Shown here piece by piece: positions 1 to 60,459 of a stretch of DNA of 60,459 nt. How positions within the stretch are numbered: the first letter of the stretch is position 1; the number at the start of each line of letters is the position of its first letter. The translations under genes were made by a program, and so were the position numbers. The stretch spans positions 1-60,459 of the forward strand of contig JANWXY010000022.1 in the NCBI GenBank assembly GCA_025057135.1, read 5' to 3'. The notes below the pieces were generated by a model. The model searched no databases. It was not told the origin of the DNA and saw only the letters and a program-made list of their open reading frames with translations. The stretch comes from Bacteroidia bacterium. Its GTDB lineage: Bacteria > Bacteroidota > Bacteroidia > SpSt-205.

Positions 1-30
1 AAAAATCACCTACTGCCAGACCTATACCGC

Positions 31-1419
31 TCACAAATGAATAACCTCACCGTAAGCCGCCGCTGCCGCCTCCATAATCGCTTCTGAAAGCGTAGGATGC
101 GGATGAATAGTTTGGACTATGTCATGCCCCGTAGTCTCTAAACGACGAGCAACTACAAGTTCGGATATCATCTCTGTCGCATTCGGACCTAAAATATGGG
201 CTCCCAGCAACTCCCCATACTTAGCGTCAAAAATGAGCTTTACTAATCCCTCATTTTTACCCATCGCAGAAGCTTTGCCTGACGCTGTATAAGGGAACTT
301 CCCTACCTTTATGTCTATACCTCTTTCTCTGGCAGCTTTTTCTGTAAGCCCCACCGATGCAACCTCCGGCTGGCAGTAGGTACAGCTCGGAATCGTAGTA
401 TAGTCTAAGGGCTGCCTATCTATCCCCGCGATTCTCTCCACGCATATGATGCCCTCCATAGATGCTACGTGGGCCAGCGCAGGTGTGGGCAGGATATCTC
501 CGATGGCATACAATCCAGGGACATTTGTGCGATAATATTCATCTACTACTATCCGCCCTTTCTCCATACGAACCCCTAACTCCTCCAAACCAATGCCTTC
601 CGTATTCGGGACCACGCCCACTGCGAGGAGCGCTAAGTCTGCTTCTACTTGAAGCGTTTCTTTGGGAGTTTGGAGGGTAGCCTTTATGCCTTTCTTTGTT
701 TTTTGGAGGTCAGTTACTTGGGTACTGGTGAGTATAGAGAGACCTTTTTTGCGATATATCTTTTCCAACTCCCGGGCAATTTCCTCATCCTCTCGGGGAA
801 GGATATGGGGAAGAGCCTCCACGAGGGTTACCTTCGTGCCAAGCGTATGATAAAAGTAAGAAAACTCCACACCGATGGCCCCCGCTCCGATAACAAGCAT
901 ACTATTAGGCTGAGTAGGCAGGGTCATAGCCTCTCGGTAACCGATAACCATCTTTCCATCTATCTGTATATGAGGAAGGTTTGCAGGGCGTCCGCCTGTG
1001 GCAAGGATAATGTGAGGAGCCTCTATTACTTTCTTACCTCCATCACTCAGCGAAACTTCCACCTTCGGCCCTGGTAGAAGGCGAGCCGTCCCCTTGATGA
1101 CTTCTATCTTATTTTTTCGCATCAAAAACTCCACTCCTCGGCTCATCTTATCTGCCACGCTACGGCTACGGGCTATGATCTTGGGAAAATCTACTTTCGG
1201 CGTCCCGACTTGGAAGCCGTAGCTTTCCGCCGCGAGAAGGTATTCCAACACCTCCGCAGACTTCAGGAGGGCTTTGGTAGGTATGCATCCCCAGTTCAGG
1301 CATACACCACCCAAGTTTTCACGCTCCACAAGCTGTACCGCAAAGCCCAGCTGTGATGCCCGAATAGCAGCCACGTATCCCCCAGGTCCGCTACCGATAA
1401 CTATTAGTCGTTTATCCAT
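31..1419 (-). CDS. lpdA: Dihydrolipoyl dehydrogenase (E3)
   Basis: GSGPGGY FAD motif, GGVCLNWGCIP redox disulfide, GAGAIG NAD motif, C-terminal HPHPTLSE. Start moved to ATG 1419 (MDKRL), 5 nt after a TATCTTTG box. Confidence 0.95.
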   Translation of the reverse strand: MDKRLIVIGSGPGGYVAAIRASQLGFAVQLVERENLGGVCLNWGCIPTKALLKSAEVLEYLLAAESYGFQVGTPKVDFPKIIARSRSVADKMSRGVEFLMRKNKIEVIKGTARLLPGPKVEVSLSDGGKKVIEAPHIILATGGRPANLPHIQIDGKMVIGYREAMTLPTQPNSMLVIGAGAIGVEFSYFYHTLGTKVTLVEALPHILPREDEEIARELEKIYRKKGLSILTSTQVTDLQKTKKGIKATLQTPKETLQVEADLALLAVGVVPNTEGIGLEELGVRMEKGRIVVDEYYRTNVPGLYAIGDILPTPALAHVASMEGIICVERIAGIDRQPLDYTTIPSCTYCQPEVASVGLTEKAARERGIDIKVGKFPYTASGKASAMGKNEGLVKLIFDAKYGELLGAHILGPNATEMISELVVARRLETTGHDIVQTIHPHPTLSEAIMEAAAAAYGEVIHL

Positions 1420-1424
1420 GGGGA

Positions 1425-1492
1425 CAAAGATACCCACAACCCTAAACCGCGCAGATGAAGCACTTGCAAATAGACCTTTTGCTTTATATTTG
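1425..1492. promoter_or_regulatory. Divergent Bacteroidota sigma-A promoters (lpdA on -, TBDR operon on +)
   Basis: TATCTTTG on - strand (1432-1425). TATATTTG on + strand (1485-1492) with TTG at 1464-1466, resembling the -33/-7 consensus. Confidence 0.7.
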
Positions 1493-1513
1493 CTCTCTGC
1501 AAAGGGAAAGTTT

Positions 1514-4500
1514 ATGCTTCGCAAGCTCACTAACTGGCTGATAGCTCTGACAGGGCTTGGATTGGCTTTGGCTCAGCAGGACGCAGGAAAACTGCGCGGT
1601 GTCGTGCGCGATAAAGTCACGCGTGAGCCTCTGAGCTTTGCTACCGTCGTTATCCTCCAGAATGGCGTTGTAAAGGGCGGGACCAATACGAATGAAAACG
1701 GTGAGTATAGTATCGCCCCCGTATCTCCTGGTACATACGACGTACGGGCGAGCTATGCGGGTAAAACCTTTACAATCAGCGGTGTAATAGTAACTGCTAA
1801 CCGTACCATTGTCCTGGACATCAACATGGAATCCAGCGTGCAGACAGAAACTCAGGAGATAGTAGATTACAAAGTGCCCCTCTTTGAGAAAGACGAAACT
1901 GTAACTGGAAAGACAATCACGCTGGAACAGATTCAGAAGATGGGGACCCGAAATATCACCACTTTTTTAGCCACCTCAGCAGGGGTATATCAAGCCGATG
2001 ACGGAAGGGCATTATTTGTTCGAGGGGCGCGTTCCGATGCTACGCAATACTTTGTAGATGGCGTACGGGTAATCGGAGCTCTGGGAATGCCCCAGAAAGG
2101 CATATCTCAACTTTCCATCTATACCGGAGGAATCCCCGCAGAGTTTGGCGACGTGATGGGAGGGGTCGTCCAAATTACTACGGGTGCGCCCAGTGCCTCT
2201 CATACTTTCGGTGGAGAGATACAGTCCAGCCAGTTCACTGACCCTTACAAGTTCAATCTATTTGCGCTCAATGCCTCGGGACCAATCTTTTCCCGTAAAA
2301 CAGATGATGGGCTGAAGATACCTATACTGGGATACGCTGTAAGCGGAGAGTTTCAGCACGAGCGGGATTATGGCTCCCCTTATGGCGGAGTATACAGAGT
2401 CAAATCCGAAGTTTTGGAGGACTTGGAAAGGACACCTTTACAACCATTTGGTCAAGGATCTGCCTTCTTTGTCAATAGGGCCAACTTTCTACGTCCTGAC
2501 CAGCTGGAAAAAGTCCGTTATCGTCAAGGGGCCCCTCTGAGACAAATCCGAGCGAACTTACGGATGGACCTTCGCCTCGGTGAAAATGCATTCCTAAAGT
2601 TTGGATTCAGCGGGGAGCAATCTCGAGTCGTATCTTGGGACCTTTCTCGGGCTCTGCTCGCCTATAAAAACGCCCCAGTTAGTTACAATCGTACCCTCAG
2701 GTCATTTGTACGACTTCAGCAGACCTTTCCAGGAGATACAGGCAGCCTTCTGCGCAACTTTTTCTATACTATTCAGTTCGATTACACTCGGGTAGACGGT
2801 CGTAGTGTAGATGACAGATTCCAACTGAACTGGTTCAGATATGGACATATAGGACGCTTCCAGACCCGATATGCAGAGCTTATAGTACCGACTTTCCAAG
2901 ACAACCTTCCCGTATATCAGTCTGCCGGGTTTGTAGAAAATGAATATCTATTTGACCCTTCAAACAGTTCGCATCCAATCCTGGCTAACTACAACACCTT
3001 CATATACAACTACCTCGCACAGAGCCCTAGAATTTTGTTCAATCCCATCACTCTACGCCCAGAACCCAGCGGGAGAGTGAGAAACTTCATAGACCTCTTG
3101 CAGTTAGGAGGACATGTAAATGGTATTATAGGCGCTCAGGCTTTGATATACAATCTCTACTTAGGTCAGGGCTATCCAGCCGCTTTCGGAGCATCCTTCA
3201 GCAATGCAGACATGTTCCGTGTGACCGGACAAGCGGCGGTGGAGCTCGGACGGCACAATTTGAAAGTTGGGTTTGAGTTTGATCAGCGATATTCTAGGTT
3301 TTACGGAGTCAGCTCCGCTTATCTCTGGCAGCTCATGCGCCTATACGCCAATCGCCACATTCAAGAGCTGGACCGCTCTCAGCCGATCGTCTCAGGAGAT
3401 ACAATTCGCTATCGCCCACTTTATCAGGCGAGCCAGCAAACCTACTTTGACAGAAAAATGCGAGAGAAGTTAGGTCTACCAGTGGATGGGCTAGACTTCA
3501 TAGACCCAGATGCAATGGACCCTGACTTCTTCAATATAAGAATGTTTGATATCAATGACCTCTTCGCTGGAGGAAATCCCGCCGTTTTCTATCAAGGCTA
3601 CACGCCGTGGGGTGAACGGCTCAGACGAGTAGCCCCAGAAAAATTCTTCACAGATAGGGAAAATCGTCCGCAGAATGCTTTTTCACCCACATATGTAGCC
3701 TTCTACGCTCAGGATAAGTTTGAGTTTGATCGCATGTTCTTCAACCTCGGCGTGCGGGTCGACCGGTTTGATGCTAACCTGCCTGTGCTGAAAGATCCTT
3801 ATATCATTCGGCCATTCTACCGAGCCGAAGAAACTGCTCGTATATTGGGTATAACGCTACCACAAGGTGTGGGAGGGGACTGGGTGGCATATGTAGACAA
3901 TGCCCTCAACCCCACCCGAATTCTCGGTTTTCGCAGCGGCAATACATGGTATGACGCAAATGGCAGCCCCACAAGCGCCTTAGCAATCACCAGAGCCTCC
4001 GGTGGGCGAGCCCTTCCGCATCTGAAACAAGACAGCCTTACTTATGAAGCATTCGACGACTACCGCCCTCAGATAAATATCATGCCCCGAATCTCATTCT
4101 CTTTCCCTATATCTGATGAAGCAACCTTTTTTGCTCACTACGACGTGCTCACTCAGCGGCCCCGTGCTGGTCAAGTCGCTCAGTTCGTGGACTGGCTGTT
4201 TATCCTGCAAAATGCCACCGTTTCCCAAGCTAATCCTGCTCTCCGCCCTGAACGCACCATAGACTTTGAGGTGGGCTTCAAACAGCTTTTATCTCAGAAT
4301 ATAGCCCTTTCCGTTTCAGGGTATTACCGAGAGATGCGCGATCTGGTGCAGAGCTTCTTTTTCCTTGGTGCTTATCCTGTGAGTTATACCGCTTTTGAGA
4401 ACTTAGATTTTGCCACGGTCAAAGGAATAAACATAGATATAGATATTCGTCGCATAGGAGTCTTGGAACTGCGATTTGCTTATACTCTCCAATATGCCAG

Positions 4501-5146
4501 CGGTACTGGCTCCTCGCCGACTTCCAATAGGGGAATTATCGCCAGCTTAGAAGGCTTCAATGTGTTCCGCTCCCTGCTTCCACTTTCCTTTGACCAAAGG
4601 CATACATTCACGGGCGTGGCGGATATACGCTTCCTTGAACGAGGCGTACAAGGTCCCGGTATATCCATCGGCGAAAAAGTGATTTATCCCCTCAAAGGAG
4701 CAGGAATTAATATTACCTACAACTTAGGCTCTGGTCGCCCTTATACACGCTATCTCCTTCCTAATCCAGCTGATGTGCAATTCGGTGTAAATCCCGTGAG
4801 TCTCATTAGCGGTCAACCATTCGGAAATAATCTCCCGTGGTATAATCGCTTTGACATCCGGGTAGATAGAGATTTCATTATCAAGCGCGGGGAGGACAAG
4901 CAATCTACTCTAAACCTATATGTGATATTCCTGAATGCTTTCAACCAAAGAAACATCACAGGAGTGTACCCCTACACTGGCTTGCCTGATGATAGCGGGT
5001 ATATTCAATCTCCTGTGGGACAGCAGTTGGCAGCGAGTCAATACTCGCGTGAGAGCTTTGAGTTTCTCTATCGTATCAAGGAGCAGAATCCCGGATTATT
5101 AGGGCTTCCTCTGCGGATCAGACTGGGTATGTTATTCACTTTCTAA
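1514..5146 (+). CDS. TonB-dependent receptor with N-terminal carboxypeptidase-regulatory-like domain
   Basis: Signal peptide MLRKLTNWLIALTGLGLALA, GKLRGVVRD CarboxypepD_reg-like domain, plug motifs (VRGARS, YFVDGV, GGIPAEFG), barrel motif NPALRPERT, C-terminal Phe. Start moved to 1514. Confidence 0.9.
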   Translation: MLRKLTNWLIALTGLGLALAQQDAGKLRGVVRDKVTREPLSFATVVILQNGVVKGGTNTNENGEYSIAPVSPGTYDVRASYAGKTFTISGVIVTANRTIVLDINMESSVQTETQEIVDYKVPLFEKDETVTGKTITLEQIQKMGTRNITTFLATSAGVYQADDGRALFVRGARSDATQYFVDGVRVIGALGMPQKGISQLSIYTGGIPAEFGDVMGGVVQITTGAPSASHTFGGEIQSSQFTDPYKFNLFALNASGPIFSRKTDDGLKIPILGYAVSGEFQHERDYGSPYGGVYRVKSEVLEDLERTPLQPFGQGSAFFVNRANFLRPDQLEKVRYRQGAPLRQIRANLRMDLRLGENAFLKFGFSGEQSRVVSWDLSRALLAYKNAPVSYNRTLRSFVRLQQTFPGDTGSLLRNFFYTIQFDYTRVDGRSVDDRFQLNWFRYGHIGRFQTRYAELIVPTFQDNLPVYQSAGFVENEYLFDPSNSSHPILANYNTFIYNYLAQSPRILFNPITLRPEPSGRVRNFIDLLQLGGHVNGIIGAQALIYNLYLGQGYPAAFGASFSNADMFRVTGQAAVELGRHNLKVGFEFDQRYSRFYGVSSAYLWQLMRLYANRHIQELDRSQPIVSGDTIRYRPLYQASQQTYFDRKMREKLGLPVDGLDFIDPDAMDPDFFNIRMFDINDLFAGGNPAVFYQGYTPWGERLRRVAPEKFFTDRENRPQNAFSPTYVAFYAQDKFEFDRMFFNLGVRVDRFDANLPVLKDPYIIRPFYRAEETARILGITLPQGVGGDWVAYVDNALNPTRILGFRSGNTWYDANGSPTSALAITRASGGRALPHLKQDSLTYEAFDDYRPQINIMPRISFSFPISDEATFFAHYDVLTQRPRAGQVAQFVDWLFILQNATVSQANPALRPERTIDFEVGFKQLLSQNIALSVSGYYREMRDLVQSFFFLGAYPVSYTAFENLDFATVKGINIDIDIRRIGVLELRFAYTLQYASGTGSSPTSNRGIIASLEGFNVFRSLLPLSFDQRHTFTGVADIRFLERGVQGPGISIGEKVIYPLKGAGINITYNLGSGRPYTRYLLPNPADVQFGVNPVSLISGQPFGNNLPWYNRFDIRVDRDFIIKRGEDKQSTLNLYVIFLNAFNQRNITGVYPYTGLPDDSGYIQSPVGQQLAASQYSRESFEFLYRIKEQNPGLLGLPLRIRLGMLFTF

Positions 5147-5148
5147 AA

Positions 5149-8100
5149 ATGCATACTATCATGACTATGAGGCACATAGGGCGTATCTGGCTGCTGGTGA
5201 TGTTAGTGAAATGGGCATGGGGACGTGAAATCATGACCTCAGTAGAACGGCGAATCGCTCCCCGGACAGTAAGCACCTGTACAGCCCCCACTTCCAGCGT
5301 TCAACTAGACATCAATAATGTCAGATGCCTCATTCACAACGGAGGCGACATGTGGTGGGACCTCGTAAGCAGTCCTCGCTATGAAATCCCAAAAGTGCCA
5401 CCGGGAGTCCCCGCTATACATTCTATGTTCGCTAGTGCCGTGTGGGTAGGAGGCTTAGATGCTGCGGGGAGGTTGCGCCTCGCTGCTCAGACCTATCGCC
5501 AAAGCGGGATAGACTTCTTTGCAGGACCTCTGTCCCTGCAGGGTACTACTGATGCTAATACTTGCCAGCAGTGGGATAAGCACTTTGTCATTACCCGACA
5601 GGAAATAGATGCCTTCCGAGCCGCTTTCCAAACAAATCCTAACAATCTCAACCTCGGCGATTATCCGAATGTGGCTAACTGGCCTGCCATCAACCCTGCC
5701 CCGGGCTTTGAACGGACGCTTGCCCCATTTGTGGATCAAAATAATGATGGTGATTACACCCCAGCCGCAGGTGACTATCCAGATGTTTTAGGGGATATGG
5801 CTATTTGGTGGGTTTATAATGACCGAGGCAATGTTCATACCGAAACGGGCGCACCAGCTATTGGACTCGAAGTGCAAGCTCTAGCGTTTGCCTTTTCCAC
5901 CACCGATCAAATCAATGACATGACTTTCTACAAGTACCGCATCATCAATCGCGGTACTCTATCCCTGCGGCAGACTTACATGGCGATTTGGGTAGATGCG
6001 GATTTAGGGTTTTATGCAGATGACTATGTAGGGTGTGATACCTCTCGGGGTTTAGGCTACTGCTATAATGGAGACCCGGTTGACGACCCATCGGGACCGG
6101 GATATGGAGCAAATCCCCCAGCTATCGGAACGGACTTCTTCCAAGGTCCAATATATGACCCTGACCCGGTAAATCCCAAACGCCTCAAAATGACCAACTT
6201 CATGTATTATGAGAATGACTTCAGCGTCCGTGGTAATCCAACAAATGCTATTCACTTTTACAACTATATGCGTTCTATTTGGAAAGATGGATCCCCCCTG
6301 GTAAATAACAATCAAAATGGCTACGGAACAGGTACGCCCACCAACTTCATATACACAGGACATCCCGGTGGGGTACCAGCGGCCACCAGGTGCCCTTTCC
6401 CGACTCCTACTGGCACATGGAACGAAGCTACCGCAGGAAATAGCCCTTTTGATAGGCGCTACCTCCAATCAGCTGGTCCATTTACTCTTGATCCAGGCGC
6501 AGTAAATGACATCATCATTGGCGTTCCATGGGCTCGCGACATCACAGGCAGGTATGGCCCAGGCGGGGATGGAAGAATAGGTTCTGTCTGTTTATTGTAT
6601 CAAGCCGATGATATTGCTCAGGCATTATTTGACAATAACTTCAAGCTTGTCGATGGACCAGACGCCCCAGACTTGGAAATAGTAGAGTTAGATCAAGAGC
6701 TCATCCTTAACTGGCGCTACAAAAATCCTCTGTCCAACAACTACTATGAAAACTACCGCCAGACCGATCCAGTTCTGCGTTCTCTCGGTGTGTCTGACAC
6801 CACATACCGTTTTGAGGGATATTTAGTCTATCAGCTCAGAGATGCCCGGGTATCGGAAACCGACCTTCAAGACCCGACCAGAGCTGCTCTCATCGCCCAG
6901 TGTGATATCAAAAATGGTATAACTACCATCATAAACCGAGAAGAAACGCTCCTACCAGGGCAATCCACTCCGCTAATTGTCGACAAAGTGATGGTAAATG
7001 GTGAAGATAAAGGACTTTTTCATTCCATACGAGTGACAGAAGATAAGTTTGCTGAAGGAACAGACCCGCGTCTCAAAAACTATCAACGGTATTACTTCAT
7101 GATCGTGGCTTATGCTTATAATGGAGAGCCCACTAATAAACGTAAGTTTCTATTAGGACGGAATAACGTACGCCGTTATGAAGCTATACCGCATAAGCCT
7201 GCCTCTCGGGATGGAGGTAGCATACTCGCCAGCCAATATGGAGACGGTATCCCAATTCAACGAGTGTCAGGACTCGGAAATGGTGGAAATCTGCTCAGAT
7301 TATCTCCTGAAACGGAACAGCAACTACTCACTCCTCCTTATCAAGCTGAAAATCCTACCTATTTAGCGGGATTCGGTCCTTTTCGTGTCCGAGTAGTGGA
7401 CCCTCGCCAAGTCAAATCTTACGACTATCGTCTTGTCATCAACTTAGATACCACTATCCGTGAGACCCTAAATGTCGCTGGTAGTGAGCCAACAATCATT
7501 GTAAAGGAGTGGGAACTATACGGGAAGCCCAGCGGTTCTAACGCTGCCGAGCAGCTGATTTATACCTCGTGGAGTGCAATATCCAAGCGACTCTGGGACT
7601 ATAAACTCAACACATGGAATTTCGTTCTCAATCAGCACCTAAACGGTTCAGAGAAAATCATCCCCGGTCATGGCATATCTATATCGGTCAAGCAGGTGAT
7701 TGATCCCGGGATAGAGGATAGGTTCTTCAGCGGTGCGCAGTACCCCTGGTTATGCGGGAGCAGTGCAGATACCATGTTTTACTTTTTACAGGATGAGCGA
7801 AATGGTCTAATAAATGTACAGATAGAGTACTCAGACCCTACTAAGCCATGGCTTTCTTACTTCTCCCCCGAAGACTTTGGCTGGGGTAAAGGTCCAGGGC
7901 TCTCCCCCGGGCAAACTCCAACTTTTGGCGCTTCAAGTGCCTCTGATGCTGTTCAGAGATATTCCAGAGGCTGCCAGCTTACACAGTATCCTGTATCCCT
8001 CCCAGCAGGTGCTACACCTCTTATTCCATTCCGACCTTCGGCCATTCGGCTTCAACCATGGATTTACTACTACGATGGCAATATCAAAGCATTTTATACC

Positions 8101-9345
8101 GACTCCTCAAACAAAGGATGGCTTCCCTTTGGGTTAGTGACTCCTTTCTCTGATAAAGATGCTTCTCAACTCGGATTCGGACTGAACTATTGTCCAGCGA
8201 ACCCGGGGCAGCCTTGCAGTTCCCCTGCACTTTCTAACATCGCTACTCCGCCATGGGAAGGGGTTACTTTGTCTAAGCTTCCGAGCGTCCAAGTGGTGAT
8301 AACACCGGACCGCTCCAAGTGGTCTAAATGTCTGGTGTTAGAAGCCTCCCCCTCTCTCGGTCTAAGTCGTATCGTGGGAGCCGGTAGTCCTCGGGTCGCT
8401 AAATGGCGCCTCAGCCGAGATGTTATTAAGGGCGATACAACTGCTTTCCGAGATGAGCCTTTGTCTGTGTCTTCTCAAGGATTTAGCTGGTTCCCGGGAT
8501 ATGCTATCAACTTAGAAACTGGACAACGAGTGAATATCCTATTTGCCGAAGCGTCATGGTTCCGTGGCGATAATGGAGACGACATGCTCTTCAATCCAAC
8601 CTCCTCTCTCGGCTCCTCCGGAGATGCCTATGGGGGGCGTCACTGGATATTAGTGACCACCTATCCTTATGACGAATGTGCCAAGTTCGCTGAATGGCTC
8701 TGTGTCGCAGATCAACAGCCCACAGGCATAAATACTGTCAACCGTACCTACTTCTTAACCTTCAATAAGCCTGGGGGGAGTAACGTAGTACGCATAGACT
8801 CCTTTTACAAGTACGTAGCGTGGGTATCTCTGCCCCGAGTGGCCGGAAGGCAGTATGAGTTCCGTCACTACAAGGACATTCCGAGCGAGGTGAAGATCAC
8901 CCTTGCGGTGAATAAATCTTACAGACCCGGTCCGAACAATCAGCCCCCTACGTTTAGATTCTCCACTAACGAAATGGCCGCCAGAACTGGAGACCTTGCC
9001 ACCGCTAAAAGCGCGCTGGATATCATACGGATCGTGCCTAATCCATTCTACGGGAAGTCCGGAGTAGGTCGTGGCCGATATGAGATTAGTCAAATAGATA
9101 CCCGGGCCAAAATCACCAACCTCCCTCCACGCTGCACAATACGAATCTTCACATTGAATGGCGTACTCGTTCGCACCTTCCGAAAAGACTCTGAGGAAAC
9201 ATTCATAGAATGGGACCTCAAAAATGAGTTCGGCGTGCCAATTGCCAGCGGGGTTTACATCATACATGTGGATGTTCCCGGTGTCGGACAAAAAGTCATC
9301 AAGTTTTTCGCAATCATGCCACAAGTAGACCTCAATAACTTCTGA
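5149..9345 (+). CDS. Large secreted protein with C-terminal T9SS/FlgD-Ig-like sorting domain, function unknown
   Basis: Signal peptide. C-terminus IRIVPNPF...IRIFTLNGVLVR...WDLKN...IASGVYIIHV...KVIKF is typical of T9SS cargo. Start could be 5149, 5161 or 5167. Confidence 0.8.
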   Translation: MHTIMTMRHIGRIWLLVMLVKWAWGREIMTSVERRIAPRTVSTCTAPTSSVQLDINNVRCLIHNGGDMWWDLVSSPRYEIPKVPPGVPAIHSMFASAVWVGGLDAAGRLRLAAQTYRQSGIDFFAGPLSLQGTTDANTCQQWDKHFVITRQEIDAFRAAFQTNPNNLNLGDYPNVANWPAINPAPGFERTLAPFVDQNNDGDYTPAAGDYPDVLGDMAIWWVYNDRGNVHTETGAPAIGLEVQALAFAFSTTDQINDMTFYKYRIINRGTLSLRQTYMAIWVDADLGFYADDYVGCDTSRGLGYCYNGDPVDDPSGPGYGANPPAIGTDFFQGPIYDPDPVNPKRLKMTNFMYYENDFSVRGNPTNAIHFYNYMRSIWKDGSPLVNNNQNGYGTGTPTNFIYTGHPGGVPAATRCPFPTPTGTWNEATAGNSPFDRRYLQSAGPFTLDPGAVNDIIIGVPWARDITGRYGPGGDGRIGSVCLLYQADDIAQALFDNNFKLVDGPDAPDLEIVELDQELILNWRYKNPLSNNYYENYRQTDPVLRSLGVSDTTYRFEGYLVYQLRDARVSETDLQDPTRAALIAQCDIKNGITTIINREETLLPGQSTPLIVDKVMVNGEDKGLFHSIRVTEDKFAEGTDPRLKNYQRYYFMIVAYAYNGEPTNKRKFLLGRNNVRRYEAIPHKPASRDGGSILASQYGDGIPIQRVSGLGNGGNLLRLSPETEQQLLTPPYQAENPTYLAGFGPFRVRVVDPRQVKSYDYRLVINLDTTIRETLNVAGSEPTIIVKEWELYGKPSGSNAAEQLIYTSWSAISKRLWDYKLNTWNFVLNQHLNGSEKIIPGHGISISVKQVIDPGIEDRFFSGAQYPWLCGSSADTMFYFLQDERNGLINVQIEYSDPTKPWLSYFSPEDFGWGKGPGLSPGQTPTFGASSASDAVQRYSRGCQLTQYPVSLPAGATPLIPFRPSAIRLQPWIYYYDGNIKAFYTDSSNKGWLPFGLVTPFSDKDASQLGFGLNYCPANPGQPCSSPALSNIATPPWEGVTLSKLPSVQVVITPDRSKWSKCLVLEASPSLGLSRIVGAGSPRVAKWRLSRDVIKGDTTAFRDEPLSVSSQGFSWFPGYAINLETGQRVNILFAEASWFRGDNGDDMLFNPTSSLGSSGDAYGGRHWILVTTYPYDECAKFAEWLCVADQQPTGINTVNRTYFLTFNKPGGSNVVRIDSFYKYVAWVSLPRVAGRQYEFRHYKDIPSEVKITLAVNKSYRPGPNNQPPTFRFSTNEMAARTGDLATAKSALDIIRIVPNPFYGKSGVGRGRYEISQIDTRAKITNLPPRCTIRIFTLNGVLVRTFRKDSEETFIEWDLKNEFGVPIASGVYIIHVDVPGVGQKVIKFFAIMPQVDLNNF

Positions 9346-9347
9346 TT

Positions 9348-10448
9348 ATGCGCAGGTATCTCGTTTTACTCACTTTACTCGGAGCTGCTCTGGGAGGCAA
9401 TCCCGAACGAGCCGGTTCAGCTGGCGCTACTCAGCTACTCATCAATCCATATGCCCGAAGCTCGGGAATGGGTGGTATCAATATCGCTAATACTTACGGC
9501 ATAGAAAGCGTTATCATCAATCCCGCAGGCATCGCTCTCACTCGCCGAACAGAGTTCATATTCAGCCATACGCGATGGCTGGTAGGTAGCGATATAAATA
9601 TCAATGCATTTGGTTTTGCTCAGGGCTTCAAAAATGGCGGAACGCTTGGACTGGCTGTAATGGCATTTGATCTTGGACAGTTTGAGCGGACTACGATTGA
9701 CAATCCCGACGGTGGTATTGGCTACTTCTCCCCCACCATGCTGAATATCTCTATATCGTATGCCAAAGTATTTGCTGATGATAGGATATTCGTTGGAGCT
9801 ACGACCAAACTTATCCACGAGTCCATCCCCGATGCGGCAGCCAATGGAGTAGCCTTTGATGCAGGTGTCCAATACCGCGATAAGCAAGGCAATCTCAAGT
9901 TAGGAGTAGCACTTCGGAATATTGGTCCTCAGATGCGCTACAGAGGAGAGGGTCTCACCGCTCGAGCCAACCTCGGCGGCGCAGGCAGTGCATTCACGAG
10001 TCTGGTCAGCACGCCGCCCGCTTCATTCGAGATACCTTCGGTGCTTTTGATTGGCGCTGCATACCGTATCGGAATCGGTGGTGAAGCTGAGTTGAAAGCC
10101 CGAGAGTCTGCCGCCGGAGGCACTGGTGGGGATAGAGACTACCTCTTTTCAATCATCCCCATGCTCGGCTTCTACGCAAACTCATTCCAAAATAACCAGC
10201 TCGGTGGAGGCATAGAGCTCCGCTACAAAAATTACTTCATGATACGCGGGGCATATATGTGGGAGCCTGATATTACCAGTAAGGAAACCACACAGAACGC
10301 CTTCATGGGGATTAACTTTGGAGCTACGGTAGAGCTGCCTTTCCGCACAGGGGAGAACCGATATTCCACATTCGGGATTGACTATAGCTACCGTCCGACT
10401 TACTTCTTCAATGGCACACATAGCATTGGCGCCCGTCTATATTTATGA
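9348..10448 (+). CDS. PorV/PorQ-family outer-membrane beta-barrel
   Basis: Signal peptide, LLINPYARSSGMG and INPAGIA motifs, GVAFDAGVQY, LGVALRNIGP; directly follows a T9SS cargo gene. Confidence 0.85.
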   Translation: MRRYLVLLTLLGAALGGNPERAGSAGATQLLINPYARSSGMGGINIANTYGIESVIINPAGIALTRRTEFIFSHTRWLVGSDININAFGFAQGFKNGGTLGLAVMAFDLGQFERTTIDNPDGGIGYFSPTMLNISISYAKVFADDRIFVGATTKLIHESIPDAAANGVAFDAGVQYRDKQGNLKLGVALRNIGPQMRYRGEGLTARANLGGAGSAFTSLVSTPPASFEIPSVLLIGAAYRIGIGGEAELKARESAAGGTGGDRDYLFSIIPMLGFYANSFQNNQLGGGIELRYKNYFMIRGAYMWEPDITSKETTQNAFMGINFGATVELPFRTGENRYSTFGIDYSYRPTYFFNGTHSIGARLYL

Positions 10449-10915
10449 GTAGAGTACTGACAAAAGAGGCTTTTGAACGCTTAAAGGAGGAATTGCACGA
10501 GCTAAAAACAACCAAGCGCGCCCAAGTCGCAGCCGCCATAGCCGAGGCCCGAGAAAAAGGAGACCTAAGTGAAAATGCCGAATATGCCGCTGCAAAAGAA
10601 GAACAGAGGCTTTTAGAGGCGAGAATCGCTGAATTAGAGGCTATGCTGGCACAGAGTCAAATCGTAGACCTCTCTCATACCGACCACTCCAAAATCAGCC
10701 TTTTAGCCACAGTCCGCATCCTCAATCTTTCTACCAATCAGGAGGCTATCTACACGCTGGTATCAGCCGTGGATGCAAATGTACGCTCCGGTAAGATATC
10801 GGTGGAATCTCCTATCGGGAAAGCCCTCCTGGGCCGAAGCGTGGGAGAAGAGGTCATCGTTCAAGTACCAGCCGGTCAAATGCGCCTCAAAATCCTTGAA
10901 ATACGCTACGAATAA
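10445..10915 (+). CDS. greA: Transcription elongation factor GreA
   Basis: AREKGDLSENAEY and ISVESPIGKALLG motifs. Confidence 0.95.
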   Translation: MSRVLTKEAFERLKEELHELKTTKRAQVAAAIAEAREKGDLSENAEYAAAKEEQRLLEARIAELEAMLAQSQIVDLSHTDHSKISLLATVRILNLSTNQEAIYTLVSAVDANVRSGKISVESPIGKALLGRSVGEEVIVQVPAGQMRLKILEIRYE

Positions 10916-11337
10916 TGCCAACTATTTTCACTCAAATTGCAGAAGGCAAACTTCCCGCCTATCGGGTCGCCGAAACAGATGACTATCTCGCTTTTCTGGA
11001 TATACGCCCCCTCACTCGCGGGCACACACTCGTCATTCCTAAGCGGGAAGTAGATTACCTCTTAGACCTGGAAGAGCCACTTTATGTAGGCTTGTGGCTA
11101 TTTGCCAAGGAAGTCGCTCGGGCTATTCACATGGCTATTCCCTGTGAAAGGGTGGCTTTTGCGGTAGTTGGATTAGAAGTACCCCATGCGCATATTCACC
11201 TGGTTCCCATTCGTTCTATATCTGACCTCAACTTCCAAAATCCTCGGATAGAGCTCTCCCCTCAGGAGTTTCAGGCTACCGCAGAAGCGATTCAAGCAAA
11301 GCTGCGGGAATTGCACCCACAAAAAACCTCCTCATAG
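10915..11337 (+). CDS. HIT-family nucleotide hydrolase
   Basis: AFLDIRPLTRGHTLVIPK and VPHAHIH histidine triad. Confidence 0.92.
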   Translation: MPTIFTQIAEGKLPAYRVAETDDYLAFLDIRPLTRGHTLVIPKREVDYLLDLEEPLYVGLWLFAKEVARAIHMAIPCERVAFAVVGLEVPHAHIHLVPIRSISDLNFQNPRIELSPQEFQATAEAIQAKLRELHPQKTSS

Positions 11338-12466
11338 GGGCTCCAAGCGCTCGAAGCCACGGACTCGCCTCAGCCAAGGGAATCAGTCGGTTATCTTTTT
11401 GGAAAATGTAAATATCCTCTCCCTGAGCGGGAAGATAAGCTAAGTTTTCTGCCCAGCCTTCTATCCAAAACCACTCTTTCCATGGGTGCGCTTGTGGGGG
11501 GAGCTTTTCTATCCACTCCTGATACATCTCAGTGGCTTGAGAGGGCTCCCCCAGAAACCTAACCTTGTAGGGTACACGCCAAAGAAGGGCACGACTGAGC
11601 GCCCTCACAGGTGGATGGATGGAGTCTACCCCTTCGTGAATCCAGCTCCAAACGATACTTTCATCCAGCCTGAGAAAAATATCCAACACTGCGTCAGACA
11701 GCCCCGAGCGTAATCGCCGAACAGCCTCAGGCAAACAATCAAAAGCATCCAATACCGCCCACCACCGCTGCAGAAGCCGCTCCGCCCCCAAGACCCCTTT
11801 GTGAAGATAAACCTGCCAGTACATAAACCGTCGCGTAACGATGAACTTCTCCACGGAATTGAGCCCCTTCTCCTCTATGACCAAGCGATTGTCCGCTACC
11901 GCCATGGTATGAATCAACCGTTCCGTACCGATAAGTCCCTCCTGCACTCCCGTGAAGAAACTGTCTCTGACCAAATAATCCAGCCTATCTACATCTAACT
12001 GACTGATCAGCAGCTCAGAAAGAAAAGGAAACTCATGAGAGCCCCGCCACAGTGCGCGAACCTCAGCTAACTCTCCCACTTCCTTCTCCAACAACGCTAA
12101 AACCTCCTCTCCTAACTGCTCATGCGATAAAGGCACAATCAAACCCTCCAAGCTGTGGGAAAAAGGACCATGCCCAATATCATGCAATAGTGCCCCGAGA
12201 AGCACAGACTCCCATGTATCGGCAGAAATCTGGACACCTTTCCTGGTCAGGATGGTAAGAGCCTCATCCGCCAAATGCATCACCCCTAAGGCATGCGCAA
12301 AACGCGTATGAACCGCCCCGGGATAAACAAAGTATGCCAAGCCAAGCTGGGAGAGGCGTCGCAACCGCTGCACAATAGGACTACTTAAGGCACGGAGTAC
12401 CCGCCCCTCTGGTATCCGAATAAACCCATGGACAGGGTCGTTGATGATTTTAGCGGTGGGCAGCAC
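11276..12466 (-). CDS. HD-domain phosphohydrolase (dNTP triphosphohydrolase/SAMHD1-like)
   Basis: INDPVHG, QRLRRLSQLG, HTRFAH, LLHDIGHGPFSH, LDVDRLDY motifs. Probable GTG start at 12466. Confidence 0.88.
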   Translation of the reverse strand: MLPTAKIINDPVHGFIRIPEGRVLRALSSPIVQRLRRLSQLGLAYFVYPGAVHTRFAHALGVMHLADEALTILTRKGVQISADTWESVLLGALLHDIGHGPFSHSLEGLIVPLSHEQLGEEVLALLEKEVGELAEVRALWRGSHEFPFLSELLISQLDVDRLDYLVRDSFFTGVQEGLIGTERLIHTMAVADNRLVIEEKGLNSVEKFIVTRRFMYWQVYLHKGVLGAERLLQRWWAVLDAFDCLPEAVRRLRSGLSDAVLDIFLRLDESIVWSWIHEGVDSIHPPVRALSRALLWRVPYKVRFLGEPSQATEMYQEWIEKLPPQAHPWKEWFWIEGWAENLAYLPAQGEDIYIFQKDNRLIPLAEASPWLRALGAPMRRFFVGAIPAALLESLLR

Positions 12467-12470
12467 GCCC

Positions 12471-12491
12471 AGAAGGTACAAACTATCTTTG
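12471..12491. promoter_or_regulatory. Back-to-back -7 boxes (HD gene / acyl-CoA synthetase)
   Basis: TACCTTCT on - strand (12478-12471) and TATCTTTG on + strand (12484-12491), each 4 nt from a start codon. Confidence 0.6.
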
Positions 12492-12495
12492 CTTC

Positions 12496-14583
12496 ATGCA
12501 GATGGAAAATCCTACCTCAGATCAGATACAAGCCTGGTGTGCCGCATGTCGCCACTCTACCCTCTCAGGGGAAGATTTTTCTCGGCACATACGCCTCTAT
12601 GAGCAGATATTCGGGAAAGAGCCCATACCTCCATTCTTTCCTCTGTGGTATCCTCAGTACATGGGAAATGTCCAACAAACCAACCTATACCAGACTATTC
12701 AGCTATGGCGGGAAAAGCTTGTCAAAAATACAAGCGTCGCGCCCAGCGGCGACCTGCCAGAAGAGCTTTATGCAGCTTTTCATCGGTGGAGCGTAGAACA
12801 TCGGGCAGATTTCTGGCGATATGTGATATTTGACCGCCTGAACATCCCTTTTCAGCACCCCCCCGAGACCATCTTGAGTTTCCCTAAAGGAAACATTGAG
12901 CAGCCGAAGTGGCTAGATGGAGCCGCATGGAATGTCATAGAAGTGCTTCTGAGACAGCCCCCTGAGCATACCGCTCTAATCTACGAGCGAGAAAATGGAG
13001 AAAGTCAAAAATGGAACTACGGGGACCTCATCACATATATAAAGCGCACTGCCGGCGCTCTATACGCACAAGGTCTCAGAGAAGGAGACCGAATAGCCCT
13101 ATGCCTGCCTATGCGTCCAGAAGCGATCTTTTTATATCTCGGGGCATTATATGCTGGCATTTCGGTGGCGACAATTCCAGATAGTCTATCAGGTGAGGAA
13201 ATCTCCGCTCGGCTTCGCATAGCCAAGCCTAAGCTGCTATTTATACAAGATGGGCTGCATCGAGAAGGAAAATTTATCCCGCTATACGAACGGCTACAAG
13301 CACACCCGCTCCCCCCTACCATCGTCCTCCCCGGTAAAGAAGCCATACAAACACGCCTGCGCAACAATGCATCCACATGGATGCAGTTCATTTCAGATAG
13401 TCAATCACTTTCCCAGCCCTACTATGGACCTTCCGATAAGGAAATAGGCGTTCTTTTCTCCTCAGGTACGACCGCCGAACCGAAGGCTATCCCCTGGACC
13501 CAGCTCACCGCTATCAAGGCCCTGGCAGACGCCTATTTTTATCATGACGTCCACCCTACCGACACTATCACATGGCATACCAATCTCGGCTGGATGATGG
13601 GGCCTTGGCTGCTTTTCGCAGGTTTCGGGCATGGAGCTACCATAGCATTGTATGAAGGCCCTCCGACAAGCCCCAGCTATTGCAAGTTTATAGAACGGCA
13701 AAGCATCACCATTTTAGGCGTTGTTCCCTCTCTCGTGAGACGCTGGATAGAGACTGACGCATGGAAAGAAGCCGACTGGTCACAGATTAGGTTATTTAGC
13801 TCTACTGGAGAGGCTTCCAATCCATGGCACATGTGGCGCCTCATGGCAAAAGCAAACTATAAACCCATCATAGAATACTGCGGCGGCACCGAAATCGGCG
13901 GAGGATACATTACCAGCACCCTTATCCATCCAAATGCACCGAGCCAGTTTTGTGTTCCTGCTTTGGGGATAGACTTTATCCTTTTGAATGAAATGAACCA
14001 GCCAGACACCGAAGGTGAGCTTTTTCTCCTCCCCCCTTCCATAGGCTTGTCTCAAACCCTCCTGAATGCCGACCATCACAAAGTCTATTACCAAGACACC
14101 CCACCTATTCAAGAAGGGTGGAAAGGGGCTTCTGATGCGCCTATATCGCTCACTTACGAAGGCGTGCGCATGCATTTACGCAGACATGGAGACTACATGC
14201 GACGGTTACCCTCAGGACGATGGAGCTCCGGAGGGCGCGCCGATGATGCGATGAATCTCGGAGGCATAAAGGTATCCGCTGCAGAAATTGAGCGGGTGGT
14301 AGCACAAGTTCCTGGCGTTGGCGAGGCCGCCGCCATCGCCGTACCCCCGCCAGAAGGCGGACCAGAACGGCTTATTCTTTATATCGTCCAGGCGCAGGGC
14401 ACCAGCCGAGAGCCCGAAGAATGGCAGACCCTCCTTTCCCAGCAGATTCGCGAAAAGCTCAGTCCCCTTTTTCATCTCCACGCTGTGGAAATCGTCTCTG
14501 AGCTCCCTCGCACCGCCTCTAACAAGGTAATGCGCAGACTTCTGCGCACACAGTACTTAGAAGCTATTCAGAAGGGCAAATAG
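12496..14583 (+). CDS. AMP-dependent acyl-CoA synthetase (AAE17/AAE18-like)
   Basis: LFSSGTTAEPK P-loop, TNLGWMMGPW, STGE, EYCGGTE, GRADD, LPRTASNKVMRR. Confidence 0.88.
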   Translation: MQMENPTSDQIQAWCAACRHSTLSGEDFSRHIRLYEQIFGKEPIPPFFPLWYPQYMGNVQQTNLYQTIQLWREKLVKNTSVAPSGDLPEELYAAFHRWSVEHRADFWRYVIFDRLNIPFQHPPETILSFPKGNIEQPKWLDGAAWNVIEVLLRQPPEHTALIYERENGESQKWNYGDLITYIKRTAGALYAQGLREGDRIALCLPMRPEAIFLYLGALYAGISVATIPDSLSGEEISARLRIAKPKLLFIQDGLHREGKFIPLYERLQAHPLPPTIVLPGKEAIQTRLRNNASTWMQFISDSQSLSQPYYGPSDKEIGVLFSSGTTAEPKAIPWTQLTAIKALADAYFYHDVHPTDTITWHTNLGWMMGPWLLFAGFGHGATIALYEGPPTSPSYCKFIERQSITILGVVPSLVRRWIETDAWKEADWSQIRLFSSTGEASNPWHMWRLMAKANYKPIIEYCGGTEIGGGYITSTLIHPNAPSQFCVPALGIDFILLNEMNQPDTEGELFLLPPSIGLSQTLLNADHHKVYYQDTPPIQEGWKGASDAPISLTYEGVRMHLRRHGDYMRRLPSGRWSSGGRADDAMNLGGIKVSAAEIERVVAQVPGVGEAAAIAVPPPEGGPERLILYIVQAQGTSREPEEWQTLLSQQIREKLSPLFHLHAVEIVSELPRTASNKVMRRLLRTQYLEAIQKGK

Positions 14584-14724
14584 CCAAAGTCAAGCAAAGC
14601 AGACTGCACAGGCTCAATTTCGTCAGGCAGAATCTGCGCGTCAAAGTATCCTTGACCGCGACCAGCTCTGATGCCCTCTACCAGTAGGCGATCTTCTCTG
14701 GACGCGAAATCTTACACTTGTAGT

Positions 14725-14961
14725 ATGCAGCCTAAAATCCCTCAAAAAGCCCCATACGGAATAGAGCTACAACCAGGGACCTACTACTGGTGCGCCTGCG
14801 GACACAGCCAAAAGCAGCCATTCTGTGACGGTAGCCACAAAGGCACAGGCTTTACTCCGGTGAAGTTTACAATCCAAACGCCTAAAAAGGTCTGGATATG
14901 CGGCTGTAAGCACACCCAATCCACACCCTTTTGTGATGGTAGTCACCGCAGCCTTCCATAA
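14725..14961 (+). CDS. Double CDGSH [2Fe-2S] protein (CISD3/MiNT-like)
   Basis: Two C-x-C-x9-CDGSH motifs. ATG 14725 follows a TACACTTG box. Confidence 0.9.
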   Translation: MQPKIPQKAPYGIELQPGTYYWCACGHSQKQPFCDGSHKGTGFTPVKFTIQTPKKVWICGCKHTQSTPFCDGSHRSLP

Positions 14962-15050
14962 TCCACTGACTGAGCCAATCAAATTTTGGGCAATATTCGG
15001 CGCCTACTCTTCATAGAAATAACAGCTGTTGCGCGGGGCAGGCCAGCACC

Positions 15051-16085
15051 CTATCGAAGGGGCATACTTACCACCTCTACCTCTGGGAAGGTATCCCTTA
15101 CACGCTGTAAATCTGTGTCTGTGAGAAAGGTCTGCATGGCGAGTCGGCTGAGACGACCGAGAGCCGAGAGTCTATCTCTATCTAACTTTTCGCCTACATC
15201 ATCTAAAAGTAAAATGGGTTGTCCCCCTTTTGCCCGTAGGTGGGCAACTTCTGCCCACTTGAGCGCGATAAGGAGTGATTTTTTCTGTCCCTCGGACGCA
15301 TAGCCACGAGCAGGACGCCCATCCAGCCTGAGGATAAAGTCTTCTAGATGAGGACCTATGAGAGTCCTACCCAATCTTTGTTCATCTTTACGCAGTCGCT
15401 GCCAAGCTGATAACCAAGCCTCACGCTCCATTTCTACGGAGAGCTTATAGTTCAGCTCTAAGGGCTCTCCCCCAAAGTGTGTATAAAACTCTGCGAGAAT
15501 AGGCGAGAAATGTTCGCTGAGCTCTTGACGCATCTTCTGGATGCGAATGCCCTCAGAGATGAGAAGGGTTTCCCAAAGCTCCAGTTGAGCGGGCATCACA
15601 TCGGCTCTGCTTAGCAGAGCATTTCGTTGATCTAAGGCGCGCTGGTACCGGCTAAGGGCCTCTAAGTAGGCAGGAGAAATTTGACATAGGAGCTTATCTG
15701 ACCAGCGACGACGCTCGGCGGCACTACCTTCTATCCAGCTTATATCTGCTGGACGCAAAGACACCACTGGGAAGCGCCCTACCCATTGAGACAAAGGCTG
15801 AACCAGCTCTCCCTGCCAGTATAAGCGATTGCCCTTACCTTTCTCATAGAGCAGCTCCACGATACCCTCGGACACCCGAGCACGCAATCGGTAGGCAGAG
15901 CTGCCCCACCGCACCATCTCCTCATCTTTACCGAAGCCGCGCAGAATCGTGAGCTTTTGGATAGCTTCTAAAATGGAGGTCTTGCCAGAGGCATTTGGTC
16001 CGACCCAAGCAGTACCCCTCTCACCCAGTTCAAGGACTATGTGAGCATAACACCTAAAATTTGACAGCTCAATTGCCCGAAGCAC
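15051..16085 (-). CDS. recF: DNA replication/repair ATPase RecF
   Basis: NFRCY, Walker A GPNASGKT, ALDQRNALL, ASEGQKK signature, LLLDD Walker B. Confidence 0.9.
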   Translation of the reverse strand: MLRAIELSNFRCYAHIVLELGERGTAWVGPNASGKTSILEAIQKLTILRGFGKDEEMVRWGSSAYRLRARVSEGIVELLYEKGKGNRLYWQGELVQPLSQWVGRFPVVSLRPADISWIEGSAAERRRWSDKLLCQISPAYLEALSRYQRALDQRNALLSRADVMPAQLELWETLLISEGIRIQKMRQELSEHFSPILAEFYTHFGGEPLELNYKLSVEMEREAWLSAWQRLRKDEQRLGRTLIGPHLEDFILRLDGRPARGYASEGQKKSLLIALKWAEVAHLRAKGGQPILLLDDVGEKLDRDRLSALGRLSRLAMQTFLTDTDLQRVRDTFPEVEVVSMPLR

Positions 16086-16090
16086 CAGTG

Positions 16091-16114
16091 TATCTTTGCT
16101 TCATGGCAAAAGTA
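16091..16114. promoter_or_regulatory. Divergent -7 boxes for pdhA (+) and recF (-)
   Basis: TATCTTTG (16091-16098) lies 4 nt before the pdhA ATG. TACTTTTG on - strand (16114-16107) lies inside the first codons of pdhA. Confidence 0.55.
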
Positions 16115-17119
16115 AAAGCTCCGGAGGTGCAGCCCTACACGCGAGAGCAACTTCTTTTCTGGTATCGGCAAATGTTAGCGGTGCGGCGCATGGAAGAAAA
16201 AGCCGCCCAGCTCTATACCCAACAGAAAATTCGCGGCTTCCTCCATCTATATATCGGACAGGAAGCCACCGGCATGGGCATAGAGGCAGCTATCCGTCCA
16301 GAGGACTATGTCATCACAGGATACCGAGAACATGGAAATGCCTACTTCCGAGGTATCTCCATGCGCGCAATCATGGCAGAACTGATGGCCAAAGAAACGG
16401 GCTGCTCCCGTGGCAAGGGTGGGTCTATGCACATGTTTTCCAAAGAACGACGATTTCTGGGAGGCCACGGAATTGTGGGAGCTCAAATAGGGATTGGCAC
16501 AGGTGTGGCTTTTGCTATCAAGTATCGTGGAGAAGACTTGATTAGCGTGACGATGTTTGGAGACGGAGCCGCTCGCCAAGGCATGCTTCATGAGAGCTTC
16601 AATATGGCTATGCTATGGACACTGCCCGTTTTGTACATATGCGAAAATAATCAGTATGCTATGGGCACTGCAGTCACTCGTAGCTCTAATGTAACAGAAA
16701 TCTATCGCCTCGCTTGCGCATACGACATGCCCTCTCAGAGAGTAGATGGCATGAGTATATTTTCCGTATATGAAGCGGTGCGTCATGCCGCTGAACATAT
16801 TCGTTCAGGAAAAGGGCCATACTTCCTGGAAATAATGACCTACAGATACCGTGGGCACTCCATGTCAGACCCTGCCAAGTATCGTACTCGCGAAGAAGTA
16901 GAAGCGTACAAGGAAAAAGACCCCATAGCCCATTTGCAAAACTATTTATACGAACATCAGCTTGCCACAGAAGCCGACATAGACCGCATAGAAGAAGAGG
17001 TCGCTGCGGAGGTAGCCGATGCTGTGGCTTTCGCAGAAGCGAGTCCTTTCCCTGCCGCAGAGCAGTTGTATGAAGATGTCTATGTGCAGCCAGATTATCC
17101 TTTCCTCAGAGAATGGTGA
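16103..17119 (+). CDS. pdhA: Pyruvate dehydrogenase E1 alpha subunit
   Basis: IRGFLHLYIGQEA, GKGGSMH, GDGA...ENNQY ThDP motif, TYRYRGHSMSDP. Start moved to ATG 16103. Confidence 0.93.
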   Translation: MAKVKAPEVQPYTREQLLFWYRQMLAVRRMEEKAAQLYTQQKIRGFLHLYIGQEATGMGIEAAIRPEDYVITGYREHGNAYFRGISMRAIMAELMAKETGCSRGKGGSMHMFSKERRFLGGHGIVGAQIGIGTGVAFAIKYRGEDLISVTMFGDGAARQGMLHESFNMAMLWTLPVLYICENNQYAMGTAVTRSSNVTEIYRLACAYDMPSQRVDGMSIFSVYEAVRHAAEHIRSGKGPYFLEIMTYRYRGHSMSDPAKYRTREEVEAYKEKDPIAHLQNYLYEHQLATEADIDRIEEEVAAEVADAVAFAEASPFPAAEQLYEDVYVQPDYPFLREW

Positions 17120-18534
17120 AGGTCGGTGCCGCTACTCATCCTGGACGGGTCCGTACCACGAATGAAGACTTCATTTATCACGGACCCACTCCTATCGGGT
17201 ACGTAGGCATTGTATGCGACGGGATGGGGGGGCATGAAGCTGGCGAAGTCGCCGCCCGTATCGCAGCCGAAGCTGCCTATAAGTTCCTATGTGAAGCGCA
17301 GCCTACCCGCGACATGGAAGGGCTATTGCGAGATGCCGTACTCTCCGCCAACCAGCAAATACTTCTGAGGGTACAAGCTCACCCCCAAAGCAAAGCCCCT
17401 GGTTCTACAATCGTAATAGCTCTCATAGACGAGACCCACATCACATTCGCCCATGTGGGCGATAGCCGGCTGTATATGTATCACAAAGGCGAACTCACAC
17501 CTCTGACGCAAGATGACTCCTTGGTGCAGCAGATGTTCTCCTCAGGACTCATCACCGCCGAACAGGCAATCAACCATCCGCAGAAAAATGTCCTTACTCA
17601 AAGTTTAGGACAACATCCCGCCCCGACCCCCCATACAAAACGACTCCCAATAAAAAAGGGAGCTATCTACCTGCTATGCAGTGACGGTCTCTCCAACTCC
17701 CTCTCAAAGGAGGAGCTCACTACTGCTCTGGCTCGTGCCGCCGATACACCGCTGGAAGAGATAGCCAACCTACTCATTCAGCAAGCTAACGCCAACGGAG
17801 GGTACGACAATATCTCTGTGGTGCTCCTGCAGCCCCCTCATAAAACCGCTACCTTTGTAGGTCGTATGAACCTCAAGCTCCCCCCTACGAAGTACCTCAT
17901 CGGTGGTGGCATAGCTATTATCGTCGTAATTCTCGCCGTGATCCTTTTTACCAGAGGGCGCCGCACCCCGCAGACCACAGAGTCCGGAGAAATCGTTATC
18001 ACAGACGACACGACCCCAAGTCCCCAGAACGACAGCACCGCCAGCCTCACAGACTCGGAACTCCCTCCCTCCACCCCCGCAGAAGAAATATCCCCTTCTA
18101 CCCCTCCACCTACTTCTAACCTACCAAACAATCCTCCGTCAGAACTGCCTAAAACCTCCAAATCTACTCCTACTACAAAGAAGCCCACAAAAACTTCAAA
18201 AGAAAATTCTGAATCCTCTTCATCCAATGGAGCAGTCATTGAATACACCATCCAGAAAGGCGATAATCTGCTAAAAATAGCAGAGGCATTCGGCGTTTCG
18301 AGAAATGAAATCAGAAAGATAAACGGGCTGAAGGACGATAACATCAAGGTAGGTAAGAAACTCAAGATTCCAGTCAAGGCCGTACAAACTCATGTGGTTG
18401 GGGAAAAAGAGACTCTCTCTGGCATAGCGAGGAAATATGGTACTCGGGTAGAAGCTATAAAGCGAGCCAACGGCTTAGAAGATGAAAAAATCCGAGAAAA
18501 GCAGAAGCTAATTATCCCAATTCTGAAAAAATGA
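17113..18534 (+). CDS. PP2C/Stp1-type Ser/Thr phosphatase fused to a TM helix, Pro/Ser/Thr linker and two LysM domains
   Basis: PP2C motifs RTTNED, CDGMGGH, HVGDSR, LLCSDGL, GGYDN. TM segment LIGGGIAIIVVILAVILF. LysM repeats YTIQKGDNL...LKIP and HVVGEKETL...LIIP. Confidence 0.85.
   Translation: MVKVGAATHPGRVRTTNEDFIYHGPTPIGYVGIVCDGMGGHEAGEVAARIAAEAAYKFLCEAQPTRDMEGLLRDAVLSANQQILLRVQAHPQSKAPGSTIVIALIDETHITFAHVGDSRLYMYHKGELTPLTQDDSLVQQMFSSGLITAEQAINHPQKNVLTQSLGQHPAPTPHTKRLPIKKGAIYLLCSDGLSNSLSKEELTTALARAADTPLEEIANLLIQQANANGGYDNISVVLLQPPHKTATFVGRMNLKLPPTKYLIGGGIAIIVVILAVILFTRGRRTPQTTESGEIVITDDTTPSPQNDSTASLTDSELPPSTPAEEISPSTPPPTSNLPNNPPSELPKTSKSTPTTKKPTKTSKENSESSSSNGAVIEYTIQKGDNLLKIAEAFGVSRNEIRKINGLKDDNIKVGKKLKIPVKAVQTHVVGEKETLSGIARKYGTRVEAIKRANGLEDEKIREKQKLIIPILKK
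17850..17857 (+). promoter_or_regulatory. Putative internal -7 box before in-frame Met252 (ATG 17866)
   Basis: Exact TACCTTTG 8 nt before an in-frame ATG located between the PP2C domain and the TM-LysM part. Confidence 0.4.
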
Positions 18535-20099
18535 GCACGCTGATTGGCAAAAAGCTGCTCAACTATAAAGTAGAAAAGCTCCTCGGTCAAGGAGGAATGG
18601 GTGAGGTGTACCTCGGGGTACATACCGAAATAGGGCGTAAGGTCGCTATCAAAATGATCAGCCCACATTTGGCTCGCGACCCACGCATCCAAGAGCGCTT
18701 CAAACGAGAAGCCCTCATCATGGCTAAGCTCAATCACCCCAACATAGTCCAGTTATACGACTACTGGGCTCGTCCTGATGAAGGTCTCTTTCTGATCATG
18801 GAGTATGTGGAGGGGATATCATTGGACCGCTATATTCATCGGGTACAGTGCGGACCGCTTCCCCCCAAACAGGCGATAGACATTTTCCTTCAAGTTCTGG
18901 ATGCGTTTGAATACGCACATAAAAATGGAGTCATTCACCGAGATATCAAGCCCAGTAATATCCTCCTACGCACAGATAATGTAGTCAAAGTATTAGATTT
19001 CGGCATAGCTCGGATTATTAGCACAGAGACTAACGACCCAGCTGAATCTCCCTCCCTGACAAAAACTGGCACCACCTTAGGCACTGTATCCTACATGAGC
19101 CCAGAACAGCTCCGCTCCAAAAGCGCTGGCGATATAGACCACCGTTCAGATATCTACTCGTTGGGTGTAGTGTTATTTGAAATGCTAACTGGACGAGAAC
19201 TGTATGACCGCTCTCAACTGTCAGAATTTGAGATATTGGTGAAAATAGCCACTGAACCCCCTCCCCCGCTATCCGAGCTAAACCCCAAAATCGCCCCTGA
19301 TTTTGAACCCATCCTCAAAAAAGCTCTCGCAAAGAACCGAGAAGATCGCTACCAATCTTGTCAAGAGTTCGCCGCAGCTCTCTTACCGCTTATACCCAAG
19401 TATGACAAACCAGATAGCCCACCCCCTGTGCGCAATCCCGCTCTGACCAAAACACAAGTTTCTAATGTCCCCCCTACCCCTTCTCCTAAGATAGAGCCAT
19501 CTAAAAAAGAAGAGCTGAAAAAGCCCTCCAGCCAGGCTGTTTCTGGAAAGCAGCGGCGAGTGATCATGATAAGCGGAATAGCCGCATTACTCATCATAGC
19601 AGCCGTGCTGTGGTGGCAGATGAACTACTCAGCCGCCCGAAATAAAGCCTTAGCCATAGCCGATTCTTTTTCCGTAGCGCTCAATCGCCATGATGAAAAG
19701 CTGCTCGCCAGTCTATTCGCTGATACTTTATCTCCCTTCTATTCGGAAGAAAAAGTTCCTAAGACCCAAGCGCTGCAAAAGTACTTCGCGAGTTTCTGGA
19801 AAAGCATCCAAAAAGACTCTGTCTCTTGGATGACCCCCCCAGAATATAAGCGAGAAGGCGGCACGACCATTGTAGAAGGCACTCTTTACCAACATTACAC
19901 ACCGAAACCCCAAATAGTTACGCAGGTAGAACAGGCACCAGCAGGTCGACAAGCTTGGCGAAGAGCTATTACACCTCGCAGAACCATAACCCGAGAAGTG
20001 CCCTTGCCTCCGATATGCAAAATCAAAAGGCTGAAGATATTCATTTCCGATGAAAAAATCAGGGGCATTCAGCTTTTAGACACTCGGGATTGTCCTTGA
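18531..20099 (+). CDS. Membrane-anchored Hanks-type Ser/Thr kinase with small extracytoplasmic domain
   Basis: GQGGMG, VAIK, HRDIKPSN, DFG, GTVSYMSPE, DIYSLG; Pro-rich linker; TM IMISGIAALLIIAAVLWW. Confidence 0.93.
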   Translation: MSTLIGKKLLNYKVEKLLGQGGMGEVYLGVHTEIGRKVAIKMISPHLARDPRIQERFKREALIMAKLNHPNIVQLYDYWARPDEGLFLIMEYVEGISLDRYIHRVQCGPLPPKQAIDIFLQVLDAFEYAHKNGVIHRDIKPSNILLRTDNVVKVLDFGIARIISTETNDPAESPSLTKTGTTLGTVSYMSPEQLRSKSAGDIDHRSDIYSLGVVLFEMLTGRELYDRSQLSEFEILVKIATEPPPPLSELNPKIAPDFEPILKKALAKNREDRYQSCQEFAAALLPLIPKYDKPDSPPPVRNPALTKTQVSNVPPTPSPKIEPSKKEELKKPSSQAVSGKQRRVIMISGIAALLIIAAVLWWQMNYSAARNKALAIADSFSVALNRHDEKLLASLFADTLSPFYSEEKVPKTQALQKYFASFWKSIQKDSVSWMTPPEYKREGGTTIVEGTLYQHYTPKPQIVTQVEQAPAGRQAWRRAITPRRTITREVPLPPICKIKRLKIFISDEKIRGIQLLDTRDCP

Positions 20100-20169
20100 A
20101 AACCCGACTCGTACTGATAGAGTCGCAGATATTTATATCTAACATAGAAAAGCGTACCTTTGCGATACC

Positions 20170-21507
20170 ATGGCAAAATCGGATGAGCAAAGCAAACTAC
20201 CCACGGGAAAGGTGGCGCGCGCCTCGCATTTTTTGAAAGGTGGATTACGCGTCGGTGCAAATGTAGTTAAACATCAAGCTAAAAAGCTCCTCGGCAAGGA
20301 AGTGTCTCGTGACGACTTAGACCGAGAAAACGCCGAGGACCTTTTGAAGACATTTACACAGCTGCGCGGCTCAGCTTTGAAAGTTGCTCAGACTATATCG
20401 TTAGACACGATAAACTTTTCAAAATCTTTCGTGGAGGTAATGCAAAATGCCCAATACAGTGTACCTCCTATGAGTGGGCCCATGGTAGTGCAAGTATTCA
20501 AACGGAGTATTGGACAGCCTCCCGAAAAGGTTTTTGACAAGTTCAACATTCATGCCATCCGAGCAGCCTCTCTCGGTCAAGTCCATGAAGCGTGGAAAGA
20601 CGGTAAAAAACTCGCCGTCAAAATTCAATACCCCGGCGTCGCAGAATCTATCCAGTCCGACATGAAGATTTTTCGGACATTCGCCCCCCGGATAACTCGC
20701 ATTCCCCTGGAAGAGTTGGAGCCTTACATTCAAGAGATGGAAGAGAAGTTTCTGGAGGAGGCGGATTACCGTAAGGAGCTGCAAAACTCTCTCGCTTTCA
20801 AGGAGCTGTGCAAAAACTTCCCTAACTTGCGGTTTCCAGAGTACTATCCCGAGCTATGTGGAGATAAAGTGCTGACCATGGAGTGGCTAGAGGGGCTCCA
20901 CTTGCGAGAGTACCTCGCCACGAATCCCCCCTACGAAGAGAAACAGCATTTTGGACAAATCATCTGGGACTTTTACAGCTTCCAGATTCATGCGCTGCGC
21001 CAGGTAAATGCCGACCCTCATCCGGGAAACTTTCTCTTTCGCAAGGACGGCACGCTGGGAGTAATAGACTTTGGATGCACAAAACTCATACCGGAGGAGC
21101 TGTATAAAGCTTATTTTTCTCTGGGTGACCCTAAAATCTACGAACCCAAAAACCGCAAAAAGTTAGACGCCACATTTGAGAAACTGGCTCTATACAGGGA
21201 GGATGATACACCCGAAGAGCGAGAATATGTGCGTGACCTTTTTAGCCGCTTCGCTCAAATACTGGCCACCCCTTATAGATTAGGAAAGATGGACTTCCGT
21301 CAAACAGATTTCTTTGAAGCCCTCAATAGCGTCGGAGAGGAAATAGCCCGAACCCGTGAACTGAGAGGGCTGAAAGACTTTTTATTTCTCAACCGAACTT
21401 TCCTCGGACTCTTTAATCTATTTCATCAGCTTGGGGTAGAGTTAGACACGCGCTGCGAATATCTCCCCTATTACGACTATAGCCATTTATCAGCATCCCC
21501 ATCCTAA
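20170..21507 (+). CDS. ABC1/AarF/UbiB-family atypical kinase
   Basis: LRGSALKVAQ, AASLGQVH, AVKIQYPG, ADPHPGNF, IDFGC. Confidence 0.92.
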   Translation: MAKSDEQSKLPTGKVARASHFLKGGLRVGANVVKHQAKKLLGKEVSRDDLDRENAEDLLKTFTQLRGSALKVAQTISLDTINFSKSFVEVMQNAQYSVPPMSGPMVVQVFKRSIGQPPEKVFDKFNIHAIRAASLGQVHEAWKDGKKLAVKIQYPGVAESIQSDMKIFRTFAPRITRIPLEELEPYIQEMEEKFLEEADYRKELQNSLAFKELCKNFPNLRFPEYYPELCGDKVLTMEWLEGLHLREYLATNPPYEEKQHFGQIIWDFYSFQIHALRQVNADPHPGNFLFRKDGTLGVIDFGCTKLIPEELYKAYFSLGDPKIYEPKNRKKLDATFEKLALYREDDTPEEREYVRDLFSRFAQILATPYRLGKMDFRQTDFFEALNSVGEEIARTRELRGLKDFLFLNRTFLGLFNLFHQLGVELDTRCEYLPYYDYSHLSASPS

Positions 21508-22712
21508 TCTCTTTCTGTAAAGTCTAACGATACCCCGAAAGTCTCCCGCAGGCGACTCGCCGACCATAGCGCTACGCCGTACAATATAAGCCCTGTAAAT
21601 AAAGCGCTACCCCGGAGTGACAGATAGCCCTGAAATCCCTCCCACAGAAAAGTAGAGAGCACCAGAGAGCCCCTAATCCAGTTGGGCACGCTGGTAGCTA
21701 CAGTAGCCCGAAGGTTAGTGCCGAACTGCTCTGCCGAGCTGGTGATGAGCACCGCCCAGTATCCAGAAAACATACCGAGTAAAAGAGCCAACCCATACAC
21801 CATTTCCACCGAAGAAAACGTCATCAAATTATAAACCACAGAGAGTAATAGGCTGACACTTAGCCACAAAAGCACAGGCTTTTTACGACTGCGTGTGACT
21901 TGACTGAGTATGCCGGCGAGTAGATCACCTATTGACAAGCCGATATAAGCATACATGACCGCTCGCCCTGCACGCACAGGCAGGCCGGCTTCCTTGAAAA
22001 GATCAGGCGCAAAAGTGATAAGTATCCCTATCACATACCATATAGGAACTCCGGCTAAGACTGCATATACATACCGAGCCAACCGTTCTCTCCGGCGAAA
22101 AATCTGGAAAAAATCCCCCATAGGCACCTCTCCGTGCTGACGCAGCGACTCAAACAGTCCTGACTCTCCAACGCCTATGCGTAAAAGCAGCAACAAAAGC
22201 CCCATTCCTCCTCCGATAAAGTAAGCATACCGCCAAGGAAATAAGTCTCCAACTAAGCTGGCTACAACTGCTCCCAAAATACCCAGCGTAGCTATCAAGG
22301 TGGTTCCCCACCCTCTCAAATGCGGCGGCATGATCTCAGCCACAAGCGTGACCCCAGCTCCCAACTCTCCTGCTAACCCAATCCCAGCTATAAACCGCCA
22401 TATCGCATACCCATAGACGCTCTCTACGAGACCGTTGAAGATATTTGCAAGCGAGTAGGTCAAAATTGACCCAAATAAGATAGAGAGCCTCCCTCTTTTA
22501 TCGGCTAAAACGCCCCATATCAGCCCACCTATGAGCATGCCTATCATCTGGAGATTGATGAGGAGCACACCATACCTCAGTTTTTCTGCCCCTGCATACC
22601 CTAAATCAGTCAAGCTGGCTTCTCTCACCACAGAAAATAATATCAGGTCGTAAATATCCACGAAGTACCCCAAAGTAGCTACGATGACCGCCAACCAAAC
22701 CTTACGTGTCAT
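21504..22712 (-). CDS. MFS transporter
   Basis: About 12 hydrophobic segments, GVLADKRGR motif A, RFIAGIGLAGE, EQFGTNLRAT. Confidence 0.9.
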   Translation of the reverse strand: MTRKVWLAVIVATLGYFVDIYDLILFSVVREASLTDLGYAGAEKLRYGVLLINLQMIGMLIGGLIWGVLADKRGRLSILFGSILTYSLANIFNGLVESVYGYAIWRFIAGIGLAGELGAGVTLVAEIMPPHLRGWGTTLIATLGILGAVVASLVGDLFPWRYAYFIGGGMGLLLLLLRIGVGESGLFESLRQHGEVPMGDFFQIFRRRERLARYVYAVLAGVPIWYVIGILITFAPDLFKEAGLPVRAGRAVMYAYIGLSIGDLLAGILSQVTRSRKKPVLLWLSVSLLLSVVYNLMTFSSVEMVYGLALLLGMFSGYWAVLITSSAEQFGTNLRATVATSVPNWIRGSLVLSTFLWEGFQGYLSLRGSALFTGLILYGVALWSASRLRETFGVSLDFTERD

Positions 22713-22770
22713 GCAGCGGCGAAGTTAGGAGTATTTAAAGGTCGGAGTCGCTTGGACTGCCTTTATTCTG

Positions 22771-22790
22771 CAAAAGCCTTCGGGAGAAGG
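22771..22790 (-). terminator. Possible weak intrinsic terminator after the TBDR
   Basis: On - strand CCTTC-TCCC-GAAGG followed by CTTTTG; the stem is only 5 bp. Confidence 0.25.
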
Positions 22791-22793
22791 GGA

Positions 22794-25688
22794 CTACTCT
22801 GCACTCTCCGCTTTCTTCGTGCTCAGAGCCCCAAAGCTCCAGTTCATCCCAATGAAGACCTGCCGGGGCGGTAGGTAGCGTGCCGGATCAGTAGGAGGCA
22901 AACCTGTATCTAAGGGGTTTGGATATTTAGGGTCTCGCCAACCATTAGGCACATCGTCAGGATACTCGTAAGCGCGTCCAGTAACGGGATTTATGATGGC
23001 GGCATTTTTCCAGCTGAAAATATTCCGCCCTTCTATAAAGACTGATAATCGCCCCCGCAGAAAGTTCCGCGTGATGCGCATATCTACCCATCGCCATGGA
23101 CTACCGATGGCAGTATTCGGAGGACCATCTACCCGCTCATACACTGGACGCCCGGAAAAATCATCCCGACCTGCAAGCTGTACGGGTGTATACCGAAGAC
23201 CGGATTTCCATGTCATTGATATGAATACGGTCCATTCTCTAAGCCAAGAAGAATTCCAGGCTCCGGGGGACTTAAGAATGCTCCACAGCTTGATATCCCA
23301 AGGACGGTCCCATGCAAGGAAAAACTCCTGCGTCGCATCGTTTCTTCCACTCTGCCGAATCTGTAAAAGAGACTCTAACGCCGAGTTTGATTTGCCAGTA
23401 GCGACCTGATAGGTTACAGACCCTGCCAATCGCAGCCAGTCGCCTAATTGGCGTTGAAGAAAAATATCCACACCTCGCACTCGAGCATAGTCTAAGTTGG
23501 CTGCGAAGACCCGCTCAGTAAAGCGCCCTGTCTGGTCCCGAATAGTGATAATACGATTGACGATAAAGTCAAATTTATCGTTGTAGAAAGCGCTTGCCTG
23601 CAGGGCCCAGCCTCTACCGAGATTGGATTTTAGACCAATCTCATAGCCTACATTTACCTCGGGATTGAGATTGGGATTACCCAAGAAAGCAAGAAAAGAG
23701 CGATCCTGATAAACGGGGTCCAATCCAGCATATACGAAACGCGGGTGCGGCAGCCGCGTGGAATGGGCGTAGTTGAAGAATAGCACATGATTATCCGTAA
23801 CCGGAAAGGATACTCGCAACCTCGGGAGGAGCCGAGCTTTGAATCTACGACCTAAAATCAATGCTGTCTGCTTTTTGTAAGCCTGTCGGACAGCATCAAC
23901 GATAGGCGCCCGAGGGTCTTCCACAGCTACATCCACGAAAGCCCCAGGTGCCCAGTATGTGAAGCGGGCACCTAAGCTCGCCACTATGCCTTTGTACCGA
24001 ATCCTATCCTCAAAAAAGATGCCCCCCGTGGCAGGCTTGACTCTCCAAATGTCGTTACTCACCCCAATCCTATTAGCAGCATACACCTGCCCATCATCTA
24101 ACCGAATAGGAGCACCTACCCATGGACGACTTACATCTATCCACTGATAATGCTGCTCTCGGTGCTCCAACCCAAATATCCAGAAATGCGATGTACTCTT
24201 GGGTTGAAAAGTGAGCTTGAGCTTGAAGGTGTATTCCTCAGCGAAATGATCATGCCAGAGAGTCGCTATACCTCCGTTATTGAAAAGTCCAGGTCCCGGA
24301 TTCACATAGATGATGCTGTCGTTGGGATTGAAAACTGTGACGGGGTCAGTAACGATAGAAGCGGGGTCATAAATCTGCCTTATCACCGAGTCTCGGAATG
24401 GACGCCCATTCGCATCCGCCCGAAGGTTGACAAAAAGCCGACTTAGCGTCAGCTCCCCAGTCCATACCCGAGACAAGATACGATTGAGTTTCAGAATAGT
24501 GAGGTTAGACCGATGGGTATAAGTGTTAGCGTTATCCGGCTGAAGCATGAAAGCGTACTGAAAACCTGGGACCATAACCTGGTCGCTACCGATGATTTGA
24601 AGGGAGCGCGTGTTCTGATTGATACCGAGGCTTTGTTGTACAGAAAGGGAAAGGCGCGTCCGAGGGTCTATACGATAGGCGAGTTTCACGGTGCTGGACC
24701 ATTTATTATCTTGCCGAGGCGCAAAAAACTCACTTTTTGTCGGGCCACCTAAAAGACGACTGATTGAGGGGAAAATAACATCTCGTCCTTCGGCTTCTTC
24801 TATGAGGCTACTCCTGAGCTGCCGAGCTTGTACTCCGAAGTACTCATCCGTCAGGCGCAAGTCAAAGCTCCCGAAGAAGGTCAAACGCGGCTTTCCTGTG
24901 GAGTCTCTCCATAGAGGCCCGCCAGCACCGAGATTGAAAATATCCGTATTCCAGCCCCATTGAGATATAGCCCCCCCGAGCTGATCTTTCATATATCTGC
25001 CATAGAAACGCCAGCGCTCCCCTCCTTCTTTCAGACGAACTGCTACCACCCCCGAAGTACCATCTCCGTACTCAGCATCTACCCCTCCAGTGATGACTTC
25101 CAGCTCCTCTATGGCGACCTGAGAAACTTCTACTCCAAAGCCCGTACCAGCGAGGGGGTCCTGTGCATTTACTCCATCAACGACATATTGGGTCTCATAC
25201 ACGCGTCCTCCCCGAATCTGTAGCCCATCCAAAGTCTGGGCCACGCCAGGCATGAGAGTAGCCATAGTTTGAACATCCACAGCCGTCGTCTGAGTAATCT
25301 CATCTCCGCTAATTTTCAAGTCCGACTTACCAGACTCTAAATTTACCAGTGGTTTGTCCCCCACGATTTCTACCGTCTGCAAGGTGGTACCAGTAGGCGT
25401 GAGCGAAAGATTGAGCTGAAGGGTCTGATCCGCCTTGACGATAATGCCCGTAAGCTGCAGCTCATTATACCCGACATATGACACCCGCAAGGTGTAAGTA
25501 CCGGGCACAACTTCGGTAATGATGAATCGCCCGTTTTCATCCGTATAGGCGCCCTTGTAAGTACCAACGAGCGCAACAGAAGCTCCAATGAGAGGTTCTT
25601 TTGTACTCTTATCTGCTACGACTCCCGCTATCGTGGCTTTCTGGGCCCACAGACCTGTCAGTATGATGAATAAGACAAGCCTTCTCAT
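22794..25688 (-). CDS. TonB-dependent receptor with CarboxypepD_reg-like N-domain
   Basis: Signal peptide, IAGVVAD...EPLIGASV, IRGGR...YVVDG plug, GGVDAEYG, GNPNLNPE. Confidence 0.9.
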   Translation of the reverse strand: MRRLVLFIILTGLWAQKATIAGVVADKSTKEPLIGASVALVGTYKGAYTDENGRFIITEVVPGTYTLRVSYVGYNELQLTGIIVKADQTLQLNLSLTPTGTTLQTVEIVGDKPLVNLESGKSDLKISGDEITQTTAVDVQTMATLMPGVAQTLDGLQIRGGRVYETQYVVDGVNAQDPLAGTGFGVEVSQVAIEELEVITGGVDAEYGDGTSGVVAVRLKEGGERWRFYGRYMKDQLGGAISQWGWNTDIFNLGAGGPLWRDSTGKPRLTFFGSFDLRLTDEYFGVQARQLRSSLIEEAEGRDVIFPSISRLLGGPTKSEFFAPRQDNKWSSTVKLAYRIDPRTRLSLSVQQSLGINQNTRSLQIIGSDQVMVPGFQYAFMLQPDNANTYTHRSNLTILKLNRILSRVWTGELTLSRLFVNLRADANGRPFRDSVIRQIYDPASIVTDPVTVFNPNDSIIYVNPGPGLFNNGGIATLWHDHFAEEYTFKLKLTFQPKSTSHFWIFGLEHREQHYQWIDVSRPWVGAPIRLDDGQVYAANRIGVSNDIWRVKPATGGIFFEDRIRYKGIVASLGARFTYWAPGAFVDVAVEDPRAPIVDAVRQAYKKQTALILGRRFKARLLPRLRVSFPVTDNHVLFFNYAHSTRLPHPRFVYAGLDPVYQDRSFLAFLGNPNLNPEVNVGYEIGLKSNLGRGWALQASAFYNDKFDFIVNRIITIRDQTGRFTERVFAANLDYARVRGVDIFLQRQLGDWLRLAGSVTYQVATGKSNSALESLLQIRQSGRNDATQEFFLAWDRPWDIKLWSILKSPGAWNSSWLREWTVFISMTWKSGLRYTPVQLAGRDDFSGRPVYERVDGPPNTAIGSPWRWVDMRITRNFLRGRLSVFIEGRNIFSWKNAAIINPVTGRAYEYPDDVPNGWRDPKYPNPLDTGLPPTDPARYLPPRQVFIGMNWSFGALSTKKAESAE

Positions 25689-27094
25689 GGCTGCAAAGCG
25701 TTTTGGAGAGCTGTAAGAAACGCAATCCTATCTCCTCCTAACTGATGGACAGGCAGGATACATAAAATCTGACGGAACTTGCCCCCGCCTATGGGGAAGC
25801 CAACCGCCGCCGCACGACTAAGCGAACTCGGCCAAGGCTGCCCATTCCCTTGAAAAAGGTTAGGCATCTCGTAGATAATCGTTGCAGTACCTTTCGGATA
25901 AGGTGGATTGATGCTACTCATGAAAAATGGCAGCCCGTTAGTAAGGTTAGGAAACCCCGTCTGAGTAGAGCTAACGCTACTACCAGAAGCTAAAAGCCCG
26001 TTTTGTTGGACCTTAGATATGCTATCAGCCGGGGACCAGCGGAATATCGGCGAGCTTTCTCCTAAATCGTGCCGCAAAGGTAGATTGACAAATAATCGCC
26101 CCCCTCCGCTGAGGTACTGCTCTATTAGCGTTTCCGAGACCTCAAACTCTTCGGTACTGGGTTGACTACCTATCCAGTAGACGCGCGGATAAGCCCGAAG
26201 GATGTGCAGCCACGTGGGAAGCCTCAAAGGAGGACGCTGAGTAGCTCTACGAAGGTTCCAGTAATCATAGCCTCCCCACGCCTGGCGAAACAATCCGTCC
26301 ATAGTATCTATCGCAGTATTATCCGTCCAGCTGTCCATGACGAGCCAATCGGAATTTTTACGCCGTAGAAAGATTGTATTCGTACTGTCTATTTCTGAGA
26401 AAAGCCCCCCTTGATCCTTAGCTCGGACATACAACCGTAAGGTATCATCCAGGGGAAGGGCAGTAGGTATCGTGAAAGCAGGGTTGAGCGAACTACCTAC
26501 ATATACCAAAGTGGGCGAAAGCGCCGAAGGATTTTGCGGAACTAAGGTTAGGAGTGTATGTCTCGGGGAAAACGGCGTCCAACTGCCCGCCGAGCCGATA
26601 CGAATATATACGCTGTCCACGCTCTCCCGCCCATCCGGGTCGTCTATAACTATAGACAGAGTAATCGCTATTAGAGCGGTATCGGGCGGCGCAATACTGG
26701 CGTCTATTCTACAGGTAGGCGGTGAGTTCCTGAGAGGAACGCGAAGACGAGCTGGGGGCTCCGTCCGTAATCCGTCATTGTCCACGGCTCGCAGCTCAAA
26801 TATCACATCCTTATACTGTGTCCCTGGCTCAAATGATACCACAAAAGTGCTTTCCTGAGCCGTGGTGAAGCTCCATGGCCCGCCATTTATACGGAGTTCG
26901 TATCCAACAACATAGCCATCAGGATCATCGCCTGACCAACTCAAACTAAACCGAGACGGTAGCCTATCCTCCTGCTCTAATCCAATAGAGTCTAAAAAGA
27001 AACGAGCCAGAGGCGCTTGGCGTGGAATCGGATTATCCTTCTTACGACAAGCAAAGGGGAAAGCTACCAACCAGAGCCACCAAAGTCGCTTCAT
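25685..27094 (-). CDS. Putative outer-membrane lipoprotein with Ig/FN3-like repeats
   Basis: MKRLWWLWLVAFPFAC lipobox-like; repeated motifs SWSGDDPDG / IDDPDG and RAVDNDG / RAKDQGG. Overlaps the TBDR start (ATGA). Confidence 0.7.
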   Translation of the reverse strand: MKRLWWLWLVAFPFACRKKDNPIPRQAPLARFFLDSIGLEQEDRLPSRFSLSWSGDDPDGYVVGYELRINGGPWSFTTAQESTFVVSFEPGTQYKDVIFELRAVDNDGLRTEPPARLRVPLRNSPPTCRIDASIAPPDTALIAITLSIVIDDPDGRESVDSVYIRIGSAGSWTPFSPRHTLLTLVPQNPSALSPTLVYVGSSLNPAFTIPTALPLDDTLRLYVRAKDQGGLFSEIDSTNTIFLRRKNSDWLVMDSWTDNTAIDTMDGLFRQAWGGYDYWNLRRATQRPPLRLPTWLHILRAYPRVYWIGSQPSTEEFEVSETLIEQYLSGGGRLFVNLPLRHDLGESSPIFRWSPADSISKVQQNGLLASGSSVSSTQTGFPNLTNGLPFFMSSINPPYPKGTATIIYEMPNLFQGNGQPWPSSLSRAAAVGFPIGGGKFRQILCILPVHQLGGDRIAFLTALQNALQP

Positions 27095-27171
27095 CCATGT
27101 CAAAAATACCCTTCCAGTGCTAAGCTACGGTAAAGGCATCGGGTACGATTTTTGTCCCTACTTTTGAGAAT

Positions 27172-28419
27172 ATGCGCACAATATGGCTAACCTGCATCTT
27201 GAGCAGCATTTTCGCCCAGGGTGCTGTTGGAGATGTTGTGATAATCTCCGAAAGTGGCGAACCTTTTCGCTTATACCTAAATGGGGAATGGTTATCCGAA
27301 GCGCCCGTCACGCGAGTAGAAGCCCATGACGTACCAGAAGGTGCCCAGCGCGCCACCATTTACATTTATCCCAGCGAAGGACGAGTAGTACAGTTCCGAA
27401 CCACACTACATGTAGAGCAGGGCATGATAGAGTACTACGCCATTCGCAAACGAAGAAATCAATACAGAGTCGCTTTATACAATCGTGTGCCCAAGGAAAA
27501 CGTTATCCCCCCTACCCTTCCCCCTTCAACCCCTTCTACACCCACTCCCCCCCCTCCTTCCGCGCAAACCCCTCCCACAGGCGGACAGACCCAAAGTCAA
27601 AATACTACTATCATATTCAATCCCACCATCCAGGTGCAAACAGGCGGCGGAACGCAGGTGAATGCCCCTGCTGGTAGCTCTCTCCCCCCCTCTCCTGCAC
27701 CTACTCCGCATAGCGGAGGAAGCGCTTATACTGGTCCATGTAACTGCACTGTCCCGATGAGCCGAGAAAGTTTCCTTCAAGCTTTGCGCACCTTGCGTCA
27801 GGAGCCATTTGACCAGACGCGTTTAGAACTGGCTAAAAGCATAGCCCGCCAAAACTGCCTACTCTCTCAGGATATACGGGAGATGGTACAAACATTAGAC
27901 TTTGAGGATAATCGGCTTGAACTGGCTAAATATGCTTACGATTTCACGCACGACTTATCAAACTACTTCATGGTGAATGAAGCATTTCAGTTTTCCAGTA
28001 GTAGGGAGGCGCTCTCTCGTTATATTCAGTCGCGTCCAGCTCGTCAGCATTGTCAGCCAGGGGCTTTTCCTGTCAGTCCCATCGGCACTCCGGGCGCGCC
28101 ACCTATTCACCGGCCATGCACGCCGTGTATGAGCGCGACAGACTTCTCCCAAGCCGTAACGACGCTCAATAGAGCAGGCGGAGACCTAAATCGTCTCAGC
28201 ATCGCAAAACAGATTGCCGCCACGAACTGCCTCACTTCAGCGCAAGTGCGAGATATTTGCCAGCTCTTTGGCTCGGAAATCACGCGACTTGACTTTGCTA
28301 AGCATGCCTACCTTCGTACCTGCGACCCGCAGAACTACTTTGTCGTCAATCAAGCATTTAGCTCTGGCACAAGCCAGCAAGAACTCTCCCAGTATATTCA
28401 AAGTCTGAGCGGAAGGTAA
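27172..28419 (+). CDS. Secreted protein with Pro-rich linker and two DUF4476-like repeats
   Basis: Signal peptide; two repeats of M...F..A...L...D..RL..AK....NCL...F...RL..AK.AY...D..NYF.VN.AF. Confidence 0.75.
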   Translation: MRTIWLTCILSSIFAQGAVGDVVIISESGEPFRLYLNGEWLSEAPVTRVEAHDVPEGAQRATIYIYPSEGRVVQFRTTLHVEQGMIEYYAIRKRRNQYRVALYNRVPKENVIPPTLPPSTPSTPTPPPPSAQTPPTGGQTQSQNTTIIFNPTIQVQTGGGTQVNAPAGSSLPPSPAPTPHSGGSAYTGPCNCTVPMSRESFLQALRTLRQEPFDQTRLELAKSIARQNCLLSQDIREMVQTLDFEDNRLELAKYAYDFTHDLSNYFMVNEAFQFSSSREALSRYIQSRPARQHCQPGAFPVSPIGTPGAPPIHRPCTPCMSATDFSQAVTTLNRAGGDLNRLSIAKQIAATNCLTSAQVRDICQLFGSEITRLDFAKHAYLRTCDPQNYFVVNQAFSSGTSQQELSQYIQSLSGR

Positions 28420-28451
28420 GCCTCAAACTACCTACGACGGCGTAAATACCT

Positions 28452-30914
28452 TTACCAACCCTCTTCGTCTCCTTGAGAAGCGCCACGGCGCCTCCAGAAG
28501 TTTTCACGCACCTTGGCTTGTTGGTATCTTATCTGTATTCCAAAAAGCCTAAATGGAATCCCCGTCTCATTTTCTTGAATGAATCCTACCCCCCTCAACT
28601 GCGTGTGCAAGCGTAGGTATTGATAGAAAGGATTATAGACTATGGCTCCGAGAGACCAGCGTCCGCCACGAAAGTTTTTTCTAACTCCCAACTCTTGAAA
28701 CATGAAAACAGGACGAGTCCCTTGAAGAGTGACACGGGCTGAGTTATAGTTGCCTGAAAGTTCAGCAATCCATGTAGGAGCAGGGCGCCACTGAATGGAA
28801 CCGCGTAAAGAGTACTGCCAGCCTTGATTGCGGAGGCTAAGTTCATCTAGATTGGCTCGTATATCTACACGCTCTACTTCTACGCTACCCTGAATAGAGA
28901 GTTTATCCGAGAAAAAACTCCGCCTAATAAAAGCATTCGCGCCCAAAAGACTGCGCTCACCAGCATTGACAAAAGTAGTATTCGTAATCCCCGACGCATC
29001 TACAAAAGTATATTCCTGGACCGCATCTCTGGTCTGACGAGCGTATAGGGTAATAAATGGGAAAAAGCCCAGTTCCAGAGAATGGGTAATCTCGGGACCG
29101 AGATTAGGCTCCCCATACTGGATATTGCGCGGGTCGGAAGCATCTACGAAGGGATTCAGCTCTTGAATCCATGGACGACGAATCCGCTGGCTGTAACTAA
29201 TCTGGAGAGGGAAAAGCCCCTTGATGCTGTAGCTGAGTAGAAGGTTAGGGAAAAGATTATAGTAGGACTGATAGAATGGCAAAGTGCCACGCAGGAAAAG
29301 CGCCGTATTGTAGGTGTATTCATAGCGGACTCCACCTTTGATAAGCCAGCGAGCTTTGCTCCAACCTAAAGAAAGGTAAGCCGCAGGAATCCACTGTGTG
29401 TAAGTTAGCGTATCCTGCCTCTGCGGTAGGAGTTCAAAAATGCCTTCGGGACGATTATACCGCTCATAGGCAAAGCCGGTACCCAAACCGCGCATATTGA
29501 GACGCAAGCCAGTTTCCAGCTTCCATCGTTCAGCGAAGGGACGAGTGTAATCTGCCTGAAACTGCCCCTCCCATGAGGGACCAGAGTTTCTACTTCTTTC
29601 TCTCAGAAAAAAGGTATCCACCCCAGCAAGCTGGTCTAAGGTGTAACGCTGCTGACGCCGTCCGTAGCCTCCCTGGATAGATAGGAATACCTCTTCTCCT
29701 GGACGCTCAGCCGAGCGATAAGTGAAGTCTAAGTTAGCATTTCCACCGATATCTCTGGAAGGAAATCGGGCTTGGCGTAAATAGCTGATACCATCAAAAG
29801 CTCCCCCTGCCCAACTTACTGTTAGATCATTTGTGCGAAGGAAAGTCATATCGCGCAGATTTACTCCCCAGCTCCAGGTGTAGAGTGCATTTCGCGCATA
29901 CTCCCCACCATAAAAGATATTCGTAGAGAAGCGCCTGGGCAAAAACTCCCCTTCCTGCTTCAGAATAACCGGTCCGAGGGAAGTTTCCTGCTCCCGATAA
30001 AATCGCGTATATCCTGTGCCCGCATATCGGTAGCGTCCCCCTACATTGATAGTATGAGACCAACGAGCCACTTTGGCTCCGATGGTAAGACTCCCATTGG
30101 CGAACTGATTAGATATACCCGCATTTCCTGAGATGGAGAGACCTTCCAGACGATTTCTTTTGAGAACGATATTCAAAATCACCGCCCCTTCGGCTTCATA
30201 CCGAGCTGAAGGATTAGTGATCAGTTCAATCCGCTCTATTTGATCCGCAGGTACAGCTCGGAGAGCATCACTCGGACTATTGGCAAAAAGAAGTGAAGGT
30301 TTGCCATCCAAATAAATGCGTACAGCTCCACTGCCCCGAACTTCTATACGCCCCTCCATATCTACATTCACAGCTGGTAGCTTGCGAAGTACATCCAGAG
30401 CATCTCCCCCTTGGAGCGTAGGGTCTTTATCAGGAGAATAGACGATTTTCTCGGGCTGATATTCAATCGCTCCGCGCTCAGATTGAATCTCAACCGTCTG
30501 CAGCTCCACCCCGACCTCTGAAATATAAAGGGTACCTAAATTTCGGTCCGGTCTGAGAGGGGTGGTTTCTACTATCCTATCCGTCGGCTTGTATCCTAAG
30601 GGATGTATCCGCAGTCTATACTTGCCTATAGGGACATCTGAGAGGGTAAAGTTTCCTTTTTCATCCGAGAGAACGCCTGCGATAAGCCTATCGCCTCGGT
30701 ATAGGCTGACGGATACATACGGCAAAGGTTCATGCGTAACGCTATCTCGGAGAGAGCCCCGGATCGTACCTCTAAGCGCAGCCTCAGAACGAGGGAATTC
30801 GCTAAAGTTTCGTCGGCCCTCCTCCCCTCTACCTTCTGGGCGAAAACCTCCGGGAGAGGGAGGCTGACTCCATGCAATCCCCACTGCCACTACCAAGATT
30901 CGCCACATCAGCAT
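28452..30914 (-). CDS. TonB-dependent/outer-membrane beta-barrel protein
   Basis: Signal peptide, CarboxypepD_reg-like domain, plug motif IERIELITNPSARYEAEG, barrel motifs SYSQRIRRP and GEPNLGPE. Confidence 0.88.
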   Translation of the reverse strand: MLMWRILVVAVGIAWSQPPSPGGFRPEGRGEEGRRNFSEFPRSEAALRGTIRGSLRDSVTHEPLPYVSVSLYRGDRLIAGVLSDEKGNFTLSDVPIGKYRLRIHPLGYKPTDRIVETTPLRPDRNLGTLYISEVGVELQTVEIQSERGAIEYQPEKIVYSPDKDPTLQGGDALDVLRKLPAVNVDMEGRIEVRGSGAVRIYLDGKPSLLFANSPSDALRAVPADQIERIELITNPSARYEAEGAVILNIVLKRNRLEGLSISGNAGISNQFANGSLTIGAKVARWSHTINVGGRYRYAGTGYTRFYREQETSLGPVILKQEGEFLPRRFSTNIFYGGEYARNALYTWSWGVNLRDMTFLRTNDLTVSWAGGAFDGISYLRQARFPSRDIGGNANLDFTYRSAERPGEEVFLSIQGGYGRRQQRYTLDQLAGVDTFFLRERSRNSGPSWEGQFQADYTRPFAERWKLETGLRLNMRGLGTGFAYERYNRPEGIFELLPQRQDTLTYTQWIPAAYLSLGWSKARWLIKGGVRYEYTYNTALFLRGTLPFYQSYYNLFPNLLLSYSIKGLFPLQISYSQRIRRPWIQELNPFVDASDPRNIQYGEPNLGPEITHSLELGFFPFITLYARQTRDAVQEYTFVDASGITNTTFVNAGERSLLGANAFIRRSFFSDKLSIQGSVEVERVDIRANLDELSLRNQGWQYSLRGSIQWRPAPTWIAELSGNYNSARVTLQGTRPVFMFQELGVRKNFRGGRWSLGAIVYNPFYQYLRLHTQLRGVGFIQENETGIPFRLFGIQIRYQQAKVRENFWRRRGASQGDEEGW

Positions 30915-30992
30915 TTTTAGGTTTAGAGCGTCCTCAGCGCTACCAAGTTTAACAGTCAGTATACAATAAAAGATAGGCTAACTTTGCCCGCC

Positions 30993-32453
30993 ATGACCGC
31001 ACAACTCACCTACAAGATAGACCCTCAGCGTCCCGTGCTGTGGCTCATTTCTCCCGACGGAGAGGCCCAGTGGCATAAGATACTCAACGATTTCGGCATA
31101 AAGCCCAGTTACTTTCCTCTCTCAGATAGGCTAAGCTTTTTCGTAAATGGAGATTACCGATGGCTACAGATTCCCCTGCCTGAAAAAGGCATAGAGTACC
31201 TACGCCGAGGCACCTACTATGCTCTGCGAAAAGCCGAAGAAGTAGGATGGAGAGATGTGCAGATATACTGGGTAGCTTCCGCAGCGGAGCAGGGAGACAA
31301 AGACGCCTATCGGGCATTAGGGGAAATGGCTCACATGAGCCTGTATCGCTTCACTAAATACGCCACAGAGGTACCCGCTTCGGTGGAACGCATATCCATA
31401 TATGCTCCAGACGAAACCGCAGGTAAAGCGGTACAGGAAGGTTTTATTATCGGCGAGTCGGTCAATATGACGCGCGACTGGGTGAATGAGCCGCCCAATG
31501 TCCTCACGGCAGAAGAGCTGGCCCGCCGAATCGCAGAAGTCGGACAACAAGTGGGTTTTTCAGTCACGATTTTGGACAAGGAGCAGATACAAGCACACAA
31601 AATGGGCGGGCTCCTCGCCGTCAATCAAGGAAGTCAGAATCCACCGACTTTCACGATTGCGGAATATCGCCCTGACAACCCCATCAATCAGCGTCCGATT
31701 GTCCTGGTGGGAAAAGGGTTGGTTTTTGATACAGGAGGGCTTAGTCTCAAGGACACGACAGACAGCATGGACTACATGAAGTGCGATATGGCAGGAGCAG
31801 CGGCAGTCATTGGAGCTCTGCGGGCAGCCGCTCTCCTTAGGTTACCCTTTCATATCGTAGCCCTCGTCCCAGCTACCGATAATCGCCCTGGGGAAAACGC
31901 CTACACGCCCAATGACATCATTTACATCTCCGATGGCACGCCCGTGGAAATCAGAAATACCGACGCCGAAGGAAGGCTAATTCTCGCAGATGCGCTCGTT
32001 TATGCTCGTCAGTACAATCCAGCATTCGTTCTGGACTTTGCCACCCTTACGGGAGCAGCGGCAATGGCAGTGGGGCGTCACGCTTCCGTCCTATTTACAA
32101 ATTCCAATCAGCCCATCAGAGACGCCCTCATAGAGGCAGGATGGCATACCTATGAGCGACTGATAGAGCTACCCTTATGGGAGGATTATGGGTATATGAT
32201 AAAAAGTGACATCGCCGCTATAAAAAACTCTGCTGGGCGAGAAGCAGGAGCCATTACCGCCGCAAAGTTTTTAGAATACTTCGTGCGATACCCATGGGCT
32301 CATATAGACATCGCCGGAACGGCTTATCTAAACAAGCCATTACCCCCAGAAAGGGGCTTCCCCCGAAGCTACCAAGTCAAATATGCTTCTGGGGTAGGTG
32401 TACGATTGACCTTGGCATTCCTCATGCGACATGGAGAACGGCTCTTCTCCTGA
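30993..32453 (+). CDS. pepA: Leucyl aminopeptidase (M17)
   Basis: VGKGLVFDTGG, MKCDMAG, NTDAEGRL, ATLTGA, WAHIDIAG. Confidence 0.92.
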   Translation: MTAQLTYKIDPQRPVLWLISPDGEAQWHKILNDFGIKPSYFPLSDRLSFFVNGDYRWLQIPLPEKGIEYLRRGTYYALRKAEEVGWRDVQIYWVASAAEQGDKDAYRALGEMAHMSLYRFTKYATEVPASVERISIYAPDETAGKAVQEGFIIGESVNMTRDWVNEPPNVLTAEELARRIAEVGQQVGFSVTILDKEQIQAHKMGGLLAVNQGSQNPPTFTIAEYRPDNPINQRPIVLVGKGLVFDTGGLSLKDTTDSMDYMKCDMAGAAAVIGALRAAALLRLPFHIVALVPATDNRPGENAYTPNDIIYISDGTPVEIRNTDAEGRLILADALVYARQYNPAFVLDFATLTGAAAMAVGRHASVLFTNSNQPIRDALIEAGWHTYERLIELPLWEDYGYMIKSDIAAIKNSAGREAGAITAAKFLEYFVRYPWAHIDIAGTAYLNKPLPPERGFPRSYQVKYASGVGVRLTLAFLMRHGERLFS

Positions 32454-33462
32454 GATATTCCGAGTAGGATTCACCGTAGGAGAAGCTGGAGGAATAGGTC
32501 CGCAGCTCCTCCTGGCCTTCTTAGAAAACGAAGACTGGAAAGAGTCGGTGATCCCGATATTTTTCGGGCACAGGCGGGTCATAGAACGATGGCGGAGTCA
32601 TCTCGGGCTGCGTTCCATGCGCTACCATATAGTTCGCCTCCCTTCTGAAGCCAAGCCTGGACAGCTTAACTTGATTGAATGTGGAGAGCTCGGGGATTTT
32701 CGGATCGGCAAACCGTCCCATGAGTCGGGACTTTTAGCTCGCCAGGCACTTAGTCATGCTACCACTGCTGCAAATGCAGGCGAAATAGACCTGCTTGTTA
32801 CCCTACCTGCTGACAAACACACTCTCTATGAGTCAGCCTCTTTTCCATATAGAGGGCATACGGAATACTTCCGAGCTCAGTATCCCCAGGCGAATCCAAT
32901 GATGATGATGATCAGTGACGGATTAAAAGTAGCCTTAGCTACGGAGCATATCCCGTTGCGAGATGTCCCAAGTGCTCTATCTGAAGAACTCTTGAAGACA
33001 GCTATAAGGACTCTCCACCTTAGCTTGCGTCAAGACTTCGCTATACAAGCACCGCGTATTGCTGTACTGGCACTCAATCCCCACGCTGGCGATGATGGGC
33101 TGATTGGTGATGAAGAAAAGCGCCTCTTAGCCCCAATCATTTCAGCTTTTTGGGAGGAAGGTATCTATGTTGGAGGACCATTTTCTGCCGATGGATTTTT
33201 CGGAAGTCGGAAATACCTGCAGACTGATGCGGTTGTAGCAATATATCACGACCAGGGCTTGATTCCTTTCAAGCTTCTCGCAGGATGGGATGGGTATCAG
33301 TACTCAGCAGGGTTACCTTTTGTGCGCACCTCCCCAGACCACGGTACAGCCTATGATATAGCGGGGAAAGAAGAGGCAGACCTTCGCAGTCTCTCAGCCG
33401 CTGTATGGGAAGGGATCGGTATTGTGCGCAGAAGACGGGCATTCAAAGAGGCTCATGCCTAA
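32431..33462 (+). CDS. pdxA: 4-hydroxythreonine-4-phosphate dehydrogenase
   Basis: GHTE, HIPL, LNPHAGD, YHDQGL, GLPFVRTSPDHGTA. Confidence 0.9.
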   Translation: MENGSSPEIFRVGFTVGEAGGIGPQLLLAFLENEDWKESVIPIFFGHRRVIERWRSHLGLRSMRYHIVRLPSEAKPGQLNLIECGELGDFRIGKPSHESGLLARQALSHATTAANAGEIDLLVTLPADKHTLYESASFPYRGHTEYFRAQYPQANPMMMMISDGLKVALATEHIPLRDVPSALSEELLKTAIRTLHLSLRQDFAIQAPRIAVLALNPHAGDDGLIGDEEKRLLAPIISAFWEEGIYVGGPFSADGFFGSRKYLQTDAVVAIYHDQGLIPFKLLAGWDGYQYSAGLPFVRTSPDHGTAYDIAGKEEADLRSLSAAVWEGIGIVRRRRAFKEAHA

Positions 33463-34330
33463 CCTCCTCTGGCTCTTATCTGCCGCCCCCTCCACACACT
33501 ATGAAATCCTCGGCGATGTATTAGAAGAGCTCGTCCGAGCCATCTCCGAAGAGGTATCCATTTGGGGTATAAGCTGGAATACAAAGCTCCCAGGCCGAAG
33601 CTATGAAATGCATATATGGAATGGTCGCGGACGCTTAGTAGGCTTCCAAGGCAACTGGTCTATCTCTCAAATCACTGAGAAAGTAGAGCATATCTGGAAG
33701 CTGGAAGGGTTTCAGCCCGATACGATTCTACATAGCCAGAGTTCATGGGGTAAAAAGCTGACTCGCCGGTGGAGTCGCCGTTTCTCTGCGAAGGTCATAC
33801 CAGGATTCCCTTTTGCTACGACTCCTCCTCTGTATCTGGCAGGCGGATACAGTCAAGACTTTCTTTTCTCCTCTGACCCGTCGGTAGTCAGCCTTTTCGT
33901 TCAAAGGGAAGGAGCACAAGAAGCAGCTTTCTTAGCTGACCTACTCGCCCTCGAGAAATACCAAGTGATCATCGTCGGTACGCCCAAGGAAGCTACACCC
34001 TTGCGTTCAGTAGAGGCGCGCTTTCCTTCTCGCGTATATCTAAGGCTTAGTTCCTCCTGGATGGATACTGCTCTGTATCTAATGCGCAGTGAAGCTGTGA
34101 TAGCGGTAGGAAAGCCTTTCGGCGAAGAGATTCTGATTCAAGTGGGACGCCCGTGGATCGCACCAGCTGAACATCCTCTGTCTGCCCATGCTCATGCCAC
34201 TTATGACCAAATAGAGAGCATACCAGCTCTACTCCGAGGAGCGCTTTCTCGTCCCGCTGCCTTGACGATTGAAGAGTTTATGCAGAGGCTGAGGGGGCTG
34301 ATTGGATGGGCGAAGGAGAGGGATTTGTAG
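33455..34330 (+). CDS. Hypothetical protein, possibly a divergent GT-B (GT4-like) glycosyltransferase fold
   Basis: ATG overlaps the pdxA stop. C-terminal YLMRSEAVI...PFG...VGRPWIA weakly resembles the GT4 donor-binding region. Confidence 0.5.
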
Positions 34331-35084
34331 AGGGGGCCTGACAAATAGCATATCTCCGATGAGGATATATCTTCCACTGCGCTAATACATGTTGAATCGT
34401 GACTCTGAGCACGCCCATCCCATATTTGACGCTACGATGAAAATTGATAGATGAAGCCTCCGGAAAATATCGGGTCGGACAAGACACTTCACCAATCCGA
34501 AAGCCAGCATAAATCACCTGCGACAGAAATTCGTTATCAAAAATATAGTCATCGCTATTGAGCTGCCACCTTAGAGACTCCAGCACATGGCGGCTATACG
34601 CTCTGTACCCTGTGTGGTATTCGGATAGCTTGGCTCCTAAGAAGAAATTCTGAAAAGCAGTCAAGAAGCGATTAGCGATGTATTTGTAAAGAGGCATGCC
34701 ACCCTTTAGAGCGCCCCCACCCAAAATCCGAGAGCCCAAAACCACATCATACAACCCAGAGGCAATCATATAAGCCATCACAGGCAGAAGCTTGGGGGTG
34801 TATTGATAATCTGGATGAAGCATGATAACAATGTCAGCACCAATCCTCAAGGCGTAGTCGTAGCATGTTTTCTGATTCCCACCGTAGCCCTTGTTTCGCT
34901 CATGAACCACTATGTGCCGTATGCCAAGCTTGTGTGCCAGCTCCACTGTCCGGTCTGAGCTCGCATCGTCTACGAGGACTATCTCATCTATGATGGATTG
35001 GTCAATCTCCCCCAAAGTACGAGCGAGTGTAGCCTCAGCATTATAGGCAGGGAGGACGACGACGACTTTTTTTCCTTCTATCAC
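34278..35084 (-). CDS. Glycosyltransferase family 2 (DPM1-like)
   Basis: VVLPAYN, VDDASSD, NKGYGG, HPDYQY, VLGSR. Confidence 0.92.
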
Positions 35085-35087
35085 TCC

Positions 35088-36641
35088 CTACACTTCAAAA
35101 CGAATGCCCTGAGCCAAAGGCAAATCAGTACCATAGTTGATAGTTACCGTCTGCCGGCGCATATAGGCTTTCCAAGCGTCAGAACCAGCCTCACGACCAC
35201 CACCCGTCTCCTTCTCTCCACCGAAAGCGCCACCGATCTCTGCACCAGAAGGACCTATATTCACATTGGCGATGCCGCAATCTGAGCCCCTTGGACTGAG
35301 GAAAAGCTCTGCCTCTCTCAGATTCTCTGTGAAAATACTGGATGAAAGGCCCTGAGGCACGCCATTCTGCATGGCAATAGCCTCTTCTATGTCTCTATAT
35401 TTGAGAATATAAAGTATAGGAGCAAAAGTCTCCCGCTGAACCACAGGCCAACGATTATCGGCCGAGACAATCGCCGGACGAACATAGCATCCGCTCTCAT
35501 AACCAGGACCTGACAAAACCTCCCCTCCAAACAGTACCTTACCTCCCATCTCCTGTACTTCTTTCAAAGCTTGCTGCATGGCTTCCACCGCATCTTTATC
35601 AATCAGAGGCCCTATTAGCGTATCTGGACGGAGAGGATTACCGATACGAGCGGAAGCTTGCTCATACACCTTGAGTAATCGCCCGAGGAAATCTTCATAT
35701 ATAGATTCGTGGAGGATAAGGCGCCGTAATGTAGTACAGCGTTGCCCGGAAGTACCTAAGGCGGCGAAAGTCACCGCCCTCAGCGCCAAATCTAAGTTTG
35801 CATGAGGAGAAACAATAACAGCATTATTTCCGCCCAACTCTAATAGGCTACGCCCGAGACGCTTAGCCACCTGCTGAGCCACGGAGCGCCCCATTCGGAT
35901 AGAACCTGTGGCAGAGATAAGCGGAAGGCGTCCATCACTCGCCATTTGCTGGCCCAAAGTAGCATCACCAATGACGATATTGAATACTCCTTCCGGGGTA
36001 TCCGTTTCTTCCATGGCTTCACGCAGCAGAGAGAAAATGGCTAAGGCAGAGAGGGGAGCTTTCTCACTGGGTTTCCACACAGTGGTATCTCCGCATACAG
36101 CCGCTATGACAGCATTCCATGCCCAGACAGCGACGGGAAAGTTGAAACTGGTGATTATGCCCACCACGCCGAGAGGATGCCACTGCTCAAACATCCGATG
36201 ATTCGGGCGTTCAGAGGCAATCGTCAAACCATACAACTGCCTTGACAATCCCACGCCAAAGTCACACATATCTACTACTTCCTGCACCTCTCCTAAGGCT
36301 TCTTGAAAGGTTTTGCCCATTTCATAGGCGATTATACGGGCAAGGGGAGCTTTGGCTTTACGCACTTTTTCGCCAAAAGCTTTGATAACTTCCCCACGCT
36401 TAGGAGCAGGGACAGTACGCCAGATGAGAAAGGCTTTTTCAGCTTCTTGGATAACCCTTTCGTACGTGGATGGCGCTGTCCAGTACACCACGGGTAAAGG
36501 CTCTCCATCCACAGGAGAAAGATTCACATGAGGAGTAGTGTCATCTGCCAGAATCTCCCGCCCAGTAGAGGCGCCATAGTTTTGATGAGATAGCCCGAAA
36601 AGAGCCCATTCTGGGCGGATTTCCACCTCAGTCATTGACAT
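35088..36641 (-). CDS. Aldehyde dehydrogenase, ALDH7/piperideine-6-carboxylate dehydrogenase family
   Basis: FNFPVAVW, LELGGNN, GQRCT, ETFAP, GSDCGIANVN, GGEKETGGGRE. Start at ATG 36641. Confidence 0.9.
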   Translation of the reverse strand: MSMTEVEIRPEWALFGLSHQNYGASTGREILADDTTPHVNLSPVDGEPLPVVYWTAPSTYERVIQEAEKAFLIWRTVPAPKRGEVIKAFGEKVRKAKAPLARIIAYEMGKTFQEALGEVQEVVDMCDFGVGLSRQLYGLTIASERPNHRMFEQWHPLGVVGIITSFNFPVAVWAWNAVIAAVCGDTTVWKPSEKAPLSALAIFSLLREAMEETDTPEGVFNIVIGDATLGQQMASDGRLPLISATGSIRMGRSVAQQVAKRLGRSLLELGGNNAVIVSPHANLDLALRAVTFAALGTSGQRCTTLRRLILHESIYEDFLGRLLKVYEQASARIGNPLRPDTLIGPLIDKDAVEAMQQALKEVQEMGGKVLFGGEVLSGPGYESGCYVRPAIVSADNRWPVVQRETFAPILYILKYRDIEEAIAMQNGVPQGLSSSIFTENLREAELFLSPRGSDCGIANVNIGPSGAEIGGAFGGEKETGGGREAGSDAWKAYMRRQTVTINYGTDLPLAQGIRFEV

Positions 36642-36656
36642 TGCCACAAAGGTATA

Positions 36657-37523
36657 TCAAATCCCAGACTGCACATGCTCTATGTACATGCGCCAAGCCT
36701 CCTCTGCCTTATCGGGCAGAAGGGACTGCATTTTCCGATGCAAAGCTTCGGGGTCTGAAGGCTCAGGAAGGGAAGCCAATCGCTCCGCGTCGGGTGGTCT
36801 GAATGCCAAGAGATGCCCTATTTCGGCGGCGGAAAGGACTTTACTTTCCCGAATATCTCGGGGAAGCTCATGCCATGCCATCACCTCAGCTGGATTGCGC
36901 GGCTGCTTCATCCAAAATAGGGACTCAGGTACGAGACGCATATACCAGAAACCGCCCAGACGAGCAATGACATCCATCTTACGAGGATCAGGATGCCCTT
37001 TGTCATTCAGAATGTGCTCAGCTAAATGCAGCCGAACTATCTCGACCAAAATAAGCTGCCCCGCTCCGGGATTATCTCCGAGAGAAATGATCTGGCGAAG
37101 TTTTGCTTCCATTTGGACAGGTGTACCCACAATCCGAGGCGGACGCACCACCTCCGATGGTATCGTATCTAAGCCGGCCCGTTCAATCTCATCAATACCC
37201 CGTTCGTATTCGCCCGTGGTGATATTCATCCGGGCAGCCAAAGCGTAGGGCACCAAATGAATGACACACTCGGGCACTTCCAAAAGGTTCTGATGGGTAT
37301 CCTTAGGCTTACCGGTGCGTGCGCTGGTGCTTGGCGAAAAGGCGGCGACCGGGGGTTTGCTGCTAAAGACGTTGAAATAACTGAACGGAGCGAGATTGGG
37401 GCGCCCACTTTGATCTACCGTAGTTACCCATGCGATAGGACGAGGTACGACACTCCCTATCATGTACGGGTGCCACTCTGGCAGAGGAAAATCAGCCGGA
37501 TTGAGACTGCGGTAGATGGTCAT
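36657..37523 (-). CDS. Flavin reductase-like FMN-binding protein
   Basis: VVPRPIAWV, NLAPFSYFN, KDT..N, RLGG. ATG 37523 overlaps the upstream stop. Confidence 0.85.
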   Translation of the reverse strand: MTIYRSLNPADFPLPEWHPYMIGSVVPRPIAWVTTVDQSGRPNLAPFSYFNVFSSKPPVAAFSPSTSARTGKPKDTHQNLLEVPECVIHLVPYALAARMNITTGEYERGIDEIERAGLDTIPSEVVRPPRIVGTPVQMEAKLRQIISLGDNPGAGQLILVEIVRLHLAEHILNDKGHPDPRKMDVIARLGGFWYMRLVPESLFWMKQPRNPAEVMAWHELPRDIRESKVLSAAEIGHLLAFRPPDAERLASLPEPSDPEALHRKMQSLLPDKAEEAWRMYIEHVQSGI

Positions 37524-38731
37524 ATGATCTGGAGGCGCAAAGTTATGACTCTCTTCTGCGTGGCAGACAACACTTCCCAACGAAAACCATAAGCCTCCCA
37601 TACAGTACCCTTCGGCGGAATGTAGCCCAGAGAATGAAGTGCTAATCCGCCCAGGGTTACTGCGAGCTCTGTGGGCAAGCCGAGAGCATATTTTTCGTTC
37701 AGATAATCAATCTCCAGAGAAGCGTCCAACTCATAGACCCCGGGGGCTGGGGAACGCTCTAAATACTTAGGCTGCTCTTCGTGTTCATCTTGGATTTCCC
37801 CGAAAACTTCCTCTACGAGGTCTTCAGTTGTCACGATGCCCGCCATGCCTCCCCGAGCATCTACGACGACAGCGAGAGCACCTTTTTCTCGCACAAGCTG
37901 CTCTAAGAGACGAGTCGCAGGCATGCTCTCAGGTACGAAGCTGACTGGCTCTATGAGTTCTCGGATGGATTTAGCCCGTCGTGTGAGAGAGCGGATGTAT
38001 ATGTAACCTTTGATGTGATCCAAGTCTCCCTCATACACCAGCACCCGCGAGCGTTCAGAGCTTATGAAAGTCTGACGGAGCTCCTCCAACGAGGCATCTT
38101 GACTGATAGCCACCACATGTGGTCGCGGCACCATAAACTCCCGAACTGGCGTCTCATTTAGAGCGAGAGCTTTGGTCAAAACCGCTTGCAAATGAGGTTC
38201 TGGGGTCTCTACAAAGTGTGATAGGTTCTCTCTGGAAAGCGGCTTTTGAAGTACTTTCTCTCGCAGTTGAAAAGCTGCATACATACCCCTTGTCAATAAA
38301 TACACGATTTCCACCAAGGGGAATAAGAGCGCATACGCAAGCGCTGTAAAGGGCACCACGGCTGGCAGTAGGGCCGATTGCCAGCGGCGAAAGAATACCT
38401 TAGGAAGATACTCTCCGACAATCAGCAAAATGAGCGTTCCTATTATCGTTTCAACCCAAAAAGAAACTTGGGGATTCCACCGTCCCACGGGAATGAGTAA
38501 AGCACTCATTGCCGCAGAAAACCCAACTAAGGCAAGATTATTGGCTATTAGGAGAGTAATGAGAAGGCGGCGAGGATATTTCAGAAAAAACTGTACGATT
38601 CTCCAGCGCCGAGGATACCGAAGGCGCCACATTTCCCAGTAGAGGGGGTTTGCGCTGATCCACGCCATTTCCCCCCCAGATGCCCACCCGCTTAGTAGCA
38701 GAGCCAAAATACCAAGAAGCGCCCAGCTCAT
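37520..38731 (-). CDS. Hemolysin/CNNM-CBS-CorC family membrane protein
   Basis: N-terminal TM region with GEYLPK, CBS pair (MVPR, EDLVEEVFGEIQDE), CorC_HlyC tail. Confidence 0.88.
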   Translation of the reverse strand: MSWALLGILALLLSGWASGGEMAWISANPLYWEMWRLRYPRRWRIVQFFLKYPRRLLITLLIANNLALVGFSAAMSALLIPVGRWNPQVSFWVETIIGTLILLIVGEYLPKVFFRRWQSALLPAVVPFTALAYALLFPLVEIVYLLTRGMYAAFQLREKVLQKPLSRENLSHFVETPEPHLQAVLTKALALNETPVREFMVPRPHVVAISQDASLEELRQTFISSERSRVLVYEGDLDHIKGYIYIRSLTRRAKSIRELIEPVSFVPESMPATRLLEQLVREKGALAVVVDARGGMAGIVTTEDLVEEVFGEIQDEHEEQPKYLERSPAPGVYELDASLEIDYLNEKYALGLPTELAVTLGGLALHSLGYIPPKGTVWEAYGFRWEVLSATQKRVITLRLQII

Positions 38732-39288
38732 TGGACAGGTGATTGGATGGTGCCTCGCATGCGACGCAGTCGGTAGGTGCGCTCTTTTACATTGTATTCC
38801 AGGCCTTCACCCCGCAAAACTTCCTTAGACGTCTCCAAACGAACCCAACCTTCGGCTCTCATGAGGTTTTTTCCTTGCTCCCATCTCAAATAGTCCGTCT
38901 CTAACCGCAGCGGGTCCGATGTATGCAAGACGACATTTCTCTCTGCCACATATACCTCTTGCTCAGGATACGCACGAGCCAGCTCACTATGAAGGGTCTC
39001 CAACGTTTCCTTGCGTCCGTTCATATGAAGCGCATACACATCTCCCCGCAGAACCCAATGAGCTGTATCACCACTTTTGACCCTCATGACCTGCTTGGCA
39101 GATACATATATTCGTTCGCCAGTGGAGTCCATCCATTCAAGGGTATATCCACGAGCCTCATATGGGGATATAGCTTGCCTTTGAGCTATCCACTCCGGAG
39201 AACGCTGGATATTTTTTTGGGGGGATCGGCAAGCCATGCCCATTGCTGCGAAAAGGCAAATAATACTTATCCGGCCAACTATACCCAT
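38728..39288 (-). CDS. LPS export protein LptC-like
   Basis: Beta-jellyroll pattern (RLETDYLRW, VRLET...LRGEGLEYN); coupled to the hemolysin-family gene. Start MGIVG at 39288. Confidence 0.65.
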   Translation of the reverse strand: MGIVGRISIICLFAAMGMACRSPQKNIQRSPEWIAQRQAISPYEARGYTLEWMDSTGERIYVSAKQVMRVKSGDTAHWVLRGDVYALHMNGRKETLETLHSELARAYPEQEVYVAERNVVLHTSDPLRLETDYLRWEQGKNLMRAEGWVRLETSKEVLRGEGLEYNVKERTYRLRRMRGTIQSPVQ

Positions 39289-39401
39289 GCTGAGGTACCC
39301 CCTATGAGAGTACTGGTCAAACCCTTCGGAACGAATGGACACGATCTGGCTGCCTGCGGTTTGCAATAGAGCAGCTCATCGCATAAAAGGTTTAGGCACA
39401 C

Positions 39402-39818
39402 TCATGAACGGCGATTTTTATTGGGAAGGGGAGGCACGCTTTCAGGCTTTCGCAGGGCTTCTTCACCAGTCCAACAGCGCACCTCTAACTTAGCCCCCTT
39501 CTGGCACTCTAAGTGCCGAGCCCTGATTTCTCCTTGTATGCAAGCGGTGGGCGCTATTTCTACTATATCATCTGCGATGATTTCACCTGTAAAATGTCCG
39601 GCCACATGAACCTGCCCAGCATGAATCGTCCCGGTGACTTCGGCAGAAGGTGCAAGCACAAGGCGACCCTCTACTCGGAGGTTGCCGTGGTAGGTTCCTT
39701 CAATGCGCAAGTTACCCGGTGTGTGAAACTCTCCCCTGGTTTCGCTACCTTCACCAAGCAAGGAGAGGGCTTTTTCATAAGCTCCGTTGGATGAAGAGTT
39801 TTTTCTCCAAAAACTCAC
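39402..39818 (-). CDS. Bactofilin (polymer-forming cytoskeletal protein)
   Basis: LRIEG...G.L.V.G.L.L...A.V.G.I.A..V.V.G beta-helix repeats; GTG start after a TATATTTG box. Confidence 0.88.
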   Translation of the reverse strand: MSFWRKNSSSNGAYEKALSLLGEGSETRGEFHTPGNLRIEGTYHGNLRVEGRLVLAPSAEVTGTIHAGQVHVAGHFTGEIIADDIVEIAPTACIQGEIRARHLECQKGAKLEVRCWTGEEALRKPESVPPLPNKNRRS

Positions 39819-39915
39819 GCAGCAAATATACTGATACTACACCGTTTCACACACTGTAAATGACGAGCTATCCTACCGCTTTTAGGCATCCCTGGGGAGC
39901 TAAGCGATTAGTGCT

Positions 39916-40692
39916 TCACTTTCGGGGGAAGATTCCGTATATGCTGCTGCCGCTTCCGTTCATGCTGGCATACAAGGCTCCAGCATCATATAAGGCTTTC
40001 TTGAGACTGACGAGGGTGGGATAAATCTGAAAGCTGACATGCTCTAAATCATTGTGGAGCTGCTCAGGCCATACTTCTATGCCACGATGGATAATGGGCT
40101 GTATGGATGTTCGGCTCCAGTGAGTACTGCGTAAGCCGCGATAAACGTGTTTAGTGGAACAAGGCACGGGGGGCGTCAGCATGACAATCTCATAAGCACT
40201 CAAGTCTATGGAAAAGGGGGTAAGTTGCGTCCCCGTATCGGTAGCAAGCATAGGACCCTCATACAGGAAAAAAGGTACATCACTGCCAACCTCAGACGCC
40301 ACTTCATGCAGGAAAGACAAAGGGAGCTCTAATACCTCTTGCATGATCCGCAGGAATGCCCCGCTATTACTTGAGCCGCCTCCTAACCCCCCACTCACAG
40401 GAATGCGCTTATGTAACCGAACGGACATCGCAGGTAGAGGCCGACCGAGCTTCTCTCTCAGGGTGCGGTAGGTAGTTTCTAAATAGTTTTCCTCCGAGTC
40501 TGGTATCTCCATTCCAGTGAGATTTAGCTCTAGCCTATCTCGCCCAGACAAAACTCGGACTTCCAAATCGTCATACAGTACCGGATAAGGCACTAAAAGG
40601 GTTTCCAGAATATGATACCCATCAGGCCATCGGCCGAGTATGTGGAGTCCGAGATTGAACTTAGCGATGCTGGTGGCATAGTAAGTTTTCAT
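39916..40692 (-). CDS. ispE: 4-(cytidine 5'-diphospho)-2-C-methyl-D-erythritol kinase
   Basis: AKFNLGL, DGYH, IPVSGGLGGGSS, GSDVPFF, MNGSGS. Confidence 0.9.
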   Translation of the reverse strand: MKTYYATSIAKFNLGLHILGRWPDGYHILETLLVPYPVLYDDLEVRVLSGRDRLELNLTGMEIPDSEENYLETTYRTLREKLGRPLPAMSVRLHKRIPVSGGLGGGSSNSGAFLRIMQEVLELPLSFLHEVASEVGSDVPFFLYEGPMLATDTGTQLTPFSIDLSAYEIVMLTPPVPCSTKHVYRGLRSTHWSRTSIQPIIHRGIEVWPEQLHNDLEHVSFQIYPTLVSLKKALYDAGALYASMNGSGSSIYGIFPRK

Positions 40693-41594
40693 GACATTCT
40701 CTGGCGCTTGAGCAGGTAACGGCGCAAAGGTTCAAAAAAATCTGAGGCTAAATCCACCTCTACCCAATCTATGCGCTGTCTGATGCAGAAAGTCTTTAGG
40801 CGATTTTCCCAGGTCTGAAAGTGGCTTTGGTAAAGTAGCTGCATTTCAAGCGGATGTATCTTGACTTCTCGTCGGGACTCTATATCTATCAATCGCAAGG
40901 GCTCTAATGGAAGCTCAAATCGTCTTTCAGTCTTTTCATCCCAGATGCGAAAGAAAATCACCTCGTGCCCATCGTGGCGCAGACGCGCTAAACCCCGCAT
41001 AAATGCCCCCTCATTTTCAGGCAGAACGAACCCATCACTCAGAAGTAGAATAAGACTACGACGCCGAAGCCGTTCAGCTACTACCCCCATTACCTGTGGA
41101 AGCATAGTCAAACGGCCCCCGCTGATTCGTTTCCTTAGCGACTCCAACTCTAAAAGTATCCTTCGTAACCAAGTGCGTCGAGCCCGCGCAGGAAGCACAT
41201 ACTGGATATTCTCATCAAATACATACAGCCCCACAGCGTCTCTCTGCTGAATGAGGAGGTAAGCCAGAGCCGCACCTAAGAAAAGCGCATAGTCCAGTTT
41301 CGTGTAGGGGGATTTCAAAGGATAGTGCATGGAACCGCTCGTATCTATCAAAAGATACGCTTGAAGATTGGTCTCCTCTTCGTAACGCCGAGTATAAAGC
41401 CTCTCGCTTCGCGCAAATACTCGCCAGTCTACTTTATCCAGCCCCTCACCCTGTTGGTAAGGACGATACTCAGAAAACTCCACCGAAAAGCCTTGATACG
41501 GGCTCCGATGGAGCCCAACGAGAAAGCCCTCCACAATCTGACGGGCAACTATTTCCAAGTTAGCTAACTGAGCCGCTTGCTCTGGCCTAATCAC
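40689..41594 (-). CDS. DUF58-domain protein
   Basis: GLHRSP..GFSVEFSEYRPY, VDWRV.AR, LIDTSGSM, LLSD. Confidence 0.9.
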   Translation of the reverse strand: MIRPEQAAQLANLEIVARQIVEGFLVGLHRSPYQGFSVEFSEYRPYQQGEGLDKVDWRVFARSERLYTRRYEEETNLQAYLLIDTSGSMHYPLKSPYTKLDYALFLGAALAYLLIQQRDAVGLYVFDENIQYVLPARARRTWLRRILLELESLRKRISGGRLTMLPQVMGVVAERLRRRSLILLLSDGFVLPENEGAFMRGLARLRHDGHEVIFFRIWDEKTERRFELPLEPLRLIDIESRREVKIHPLEMQLLYQSHFQTWENRLKTFCIRQRIDWVEVDLASDFFEPLRRYLLKRQRMS

Positions 41595-42310
41595 AGCTCA
41601 TCCGAATCTATATCCTCCAGGTCGATTTCCTCTTCATCCCCCAGCCCCTCAGGTAGGTCTATTTGAATATCATCATCATCTATGCCCAAATCTTCATCTT
41701 CTACGGAGGGCAGAGGGTCCTGTGTGAGCAGCCTTTCCGTGGGTATCTCTATGTCGTCTAACTTAGGGTCAGAAAAACCTATGTCTTCGGAACCAGTAGC
41801 CTTAGAAGTAGTTGGGGTTTTAGATTGTCCTGCGGTGGAAATCGGCTGCTGCCCTGTAGAGGGCTTTTTACTCGAGGATGTCGCTACTTGTTGGCTTTGA
41901 GCGGCTCTTAGAGCACTTGGAGTAGGAGCCTGAGCGTCTGTAATATACACTCGGGCCAGGGCTAAGACTGGACGAGATTGACGAGGTAAGCATACAAAAA
42001 CAAAGTAAATGCCAGAATTGCGGAAAATCACTCGCCCCCTGTAAAGGTTTCGGCTGGCTTTGGAGCGATATAGAATAAATACCGCAGCTGGCTTTTTTGC
42101 CGAACGCACAACCGCCCAGAGTGTATCAGCAGCCGGAGCCGATGCAAACCTCGCCTCTAACCAAAGAGACAAGGGAGAAGCCGTCTGTAACTGAAACACC
42201 GTATCTGCGCCAACAAGCTGACCTTGCTGATTATATCCCTTTCCTAATCGGAGCTTACCCTGAGCATAAACGGCGACTAGCAGGCAATACATTAGGGGAA
42301 GCCAGCGCAT
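41591..42310 (-). CDS. Secreted hypothetical protein with acidic C-terminal tail
   Basis: Signal peptide, beta-rich domain, S/T/Q linker, D/E-rich tail; preceded by a TATATTTG box and coupled to the DUF58 gene. Confidence 0.7.
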   Translation of the reverse strand: MRWLPLMYCLLVAVYAQGKLRLGKGYNQQGQLVGADTVFQLQTASPLSLWLEARFASAPAADTLWAVVRSAKKPAAVFILYRSKASRNLYRGRVIFRNSGIYFVFVCLPRQSRPVLALARVYITDAQAPTPSALRAAQSQQVATSSSKKPSTGQQPISTAGQSKTPTTSKATGSEDIGFSDPKLDDIEIPTERLLTQDPLPSVEDEDLGIDDDDIQIDLPEGLGDEEEIDLEDIDSDEL

Positions 42311-42388
42311 TCCGTCAAATATACAGACAACTCCTCACTTCCACTCTGACAGGTGCTATTGAAACAACCACTCACAGGTAGGAGCGAT

Positions 42389-43165
42389 TCACCTGCGCAG
42401 AAGCAGATACAATCCCACACCGACGAGCGGCAAACTGAGAAGCTGTCCCATATTGACTGGTAGAGCCATTTGAAAAGCTTCTTGGGGCTCTTTTACGAAC
42501 TCTATAAGTATGCGCGCCCCGAAAACCCAAGTCAAAAATAACCCCAACGGTCTTCCCACTTTCCAGCTTTGAAGGGAGCCCTTTGCATAAAGGTATAGTA
42601 GCAGAAAAAACAAGGCGAGGTAGGTAGTGGCTTCATATATCTGCGTCGGATGGCGGGGATGAGGGTCTACACGCTCAAAGATAAATGCCCATGGAACATC
42701 CGTGATTTTTCCAAAAATTTCTGAGTTGAAGAGGTTCCCAATACGAATCAAAGAAGCGGTAAGCGCTGTTGGAATGGTAAGCCTATCAGCTAACCACAAG
42801 AAAGGCTGGTCGGGATGGCGAAGCGCGTATAAGTAAAGTGCAAGCAAAACTCCGGCCGTTCCGCCGTGGCTGGCGAGTCCGCCTTCCCATATTTTGAGAA
42901 TCTCTATTGGATTGGTGAGGTAGTACTCTGGCTCATAGAATAAACAGTGCCCCAGACGAGCCCCTAAGATAGTTCCCAAGAGAAGGTACCCTAAAAGTGC
43001 ATCTAAGTCTTTTTCGGGACGAGCTTCTCGGCGATAGATACGCTGCATGATATAAAAGCCGACAAAAAAACCTGTGGCGAATAGCAGCCCATACCAGCGA
43101 AGTTGTATGGGGCCGAGCGTCAGGAGCTCGGGACTCACATTCCACCGGATGTAAGCAAAAATCAT
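42389..43165 (-). CDS. lgt: Prolipoprotein diacylglyceryl transferase
   Basis: RWYG, GARLGH, GGLASHG, RIGNLFNSE, HPTQIYE. Confidence 0.95.
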   Translation of the reverse strand: MIFAYIRWNVSPELLTLGPIQLRWYGLLFATGFFVGFYIMQRIYRREARPEKDLDALLGYLLLGTILGARLGHCLFYEPEYYLTNPIEILKIWEGGLASHGGTAGVLLALYLYALRHPDQPFLWLADRLTIPTALTASLIRIGNLFNSEIFGKITDVPWAFIFERVDPHPRHPTQIYEATTYLALFFLLLYLYAKGSLQSWKVGRPLGLFLTWVFGARILIEFVKEPQEAFQMALPVNMGQLLSLPLVGVGLYLLLRR

Positions 43166-43998
43166 AGCTTACTCAGGAATGTTAGAAGGTCACCGTAAAC
43201 TTTTTCCCGAAAGGTCTCATGCAGAGGCTCATGATAGGAGCCTTCATAGGAAATGAGCTGCTTTTTCGGGGCAGGAAGGTGATGGAAAAACCGCTGTGTT
43301 GCTTCTGAGTCGCATACCGGATCCTCCTTAGGAAGGAGGAATAGATATGCACCTTCGGTCAATTTGGGTAAATCTTTCCACAGCTCCACCTGGGCGCGCT
43401 GAATCGCAGCAAACCAGCCCGCTGTCGCTACACGAAACACCAAGGGGTCTTGGGCATAGGCCAGAGCTTCCGCCTCATCATGGGTGAGATGCTTCGGCTC
43501 CAGTCCAGAGGGCAAACTCAAAGTGGGAAAAAAACGCGCGGCAATCTGTCCAAGGGTCTTTTTCCAAGCAGGAACTTGAAGACGCAGCTGAATCAGCGGA
43601 GCACTGACTATCGTCGCAGCAGGCGACCATATTTCTGGATACTTCTGCCGATATCGCAAAACAATAAGCCCTCCGAGGGAGTGCCCAAAAAGAACGGTAG
43701 GTTCAGAGAATTTCCCCTTCCAGTGGGTTCGTACAGCAGTCAAATCATACAGATACTCTTCCATATCGGTGATGAAGCCGCGCCTCCCTGTAGAGCGTCC
43801 GTGACCGCGCAGGTCCCAGACGAGATTACCCCAGCCCTGAGCAGACAAATACCGAATGACGGCTTCGTAGCGTCCACTGTGTTCTGCGTACCCGTGTACC
43901 CAGAGAATGCTGCCTCTGAGCTTACCAGTAGGTGGATACCAAATAGTGTATAGCCTTTCACCCTGGTACCCTGCGACCGTATGGATGTGCATTTCCAC
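43162..43998 (-). CDS. Alpha/beta hydrolase (lysophospholipase/monoacylglycerol lipase-like)
   Basis: HGYAEHSGRY, DLRGHG, GHSLG nucleophile, catalytic D and H (EDPV, YHE). Start GTG 43998 or ATG 43992. Confidence 0.9.
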   Translation of the reverse strand: MEMHIHTVAGYQGERLYTIWYPPTGKLRGSILWVHGYAEHSGRYEAVIRYLSAQGWGNLVWDLRGHGRSTGRRGFITDMEEYLYDLTAVRTHWKGKFSEPTVLFGHSLGGLIVLRYRQKYPEIWSPAATIVSAPLIQLRLQVPAWKKTLGQIAARFFPTLSLPSGLEPKHLTHDEAEALAYAQDPLVFRVATAGWFAAIQRAQVELWKDLPKLTEGAYLFLLPKEDPVCDSEATQRFFHHLPAPKKQLISYEGSYHEPLHETFREKVYGDLLTFLSKL

Positions 43999-44018
43999 TG
44001 GACAAAGGTAGAAACTCC

Positions 44019-45245
44019 TCACTCGTAGCGCAGAGCATCCACAGGATGAAGTCGGGATGCTTCCAGAGCCGGTTGGTAGCCCGCAAGTATTCCTACGATA
44101 CCACTCAAGAGCACCGAGAGTAGTACCCACCGCCACGGCATCACAAAAGTGCTTCCAATCAATACTGACACCAAGTTTCCTATCAATAGACCAAGAAGAA
44201 TGCCGCCAGCCCCCCCTATTAGAGCGATAACTATGGATTCTGTGAGAAACTGCCAACGAATCATCAACCGTGTAGCCCCCAGAGCCATCCGCAGGCCTAT
44301 CTCATGGGTACGCTCCTTAACGATGACGAGAAGGATATTCATCAGGCTCAAAGCCGCCCCAAGTAACGTGATTAGACTAATCCCAATCGTCGCCAGCGTA
44401 ACTATCCGAATCTGATCCAAGACAAAATCCGCAAGCTGCTCCCCCTGGATGATACTGAATGAGTCCTGCTCAGAGGGACGTAAGCGCCTGACCGTCCGCA
44501 TAGCGAGACGAGCGGCTTGGATGACATCGGGCACTTTCTCCACAGAAGGCGCACCGATATATAGAGAGACAGTGAGAGAGCGACTGTGATTTTGAGCTAC
44601 CGTCCACGGAATAAAACATTCCCAATCCAAACTAAACCCAAACAAACTACCCCGACGACTCAGGACACCGACCACTCTGTACAGCTGCCCTTGAATAATG
44701 ACCCATTTACCAAGTGGAGACTCATCGGTAAAAAGTTGGGTAGCGACATTATCTCCAAGGACTATTACAGGCTGATGATGTAAAACCTCTGAGGATGAAA
44801 AAAACCGCCCCTCAGCCAAACTAAGCTCTTGTATGCGGAAGTAGCTTGGGTCTACTCCCACGATGCGCACTTGCGCAGGTGTTTTCCGCCTCCCATACAT
44901 TGCCTGAGCTGAAAAATTGACAGGGATGTGCCGAGAGATGCGCGCCCCTGGATAAGAAAAGAGCTGTTCAAACTGCCTAACTTCCCAAAGGTGAATGGGA
45001 TTTCCCTCGCCCCCCATGGATAGTCGCCCCCGAGAGGTGCGAATGCGTATTTGAAAACCGCCTCCCCCCGATATAGAAAAAGCCTGACTGCCCAGTCCTG
45101 CAAGGTTCCGAGCGATAAAAGTACGCAGAGCCTCCAAAGAAGTAAGGATACCTACCAGAGCCGTAGTCCCAAATGCCAGGATGCTCAGCGTGAGAGCAGC
45201 GCGCAGGCGATATTCCCAGAGGGCTTTGAGGGCTTCGCGTATCAC
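44019..45245 (-). CDS. ABC transporter permease (MacB/FtsX family)
   Basis: GRFF, MNILLV.VKERTHEIGLRMALGA, QFLTES, PVDALRYE. Confidence 0.92.
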   Translation of the reverse strand: MIREALKALWEYRLRAALTLSILAFGTTALVGILTSLEALRTFIARNLAGLGSQAFSISGGGGFQIRIRTSRGRLSMGGEGNPIHLWEVRQFEQLFSYPGARISRHIPVNFSAQAMYGRRKTPAQVRIVGVDPSYFRIQELSLAEGRFFSSSEVLHHQPVIVLGDNVATQLFTDESPLGKWVIIQGQLYRVVGVLSRRGSLFGFSLDWECFIPWTVAQNHSRSLTVSLYIGAPSVEKVPDVIQAARLAMRTVRRLRPSEQDSFSIIQGEQLADFVLDQIRIVTLATIGISLITLLGAALSLMNILLVIVKERTHEIGLRMALGATRLMIRWQFLTESIVIALIGGAGGILLGLLIGNLVSVLIGSTFVMPWRWVLLSVLLSGIVGILAGYQPALEASRLHPVDALRYE

Positions 45246-46513
45246 CCTTTAGCGATATCCGTACGATAGTGACGACTTTCAAAGGGTAGCTTCTCAAGCC
45301 CTGCATAAGCGCGTTGGCGGGCGACTTCTAAAGTTTCGCCGAGCCCCACTACGGTGTAAGCTCGCCCCCCAGTAGTTCGGAGCTTGCCGCTTTCATCCGC
45401 CTCTACCCCAGCCCAATATACATATTCATTCGCTTCTAAGCGGGCGCCTCCTTCTTCGGTAGAAGGAAGCGCAATCAGCTGTCCTTTTTGAGGAGACTCA
45501 GGATAGCCCCGGGTAGCAGCGACCACACCGACACTAAAGCCTGGCCGCAAGCGAAGCTTAAGTTCGCTCAGCTTTTGAATGGTGTAATAGTATAATATCT
45601 CCTCCATAGAGTTTTCCACCAAAGGGAGGATAAGCTGGGCCTCTGGGTCACCCAATCGGACGTTGTACTCCAGCACATAAGGCTCTTCCTCCACCTTCAT
45701 CAATCCGATAAATAAAAATCCACGATAAGGCGTCCCTGCTTGACGAAGGGCATACAGAGTGGGCTCTATAACCTTTTCGCGGACGGATTCTATCCACTGG
45801 GAAGTATCAGCGGGTGCATAGCCTCCCATCCCACCAGTATTGGGGCCTTGGTCGCCATCGCCTAAGCGCTTATAATCGCGGGCAGCAGGGAAAATCACAT
45901 ACCCTTTCCCATCAGACAGCAAGATAACCGAGCGTTCCTCTCCGAGGAGAAACTCTTCTATGACGACAGTATGTCCAGCTGAGCCAAAACGAACACCCGA
46001 AAAACACTCTCTCAGAAAACTAAGAGCCTCCTCATTATTTTGGGCAACTAAGACGCCTTTTCCGCCTGCTAAACCACTGGCTTTCACCACGATGGGATAA
46101 GCCGCTCCTTGCAAATAAGCTTCTGCATCCGCTTGTCTCATGCGCTCAAAAACCACTGCAGAGGCGGTAGGCACACCTATCGTTTCCATAAACTGCTTGG
46201 CTTTGGCCTTGCTACTCTCTAAAAAAGCCAGCTTTTGAGGTGGAGCGATCACTTTGGCTACATCGTGGAGATCATCATACACTCCCCGCGCAATCGGGGC
46301 CTCAGGACCGACAATCACATAGTCAATCTTATTCTGGCGAACAAAGTCTCTCAGACGAGAGAAATCCGTTTCTTCTATGGGAACCCGCCGAATGGGCTCC
46401 TTCATCCCTGCATTTCCCGGAGCTACATACACCTCCATGTTTTTGGACAATAAAGCCTTATGAGCGATGGCATGCTCCCGAGCCCCTCGTCCCACCACCA
46501 AAAGCCGCACCAT
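45242..46513 (-). CDS. purD: Phosphoribosylamine--glycine ligase
   Basis: GAREHA, APGN, VGPEAP, GLAGGKGV, DYKR..DGDQGPNTGGMG, EYNVRLGDPE. Confidence 0.95.
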   Translation of the reverse strand: MVRLLVVGRGAREHAIAHKALLSKNMEVYVAPGNAGMKEPIRRVPIEETDFSRLRDFVRQNKIDYVIVGPEAPIARGVYDDLHDVAKVIAPPQKLAFLESSKAKAKQFMETIGVPTASAVVFERMRQADAEAYLQGAAYPIVVKASGLAGGKGVLVAQNNEEALSFLRECFSGVRFGSAGHTVVIEEFLLGEERSVILLSDGKGYVIFPAARDYKRLGDGDQGPNTGGMGGYAPADTSQWIESVREKVIEPTLYALRQAGTPYRGFLFIGLMKVEEEPYVLEYNVRLGDPEAQLILPLVENSMEEILYYYTIQKLSELKLRLRPGFSVGVVAATRGYPESPQKGQLIALPSTEEGGARLEANEYVYWAGVEADESGKLRTTGGRAYTVVGLGETLEVARQRAYAGLEKLPFESRHYRTDIAKG

Positions 46514-46561
46514 GCAGCAAAAATACAGGCTCTACCTTATCCGATAAGGAGCTCAGAACCA

Positions 46562-47227
46562 TTAGTGGGTGTCGTCCTGATGAAAATGAGCAGGCCAGCG
46601 CCTCAGTAACTTCACCAAAGTGCCCGTATCATGCATGTCGGACAGCTCAGCTTGATAGTTTAGGATTTTCTCTTCCCCATGACCTGTGGGTTTGAGTGTC
46701 CAATCATTTACTTCCACCAGCCAGTTCCATCCAGCCAGAGTTATATCTACCACACTTACCCCACCAAGGGCCTGATGTATCTCTTCCCATGCTGCATTTG
46801 CGGGGAGGTTCTGTATAAACTCCTCATCATGCACGACGAGCCAGAGGAGGATATCTACACATTTTATTTCTGAAAGGATGTGAAGCTGCTTCGGAGTGAT
46901 ACAACGCCCCAAAGGAAGCCAGTGTGCAGCACTCCAAGTTTTGACTTCCATGTTGAGATAGATTGCTTTGCGTGGATAGATCAGGAAGTCAGGCTTATTT
47001 TTTTCTGACGACTGCTTACGGAAACAGGGCATAAAATCTACTCCCTGTTCTGACAACCACTTCTCTGCGGCGATTTCGCCCAAAGCTCCCCGCAAATGAG
47101 TTAGGGGTTTATTCGGATAGTGTGGCTTCTGATAGCTCTGCCAGCGTGTGTGACGGTCCTCGGCTACTCGGACCGCATCTAAGATGGCTTGCCTGTGAAG
47201 GGATACTTTAGGTACAGAGCCATTCAA
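46562..47227 (-). CDS. Putative PD-(D/E)XK nuclease
   Basis: Motif I G..GE.AA (GALGEIAAEKWL), motif II PD (KPDFLI), motif III ExK (MEVKT). TTG start 1 nt after the upstream stop. Confidence 0.6.
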   Translation of the reverse strand: MNGSVPKVSLHRQAILDAVRVAEDRHTRWQSYQKPHYPNKPLTHLRGALGEIAAEKWLSEQGVDFMPCFRKQSSEKNKPDFLIYPRKAIYLNMEVKTWSAAHWLPLGRCITPKQLHILSEIKCVDILLWLVVHDEEFIQNLPANAAWEEIHQALGGVSVVDITLAGWNWLVEVNDWTLKPTGHGEEKILNYQAELSDMHDTGTLVKLLRRWPAHFHQDDTH

Positions 47228-47228
47228 G

Positions 47229-48668
47229 TCAGTGCTCCAGAGCTTTGTCTAAGAAGTCTTCTACAAGCTTTTCTACGGAGCCTTGTTTGGGCAGGGCAGC
47301 CATCATACCATACAAGGCCGCTGTGCGACGAGGCGGCTGATTTGACTGAGCCGTGCGACTGATGAGCCTCGCTACACCTCTTATCCACCTCTCAGGCAGG
47401 ACTGCCAAACCTGTGCGCAAAAGAGCCCTGCCCGCCCGTCTGCGCCAGCCACTTCTCTGCATTCGTGATTTCTCCTCCTCCACAGCAGCGGCCAAATCTT
47501 GTATGAAAGTTTCCACTACTCGCGCATGCCCAGCTGTAACCGTCAGATGTAGGCTTGCTGGATTCTGCTGGCGGTCTAAAAACCACCCCCTCTGAGCAAG
47601 TGCATCCCCTATCCGGTAAATATCCAGCGGAGCATGAGCGGCAATGGCGAGGATAGTTGCGTGGGGGTTACCGACGATGTAAAGCTCTGGTATTTTTGAA
47701 ACAGCTGAACGAATGCGCTGAGTAGTTTCCCAAGCCAAACGCGCGGCTTCCCTATAACCTGACTCTCCGAGATATTGAAGGACGGACCATGCGGCAGCGA
47801 TAGCCCCAGCCGAACGCGTCCCAGAAAAAGTCGCCGAGGCATAGATTCCCCCAGACCACCCGCTATAAATGAAAAACTGATACCGGCGAAGGCTCCTTTC
47901 CCGATACAGCACGACGGAGGCACCCTTAGGCGTATAGCCGTATTTATGCAGGTCCGCAGATATGCTGGTAACGCCCTCTACACGAAAATCGTAACTAGGC
48001 AGCTCAACGCCATTTTTCTCCAAAAAGGGCAAAATGAATCCCCCTACACAGGCATCCACATGACACAGCAGGTGATACTTCTGAGCAAGAGCGGCAATAT
48101 CACTGATAGGGTCTATCACTCCATGTGGATAAGAGGGAGCGGAGCCAATGAGGAGAATAGTCTGTTCAGAAATCGCCGCCTCCATAGCGCGTACATCCAC
48201 TTCCCCAGTAGAAGTTACTGGGACATGCACTACCTTGAGCCCAAGGTAGTGAGCCGCCTTGTCAAAAGCAGGATGAGCGGATGCAGGAAGGATGATTTCA
48301 GGCTGATAGAGGTGTGGCTTATATCTGCGAGCATAATCCCGGGCGGTCTTGACAGCGAGAAAGATGCTCTCCGTACCCCCGCTGGTGAGTGTGCCAGCCG
48401 CACTGGCAGGCGCATGAAGAATAGACTTGACGATGCCGAGAATTTCATTTTCCATTCGGCGCAAACTCGGAAATGCCATCGGATTGAGCGCGTTTTCGGA
48501 GATATAGTAGGCATAAGCCTGCTGAGCCAGACGAAGAAGCTCTTCGCTGTGATAATATACCAGACTCCACAGCCGACTGCTACTGCTATCAGTGTCCTGA
48601 GATTTTCGGGATAGTAGATCATTTAGGATTTCCTCGGCAGGGCGTCCAGCAGGTGGGAGCATGTACAT
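47229..48668 (-). CDS. PLP-dependent group II decarboxylase-fold enzyme, sphingosine-1-phosphate lyase-like
   Basis: NALNP..FP, TSGGTESI, SAHPAFDKAA, HVDACVGG, SADLHKYG (PLP Lys), C-terminal AALYGM...FLD. Confidence 0.82.
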   Translation of the reverse strand: MYMLPPAGRPAEEILNDLLSRKSQDTDSSSSRLWSLVYYHSEELLRLAQQAYAYYISENALNPMAFPSLRRMENEILGIVKSILHAPASAAGTLTSGGTESIFLAVKTARDYARRYKPHLYQPEIILPASAHPAFDKAAHYLGLKVVHVPVTSTGEVDVRAMEAAISEQTILLIGSAPSYPHGVIDPISDIAALAQKYHLLCHVDACVGGFILPFLEKNGVELPSYDFRVEGVTSISADLHKYGYTPKGASVVLYRERSLRRYQFFIYSGWSGGIYASATFSGTRSAGAIAAAWSVLQYLGESGYREAARLAWETTQRIRSAVSKIPELYIVGNPHATILAIAAHAPLDIYRIGDALAQRGWFLDRQQNPASLHLTVTAGHARVVETFIQDLAAAVEEEKSRMQRSGWRRRAGRALLRTGLAVLPERWIRGVARLISRTAQSNQPPRRTAALYGMMAALPKQGSVEKLVEDFLDKALEH

Positions 48669-48672
48669 ACAC

Positions 48673-48699
48673 CTAAGGTACAAAATATGCGTACTTTTG
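48673..48699. promoter_or_regulatory. Back-to-back -7 boxes (lyase gene / rbfA)
   Basis: TACCTTAG on - strand (48680-48673) and TACTTTTG on + strand (48692-48699), 4 and 3 nt from their ATGs. Confidence 0.6.
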
Positions 48700-48702
48700 A
48701 GC

Positions 48703-49092
48703 ATGGCACGCCCACCGAATCTTCGTCAGCAGCGCTTCGCCGCCGAGGTAAAACGATTGCTGTCTGATATCGTCCGAGAAGCGGTAGAGGAGCTCCCCGA
48801 ACTCTCAGGCTGCCTCGTGGAGGTGAGCGACATCCGAGTAACAGCCGACCTACAACAGGTACGGGCCTATCTACTCGTATCGCCCTCGGACAAACAGAAC
48901 TTCGTCGTACGCCTTCTCAACCAACACCAGAAGACCATTCGGTATCGGCTCTCCCAGCAAATTCGCAATCAGGTCAAGGTCATGCCGACCGTACAGTTTT
49001 TTGCGGACGAAGTAGAACTCCGGGCACGCCGTGTGGAAGAGATTCTAAAAAACCTCCCTCCACCTGCCAAAGACAGCCCCTCGGAAACCTGA
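48703..49092 (+). CDS. rbfA: Ribosome-binding factor A
   Basis: RQQR.A..V...LS.I, V.V..IRVTADL..VR.Y, IR..LS..IR.Q....P.V.F..D. Confidence 0.88.
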   Translation: MARPPNLRQQRFAAEVKRLLSDIVREAVEELPELSGCLVEVSDIRVTADLQQVRAYLLVSPSDKQNFVVRLLNQHQKTIRYRLSQQIRNQVKVMPTVQFFADEVELRARRVEEILKNLPPPAKDSPSET

Positions 49093-49100
49093 GCCCTCTT

Positions 49101-50294
49101 ATGGGCGCTCTGATTTGGCGATATCTTTTCCGTAGCCCGCGTCCTATTATTCGCTGGCTGCTGCGACTCAGCTTAATAGGCTTGTCCCTTTCTGCGTGGG
49201 CATGGATCGTCGTCGCCTCTGTATTCAATGGATTTAGTGACTTTTTGGAGGAGGTTTTTCAACGGGCGGATCCTCAGGTGAGGCTAATAGGCCGAGGGCT
49301 GTCTGACTCGCTGCGTTCAGCGATTGAGAAATATCCAGAAGTCTTAGCCGCCTCTGGCATTTATGAGCGCATAGCCCTTCTACGATATGGTGGACGCCAG
49401 GCTGCTGTTCGCCTACGGCTCGTAGATGAAAAATATCCTCAGGTCAGCCATATAGGCTCACAACTCCTCTGGGGAGAAACCTTTCCTCTACGTCCCAAAG
49501 CCATACTAATGGGCGCAGGCATAGCCGCTCAGTTAGCCGTCGCAGACGCAGAAGAGATGCCTTTGTGGATATATGTCATTCCCTCGGGGAAAAAGATAGC
49601 TTTCGTAGGATTAGAAGGACTTCAGAAGCAGAAAGGGGTGATTCAAGGTATATTTAGCGTTCAGAAAGAGTACGACGAGTCTTGGGTTATCGCGCGGCAA
49701 GCCGACTGGACGAATCTCCGTTTGTCTGACTACGAAGTCATAGAGTTGAGATTGCGCCCCGGCTATAGCATAGAGCGTTTCATCAAACACCTCAAATCTG
49801 CCCTGCCTTCGCAGATTCATATTCAGGACCCTCGGCAGCAACATGAAGGATTATACAAAGTCCTATCTCAGGAAAAAGTCCTCGCTCGGATAGGATTGTT
49901 TTTTTTACTGATACTGACTCTGACAGGCGTTATTAGCACACTTTCGGCTTTTTTATTGCTCGGACGCAGGGACTGGGCTCTATATCAAGCCTTGGGGGCA
50001 TCTCAGAGTTGGGTAGAGCGTTTTCTACGGCACCTAAATCTTGCTTTGCTTGCCACAGCTATCAGTTCAGGACTGCTTTTAGGAACCGCCACGGTCATCC
50101 TTCAAGACCAATATCACCTTGTCAAGTTACGAGGGGGGGAAGGTTTTTTGATTGAACATTTTCCCGTCAAACTCGCTGTAGATGACTACTTGTGGATGAT
50201 AGGGCTCGTAGCTGGGGCATTCATGTTACTATCCGCCTATACTAAATATCAACTGCGTCAAATAGATTTGCGGTCATCTTTACAAGGAGACTGA
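49101..50294 (+). CDS. LolC/LolE-like ABC permease
   Basis: SVFNGF after TM1, periplasmic domain, three C-terminal TMs with ALGAS; rbfA-permease order as expected in Bacteroidota. Confidence 0.75.
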   Translation: MGALIWRYLFRSPRPIIRWLLRLSLIGLSLSAWAWIVVASVFNGFSDFLEEVFQRADPQVRLIGRGLSDSLRSAIEKYPEVLAASGIYERIALLRYGGRQAAVRLRLVDEKYPQVSHIGSQLLWGETFPLRPKAILMGAGIAAQLAVADAEEMPLWIYVIPSGKKIAFVGLEGLQKQKGVIQGIFSVQKEYDESWVIARQADWTNLRLSDYEVIELRLRPGYSIERFIKHLKSALPSQIHIQDPRQQHEGLYKVLSQEKVLARIGLFFLLILTLTGVISTLSAFLLLGRRDWALYQALGASQSWVERFLRHLNLALLATAISSGLLLGTATVILQDQYHLVKLRGGEGFLIEHFPVKLAVDDYLWMIGLVAGAFMLLSAYTKYQLRQIDLRSSLQGD

Positions 50295-50300
50295 AACGCC

Positions 50301-52604
50301 ATGCGGCAGTTATTTTTGCTGACTTGTATAGCCCTTATCTGGGCTCAGACACCTGATACCGTACGCAGGCCAAAGATAGGACTTGTACTATCTGGCGGCG
50401 GAGCAAGAGGTGCTGCGCATGTGGGAGTCATTCAAGCGCTTGAAGAGGCTGGAATACCCATAGACTATATCACTGGGACATCTATGGGCGCAATGGTGGG
50501 AGGATTTTATGCGGCAGGATACTCACCAGCTGAGATGCTTCTCCTGATGATGCGGGAAAATCGCCAGTGGCTCAGTCCTGGTCCATTTTTCCGAGAGTAT
50601 GCCTACTACTCCCCTGCCCGGTCGTATGACATTACGAGCTGGGAAATTCCGCTGGAGTTTTTATCTAAGGGGGATTTACCCTTACCAGAGCAGGTCGTAT
50701 CTGACTTTGAGATTAACCTTGGACTGAATGCTAAGCTGGCTGGAGTAAGCCTGGCGAGGAAGGGAAACTTTGATAGCCTGCTCGTACCCTACCGAGCCAT
50801 AGGAGCAGACCTCTACAGACGCCGCCCGGTTATCTTTCGCAGTGGGAGTTTGCCCTTAGCCGTGAGGGTTTCTATCTCAGTTCCGATATTTTTCTCACCG
50901 CTGACCACCCGAGAATACACTAATCTGGTAGATGGCGGTGTGTATGATAACTTCCCCGTAGAGCCTATGAAAAGGGAGTTTGCGCCTGACTACATTATCG
51001 GCGTACATGTGGGCTCTCCTCCGATGACCTTGGAAGAGTTTCGTCAAAAGGGATACTATTATCGTCTTTTTTCGCACTTAGCCGACCAGAGCTCTTGGCA
51101 GAAACTCCCCGAACGAAGCTTCTTCATCCAGCCGGACTTAGGTGAGATGAGCAGCACAGACTTTTCTACGGGCGCCCTATCCTTCGCTGTGCGACGCGGC
51201 TATGAAGCGACCTTAGCCTGCATAGAAGAGTTGAGAGAGCAGATCGGTCCCTGGCGAGCTGACTCGGCCGCATTAGCCCGGCACCGACAGCAGTTGCGTC
51301 AGTACAGAAACCGTCCGATTCCTATTAGCACTGTGAGTTTTCATCCAGCCCATCCTGCCCAGAAGTTTTTCTATCGGCAAGTGCTGGGCATAAAGCCAGG
51401 TGAGACTCTAACCATAGATAGGCTGCGGCGTCGCCTGTTCATGCTCAGGAGAGCCTCTTCATTTTACAGTCTTTTCCCAGAGTTTATCCCAGACTCTCAG
51501 TTTGCGAACAAGTCAAACCTCACTGTGCTGGTTCGCCCTCGTGGTGATGCATTTCTGAGGGTGGGGTTAGGGGTATTCTCTCCGTCTGGGTATGCTATTC
51601 AGGTGGGAGCTCGCATAGAGAAAGTCTGGTGGGCGGGATGGGAAGGAGAAGCTTTACTCACCCAAGGTTCCTTCGCTCAAGGCGTGGAGTTTCGGTTACG
51701 CATTCGTCCGCCTTTACCCTTAGACATCCGCTTATTCGGTGAGACCCAAATCAATCGGTTTATTTACCAGCAACTCGGCAGTTATTGGCTTCCACTTCCC
51801 AGACAAGCCGGTGTATTCACAAGTACAGACTTCTTCGGAACCGGCATTCAGTTTGCTATAAAGCGATTCGAAGCCCAGATTGGTGTAGGCCGTTATTCCA
51901 TATTAGATAGCTACAACGAATCTGGCGTAGAGACTGAGGTACGGTCACTGACAAACTATTTACGCCTACTCGTAGATACCGAAGATGATCGCCAATATCC
52001 CACCGCAGGCAGTAGAATTTATGCGGCTATTTACCTCAATCATGCCCTTGAAAAGCCCTATTTTGCTCAGGCACCGTACGCACAAGCCCAGCACTTTTGG
52101 CCTCAGGCTGTATTGCGCTACCGTCAGAGCTTGTCTGTCTTAAGAGCCTTTAGTATGGGCTTCCGAATAGAGGGAGGACTTTCGCTTCAGGTGCCTTATG
52201 CTGATTCGGTTGCTGCCATCTTAGCCTCCCCCAGCTTTTATCCTTTTCCAGAAAGTGCTACCCTGTACTTGCCCCAACTGTATCAAAGGGGCTTCGCCGC
52301 TCTGGGAGGACATCTAACCATTCGTCTCAGACAGAAGCTCTTTCTCAGAGCAGAGGGATATATTCATCAGGCATTTCTGAACATGGAGTTTCCGAGCATA
52401 GAACAGCCCCAGGGAAAGCTTATTCTTCCCACGACTCTGAAAGATATCCCCCCTATCCAGCGTTACCTCATGGCAGGTATTTTCTACCGAACATTCATAG
52501 GTCCTCTCGGAGCGTTTATTTCCTATTATGACAGACAGCCACAGCCCCTGAGGATATTTCTTCATCTTGGCTACACGAGATTTTTAGAGCGCCCATGGCA
52601 GTAA
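50301..52604 (+). CDS. Patatin-like phospholipase with C-terminal outer-membrane barrel (PlpD/type Vd-like)
   Basis: Signal peptide, LSGGGARG, GTSMG, DGG; C-terminal amphipathic beta strands (YRTFIGP...FLHLGY). Confidence 0.85.
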   Translation: MRQLFLLTCIALIWAQTPDTVRRPKIGLVLSGGGARGAAHVGVIQALEEAGIPIDYITGTSMGAMVGGFYAAGYSPAEMLLLMMRENRQWLSPGPFFREYAYYSPARSYDITSWEIPLEFLSKGDLPLPEQVVSDFEINLGLNAKLAGVSLARKGNFDSLLVPYRAIGADLYRRRPVIFRSGSLPLAVRVSISVPIFFSPLTTREYTNLVDGGVYDNFPVEPMKREFAPDYIIGVHVGSPPMTLEEFRQKGYYYRLFSHLADQSSWQKLPERSFFIQPDLGEMSSTDFSTGALSFAVRRGYEATLACIEELREQIGPWRADSAALARHRQQLRQYRNRPIPISTVSFHPAHPAQKFFYRQVLGIKPGETLTIDRLRRRLFMLRRASSFYSLFPEFIPDSQFANKSNLTVLVRPRGDAFLRVGLGVFSPSGYAIQVGARIEKVWWAGWEGEALLTQGSFAQGVEFRLRIRPPLPLDIRLFGETQINRFIYQQLGSYWLPLPRQAGVFTSTDFFGTGIQFAIKRFEAQIGVGRYSILDSYNESGVETEVRSLTNYLRLLVDTEDDRQYPTAGSRIYAAIYLNHALEKPYFAQAPYAQAQHFWPQAVLRYRQSLSVLRAFSMGFRIEGGLSLQVPYADSVAAILASPSFYPFPESATLYLPQLYQRGFAALGGHLTIRLRQKLFLRAEGYIHQAFLNMEFPSIEQPQGKLILPTTLKDIPPIQRYLMAGIFYRTFIGPLGAFISYYDRQPQPLRIFLHLGYTRFLERPWQ

Positions 52605-52626
52605 AAAATCATCTACCTTTGCGAAG

Positions 52627-53481
52627 ATGAAAGCCATATTGCACCTTACAGACTTCTCTGAAGTCGCTCAAAATGCGTATGCTTACGCAATAGCCCTGGC
52701 TAAAAAGTATGGCGCAGAGCTTCATATAGCCCATATATATGACCGCCCATATGCCAGTATTGCTTATCAAGGAGGGCTCTCTGCAATAGTCGATGCAGAG
52801 ATGGACTCAAAAATCCGCAGAGAGCTCATCAAACATTTAGAAAACTACGCTGCTTCCACTTCAACTGATGGCGTACGGGTCTTACTCCACCTTTGGGGAG
52901 ACCAAACAGTCTGGCGACCCGACCAATACATAGATAAGGCGCCTAATACTGGCTTAATCGTGATGGGCACTCGCGGCGCTACAAGCCTATGGCATGGTGG
53001 CCTCTTCGGAACGAATACAGCTCGGCTGATTCGGCACAGCCCTGTACCAGTACTCGCCATTCATCCGAAAAACTCGTATTCAGACTATCAGAAAGTTCTC
53101 CTACCAATAGACATTTTTGACGATTCCGCCATCTATCTCATCCAATCCGCAGTAGATTTCCTGCATCCATGGAAGGCAATGAAAGTCGTTCTGCTGGTGA
53201 TAAATACACCCTATGTCTTCTATGACACACCATCAATAGACAAGTTCTTGGCAGAGGTCAAAAATACTCTCCGGCACCCGAATATGGAACTTCGGGTATA
53301 TAACGACATCTCCGTAGAAGAAGGCCTGCGACAAGCCATGGAGGCTGAAAAAGCTGACTTACTCGTGATGGGAACTCACGCCCGCAAGGGGCTGGCCCAG
53401 CTTCTTTTTGGCAGCATAACCGAAAATGTGGCGCAACATTTACAATATCCCCTGCTGGTATTTCCTCCCAAGCAAAGCTAA
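52627..53481 (+). CDS. Universal stress protein (tandem USP domains)
   Basis: ILHLTDFS, LIVMGTRG...FGTNT, LLVMGTHARKG...FGSITE. Confidence 0.92.
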   Translation: MKAILHLTDFSEVAQNAYAYAIALAKKYGAELHIAHIYDRPYASIAYQGGLSAIVDAEMDSKIRRELIKHLENYAASTSTDGVRVLLHLWGDQTVWRPDQYIDKAPNTGLIVMGTRGATSLWHGGLFGTNTARLIRHSPVPVLAIHPKNSYSDYQKVLLPIDIFDDSAIYLIQSAVDFLHPWKAMKVVLLVINTPYVFYDTPSIDKFLAEVKNTLRHPNMELRVYNDISVEEGLRQAMEAEKADLLVMGTHARKGLAQLLFGSITENVAQHLQYPLLVFPPKQS

Positions 53482-53539
53482 CTGCAAGTTCCCATAGAGA
53501 AGCTATACAACCACGCCAAGCCGACCTTACCAAAGTAAG

Positions 53540-53562
53540 GGGGGGCATCTGAGATGCCCCCC
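53540..53562. terminator. Intrinsic terminator between convergent USP and giant T9SS genes
   Basis: Perfect inverted repeat GGGGGGCATC-TGA-GATGCCCCCC, followed by CTTACTTTG on the - strand. Confidence 0.7.
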
Positions 53563-53601
53563 GCTCAATTTTTGGAGTACCTCTATGTCTGTGCTCTACG
53601 G

Positions 53602-56600
53602 CTACGGGACGAGCTTAAGGAGCTTCATGGAAGTCTCCTCCCCATTTTTGACAAACTGGAGAGTATAAACCCCAGTTGCCCAGTGCCGAACATCTACCCG
53701 AACTTCATGAAATCCTGTGGGATAGACCTGAGGCGTGATGTATGAAACCAACGCGCCCTTCGCATCGTATATCCGAACCCCGACATACTTTTCGTCAAAC
53801 AGACTAAACTGAACCGTGAGAAGCTCGGAGACTGGATTCGGAAATGCTCTGATAAATTCCTGAACAACTGGATTCTCTGATGAGAACTTGACCTCTGCGA
53901 CATTACTATACACAATCTGTCCTCCCTGGTGCTCGCTCATTACACGATACAGATTGGCTGCCTCAAAGCTCGGGAAGCTGTCCAACCATGTGAAGCTCGT
54001 GGCGCCTTGGACATCATGTCTATAGATGGATACCCACCCCGTATCTACCCGTTTTTGAAGAACCGCATACTGGATGGGGACATTCGTTTGCCAGAAAAGA
54101 CGGGCATGAGCTTCAGGGGTTGGGTAAGCCGCTAACACGCTCTGAATAGCAGGTAGCGGTGAGCAGTTAATAACATTGACGCTTTGCTGGACCGTATCGG
54201 GACAAGCACCGGGCGCGCTCACGACCATGGTGATGGTCTTCGTACCTGGTGTGCTCCAAGTGCAGGATTGGGAGCTACCCGAGTTCCAAGTTGTACCATT
54301 ATCGCAGCTCCACTGGACATTTCCGCCAATCACAGGTGAGCTGGAATAGACCTGAAACTCGCCAAATGTGGGGGCATTTGCTGCCTGCACATCAAACTCT
54401 AAACGCCACAGCTGCGCAAAGATAACTTGAGTCTCTGTAAAGACACCGCTGTCGTATACATAGGTACTCGGTGCGAAGGAGAAAGTTTTAGCCAGCTTCC
54501 ATCCGGAGCCGTCATTGTAGTACAGACGAGCGCGTCGGGGAATGCGCTGAGATGCATTTACACAGGTCTGACACGCCCAAAATACGACTCTATTTACGCT
54601 GCGTGGAATAGGATAGCGCCACATAGCCCACTGAGTACCAGCGCCAGTATTATTTGCGGTCCATGCCGTGCCGTTTTGATACACCCCATCCCCAAGCTGG
54701 GCGAAGTTGGCTGTTTGAACCGAAGAGAAGGTGAGCTGGGTCATATTAGGAACCGACCCATGCGTACCGAAGCTGCTGATGAGAGTTCCAAAGCTGGGTT
54801 GGCTGGGACCAGATATTAGGGTTTGATTGGTGAAAGTGACAGGCTGCCCCGTACAATACGGGATGGGACTGATAGAAAACTGACCATTCAAGTGGGGCAG
54901 GGCAATAGCCGCTACTGGTACTCTCTCTGAGGCGCAGGAGTTCTCTACCCAATACACCTGCGACTGGGAGAGAGGGGAAATGACAAGCGTAGGTGTATTG
55001 GAAGCAATAGGAGTACCACCAGAGGAAGAGGTATACCAGTTAGAAGGAAGTCCCGCTTGGAGTGTCAAGGAGCTACCAGCACATACGGCGGTATCTTTTT
55101 CCTGAGCCAAAAAGTTAGTCGTATAAGCTGTCGCAGCTCCATCATACGGTCCGCCAACAATAGGAAGAGGACATCCACCGAGAAGTACTCGCGTCGCAGA
55201 CCCATCATATGGCCCCCCTGCGTAGCTAAGAGTAGGACAGCTCGCTAACAATACCCCACTCGCTGAACCATCATATGGACCTCCCGCATATGGCAGTTCA
55301 GGAGGAGGACAATTTATAATAGAAGCAACGGCGGAACCATCATAAGGCCCTCCAGTGTACTGCGTGATTGGCCAACATATAGCACCCACAAACGCCGTAG
55401 CAGAACCATCATACGGACCGCCGGCATAGCTAAGCGTAGGGCACGCAGCTACAACTACCATGGTTGCAGCCCCATCATAAGGCCCACCATTCACTGGAAA
55501 AGGACAATCACCACCAACAAATGCCGTAGCAGACCCATCATACGGCCCACCGGCATAGCTAAACGTAGGACATGCAGCCACAACTACCATCGTCGCAGCC
55601 CCATCATAAGGCCCACCTTCCACCGGCAAAGGACAAGCACCACCAACAAATGCCGTAGCAGACCCATCATACGGACCTCCAGTGTAACTCAGAGTGGGAC
55701 AACTCGCCACCAATACTTGAGTCGCTGAGCCATCATATGGACCGCCAGCCCTTGCGGGCCACACCACATCAAACTCTATACAGAATGTAGAGTCACACAG
55801 AGTGCCATTGACGACGGTAATACATACACGCTTTCGTCCGGGTATAGTATAACTCACAGGCGGAGGGGTGGCGCCTATGTAGTCTAACTGGGAAGCTCCA
55901 CATCCAGCAGTACCATTTGCGCAGAAGTTCCAGTAAATATTTGCCCCGGTTCCATTTACAGTGTCGGTATAGGTAGGAGTAAAGGTGATCGGCACACCGA
56001 GCGGGACAGGGGAAGTAGGACTCATAGCCACACTTACCCCAGGTGTAGGATAGATAATCAAATAGCGGCAGGCTGTATCTGATTGTGTGCCGTTACTCAC
56101 ACCTAAGCACACGAGGTATGTATCTGGCACCGCATACATGTGCTGAGGTTGGAAATGGGTAGAGGTATTCCCATCGCCAAAGAGCCAGTAGTATTGTACG
56201 CCCGGTCCGACTGAGGAGTAGTTTAGAAACTGGGTAGGCTGCCCAAAACAAGAGCCAACATAGTCAAAGTTCGCTCTTGGCTTTCCAGGATCTGGGGGAA
56301 TACAGGTCTGCAGAATAGGATTCGCTGTTACATTTACGGTGATATCCCCCGTCGCCCACTCTGGCATTACGATCTGTACCCAGAAACTCTTGAATGGCGG
56401 ACGGCATTTTAAGTGTAGCGTTACATATGTACCTTCGGCGACGCACTCCTCCTGATTCATCGTACTGCAGTCTCCCGTAAGTACCCGATATAGAACCTGA
56501 CTACCCAGAGCCGTAGTGTTTTCTATAATCTGCACATCAAAATCCATTGTGTCAGGCGTGAGGTTATTTACTAACACCCACGCAGACTTCTTACCCACTG

Positions 56601-59600
56601 GGGTGCCAAAGCATGCCATGATAGTGTCGGCTTCTCCAGCTCCCTCTCCAATAGTAAAGCAATTGATAAACAGATTGGCTGAATAAGGACCACCTGCAGC
56701 AGCCACAGGTATCATCACAGAGTCTTGACAAAAGTCCCCTGGATGTCTCTGGAGCCATATGCGAGGGATTACCAGCCCCAAATGATTACATCCTGTGAAC
56801 ATAATGTAGTACCGTCCCGGCCGAATACATCCTCGACCCCAGTAGCGGTAACCCAAGCTAGGATGGGTTTGCCACATGCCCGTCAGCGGGACCCGAACTA
56901 ACCCTGTGGACGAAGAGTCCCCAGGTACAGCTTGGTAGTAAAGCTGAATATCGTCAGGATTGTAGTTATACTGACTGACGCCAGGGCGGTCATAGTTTAG
57001 GAAGATGTAGCCAGTGATGGCTGACTCAAACGCGTACCAGATAGTATGATTCCCACAGGTATTCTGGTCCGTCGGGTCCTTGGTCGCACAGGCGAGATCG
57101 CCCTGACAGCCTGTGTAAGTACCTGATGTTAGAGGGAGCCAGGTATACGGAGCATCACACTGAGAAGTAGGATTTCCAGTGATTACGTTTGCTTGTGAGT
57201 AATGGTTATACTGAACAGACCAGCCGGGCAGAGGTTCATATCTAACCTCCACCTGGATTTGAAGATTAGGTTCTTTGCCACATGTATTACGCTCCACAAC
57301 TACGTAATACCTCGTAGGCGGCGGGGGGTTGCACACATCTCGTATGAATGACACTGCATTAGATTGAGAACAGCACCACCAGCCCTGAGAGCTTGTGACA
57401 AAAGAGAGGCCTTGCGCTATCGTGGAATCCACCGAACCAGGAAACGCCGAAGGGGGATCATTACTGCTATACACGGCAAAAGCTGGCTGAGCACCGCCAC
57501 TAGTCAAGTTGGTCACTCGGACGTGTACTCTTCCACTTCCCGCCACTACAAACGTAAACCAGAGATTTCGTCTTCTATCCACAGGTAGTACAGCAGGAGG
57601 AGCACTAGACGGGGTGGTGTTATCCACCGTACCTATGGGGCAGTTAGCTGCCGGATCACTACTGAAGGCATCCGTTGTACAAAATATAAAGTCTGTACTT
57701 GCAGGACGACCATAAGGACCGAGAGGATCAAGTGGATTACCGGCATACCACTGATCATTCAGAGGTATAGTACCAAAGTCATAGGCATTTCGTGCATAGT
57801 TGGAGCGGGAAAATCCCACAGAGTCCACATAAATCGTTGGAGTGTAAGTCCAACCGATACAGCCATCTCCTGCGAAGGTCACAAGAGTATAAGTACCAGG
57901 AGGCACCCAGCATATGTGCCCCGTACCCGTGAAACAATCGTGAATGATAGTATAAGGGGGCGTAATAGCAGTAATATCCCCTTGATACAAACGGGAAGAG
58001 CTATAACAGCCACTCTGATGGATAATGAGATAGCTTGGACGAGTGACAGAAAACACTCTATAGCTCACTCTATTCTGCCCCCCACCGCACGGGGTGATTC
58101 CTGCAGGAAAAGGCAGGTTATTAGCACAGCTCCAAAACTCCCAGTCCAGCGTATAGCTACGATGTTGATTGGGGGCATAGACATAATCTGGAACCCAGTC
58201 TAAATTTCCAGGGCGGTCAGCCGTAGTAAAAGTTCCAAACTTCTGCACCCTCGGGTCCCGTGAGATAGTAAACCAGATACGGTTGCCTATGGCTCCACCT
58301 CTCCCACTTGTGTAGGTAGGGTTACTGTAAGTGCCTCCGACCGCATACACTACGAAGGTATACCAGCCTGGCTGCATACATGCCGTATATCCTCCGTGGC
58401 AGTCCATGAAAAGAGAGGTAAGGGTATTATCACTTATTCTTCCGCGGAAAGTGCGCCAGCCTGTAACCCCAAGTTCGGGCCAGGCAACGTAGGCATATTG
58501 AGGAGAAAAAGTCACCAAGCTCGGCTCCGCGATATATACTTCCCAGTAAAACTGCTTCGTAGCTCCGCCACAAGGCGCATAGCCTAATATGGTCAAAGGA
58601 TTATTGTGACAGGTAACTCGGGTCCACGTCGCGGTCAAAGAGTGGGTAGTACCTCCTATGGTACCCACCTCTTCAACATTTGGACGAGGGTCAGGACTTC
58701 CGGGTAGACTTACAGGGGCGGTTGGCGTGTAAAATCGCCGCTCTCCGGGGGGGAATACATGAAAGCGAAACCATGGACGGTCTCTTTCTCCGATATCTGA
58801 ATTGTCTCCAAAGCTAACCAGTGTATAATAACCTGGGGTGACGCAAACCTTGACTGGATAATAAAGGTCTTGACAGCCCACTTGGTCAATCAAGTTCTGA
58901 ATATATCCTCCCACTATGGGTTCTATGCGAGCATCACCCCTGTAAAGCCTATATTGAAACCGCCACCAGTTCCCCCCGCCTATCTCTAAAATTCCTTCTT
59001 GGTCTATTCTGATAATCCGATAAATAGCACGATTATTTCCAGCACCACAAACGCTTCCCGCCGGTAAAACTGTGGTCCTACAATCCAAGGTATCCCAGGT
59101 AGCGTAATAAGTTACTCCGGGGGTCAGAGGGGCGCCATTATTGATAGAGTCAGCCTCCTGCGGGCGATTATGTAAGCCAAAAAGCTGCTGGGGAGTGGAA
59201 CCGAGCTGTACGCGAAAGTTAACAGGTAGTCCCAGAGCAGTATAAGGAGCCCAACATGTCCGCCATAAAGCTGAACGATTAATCCGAGCAAGCACCTGTA
59301 CAGTATAAGTCCCTGCTGTCAAGCAGTTTATCCAGCCATCATTATCAACTGTGGCGCGCAGAGTGAGATTACACCCATTTACGGCAGGTGTGCCCTCAAA
59401 TATCCTAAAACGCACCGTACCCATGCAGTACCACCACCACCACGGATGGGAATACCAGAAGCGCACATGCGCCGCACCAGTCAGTGTGAAAGTATAATAT
59501 AGAGCCAAATCAAAATCTCCTATGGTATCATCAGGAGTCACTGCGCTACCGAAGGCGCTGCAGGGATTATTGGCAATACGACTTTGGCATCCCCAGAAAT

Positions 59601-60459
59601 CGCTTACCGTATAGGTGGGACCAAAAGATAGAGTCCCTAACTGATGTGTGGTTGGAATGCTCAAAGGATTATAAGAAATAGCCGGCTGGCTACCTCGCTC
59701 ATACAGACGCAGCCGAACTCTATTAGAGTAACTGGTTCTACCTAAGATTTTGATAGAGTAGTAGGTATTCGGCTGGAGCTGGCACAATATATCATAACGG
59801 GCACTCGTACTGCTATTATTCTGAACCATAGGGATGCAGCCCTGGATGAGCGTCAAGCCAGATGCAGAATCGGTCAGCGCATTACCCTGATAAATGAAAA
59901 GGCGCCACTCTCTTGGGGAGGGATTGGAGCTATTCCATGGGTCTTCCATGAACTCTATGCCCACCCAATCCACATGGGCATCAGTTCTGAACACATGCCA
60001 AGTGGACTTACTCCAGCTTGAGTCATTATCGCAAATGGCCTCGCCCTGGCTTACAGATTGACAGGCATAATCGAAAGTAACATCTTTCCGTAGAACTGCA
60101 CTGGAAGAGGTATTGAGCACTCCAAGATTTTGCGCCGTAGCCATATGATCGTACTCTGCCTCAGCGCCTGCGCTGATGGAAGGGGCAGAAACAATCAGCT
60201 CCAAGAATATCTCACCACTCGCTGCGAGGTTGGCTCCCACCTGGACCATATACCATCCCCTTTGAAGGCAAGCATGAGTATAACCCTCCATGAGGACTAT
60301 CGGAGGGTCTACCCGCTGCGCTGCGCCTGGCAGACAGGTAGTGCCCCGATATAAAGTCCATCCTGCATGTGTAGGGTCAATAGAAATTCCCACCTGACGG
60401 AGGATTATTCGCACAGTGCGAGTAGTTGGAAGGTAGAAGCGATACCAGACAGACTTACC
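53602..60459 (-). CDS. Giant Cys-rich T9SS-secreted protein (5' end outside the window) with PKD, Ig-like, discoidin-like and GGPYDG-repeat regions
   Basis: The frame stays open to the window edge (GKSVWYRFYLPTTRT precedes the annotated start). PKD motif YYWLFGDG; Ig-like WYTSSSGG; type A CTD AFPNP...IYDAKG...WATGVY...KLLK. Confidence 0.88.
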   Translation of the reverse strand, partial: GKSVWYRFYLPTTRTVRIILRQVGISIDPTHAGWTLYRGTTCLPGAAQRVDPPIVLMEGYTHACLQRGWYMVQVGANLAASGEIFLELIVSAPSISAGAEAEYDHMATAQNLGVLNTSSSAVLRKDVTFDYACQSVSQGEAICDNDSSWSKSTWHVFRTDAHVDWVGIEFMEDPWNSSNPSPREWRLFIYQGNALTDSASGLTLIQGCIPMVQNNSSTSARYDILCQLQPNTYYSIKILGRTSYSNRVRLRLYERGSQPAISYNPLSIPTTHQLGTLSFGPTYTVSDFWGCQSRIANNPCSAFGSAVTPDDTIGDFDLALYYTFTLTGAAHVRFWYSHPWWWWYCMGTVRFRIFEGTPAVNGCNLTLRATVDNDGWINCLTAGTYTVQVLARINRSALWRTCWAPYTALGLPVNFRVQLGSTPQQLFGLHNRPQEADSINNGAPLTPGVTYYATWDTLDCRTTVLPAGSVCGAGNNRAIYRIIRIDQEGILEIGGGNWWRFQYRLYRGDARIEPIVGGYIQNLIDQVGCQDLYYPVKVCVTPGYYTLVSFGDNSDIGERDRPWFRFHVFPPGERRFYTPTAPVSLPGSPDPRPNVEEVGTIGGTTHSLTATWTRVTCHNNPLTILGYAPCGGATKQFYWEVYIAEPSLVTFSPQYAYVAWPELGVTGWRTFRGRISDNTLTSLFMDCHGGYTACMQPGWYTFVVYAVGGTYSNPTYTSGRGGAIGNRIWFTISRDPRVQKFGTFTTADRPGNLDWVPDYVYAPNQHRSYTLDWEFWSCANNLPFPAGITPCGGGQNRVSYRVFSVTRPSYLIIHQSGCYSSSRLYQGDITAITPPYTIIHDCFTGTGHICWVPPGTYTLVTFAGDGCIGWTYTPTIYVDSVGFSRSNYARNAYDFGTIPLNDQWYAGNPLDPLGPYGRPASTDFIFCTTDAFSSDPAANCPIGTVDNTTPSSAPPAVLPVDRRRNLWFTFVVAGSGRVHVRVTNLTSGGAQPAFAVYSSNDPPSAFPGSVDSTIAQGLSFVTSSQGWWCCSQSNAVSFIRDVCNPPPPTRYYVVVERNTCGKEPNLQIQVEVRYEPLPGWSVQYNHYSQANVITGNPTSQCDAPYTWLPLTSGTYTGCQGDLACATKDPTDQNTCGNHTIWYAFESAITGYIFLNYDRPGVSQYNYNPDDIQLYYQAVPGDSSSTGLVRVPLTGMWQTHPSLGYRYWGRGCIRPGRYYIMFTGCNHLGLVIPRIWLQRHPGDFCQDSVMIPVAAAGGPYSANLFINCFTIGEGAGEADTIMACFGTPVGKKSAWVLVNNLTPDTMDFDVQIIENTTALGSQVLYRVLTGDCSTMNQEECVAEGTYVTLHLKCRPPFKSFWVQIVMPEWATGDITVNVTANPILQTCIPPDPGKPRANFDYVGSCFGQPTQFLNYSSVGPGVQYYWLFGDGNTSTHFQPQHMYAVPDTYLVCLGVSNGTQSDTACRYLIIYPTPGVSVAMSPTSPVPLGVPITFTPTYTDTVNGTGANIYWNFCANGTAGCGASQLDYIGATPPPVSYTIPGRKRVCITVVNGTLCDSTFCIEFDVVWPARAGGPYDGSATQVLVASCPTLSYTGGPYDGSATAFVGGACPLPVEGGPYDGAATMVVVAACPTFSYAGGPYDGSATAFVGGDCPFPVNGGPYDGAATMVVVAACPTLSYAGGPYDGSATAFVGAICWPITQYTGGPYDGSAVASIINCPPPELPYAGGPYDGSASGVLLASCPTLSYAGGPYDGSATRVLLGGCPLPIVGGPYDGAATAYTTNFLAQEKDTAVCAGSSLTLQAGLPSNWYTSSSGGTPIASNTPTLVISPLSQSQVYWVENSCASERVPVAAIALPHLNGQFSISPIPYCTGQPVTFTNQTLISGPSQPSFGTLISSFGTHGSVPNMTQLTFSSVQTANFAQLGDGVYQNGTAWTANNTGAGTQWAMWRYPIPRSVNRVVFWACQTCVNASQRIPRRARLYYNDGSGWKLAKTFSFAPSTYVYDSGVFTETQVIFAQLWRLEFDVQAANAPTFGEFQVYSSSPVIGGNVQWSCDNGTTWNSGSSQSCTWSTPGTKTITMVVSAPGACPDTVQQSVNVINCSPLPAIQSVLAAYPTPEAHARLFWQTNVPIQYAVLQKRVDTGWVSIYRHDVQGATSFTWLDSFPSFEAANLYRVMSEHQGGQIVYSNVAEVKFSSENPVVQEFIRAFPNPVSELLTVQFSLFDEKYVGVRIYDAKGALVSYITPQVYPTGFHEVRVDVRHWATGVYTLQFVKNGEETSMKLLKLVP
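55129..55752 (-). repeat. Ten tandem 21-23-aa GGPYDG[SA]A repeats (coding tandem repeat)
   Basis: GGPYDG occurs 10 times; nine units carry one Cys followed by P or WP. Codons are synonymously diverged. Confidence 0.92.

Follow-up and report, generated by a model that had tools for sequence, protein, structure and literature searches.

Start-abutting TAnnTTTG boxes and predicted leaderless mRNAs in a lineage of Bacteroidia

Bacteroidota are the textbook case of bacteria which keep the anti-Shine-Dalgarno (anti-SD) sequence and do not use SD sequences. Messages that begin at the start codon are rare in the Bacteroidota studied experimentally. The window analyzed here, a stretch of 60,459 nucleotides from an uncultured Bacteroidia bacterium with a small genome, hosts many genes preceded at a distance of a few nucleotides by the motif TAnnTTTG, and the question is whether the transcripts of these genes begin at, or next to, the start codon. 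According to the original prediction most transcription units do so, in an unusually leaderless-dominated lineage, and downstream genes rely on stop/start coupling.

Boxes at gene starts in the window and in the genome

The two strands of the window carry 50 TAnnTTTG boxes, versus a mean of 28.1 in 100 dinucleotide shuffles (sd 5.7, largest 43), none of which reached 50. Exact boxes 3–7 nt ahead of the start had been predicted for 14 genes, and all were found in frame at the predicted gap, at the head of ORFs of 129–695 codons (Table 1). The four near-variants predicted in addition were all found, at gaps of 4, 7, 4 and 4 nt. The most doubtful of the box calls is TACCTTCT, ahead of the gene starting at 12466, a variant with two mismatches. 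Genes set apart as exceptions, with leaders of 14–29 nt, have boxes at 14, 21, 21 and 29 nt, and the gene starting at 50301 is additional to them. The box TACTTTTG of the gene starting at 16085 falls within the first codons of the divergent pdhA. By our count of exact and variant boxes, 18 of about 25 transcription-unit heads in the window have a box adjoining the start. A family search gave no match for the 469-aa gene at 27094, formerly labeled a lipoprotein, nor did an NCBIfam search for the 415-aa gene at 27172, formerly labeled DUF4476.

Table 1. Boxes ahead of start codons in the window (labels in quotes are those of the original prediction; the first 14 boxes are exact).
Gene	Positions	Strand	Box	Gap (nt)	Start	Remarks
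lpdA	1417..1432	-	TATCTTTG	5	ATG	TIGR01350: residues 4-461 = model 3-460 of 461
acyl/acetoacetate-CoA ligase-like	12484..12498	+	TATCTTTG	4	ATG	
pdhA	16091..16105	+	TATCTTTG	4	ATG	TIGR03182: residues 15-328 = model 2-315 of 315
UbiB/ABC1-like	20155..20172	+	TACCTTTG	7	ATG	
469-aa gene, start 27094	27092..27108	-	TATTTTTG	6	ATG	divergent to the 27172 gene
415-aa gene, start 27172	27159..27174	+	TACTTTTG	5	ATG	
leucyl aminopeptidase (pepA)	30979..30995	+	TAACTTTG	6	ATG	
aldehyde dehydrogenase	36639..36654	-	TACCTTTG	5	ATG	NF050084: 789.5 bits, cut-off 730
138-aa gene, start 39818 (putative; "bactofilin")	39816..39830	-	TATATTTG	4	GTG	
239-aa gene, start 42310	42308..42323	-	TATATTTG	5	ATG	
alpha/beta-hydrolase-like	43996..44010	-	TACCTTTG	4	GTG	
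purD	46511..46525	-	TATTTTTG	4	ATG	TIGR00877: residues 3-421 = model 2-420 of 425
rbfA	48692..48705	+	TACTTTTG	3	ATG	TIGR00082: residues 7-118 = model 5-112 of 115
USP-like	52614..52629	+	TACCTTTG	5	ATG	
78-aa gene, start 14725 ("CDGSH")	14713..14727	+	TACACTTG	4	ATG	variant box
MFS transporter, start 22712	22710..22727	-	TAACTTCG	7	ATG	variant box
PLP-decarboxylase-like, start 48668 ("lyase")	48666..48680	-	TACCTTAG	4	ATG	variant box
396-aa gene, start 12466 ("HD")	12464..12478	-	TACCTTCT	4	GTG	weak variant
1210-codon gene, start 1514 ("TonB-dependent receptor")	1485..1516	+	TATATTTG	21	ATG	leadered
gene, start 16085	16083..16114	-	TACTTTTG	21	GTG	leadered
gene, start 37523	37521..37545	-	TAACTTTG	14	ATG	short leader
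820-aa gene, start 30914	30912..30951	-	TAAACTTG	29	ATG	one-mismatch box; short leader
767-aa gene, start 50301	50263..50303	+	TAGATTTG	30	ATG	short leader

The genome hosts 1589 TAnnTTTG boxes. Of 1663 called genes, 455 start 2–9 nt past an exact box, most often 4 nt, where the distribution peaks sharply; genes were defined by a home-made caller from open frames of at least 90 codons only, so percentages are approximate. In the genome-wide histogram of box-to-start distances, the check proposed along with the original prediction, the peak at 4 nt is far above chance. Boxes before in-frame ATGs of called genes number 18, 149, 74, 45, 41 and 30 at gaps of 3 to 8 nt, respectively, versus a background of about 5.9 per gap, and nine permuted or altered control motifs gave no peak. 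No start is picked beforehand in this histogram, which considers stop-to-stop open frames with all of their in-frame ATGs. Sites of the form TANNTTTGNNNNATG are 188, versus 18 for the reverse-pattern control; 157 of the 188 head an ORF of 100 or more codons, which marks the ATG as the start codon. Among one-mismatch variants, TAnnTTCG shows the strongest enrichment in the genome (71 vs 16.5), and G is rare (4–6%) at the two n positions of the box.

Start codons 4 nt past the box are ATG in 149 cases, GTG in 62 and TTG in one, the backgrounds being 5.9, 6.2 and 6.7 per gap. Only purine-initial codons are used at this gap, TTG falling below background. These starts directly follow a pyrimidine in 74% of cases, and at a gap of 7 nt a purine occupies the fifth spacer position in 82%. 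Codon bias and spacer pattern both fit a putative transcription start site (TSS) fixed 4 nt past the box. A motif-blind start call, made on coding score, agrees on the codon in 332 of the 455 genes and is at most 10 codons off in 400, and for lpdA, purD, rbfA and pdhA the NCBIfam models extend to the N-terminus set by the proposed start. For 158 of the 455 genes, taking the first ATG of the open frame would miss the box-adjacent start, and the claim that the box corrects many ORF starts holds. SD-like tetramers are depleted ahead of starts (4–9%, vs 13–17% in a control window).

Operon position, promoter identity and rival readings

Boxes mark 220 of the 448 genes whose upstream neighbor is divergent, but only 25 of 628 genes located at most 10 nt behind a same-strand gene (net fraction 3–4%). 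Net of controls, the genes with a divergent neighbor, which are obligate operon-first genes, have the box in 42% of cases if it must be exact and in 51% if one mismatch is tolerated; among all genes the share is 23–28%. The 42–51% are predicted to be leaderless; gaps of 6–8 nt would imply leaders of 2–4 nt, and part of the set may be better viewed as near-leaderless. All computational tests that were run fit promoters firing at the start codon or a few bases from it; the share of transcription units concerned is estimated at about half or more, not nearly all. Same-strand junctions (n = 1137, own start calls) include 227 with overlaps of -4 or -1, and 628 with genes at most 10 nt apart; the notion that stop/start coupling may serve downstream genes is supported only indirectly.

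No recognizable box stands at the start of about half of the obligate operon-first genes, hence promoters of another kind must exist. An exact box was found within 250 nt of only 100 of the 465 obligate operon-first genes without a start box. The lack of start boxes in half of the units speaks for start boxes being real but minor promoters, with upstream promoters giving mostly leadered mRNAs and a transcriptome which is not leaderless-dominated. This is improbable on three grounds. Among 448 box-adjacent genes, only 22 are preceded by another exact box in the 250 nt upstream (9.1% expected). In divergent pairs in which both genes are box-adjacent, start codons may be as near as 26–34 nt, which leaves no space for upstream promoters outside the neighboring gene. 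The juxtaposition of box and start is also conserved, as 53 of 67 orthologues of box-adjacent genes keep the box in the sister genus, at a median protein identity of 61%, versus 11 of 167 orthologues of other genes.

Exact boxes lie 3–22 nt ahead of the mature 5' end of 30 of 43 tRNA genes (3–11 nt in 28), and nine further tRNA genes are downstream members of tandem arrays. The presence of the box just upstream of tRNA genes points to a role in transcription, not translation. Some tRNA boxes are only 3–4 nt upstream, and loss of RNase P was considered; it was rejected, as RNase P RNA scored 196.8 bits, above the cut-off. The motif could alternatively be an RNA-level initiation signal, a non-SD ribosome-binding site (UAnnUUUG) carried by leadered transcripts. 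Bacteroidota do without SD sequences and have other cues near the start, according to passages of one study (PMC6847099), and GeneMarkS-2 is described as finding short-distance non-SD motifs in most Bacteroidetes (PMC6028130). Such a signal is nonetheless highly improbable: just 25 of 628 operon-internal genes have the motif, which is identical to the -7 promoter consensus of the phylum and precedes tRNA genes at the same short distance, and the exclusion of TTG at gap 4 and the pyrimidine before the start fit transcription initiation, not ribosome binding. There is virtually no chance that base composition, repeats or start-codon choice produced the pattern: the starts do not stem from curated annotation, but stop-to-stop frames with every in-frame ATG were used, nine control motifs and reverse-pattern controls are flat, the median distance from the upstream stop to a box-adjacent start is 12 codons, and N-termini are confirmed by family models.

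Of the sigma-ABfr type promoter, the -7 element TAnnTTTG is present; for the -33 TTTG element, neither TTTG nor TTG is positionally enriched 20–50 nt upstream of the boxes. F. johnsoniae, in the sections of the study concerned, similarly has little -33 element (PMC6847099), so that this feature is weak even in accepted sigma-ABfr members; the rarity of G at the n positions of the box likewise matches the F. johnsoniae -7 consensus, TAHHTTTG. One RpoD-like ORF was found in the genome, an open frame of 297 aa scoring 258.7 bits with RpoD_Cterm, below the cut-off of 354. Judging from length only, such a frame fits the Bacteroidota-type primary sigma, a short form lacking region 1.1. The box is reported at -12 to -5 relative to the TSS in F. 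psychrophilum (PMC9723704), and the TSS 4–5 nt past the box in F. johnsoniae (PMC6847099). The mode of 4 nt found here equals the published Bacteroidota box-to-TSS spacing, from which we infer the position of the TSS. The pyrimidine/purine pattern of the spacer and the tRNA 5' ends located 3–11 nt past the box give this position indirect support.

Geometry, enrichment, start-codon bias, restriction to operon-first genes, conservation in the family and use of the box at tRNA genes, all established by computation, are well accounted for if start-abutting -7 promoters yield leaderless mRNAs in this genome, a reading that we regard as very probable. TAnnTTTG is the -7 element recognized by the housekeeping sigma factor of Bacteroidota, and here its final G lies 4 nt, less often 5–8 nt, ahead of the first base of the start codon. 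At these distances RNA polymerase should initiate on the A or G of ATG or GTG, or 1–4 nt before. The resulting mRNAs would have a 5'-terminal start codon and no ribosome-binding leader. As to translation, we infer that ribosomes may recognize the 5'-terminal AUG or GUG directly, with no SD contact, and the later genes of an operon would for the most part be translated by way of junctions that overlap or are very short.

Relatives and phylum survey

All 17 genomes of the family have 137–223 sites, versus 2–23 control sites. Contigs of one genome (G013) had been chosen from a list of gap-4 hits, which biases the gap-4 count upward, and whole-genome counts were used instead. Box, 5 nt and ATG of purD are kept in two related MAGs, while the sequence upstream diverges. 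The sister family features the same box excess, but at 5–8 nt. In a survey of about 590 genomes of Bacteroidota, a single further family (f41) proved as box-rich. This is an unrelated AT-rich family of mesophile-like composition, with a similar box density and a different gene set. The lineage had been called unusually leaderless-dominated: it is unusual relative to the genomes surveyed and to the species with mapped transcripts, but not unique, f41 being equally rich.

The sister family excess at 5–8 nt and the similar density in f41 suggest that a leaderless-dominant switch would have arisen more than once. We incline, with some reserve, to a wider reading drawn from the genome comparisons. 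An order-level branch of small-genome, thermophile-like Bacteroidia may have moved its promoters up against all functional 5' ends, with initiation at 5'-terminal AUG or GUG as the main translation start and leaders of 0–7 nt in most pre-tRNAs, the switch having arisen repeatedly in a phylum which does not use SD sequences. The term thermophile-like refers to amino-acid composition. F(IVYWREL) is 0.428 in G000, 0.434 in G023, and 0.387 in G056, a genome equally box-rich. By the Zeldovich formula the first two values reportedly correspond to about 66–72 °C, the third to about 28 °C. Thermophily is insufficient as sole driver, given the box density of G056.

Other correlates were considered and rejected. 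No 16S rRNA was found in the assembly of the window, and the complete genome G008 from the same genus was used; its 16S 3' end keeps CCUCC, which rejects loss of the anti-SD. Loss of ribosomal protein bS1 was rejected as well, as near-full-length rpsA matches (about 490–575 bits) were found in G000, G008, G023, G056 and G298.

A family in which leaderless transcription is predicted for about half of the units, together with at least one further family of the kind, suggests that the phylum also holds leaderless-dominant lineages. In these MAGs gene starts could be set from the box, as in the 158 of 455 genes in which the start is not the first ATG, and promoters would be predictable to the exact base; a gene finder adjusted to the "group B" models of Bacteroidetes may misplace such starts. 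In this family, leaderless initiation by Bacteroidota ribosomes could be put to the test. Repeated switches, if true, would make these lineages natural experiments on start-codon choice by SD-independent ribosomes.

Comparison with known systems

Promoters of the sigma-ABfr type, known in B. fragilis/B. thetaiotaomicron, F. johnsoniae, F. psychrophilum and Segatella copri, share the -7 consensus, located at -12 to -5. F. johnsoniae further resembles the genome analyzed here in having little or no -33 element and, around -18, an AT-rich patch, and sigma-ABfr species in the short candidate RpoD-like sigma and in the anti-SD, kept in the 16S of the same-genus genome. In the mapped species leaders are the rule, whereas here net 42–51% of operon-first genes have a start-abutting box. 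5' UTRs shorter than 10 nt are 3.7% in B. thetaiotaomicron, leaderless transcripts are 5.5% in F. psychrophilum (PMC9723704) and 35–36 in number in S. copri, and leaders exceed 10 nt in 87% of cases in F. johnsoniae (PMC6847099); overall, the sections of these reports dealing with leaders give 3.7–13% leaderless or short-leader transcripts for mapped Bacteroidota. TSS studies of B. thetaiotaomicron, F. psychrophilum (PMC9723704) and F. johnsoniae (PMC6847099) describe leaderless mRNAs as a small minority, which cannot explain the absent use of SD sequences.

Leaderless-rich Bacteroidetes as such have already been predicted, since GeneMarkS-2 put 7 of 436 Bacteroidetes in its group C, with averages of 59.9% of operon-first genes and 55.7% of all genes (PMC6028130, Supplemental Table S4). 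The searched main-text passages of PMC6028130 do not discuss the seven, and its searched supplementary files do not name them. They were assigned by a generic 6-nt motif model, not by the TAnnTTTG box, and may or may not include this family or f41.

Group C genomes have 25–50% leaderless operons, and the figure for D. deserti is 167 of 262 genes, in the text of the GeneMarkS-2 study (PMC6028130). As in this group, which includes Actinobacteria (e.g. Mycobacterium tuberculosis) and Deinococcus-Thermus, a -10-type element is located here at a fixed short distance before operon-first, not internal, genes; the predicted leaderless share (net 42–51% of operon-first genes) is similar, and lies above the group threshold of at least 25% of operons affected. 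The predicted 5' end is AUG or GUG, with a single TTG at gap 4, and in mycobacteria only AUG and GUG are known at the leaderless 5' end. The differences are that the promoter is the Bacteroidota TAnnTTTG rather than a TATAAT-type Pribnow box, that Bacteroidota have no SD-led alternative for leadered genes, and that tRNA genes are here under the same compression.

Spacing between box and start codon

The Bacteroidota -7 promoter element TAnnTTTG (box) occurs 50 times in the window, against 28.1 +/- 5.7 times in shuffled sequences (0/100 shuffles reached 50). All boxes were listed with the in-frame start codons downstream of each. The original prediction of widespread leaderless mRNAs had been drawn from the gap, the number of nucleotides between box end and start codon. 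The 14 exact boxes it named are all found at the gaps it gave (3-7 nt), before starts opening ORFs of 129-695 codons; its four near-variant boxes and its exceptions with 14-29 nt leaders were likewise recovered. Box-adjacent starts mark 18 of about 25 transcription-unit heads in the window. NCBIfam models uphold the identities of lpdA, pdhA, purD, rbfA, leucyl aminopeptidase, aldehyde dehydrogenase and an MFS transporter, and support CoA-ligase-like, UbiB-like and decarboxylase-like proteins; other gene names are labels of the original prediction. Models of lpdA, purD, rbfA and pdhA extend to the N-terminus at the proposed starts (see the table). The promoters of pdhA and of a divergent gene are interlocked in 24 bp: the minus-strand box TACTTTTG, located within the first codons of pdhA, leads to a 21-nt leader of the divergent gene, and the pdhA box resides within this leader. 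A minus-strand open reading frame of >2270 codons extends past the window end, and no box lies near its candidate GTG start.

Features located in the window, in its genome (G000) and in a complete genome of the same genus (G008)
Feature	Sequence	Position	Remarks
Interlocked promoters	window	16083-16114	
pdhA box	window	16091-16098	
Minus-strand box	window	16107-16114	divergent gene starts at 16085
Long open reading frame	window	53602-60459 (-)	candidate GTG start at 60414
lpdA product	window	residues 4-461	NCBIfam model 3-460 of 461
purD product	window	residues 3-421	NCBIfam model 2-420 of 425
rbfA product	window	residues 7-118	NCBIfam model 5-112 of 115
pdhA product	window	residues 15-328	NCBIfam model 2-315 of 315
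tRNA with adjoining box	G000	C10:29678-29750	
tRNA with adjoining box	G000	C35:52611-52683	
tRNA with adjoining box	G000	C60:104-177	
16S rRNA (L084)	G008	C1:792383-793887	3' end GGATTACCTCCTTTCT

The genome of the window (2.08 Mb in 94 contigs, 50.2% G+C, 98% completeness) was searched for genes by a home-made procedure, in which stop-to-stop open frames of >=90 codons were scored with a self-trained dicodon model and overlaps resolved; 1663 of 4178 frames were retained. All in-frame ATGs of these genes were counted per distance after 1589 boxes, with no start preselected. The resulting histogram, the check proposed with the original prediction, peaks sharply at gap 4: counts at gaps 0 to 12 are 1, 2, 3, 18, 149, 74, 45, 41, 30, 16, 13, 20 and 8, over a background of about 5.9 per gap. 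Profiles of nine permuted or altered control motifs are flat, the sole small rise being seen with TAnnTTTA. TANNTTTGNNNNATG sites number 188, against 18 for the reversed pattern. These ATGs are start codons, because 157 of the 188 sites open ORFs of >=100 codons, and the median distance from the upstream stop to a box-adjacent start is 12 codons. A motif-blind call based on cumulative coding score chose the identical codon in 332 of 455 box-adjacent genes, and one <=10 codons off in 400/455.

Start codons at gap 4 are ATG (149), GTG (62) and TTG (1), with backgrounds of 5.9, 6.2 and 6.7 per gap; restriction to purine-initial codons is expected if the first codon base is the initiating nucleotide. 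A pyrimidine precedes the start in 74% of 211 gap-4 cases, and in 82% of gap-7 cases a purine occupies the fifth spacer position, a pattern which points to a start site at a set distance from the box and to predicted leaders of 0-4 nt. T directly precedes the start in 53% of non-box-adjacent genes 0-30 nt behind another gene, and in 41-62% of starts at box gaps 6-9, and may denote a context preference of leadered or re-initiating starts.

The box is reported at -12 to -5 in F. psychrophilum (PMC9723704), and the start site 4-5 nt past it in F. johnsoniae (PMC6847099); with a gap of 4 nt, +1 would therefore fall on the start codon's first base. An A+T-rich patch (66-67% A+T) is found 6-7 nt upstream of the box, near -18, like that described for F. 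johnsoniae (PMC6847099); a TTTG peak at -33 was not found upstream of the boxes of box-adjacent genes. TTTG abuts the box (TTTGTAnnTTTG) in 21/453 promoters of box-adjacent genes, compared with about 3 at each other offset, and may be an extended upstream element. The genome features a single, short RpoD-like ORF (open frame of 297 aa), and bS1 is present. SD-like tetramers precede 4-9% of starts versus 13-17% in the control window, being depleted in all gene classes. The 16S rRNA 3' end of G008 still reads ...ACCUCCUUUCU, with the anti-SD core retained, and differs from that of the control genome G298 in having T where the latter has C (GGATCACC...).

Transcription units and tRNA genes

Counting exact boxes at gaps 2-9, 455/1663 genes are box-adjacent. 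The share is 220/448 where the upstream neighbour is divergent and 197/521 among same-strand genes >=11 nt apart, as against 25/628 among genes overlapping the preceding gene or <=10 nt behind it: the box marks transcription units rather than cistrons. One-mismatch variants also exceed expectation before starts (TAnnTTCG, 71 vs 16.5; TTnnTTTG, 53 vs 28; CAnnTTTG, 33 vs 18). Net of the rate at control gaps, box-adjacent starts account for 42% (exact) to 51% (one mismatch) of divergent-neighbour genes, and for 23-28% of all genes. These shares are lower bounds, because a faint box profile persists in the same register in the other divergent genes (A 41% at -11, T 51% at -8, G 36% at -5). There are few leadered promoters with an exact box: of the operon-first candidates lacking a box-adjacent start, 100/465 have such a box within 250 nt, 43 of them at 10-30 nt. 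A second box resides <=250 nt upstream in only 22/448 box-adjacent genes (9.1% expected from box density). Both sides are box-adjacent in 52/224 divergent gene pairs, with start codons as close as 26-34 nt.

Evidence independent of translation and of the home-made gene calls comes from tRNA genes, none of which lies in the stretch covered by the original prediction (1419-52627). In 30/43 tRNAs an exact box precedes the mature 5' end by 3-22 nt, in 28 of these by 3-11 nt, corresponding to 28 of about 32 tRNA transcription units. Nine of the 43 come later in tandem arrays, at 82-128 nt from a box upstream; four have no box, two of these being third in an array. In five tRNAs the gap measures only 3-4 nt, and these may be transcribed without any 5' leader; RNase P RNA is nonetheless present. 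Boxes lie 7-11 nt before all three tRNAs sampled in G013, from the second family of the order (f2), and 14-63 nt upstream in G298.

The gap-4 peak, the start-codon bias, the restriction to transcription units and the tRNA boxes all back a promoter role of the box, with firing at the start codon. The leaderless-mRNA reading of this genome is supported at sequence level, with percentages resting on home-made gene calls and start sites deduced from box position.

Distribution among Bacteroidota

The order of the window is represented in this survey by 18 species genomes, 17 from its own family f1 (14 of genus g1, 3 of g10) and one from f2. All 17 f1 genomes, which are small (1.4-2.3 Mb), feature 137-223 gap-4 sites versus 2-23 control sites. 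The histogram has the same shape in G023, of the sister genus (31 gap-4 sites in 400 kb), where the box is retained by 53/67 orthologues of box-adjacent genes versus 11/167 orthologues of other genes. In purD of two related MAGs, box, 5-nt gap and ATG are retained, and the upstream sequence has diverged. In G013, gap 4 is little in excess (55 vs 41 control) and gaps 5-8 strongly so (357 vs 165); the two families seem to differ by 1-4 nt in their preferred spacing.

In a draw of 401 genomes from 84 families of the class, the observed-to-control ratio is 1-2 in most. Two genomes of this draw that are flagged unpublished, G189 and G108, serve as background and carry none of the claims. As read from the table of this draw, excess per Mb is near the f1 level only in f41, a family of another order (G056, 2.9 Mb, 357 vs 75 control; G099, 284 vs 80; G135, 306 vs 97); f65, f54, f53, f30 and f15 are intermediate. 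The 242-kb G056 sample (35% G+C) peaks at gaps 4-7, with 16, 13, 7 and 6 sites; across the whole G056 genome, gaps 5-8 hold 700 sites vs 326 control. Box-adjacent gene sets differ between G056 and the window's genome, because orthologues of box-adjacent genes carry no preferential box in G056 (2/14 vs 6/30 for others). The f41 case looks like an independent origin. About 189 of the 251 genomes drawn from the phylum belong to other classes, and in none of these is the excess above roughly 25 sites per Mb; the typical control G298 (complete, 3.7 Mb) has no box-to-start peak. The lineage, predicted to be unusually rich in leaderless genes, is unusually rich in box-adjacent starts relative to most of both draws, but predicted leaderless dominance is not unique to f1 in Bacteroidia, the density of box-adjacent starts in f41 being as high or higher.

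F(IVYWREL) in long ORFs is 0.428-0.434 in the window's genome and G023, and 0.387 in f41. A formula of Zeldovich et al. 2007 reportedly converts this value to growth temperature; the f1 values would correspond to about 66-72 C, and suggest that f1 is thermophilic by amino-acid composition. They go together with the small f1 genomes and with a coding density of about 92%, counting only genes of >=90 codons. The composition of f41 is mesophile-like.

Comparison with published leaderless mRNAs and predictions

A full-text literature search found no paper whose text describes a Bacteroidota lineage dominated by leaderless mRNAs. In the reports cited, 5' UTRs <10 nt make up about 3.7% in B. thetaiotaomicron (PMC7366714), leaderless transcripts 5.5% in F. 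psychrophilum (PMC9723704), 87% of leaders are longer than 10 nt in F. johnsoniae (PMC6847099), and 35-36 transcripts are leaderless in Segatella copri (bioRxiv 10.1101/2024.04.05.588293). Zheng et al. 2011 list leaderless genes in 1/37 Bacteroidetes/Chlorobi genomes, at 2.4% (PMC3160421). GeneMarkS-2 assigned 408/450 Bacteroidetes/Chlorobi genomes to the non-SD leadered group B, and, in its Supplemental Table S4, 7/436 Bacteroidetes to the leaderless group C, where the average leaderless share among operon-first genes is 59.9% (PMC6028130). Judged from its genomes, f1 is a clear family-wide case of predicted leaderless-dominant transcription, an already known kind of gene organisation, within a phylum whose experimentally studied species lack such dominance and in which it had been predicted for few genomes.

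Follow-up and report, generated by a model that had tools for sequence, protein, structure and literature searches.

A PP2C-LysM phosphatase and a Hanks kinase directly behind pdhA in one family of hot-spring Bacteroidia, with a candidate promoter inside the phosphatase gene

The window analyzed here is the whole stretch of DNA at positions 1-60,459 of contig JANWXY010000022.1 (assembly GCA_025057135.1) from Bacteroidia bacterium (SpSt-205), a member of a family of uncultured hot-spring Bacteroidia with genomes of ~2 Mb. The genes and signals at the pdhA locus are collected in Table 1; the open reading frames and direct reading of the sequence agree with all coordinates given in a first-pass annotation of this DNA, including both gene overlaps. 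The first overlap, ATGGTGA, combines the PP2C ATG with the pdhA codons TGG-TGA, and the second, ATGA, combines the kinase ATG with the PP2C TGA. On the left, recF and pdhA are divergent, with start codons 17 bp apart; on the right, the ABC1/UbiB-like gene is a separate unit outside the conserved block. The pdhB and E2 genes are found on other contigs (C46 and C47), and the pdhA locus is therefore not a PDH operon. The annotation's caution that this compact genome couples unrelated genes was well placed, as a crude gene call gives a genome that is ~95% coding, in which about 212 of 1123 same-strand neighbor pairs share an ATGA overlap.

Table 1. Features of the pdhA-PP2C-kinase locus (positions in the window)
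Feature	Position	Strand	Basis or remark
recF	15051..16085	-	matches PF02463 SMC_N and AAA families
pdhA promoter, Bacteroidota sigma-A -7 box TATCTTTG	16091..16098	+	ends 4 nt before ATG
pdhA, pyruvate dehydrogenase E1 alpha subunit, 338 aa	16103 (ATG)..17119	+	TIGR03182 and PF00676
Ser253 codon TCC in RYRGHSMSDP (equivalent of mitochondrial site-1 Ser by alignment)	16859..16861	+	read and aligned
ATGGTGA, pdhA stop/PP2C start overlap	17113..17119	+	direct reading
PP2C phosphatase-TM-2xLysM gene	17113..18534	+	profile matches
Internal -7 box TACCTTTG within PP2C gene, candidate promoter P2	17850..17857	+	conservation
In-frame ATG (Met252), candidate start of 222-aa TM-2xLysM product	17866..17868	+	8 nt past internal box
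ATGA, PP2C stop/kinase start overlap	18531..18534	+	direct reading
Hanks Ser/Thr kinase gene	18531..20099	+	PF00069
-7 box TACCTTTG of ABC1/UbiB-like gene	20155..20162	+	ends 7 nt before ATG 20170
ABC1/UbiB-like atypical kinase gene	20170..21507	+	PF03109 at 2.3e-52

Promoters were sought as the motif TAnnTTTG. Genome-wide, this box lies 3-9 nt ahead of a long-ORF ATG in 387 of 611 cases, most often at 4 nt (159 cases). The box ahead of pdhA has this modal spacing and is kept in all 12 family loci whose sequence covers the start of pdhA, so the promoter box named in the first-pass annotation is real. The -7 box lies at -12 to -5 (PMC9723704), and the pdhA transcript is predicted to start at the A of its ATG, giving a leaderless mRNA. 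Because no TAnnTTTG box lies directly ahead of the PP2C or kinase start in any family locus examined, the sequence supports reading pdhA, PP2C, and kinase as one transcription unit from the pdhA promoter, and the box of the ABC1/UbiB-like gene marks the 3' limit of this operon.

The phosphatase consists of a PP2C domain (residues 1-241; PF13672/PF00481), one transmembrane segment (262-280), a Pro/Ser/Thr-rich linker, and two LysM domains (~378-420 and 427-469; PF01476 at 2.4e-27, two copies), both of which lie beyond the only hydrophobic segment. Its DGMGG, GDSR, SDG, and DN catalytic motifs are invariant in 13 orthologs. The protein scores 231.8 bits against the Stp1/IreP model NF033484 (cut-off 230), and PstP and Stp1 are its nearest solved structures by PDB sequence match (1.7e-38 to 2e-33). 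PP2C-TM-LysM proteins without pdhA or an adjoining kinase were found in two other families, and a term search of PMC12088040, which surveyed the domain architectures of bacterial PP2Cs in 2025, returned "LysM" 0 times.

The kinase is likewise a single-pass membrane protein with one hydrophobic segment, comprising a kinase domain (residues 12-277; PF00069 at 1.5e-59), a transmembrane segment (344-362), and a C-terminal periplasmic domain (~365-522) in which Cys496 and Cys521 are invariant. The VAIK, HRD, and DFG motifs and a Thr-rich activation loop are conserved. Among NCBIfam models it best matches the PknB_PASTA kinase model, with 330 bits versus a cut-off of 450 and an alignment confined to the kinase part, and PknB supplies its nearest solved structures (3e-60). 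Profile searches found no PASTA domain in this protein; an Atlas model of its outer domain matches SnoaL_4 and DUF4440 models (TM 0.70-0.72), which suggests, as a lead only, an NTF2/SnoaL-like domain.

Cell-wall-sensing pairs of a eukaryote-like Ser/Thr kinase and a PP2C phosphatase include PknB-PstP of Mycobacterium tuberculosis, Stk1-Stp1, and PrkC-PrpC. As in those pairs, the PP2C gene immediately precedes the kinase gene, with both on one strand, an order also seen in 41 of 77 unrelated bacterial loci, and this supports the first-pass view of the two as a putative canonical cognate pair. Of the solved structures, PstP/Stp1 and PknB are nearest to the window's catalytic domains. As in the PknB-PstP type, both proteins are single-pass membrane proteins and the pair carries an extracytoplasmic peptidoglycan-binding module (LysM). 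Unlike that type, the window's kinase has no PASTA repeats and an outer domain that looks NTF2/SnoaL-like, it is the phosphatase and not the kinase that bears the peptidoglycan-binding module (LysM x2), the organism is a diderm member of the Bacteroidia, the fusion partner of the pair is pdhA instead of division or cell-wall genes, and the phosphatase gene contains a candidate internal promoter. The envelope link suggested by the first-pass annotation is plausible in view of the two LysM domains and the kinase periplasmic domain with its two invariant cysteines. Like its relatives, this pair most likely relays the state of the envelope or peptidoglycan to several targets in the cytoplasm.

The pdhA-PP2C-kinase order is kept in 13 of the 14 orthologous loci of the family and in all 12 extended loci, with PP2C identity down to ~45-48%. 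The pdhA/PP2C junction overlaps in every extended locus and the PP2C/kinase junction in 11 of 12, the exception having a 3-nt gap. The outer flanks of the block break: of 12 family loci, 4 keep ABC1 and 1 keeps CDGSH. That the pdhA/PP2C junction has outlasted both rearranged flanks fits selection for linkage and is the best point for a functional tie. Synteny, which had been put forward as a check, thus holds within this family and was not found beyond it: none of the 17 further genomes of the class that contain both genes has this order, the pdhA arrangement occurs in 0 of 77 diverse PP2C loci, and in the sister family a different ORF follows pdhA while PP2C has its own 250-nt upstream region and box. 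Elsewhere in Bacteroidia an E2-like gene follows pdhA in 9 of 19 loci, and neither PP2C nor kinase comes directly after pdhA in any of 20 loci. The linkage of recF to pdhA is found in 11 of the 12 extended family loci (the twelfth ends at a contig end) and also in 9 of 24 non-family loci. As this functionally unrelated adjacency is conserved more widely than that of pdhA and PP2C, conserved adjacency here does not imply shared function.

We consider it fairly probable that the locus is a lineage-specific fusion of a PknB/PstP-type envelope-signaling pair to pdhA, forming a locked-in operon of shared expression with an internal promoter. In the ancestor of this one family, a transmembrane pair carrying two peptidoglycan-binding LysM domains in the periplasmic tail of the phosphatase, and an apparently NTF2-like periplasmic domain in place of PASTA repeats in the kinase, would have come to lie directly behind a solitary pdhA. 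Because the pair appears to have no promoter of its own at the 5' end, translation of full-length phosphatase and kinase would depend on the leaderless pdhA mRNA and on coupling at the overlapping stop and start codons. The internal box would probably start a second transcript at ~17862, encoding a TM-2xLysM protein from Met252 and then the kinase, and the dosage of kinase and phosphatase domain could be set partly independently of pdhA. Joint transcription, the start inside the phosphatase gene, and the shorter protein are all inferred from sequence features. The tie to pdhA does not show E1-alpha to be a substrate and is best read as shared expression.

An indirect metabolic tie, in which the pdhA transcript scales the signaling proteins with central-carbon expression or the pair affects PDH or the use of acetyl-CoA via another target (e.g., a GarA/OdhI-like FHA adaptor), seems unlikely. 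Such a tie would agree with a pdhA promoter common to the pair and with translational coupling, and the genome has three FHA-domain matches, four Hanks kinases, and three PP2C paralogs. A comparable connection between Hanks kinases and a 2-oxoacid dehydrogenase complex is described in Actinobacteria, where 2-oxoglutarate dehydrogenase is under PknG/PknB via GarA/OdhI (PMC6213207). That system works via a small FHA adaptor that targets the ODH E1, and it is not encoded next to the gene for this subunit; the window differs in that the neighbor is the PDH E1-alpha and no FHA gene was found at the locus, and a small FHA ORF on contig C30 has a hydrophobic tail and on inspection is not GarA-like.

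The first-pass annotation had proposed that the kinase phosphorylates Ser253 of E1-alpha and the PP2C reverses this, in a convergent PDK/PDP-like switch through which peptidoglycan signals would control pyruvate flux. We regard this as very unlikely, and nothing in our analysis shows the pair switching PDH on or off. The operon and its overlaps are indeed conserved across a deep family while neighboring junctions broke, and the pdhA product is a clear E1-alpha (467.7 bits against TIGR03182, cut-off 393.85; PF00676 at 5.6e-103) that is near the mitochondrial enzyme, matching human PDHA1 chains at E ~1e-101. As the annotation stated, it keeps RYRGHSMSDP, and Ser253 corresponds by alignment to the Ser of the human HGHSMSDP motif, which puts the site-1 Ser of both enzymes in one and the same HSMSDP loop; as a further likeness to the mitochondrial system, a PP2C-fold phosphatase is encoded beside this E1-alpha. 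A bacterial precedent comes from Mycoplasma genitalium, in which a mutant of the PP2C MG_207 has altered phosphorylation of PdhA spots; the passages of that report on MG_207 and PdhA give no gene linkage, site, or effect on PDH activity (PMC3639085). However, Ser253 is invariant in all 34 Bacteroidia E1-alpha sequences whether the kinase pair is present or not, including 21 from genomes without the arrangement, as the annotation's own caveat about unregulated E1-alphas anticipated, and PP2C is present in only 18 of 147 sampled non-family genomes of the class, most of which have no PP2C at all. At the positions that we take to be mitochondrial sites 2 and 3, alignment to the human enzyme shows neither kept in the window's E1-alpha, site 2 being missing and site 3 being Ala, whereas 10 of 13 family members have Ser at site 3. 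None of 16 family-specific residues in the E1-alpha alignment is Ser or Thr, and no family-specific Ser or Thr has been gained; the C-terminal Trp338, which is family-specific, creates the overlap with PP2C.

The enzymes themselves also argue against such a circuit, as by profile and nearest structures the pair is PknB/PstP-like. Unlike mitochondrial PDK, the kinase is of Hanks rather than PDK/BCKDK type, and a profile search of the genome, run without a positive control, did not find PF10436. The phosphatase is of PstP/Stp1 type, unlike PDP; no pyruvate dehydrogenase phosphatase chain appears by name among its 57 PDB matches, and mitochondrial PPM1K reaches only 26.9 bits. In addition, pdhB and E2 lie elsewhere, the candidate internal promoter would partly uncouple the kinase from pdhA, the unrelated recF-pdhA adjacency is the wider one, and "pyruvate dehydrogenase" occurs 0 times in a term search of a Hanks kinase review with substrate tables (PMC6213207). 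The phospho-switch thus has no specific support, with nothing to single out E1-alpha as a substrate.

The TAnnTTTG candidate promoter box inside the phosphatase gene is a new finding. It is present in 13 of 14 orthologs, with variation confined to the two N positions (CC, TC, or TT), and is conserved at the nucleotide level within a linker that is variable at the protein level. Among the 1492 8-mers of the codon alignment, it shares the top rank for conservation. Of the 268 columns in which the amino acid varies, codon 246 alone has an invariant third base. Genome-wide, 28 boxes stand 8 nt ahead of an ATG versus a background of ~4, and the fragment from Met252 still scores LysM at 9e-28. It is highly doubtful that TACCTTTG at this position is instead another nucleotide-level element (a protein-binding site, RNA signal, or recombination scar) with no short LysM product: the closest relative does carry TACCTTCG, with one mismatch, but the other orthologs match the sigma-A consensus at each of its six specified positions and differ only in the two free ones, the distance to the in-frame ATG is 8 nt in every one of the 14 orthologs, Met252 is invariant in all 13 aligned phosphatase sequences, the same box-to-ATG geometry marks gene starts genome-wide, and no Rfam family matches the region. 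As a promoter, the box would probably give a LysM product lacking the phosphatase domain as well as pdhA-independent expression of the kinase. Internal in-frame starts give rise to C-terminal isoforms of several bacterial proteins, such as CheA-S, IF2-beta, and ClpB-79. As in those cases, the internal in-frame Met would give a shorter product without the N-terminal domain; unlike them, the predicted short form would have an internal promoter to itself and be translated from a near-leaderless mRNA that also carries the kinase gene.

The arrangement of pdhA (PDH E1-alpha), a PP2C phosphatase gene and a Hanks kinase gene described in the first-pass annotation was confirmed: the coordinates hold, and on reading the sequence the two overlaps, ATGGTGA at 17113-17119 and ATGA at 18531-18534, match that description exactly. 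The same annotation cautioned that this compact genome couples unrelated genes, and a crude gene call bears this out for G000, the genome of which the window is contig C45 (2.08 Mb, 94 contigs, 98.1% complete): about 212 of 1123 same-strand neighbors share an ATGA overlap, and the overlaps alone therefore carry little weight. DNA near-identical to the window was found in hot-spring metagenome contig sets only, three runs from two studies spanning most of the stretch. An Rfam scan of 14900-21600 returned no matches. The ABC1/UbiB-like gene that follows the kinase shows 89-95% identity in the four closest relatives, a level of conservation far above that of neighboring genes, and the remaining eight family loci lack it at this position.

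Features of the pdhA locus in the window, and the places of other kinase, PP2C and FHA genes in genome G000
Feature	Position	Strand	Remarks
Further TAnnTTTG box in the window	12484-12491		gene start 12496
recF and pdhA together	15051-17119		recF divergent from pdhA, 17 bp upstream
pdhA box	16091-16098	+	4-nt gap to ATG 16103
pdhA	16103-17119	+	338 aa
PP2C phosphatase gene	17113-18534	+	473 aa
Internal box, TACCTTTG	17850-17857		within PP2C gene, in the linker between catalytic domain and membrane segment
In-frame ATG, Met252	17866		exactly 8 nt past internal box
Hanks kinase gene	18531-20099	+	522 aa
ABC1 box	20155-20162	+	7-nt gap to ATG 20170
ABC1/UbiB-like atypical kinase gene	20170-21507		70 nt past Hanks kinase gene; own promoter box
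Kinase, PP2C and FHA places in G000	C44 12413-14712; C71 10118-10873; C7 15232-15936; C51 51205-53647		

Conservation of the gene order in relatives, proposed by the first-pass annotation as a check, holds within one family of uncultured hot-spring Bacteroidia but is absent outside it. Among 14 relatives, pdhA lies directly upstream of the PP2C gene at 13 of the 14 orthologous loci (12 complete, one truncated at the end of its contig); the remaining locus begins inside the PP2C gene, and the kinase gene follows PP2C at all 14. A 15th genome (G010) has the same order in frameshifted pieces, and no ortholog was found in a 16th family genome, which is 65% complete. The G010 pieces (contig C3, 7927-10317) comprise pdhA and PP2C each in two or three adjacent parts in different frames, which may reflect assembly indels or a copy in decay. 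When the loci were extended by several kb, pdhA-PP2C-kinase was present in 12 of 12 and recF in 11, the twelfth being cut by its contig end; in the same loci the ABC1 gene is next downstream in four, and a CDGSH gene lies beyond recF in one. As the flanks break while the three genes stay together throughout, the block has outlived rearrangements on both sides.

In the sister family, represented by one genome, a different ORF stands at once behind pdhA, and PP2C is preceded by 250 nt of non-coding leader of its own, which contains a TATCTTTG box. Across a class sample of 151 Bacteroidia genomes (including the unpublished G109, used for tallies only), pdhA was detected at E <= 1e-60 in 138 and PP2C in only 22, 18 of these outside the family. 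With flanks checked from either the pdhA or the PP2C side, the two genes were adjacent in none of the 17 non-family genomes holding both (separate contigs in 16, a distance of 2 Mb in the other), and neither a PP2C nor a kinase gene was found downstream of pdhA at any of 20 non-family loci. The ORF downstream of non-family pdhA begins like the lipoyl-domain N-terminus of G000's own E2 at 9 of the 19 loci that have such an ORF, and a 231-aa membrane protein follows at four. A survey of 77 diverse bacterial PP2C loci found a same-strand kinase gene downstream in 41 and pdhA within 3.5 kb in none. recF and pdhA are neighbors across the whole family and at 9 of 24 non-family Bacteroidia loci (L026, L030, L031, L034, L036, L042, L157, L159 and L162); because these functionally unlinked genes stay adjacent both in and out of the family, conserved adjacency is weak evidence here.

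The motif TAnnTTTG, described as the Bacteroidota sigma-A -7 box (PMC7366714, PMC9723704), is enriched in the window, with 50 copies vs 28 ± 5.7 in shuffles. In G000, 611 boxes have, no more than 60 nt downstream, an ATG that begins an ORF of 90 aa or longer, and the box-to-ATG gap was 3-9 nt in 387 of them, with a sharp mode at 4 nt (159 cases vs about 4 per distance further out). As the box is placed at -12 to -5 from the transcription start (PMC9723704), a 4-nt gap makes the A of the ATG the first transcribed base, giving a leaderless mRNA. Judged by this geometry, leaderless or near-leaderless mRNAs seem to be in wide use in the lineage; by contrast, published figures put 5' UTRs below 10 nt at 3.7% in Bacteroides thetaiotaomicron and leaderless mRNAs at 5.5% in Flavobacterium psychrophilum (PMC7366714, PMC9723704). 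A box followed by an ATG also occurs at one PP2C gene start of another Bacteroidia family (L047).

Neither the window nor any family locus examined has a box directly before the ATG of PP2C or of the kinase. The boxes at the locus are present and conserved, with the geometry seen at gene starts genome-wide, and are promoters predicted from sequence. From their positions, pdhA, PP2C and kinase look like one transcription unit, driven by the predicted pdhA promoter and ending before that of the ABC1 gene. A terminator scan placed no plus-strand terminator between 16103 and 20099, although its total was near the shuffle level (11 terminator-like sites vs 8.0 ± 2.5), as was that of a sigma-70 scan (5 promoter-like sites vs 7.0 ± 2.6), which makes these scans uninformative. 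Upstream, recF and pdhA diverge in the window with almost no spacer, so that each promoter must fall within the neighboring gene or at its border. The full-length phosphatase being promoterless, separation from pdhA would silence it, and the pdhA-PP2C junction may persist for this mechanical reason. We consider it fairly probable that the phosphatase-kinase pair has been fused into the pdhA transcription unit in this one family as a locked operon whose genes share their expression. If the pair merely rides the pdhA transcript, then unrelated genes can become locked together in streamlined genomes by an overlapping, conserved order, and annotation through guilt by association would mislead.

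The most useful new facts are the leaderless promoter geometry of the lineage and a candidate internal promoter in the phosphatase gene. In a codon alignment of 14 PP2C genes, the internal box is found in 13, varying at its two free positions only (CC, TC or TT), and the one deviating ortholog has a single mismatch. Among the 268 columns that show three or more amino acids, a single one, codon 246, which supplies a T of the box, keeps the same third base throughout. Silent sites are saturated elsewhere, since just one of the 85 columns with an unchanging amino acid also has an unchanging third base. In nucleotide conservation the 8-mer at 17850 shares first place among 1492, in a tie with the catalytic GDSR motif. 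All aligned orthologs keep Met252, and the short cytoplasmic head MNLKLPPxKYLIGGG of the 222-aa candidate product is highly conserved. Read from the alignment, the conservation of the box is selection on DNA, as a putative promoter consensus, and a second promoter is its most economical reading. Such a promoter would give a near-leaderless transcript for a TM-2xLysM protein of 222 aa that lacks the phosphatase domain, a fragment that still matches LysM (9e-28), and translation from this short product would pass into the kinase through the ATGA overlap. A promoter so buried in coding sequence would thus both yield a truncated isoform and uncouple the kinase from the phosphatase. The corresponding place in PP2C-LysM genes from two further Bacteroidia families lacks a box, so the candidate internal promoter is specific to the family.

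The catalytic domain of the phosphatase narrowly passes the Stp1/IreP model NF033484 (231.8 vs a cut-off of 230), its metal-binding motif residues D36, G37, D117, D191 and D232 are invariant in 13 orthologs, and the solved structures it matches best in the PDB are PstP, Stp1 and PphA (E 1e-38 to 1e-32). Behind this domain come one hydrophobic segment (262-280), a Pro/Ser/Thr-rich linker and two LysM domains. The same PP2C-TM-2xLysM architecture was observed in two other Bacteroidia families (L046, L047 and L050; L051, L052 and L054), with no kinase gene within the fetched stretches and pdhA not nearby; since it occurs there without pdhA alongside, the LysM-bearing phosphatase predates the pdhA link. 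The kinase has a complete catalytic core, with K41 (VAIK), H136-R137-D138, D156-F157-G158 and activation-loop T177/T185 all invariant, and PknB is its nearest solved structure (3e-60). A single hydrophobic segment (residues 344-362) is present, and the C-terminal domain of about 160 aa has two invariant Cys and no Pfam match; in an Atlas model this domain appears to resemble NTF2/SnoaL folds (TM 0.70-0.72), which we treat as a lead only. The match of the kinase to NF033483 spans profile positions 9-369 of 563, with a score of 330.1, below the cut-off of 450.

A comparison with the Stk1/Stp1 (PknB/PstP) pair shows the same PP2C domain, the same Hanks core and, as here, a phosphatase gene immediately ahead of the kinase gene and in the same orientation. 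The kinases of that system carry extracellular PASTA repeats, whereas none was found in the C-terminal 161 aa of the window kinase even at E <= 5. The pair is a PknB/PstP-type envelope-signaling module with an unusual sensor layout, an eSTK/eSTP pair in diderm Bacteroidia whose sensing would be split between LysM on the phosphatase and a modeled NTF2-like domain on the kinase. A 2025 survey of bacterial PP2C architectures names PASTA and SpoIIE but not LysM (PMC12088040).

An indirect metabolic tie between the pair and PDH appears unlikely. A Hanks-kinase review describes GarA/OdhI control of the TCA cycle and mentions neither pyruvate dehydrogenase nor LysM (PMC6213207). Three FHA matches are present in G000; none is at the pdhA locus, and on inspection none is obviously GarA-like.

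The first-pass annotation went further and proposed a PDK/PDP-like switch, in which the kinase would phosphorylate Ser253 of E1-alpha and the phosphatase would reverse this; we found no specific support for it and consider it very unlikely. In its favor, the linkage has survived throughout a deep family in which the flanks did not, and the target residue is there. The pdhA product passes TIGR03182 (PDH_E1_alph_y; 467.7 bits vs a cut-off of 393.85, profile positions 2-315 of 315), matches PF00676 at 5.6e-103 and aligns with human PDHA1 (E ~1e-101), Ser253 falling on the Ser of HGHSMSDP. That human Ser is mitochondrial "site 1", and sites 2 and 3 are numbered as in the mitochondrial enzyme. The phosphorylatable Ser is thus kept, as the annotation held, but so is the force of its caveat that this Ser occurs without regulation: it is invariant in 34 of 34 Bacteroidia E1-alpha sequences, 21 of them from genomes lacking the arrangement. 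Present whether or not the kinase pair exists, Ser253 is silent on regulation.

Several further observations count against the switch. In the window protein, the human GVSYR Ser of site 2 is replaced by a gap beside Ala (PA-KYR), and the site 3 residue is Ala (YAMGTAV). The 16 family-specific E1-alpha residues include no Ser or Thr and none near the phospho-loop, clustering instead between residues 22 and 87 and at the C-terminal Trp338, which exists only because of the gene overlap with the PP2C start. The phosphatase is not PDP-like, with no chain named pyruvate dehydrogenase phosphatase among 57 PDB matches at E <= 0.01, and the kinase is of the Hanks type (PF00069), not the PDK/BCKDK (GHKL) family. 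PF10436, the model for the latter, had no match in the 98.1%-complete G000, and since the control genomes gave no match either, the search lacks a positive control and absence is not established. The partner subunits are unlinked to pdhA: pdhB (a 327-aa Transket_pyr match on contig C46) and E2 (415 aa, on C47) lie among unrelated genes. Complex prediction for PdhA with the kinase domain (residues 1-290), run without controls, gave no answer (score 0.00) and weighs neither for nor against the switch. A stronger form, that the pair is dedicated to PDH, with the LysM-PP2C reversing kinase action on the site-1 Ser so as to tie acetyl-CoA supply to the cell wall and the internal promoter setting the kinase-to-phosphatase ratio, is likewise quite improbable.

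Were E1-alpha nonetheless a substrate, phospho-control of PDH would not be a purely mitochondrial invention. In Mycoplasma genitalium, phosphoprotein spots of PDH E1-alpha are reported to change in a PP2C mutant (PMC3639085). Our search of open-access text returned no paper with a Hanks kinase switching a bacterial PDH E1-alpha at the site-1 Ser, which is not proof that none exists. The 2-Mb genome G000 encodes four Hanks kinases, including a tandem pair on C44; of its three PP2C paralogs, the one on C51 lies directly behind two FHA-domain genes in an overlapping set; the pdhA-linked pair is the only adjacent kinase and phosphatase in the genome.

Follow-up and report, generated by a model that had tools for sequence, protein, structure and literature searches.

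PstP, as described in a preprint (bioRxiv 10.1101/2022.02.28.482390), consists of a cytoplasmic PP2C phosphatase domain joined by a transmembrane (TM) helix to an extracellular domain. There the protein is reported as enriched at the septum, and regulation by substrate access is proposed. PstP also is encoded along with Hanks kinases, according to a second source (PMC6213207). A membrane-anchored bacterial PP2C with an outer domain is already known, that is, and the variant considered here is one in which the outer domain is instead a pair of LysM domains. Judged by sequence, the closest known protein to this variant is M. tuberculosis PstP. A first-pass annotation of the DNA in question had described the phosphatases of such systems as usually soluble, which ignores PstP, i.e., a membrane PP2C, as so described, that also is the best match here by both sequence and fold.

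The window, meaning the whole stretch of DNA that was analysed, is 60,459 nucleotides long and comes from a hot-spring Bacteroidia bacterium. Within it, a single intact open reading frame (17113..18534, + strand, ATG start) encodes a bitopic phosphatase of 473 aa, as supported by the ORF itself, by Pfam and NCBIfam domains, by relatives, and by contigs from two studies. The order of its parts is PP2C (residues 8-239), TM helix (262-280), linker (283-375), and two LysM domains (378-420 and 427-469). The first-pass reading of PP2C, TM helix, spacer, and two LysM domains within one ORF thus is borne out by the ORF coordinates, Pfam, hydropathy, and an AlphaFold2 model (mean pLDDT of 85). This PP2C-TM-linker-2xLysM observation is confirmed, far beyond chance.

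That these domains belong to one gene rather than two, as also had been claimed, is seen with relatives as well as with the contigs of the two studies. Of the order's 18 genomes, 15 have the phosphatase as one ORF, PP2C-LysM proteins likewise are encoded by single ORFs in 8 distant genomes, and PP2C is followed by a TM helix and then by LysM in 160 of 376 retrieved proteins. Contigs from run X1 cover the whole gene. Two overlapping contigs from run X3, which is from another study, cover the gene as well, with 4 substitutions and no indel. One could suppose instead that two genes had been joined by mis-assembly, or by a frameshift in the linker, the linker being low-complexity DNA of the sort in which assemblies err, and the gene in one relative (G011) indeed is found in three pieces. 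But G011 has a broken E1 alpha gene as well, which suggests indel errors of that assembly. Given the relatives and the independent contigs, fusion as an artefact of assembly is, for practical purposes, refuted.

The presumably cytoplasmic catalytic domain (17134..17829, + strand) is a PP2C of the Stp1/IreP/PstP type. Pfam places PP2C_2 at residues 14-211 (E 1.1e-16), with the PP2C model matching too, while the NCBIfam model for Stp1/IreP phosphatases, NF033484, scores 231.8 bits versus a cut-off of 230, a small margin, and aligns residues 8-239 with model positions 2-231 of 232. PstP (1TXO) is the best sequence match (E 6.7e-38; the solved PstP chains hold the catalytic domain only, corresponding to query residues 4-240) and also is the best fold match, with a Foldseek TM(target) of 0.92 and rmsd of 2.0. 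S. agalactiae Stp1 is among the best matches by sequence and fold as well. Residues R14, N-E-D19, D36-G37-x-G-G-H41, G-D117-S-R, D191-G, and D232-N align with PstP and Stp1, and we take these, by PstP and PP2C structures, to be metal-binding or catalytic. Among aligned relatives, D19, D36, G37, D191, and D232 are invariant (58 of 58), with R14 present in 56 of 58. Mean identity of the domain within the family is 57%, and its predicted PP2C beta-sandwich fold has pLDDT above 90 over residues 1-240. With catalytic residues invariant, NF033484 above its cut-off, and a fold match to PstP, the domain looks catalytically intact, just as first noted, and is predicted to be an active Mn2+/Mg2+-dependent phospho-Ser/Thr phosphatase.

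The single TM helix (17896..17952, + strand) has a Kyte-Doolittle value of 2.92, versus 1.05 for the next-best hydrophobic window of the protein, and is modelled by AlphaFold2 as a helix spanning residues 258-281. A hydropathy scan found no signal-like segment at the N-terminus, and charges flanking the helix are +3/0 (net +3) to its N side and +3/-2 (net +1) to its C side. Together these point to an N-in/C-out topology. As the same window encodes TonB-dependent receptors and outer-membrane protein barrels, i.e., as are found with a diderm, this predicted topology agrees with the earlier notion of LysM domains that are periplasmic, in a Gram-negative cell. The protein has no Cys beyond residue 189 and so has none outside of its cytoplasmic domain.

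Immediately preceding the helix, the family alignment shows a conserved, putatively cytoplasmic juxtamembrane segment (residues 243-261, ...K..TF...MN.KLPP.KY; 17839..17895, + strand). Its mean family identity is 60%, which is as high as that of the catalytic domain, and a search for it gave no family match. Just past the membrane, within the linker, there is another short conserved motif, GE-I/V-I-I-x-D-D, at about residues 293-299. Short conserved motifs flanking the membrane in this way hint at contacts with proteins, and these are not covered by tethering of the phosphatase to peptidoglycan, as considered below.

The predicted periplasmic linker as a whole (17959..18237, + strand) is, by composition and pLDDT, Pro/Ser/Thr-rich and disordered. 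These three residues make up 54% of it (S 19%, T 18%, P 17%), pLDDT is below 50 over most of residues 290-370 in the AlphaFold2 model, and nothing in Pfam was found to match at E up to 10. The Pro/Ser/Thr composition described in the first pass therefore stands, with the length, which had been put at about 95 aa, amended to 93 aa. Linker length is 69-97 aa within the family, where identity is 21%, while distant relatives have linkers of 16-150 aa. A linker that is flexible is compatible with regulation by ligand-induced clustering.

The two LysM domains are found at 18244..18372 (54.1 bits) and 18391..18519 (48.1 bits), both on the + strand, with Pfam LysM (PF01476) recognizing the two copies at E 2.4e-27 and 95 bits versus a cut-off of 20.9. 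Each is modelled as a beta-alpha-alpha-beta unit (E-H-H-E, twice) with pLDDT above 95. End to end, i.e., both domains plus spacer, the pair aligns with the tandem LysM of a T. thermophilus endopeptidase (4UZ2/4UZ3; E 9e-17), with query positions 8-100 matching chain positions 4-95. Sugar-binding LysM homologues of the pair include this tandem LysM as well as LytE (8I2E), and matches to the LYK-type models of Pfam are weak and overlapping (PF23473, 41 bits). Identity of the LysM pair in the family is 62%, equal to or above that of the PP2C domain and versus the far lower value for the linker. G383, D384, N385, and L386 of the first LysM are invariant in the family. The second has E-K-E-T-L at the position of the K-G-D-N-L of the first, with K432 thereby replacing the motif Gly, as is the case in the window protein and its closest relatives. 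Sugar binding by the second LysM is less certain because Lys replaces the Gly of the G-D/E motif. The pair as a whole nonetheless would be expected to bind the glycan of peptidoglycan.

Neighbours of the phosphatase gene in the window are RecF, pyruvate dehydrogenase (PDH) E1 alpha, one Hanks kinase, and an ABC1 kinase. The Hanks Ser/Thr kinase (18531..20099, + strand; 522 aa; Pkinase E 1.5e-59) has a start which overlaps the phosphatase stop by 4 nt (ATGA), and a kinase gene is directly downstream in all 15 of the relatives fetched. The two genes presumably are co-transcribed, with the downstream kinase probably serving as the phosphatase's partner. Over 15800-21700, a scan for sigma-70 promoters, which does not cover promoters of Bacteroidota, gave 5 sites versus 5.5 expected, and terminator-like sites numbered 10 versus 6.7 expected, which is chance level. 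The kinase's layout is the same as that of the phosphatase: a kinase domain (residues 12-277), a TM helix (344-362) with KKKRR as its N flank, and an NTF2-like, predicted periplasmic domain (about 365-522). This last domain has Atlas structure matches to SnoaL_4/DUF4440 clusters (TM 0.66-0.71), with Pfam at E up to 10 giving for the C-terminus only a chance-level match to SAND. Its C496 and C521 are invariant in relatives, as expected for an oxidising periplasm. Prediction of a complex between kinase residues 366-522 and phosphatase residues 283-473 lent no support to one (score of 0.00, mark 0.32), an outcome that speaks neither for nor against such contact.

Against the PASTA-kinase model, NF033483, this kinase scores 330 bits versus a cut-off of 450, and the alignment covers just positions 9-369 of the model's 563. 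LysM and PASTA are absent from all four Hanks kinases that the genome encodes; the three PASTA repeats that the genome does encode are in a 275-aa frame on a contig (C73) away from all four. An FHA-FHA-PP2C cluster likewise is elsewhere (contig C51). The pair's only recognizable peptidoglycan-binding module therefore is on the phosphatase. The first-pass proposal of an inverted logic, relative to kinases which bear the peptidoglycan sensor, holds to that extent, but it overlooks what the kinase itself possesses, namely a TM helix followed by a predicted periplasmic domain that is NTF2-like.

The design is far from rare, as it occurs widely among Bacteroidota and automatic annotation already records it. 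Named PP2C-TM-LysM proteins, as obtained via profile search, are nearly all from Bacteroidota, including from the cultured species Rhodocytophaga rosea. The architecture is not unique, that is, but instead is common in that phylum, and a search of the open literature (main texts) turned up no publication that deals with a bacterial PP2C-LysM protein. A search of genome contigs for related loci returned mostly generic PP2C, with the LysM part covered in 4 of the 80 loci listed (L053, L054, L055, and L075), all from Bacteroidota MAGs. In eight distant Bacteroidia loci (4-15 kb each) there is no kinase near the PP2C-LysM gene, and a fixed kinase partnership thus is a feature of the window protein's family only. 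Across those same eight loci no neighbours are shared outside of the family: PdxJ is upstream in three loci labelled f12, ExbB-ExbD are found in one labelled f42, and a second TM-linker-2xLysM gene is found in two labelled f66. For a FastTree phylogeny of 299 PP2C domains (113 with LysM), 36 proteins were dropped because their PP2C was incomplete, as were 41 close members of the family, with 12 family representatives kept. The tree requires 32 changes of state and has four clades, of 16 (including the window protein), 36, 18, and 10 tips, in which LysM is present in 85% or more of the tips, though as a tree of a short domain made by a quick method it does not allow a count of fusion gains.

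We favour, at somewhat better than even chances, an inner-membrane PP2C whose periplasmic LysM pair mainly tethers, i.e., localises, it to peptidoglycan, and which acts against the downstream kinase. The catalytic domain would be cytoplasmic, one helix would cross the inner membrane, and the flexible linker of about 93 aa would allow the LysM pair to reach peptidoglycan and there to bind glycan strands. Made together with the Hanks kinase, the phosphatase would reverse that kinase's phosphorylations, both of its own activation loop and of its substrates. The LysM pair would be both tether and address label, restricting where in the membrane the phosphatase is found, the most plausible place being beneath peptidoglycan undergoing remodelling, e.g., at the division site. 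The balance between kinase and phosphatase then would depend on place and on the state of the wall. Localisation, in other words, would be the likely mode of control, with no need for a conformational signal passing through the linker. From a different perspective, which is that of the first pass, the protein could be a receptor-type phosphatase, with peptidoglycan fragments or nascent glycan binding to LysM and changing its activity. Given this linker, the change would come via clustering or dimerisation and not via a conformational relay, and the protein would mirror PASTA kinases with the sign inverted. For this there is the LysM pair as sole such module of the phosphatase-kinase pair, its conservation as strong as that of the catalytic domain, the conserved juxtamembrane motifs to either side of the TM helix, and the nearest solved tandem LysM (4UZ2/4UZ3), which reportedly binds sugar chains between molecules. 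The linker, however, varies in both sequence and length, our searches retrieved no known regulation of a PP2C by dimerisation, and the sacculus is a permanent, saturating ligand, the occupancy of which should change little unless a rare form of glycan is preferred. A receptor thus defined is one that we would entertain only tentatively. Because a disordered, poorly conserved linker of 93 aa supplies no rigid path for a signal, tethering is more economical than sensing, and an allosteric receptor would seem less likely than a tether or localiser. The first-pass suggestion that the protein senses peptidoglycan accordingly is not supported, with 21% identity for the linker versus 62% for the LysM pair. 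A more specific version is that the LysM pair is a signal input preferring a particular glycan state (nascent, uncross-linked, or denuded strands, or released muropeptides), with binding gathering phosphatases and thereby altering the rate at which the kinase's marks are erased, an output that in this family might reach pyruvate dehydrogenase, as translation of its E1 alpha gene would be coupled to that of the pair. This is a slightly more doubtful proposal. If true, then diderm Bacteroidota without PASTA kinases would read the state of their walls by way of the enzyme that erases Ser/Thr phosphorylation and not the one that writes it.

Pyruvate dehydrogenase enters these considerations due to the upstream gene (16061..17119, + strand), a PDH E1 alpha of the TIGR03182 type (467.5 bits versus a cut-off of 393.85). 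This gene runs 7 nt into the phosphatase gene, its stop and the phosphatase start sharing ATGGTGA, and the order E1 alpha, phosphatase, kinase is seen in 14 of the 15 relatives fetched, the remaining contig starting inside the phosphatase gene. The kinase and phosphatase consequently could be viewed as controlling E1 alpha, in which case a LysM tether would couple carbon flux to wall growth. Mitochondrial PDH and BCKDH E1 alpha are dephosphorylated by PP2C-family enzymes, having been phosphorylated in a loop of the ...YRGHSMSDP... type; the window's E1 alpha carries such a loop, and the mitochondrial BCKDH phosphatase PPM1K (4DA1, 6AK7) is among the fold matches to the PP2C domain. The loop is uninformative regarding regulation, however, because catalysis conserves it in all such E1 enzymes. 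The adjacency furthermore is confined to one family, with E1 alpha near none of the eight distant PP2C-LysM loci, and for that reason amounts to one inherited arrangement, and the phosphatase (45-72% identity across relatives) evolves much faster than does E1 alpha (75-93%). We consider such control to be improbable. More improbable still is that TM helix, linker, and LysM form a periplasm-spanning arm which is driven by ExbB-ExbD, with the PP2C domain a cytoplasmic accessory. TonB and TolA possess a TM helix, a Pro-rich linker, and a C-terminal wall-binding domain, which the phosphatase resembles, and distant locus L045 has ExbB and ExbD directly downstream on the same strand. But L045 is just one of eight distant loci, with L052, from the same genus, having an enoyl-CoA hydratase gene in that place, and neither in the window nor in the 15 relatives from the family does an ExbB or ExbD gene adjoin that of the phosphatase. 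The TM helix also is without a His or polar signature, and the PP2C domain is fully intact. A TonB/TolA-like arm is disfavoured by this lack of ExbB/ExbD linkage in window and family.

A LysM outer domain offers a defined candidate ligand, i.e., peptidoglycan or GlcNAc oligomers, with which one could tell positioning of such phosphatases by the wall from regulation by it, or from both together. The question bears on how Ser/Thr signalling is linked to the envelope in diderms which lack PASTA kinases, and a result would apply to many genomes, as the design is frequent in Bacteroidota, including in at least one cultured species.

Comparison with known systems can start from the LysM pair. The NlpC/P60 endopeptidase of T. 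thermophilus (4UZ2, 4UZ3, 4XCM) has a LysM pair and spacing that align residue for residue with those considered here, but there the pair is on a secreted wall hydrolase rather than on a membrane signalling enzyme. Plant LysM receptor kinases (CERK1, NFR1/5, LYK) similarly combine a LysM ectodomain, one TM helix, and a cytoplasmic enzyme of phospho-signalling. Those, however, are type I proteins with three tightly packed, disulfide-linked LysMs beside the membrane and with a kinase output, whereas the protein here, as predicted, is type II, with two C-terminal LysMs, no extracytoplasmic Cys, a 93-aa linker, and a phosphatase output. In FtsN, DamX, and DedD, a short cytoplasmic part and one TM helix are followed by a long periplasmic linker, flexible and rich in Pro and Gln, and then by a C-terminal, septum-targeting domain that binds peptidoglycan. 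This is the same bitopic layout, though with SPOR rather than LysM and with a cytoplasmic peptide rather than an enzyme. E. coli NlpD and Caulobacter DipM too have LysM attached through disordered linkers, but these are lipoproteins of the outer membrane or soluble proteins of the periplasm that regulate wall hydrolases, and none has a cytoplasmic signalling enzyme. Stp1, IreP, and PrpC, as found with the PASTA kinases Stk1, IreK, PrkC, and PknB, share the catalytic family (NF033484) as well as, per the source cited above (PMC6213207), a phosphatase gene that abuts a kinase gene. There PASTA is on the kinase, while here LysM is on the phosphatase and the kinase is NTF2-like. Nearest is PstP (Rv0018c; M. 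tuberculosis and M. smegmatis), which, as described in the preprint, also has its PP2C domain at the N-terminus, in the cytoplasm, and, past one TM helix, an extracytoplasmic domain at the C-terminus. That outer domain is not LysM, however, and PstP is encoded within an fhaA-fhaB-pstP-rodA-pbpA-pknA-pknB cluster of a monoderm-type actinobacterium, whereas the phosphatase gene considered here is flanked by PDH E1 alpha and one kinase and belongs to a diderm of the Bacteroidia.

A single gene (17113..18534, + strand) encodes, from an ATG start, a 473-aa protein whose N-terminal half is matched by Pfam PP2C_2/PP2C and whose C-terminus carries two LysM copies (nt 18244-18372 and 18391-18519, + strand). 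The NCBIfam Stp1/IreP PP2C equivalog model covers residues 8-239 with 231.8 bits, i.e., slightly above its cut-off of 230. By hydropathy there is one membrane-spanning segment, residues 262-280 (2.92, next best 1.05), and no signal-peptide-like N-terminus. A linker follows (residues 283-375), 93 aa in length and 54% Pro, Ser, and Thr. The AlphaFold2 model, based on an alignment of 58 relatives (mean pLDDT 85), is confident for the PP2C domain as well as for two beta-alpha-alpha-beta LysM units, places the helix at 258-281, and leaves the linker stretch unstructured, with pLDDT mostly <50. Every element described in the first-pass annotation was found by these means where it had been placed. 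As there is no signal peptide, just one TM helix, and a more positive N-side flank, and as the enzyme needs cytoplasmic substrates, the protein would be oriented N-in/C-out.

The catalytic domain looks active. In sequence it matches M. tuberculosis PstP (1TXO, E 6.7e-38) and likewise S. agalactiae Stp1 (2PK0), with no large gaps in either alignment, and the model superposes on both (TM(target) 0.92, rmsd 2.0). Motif residues R14, N17-E18-D19, D36-G37-M-G-G-H41, G116-D-S-R119, D191-G, and D232-N are all found. Five of these, D19, D36, G37, D191, and D232, which from PP2C structures we take to be metal ligands, are identical in all 58 aligned relatives.

That PP2C and LysM belong to one gene, as had been claimed, withstood comparison with both homologs and reads. 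The window's genome is 2.08 Mb and 98% complete, and by the source names of the nearest protein relatives it falls within uncultured Bacteroidia. A full-length single ORF is seen in 15 of the 18 genomes of its order in the collection. Two genomes that are themselves incomplete (65% and 77%) yield PP2C-only matches and nothing more, and a further relative, G011, has the phosphatase gene in three pieces. At that locus (G011:C3:6500-13500, of a 10-contig assembly) the upstream E1 alpha and the phosphatase genes are both split and the kinase gene is whole; as the neighboring E1 alpha is split too, these breaks probably are assembly indel errors rather than gene decay. The stretch 16900-20200 is found as well in contigs of hot springs metagenome runs from three studies. 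One contig of run X1, which may be the window's own source, covers all of it, and in run X3, from another study, two overlapping contigs span 16900-18710, differing there by four substitutions without any indel. The sole indel seen is at position 20099, in the A-run at the kinase stop (TGAAAAC), where the contigs of X1 and run X2 have one A fewer, leaving that stop codon unaffected.

The phosphatase gene lies within one overlapping gene string, 16061-20099. Upstream lies the PDH E1 alpha gene (16061..17119, + strand; TIGR03182, 467.5 bits), whose stop shares 7 nt (ATGGTGA) with the start of the phosphatase gene, and downstream the phosphatase stop overlaps by 4 nt (ATGA) the start of a Hanks Ser/Thr kinase gene (18531..20099, + strand). 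The kinase is directly downstream in 15 of 15 relatives fetched and E1 alpha is upstream in 14, the remaining contig beginning within the phosphatase gene. This 522-aa kinase is complete in its kinase domain, including HRD, DFG, and an activation loop rich in Thr; a single TM helix (344-362) follows, with KKKRR just before it. Its C-terminal domain, ~155 aa, has no Pfam match. The Atlas model of that domain (about residues 370-522; 19638-20096) falls with NTF2-like (SnoaL_4/DUF4440) clusters, at TM 0.66-0.71, and its C496 and C521, invariant in 16 of 16 orthologs, would fit a periplasmic disulfide. Kinase and phosphatase alike are thus predicted to be bitopic, each with a periplasmic domain. 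A similar fold is listed in the Atlas for the C-terminus of a cluster of kinases from Acidobacteriota. The E1 alpha protein contains a ...YRGHSMSDP... loop, which in mitochondrial E1 alpha is the site of a phosphorylation that PP2C-family phosphatases reverse. The E3 gene lies at 31-1530 (minus strand), with candidates for E1 beta located on other contigs.

Mean identities to the window protein within its family are 57% for PP2C, 60% for the cytoplasmic juxtamembrane segment, 52% for the TM helix, 21% for the linker, and 62% each for LysM1 and LysM2. The LysM pair is thus selected as strongly as the enzyme itself. The linker, 69-97 aa in the family and 16-150 aa in distant relatives, is kept long and Pro/Ser/Thr-rich while its sequence, which is predicted to be disordered, drifts freely. 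Both LysM domains plus their spacer align residue for residue to the tandem LysM of a Thermus thermophilus NlpC/P60 endopeptidase (4UZ2/4UZ3, E 9e-17) and also to LytE (8I2E). One imperfection is that, in the window protein and its nearest relatives, LysM2 has E-K-E-T-L, with K-G-D-N-L the LysM1 equivalent. Short motifs are conserved on either side of the membrane, K..TF...MN.KLPP.KY inside and GE-I-I-I-x-D-D outside.

How might such a protein work? A long, disordered linker would allow the LysM pair to reach and hold the sacculus, with the enzyme's membrane position then set by where that pair meets suitable glycan, and with the phosphatase opposing the kinase encoded, and predicted to be co-translated, with it. 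PstP, the closest known enzyme, shows septal enrichment, and its authors propose control by substrate access (bioRxiv 10.1101/2022.02.28.482390). The linker's properties, the conservation of the LysM domains, and the localization precedent of PstP together therefore lead us to lean, by a modest degree, toward a wall-tethered eraser that would oppose the kinase and be placed by LysM-glycan contact.

The first-pass annotation had proposed a receptor-type phosphatase, inverting the PASTA logic such that the phosphatase is tethered to or senses peptidoglycan. Its observation is confirmed and its interpretation supported in part. A conformational change relayed back to the membrane through a linker that is predicted to be disordered, with sequence free to drift, is not plausible, so a receptor would survive solely as ligand-driven clustering, which we view as rather unlikely. 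In mitochondria, PP2C enzymes remove phosphate from E1 alpha subunits, making it intriguing that the E1 alpha gene adjoins and overlaps the phosphatase gene in an order that relatives keep; the case for control of PDH E1 alpha by this phosphatase and kinase nevertheless depends on one inherited gene order, and such control strikes us as very improbable.

The PP2C-LysM design extends beyond the window's family. Three similarity searches returned 376 proteins, not a random sample, of which 160 have PP2C plus LysM, with PP2C first in all 160 and exactly one predicted TM between the two in 155. Source names include 'Stp1/IreP family PP2C-type Ser/Thr phosphatase', 'LysM peptidoglycan-binding domain-containing protein', and 'PrpC/LysM repeat protein'. 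Organisms given for them include the cultured species Rhodocytophaga rosea as well as MAGs of Microscillaceae and Bacteroidales and, in one case, a MAG with an Alphaproteobacteria label. Related Bacteroidota membrane PP2Cs have, in place of LysM, PF07603 or no recognizable outer domain. Across 301 evenly sampled Bacteroidia genomes (E 1e-10), 44 have any match, full-length matches occurring solely in the 9 genomes of the window's family. Eight more genomes, from three other families, have PP2C plus LysM in a single ORF of 449-511 aa, i.e., at least 17 of 301 genomes have such an ORF. Kinase, E1 alpha, and any shared neighbor are absent within the 4-15 kb fetched around the eight distant loci; LysM-less membrane PP2C loci, in contrast, have a kinase downstream in 3 of 4. 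In a quick PP2C-domain tree the LysM-bearing proteins fall in four main clades, and the tree does not settle the number of fusion events.

Two genomes of another Bacteroidia family carry, immediately after the PP2C-LysM gene, a 244- or 252-aa gene (L047:6265-6999 and L049:1846-2604) matching only query residues 258-470, that is, a TM-linker-2xLysM module without phosphatase. In one distant genome (L045:1940-5151) genes for ExbB and ExbD come after the PP2C-LysM gene, in the same orientation, a linkage not seen at L052, from another genome of that genus.

The window's genome holds four Hanks kinases, three PP2C genes, and three FHA domains, two of the latter immediately upstream of another PP2C (G000:C51:51205-53635: two FHA-domain frames, then a 359-aa PP2C gene), which recalls the actinobacterial fhaA-fhaB-pstP order. 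LysM matches occur in seven frames genome-wide, none at a kinase contig position. Three PASTA repeats sit in one 275-aa frame (G000:C73:6309-6929), outside all four Hanks kinases, a predicted stand-alone PASTA protein in a diderm. Elsewhere in the window, Pfam at E 1e-5 has no match for ORFs 5149-9345 (1398 aa), 9348-10448 (366 aa), and 25685-27103 (472 aa), and a minus-strand frame of >2270 aa (53602-60459) continues past the window end.

No paper on a bacterial PP2C-LysM protein was found in the openly accessible full-text literature searched, and a review from 2018 on Hanks kinases and phosphatases of bacteria (PMC6213207) contains neither 'LysM' nor 'Bacteroid'. The architecture is already catalogued and auto-named in public databases; what sets the window variant apart is its apparently intact active site along with a fixed E1 alpha-phosphatase-kinase predicted operon. 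PstP shares catalytic family and layout, i.e., as a membrane PP2C, but differs in outer domain and in a cluster context that the window gene lacks. PASTA-kinase/Stp pairs are alike in gene arrangement, but their defining feature is missing here, as the kinase is without PASTA. Plant LysM receptor kinases are a loose analogue, having three LysMs, versus two in the window protein, whose outer part lacks cysteines, whose topology is opposite, and whose output is a phosphatase. By analogy with NlpD and DipM, the window protein may be viewed as resembling a periplasmic LysM localizer welded to a signaling enzyme.
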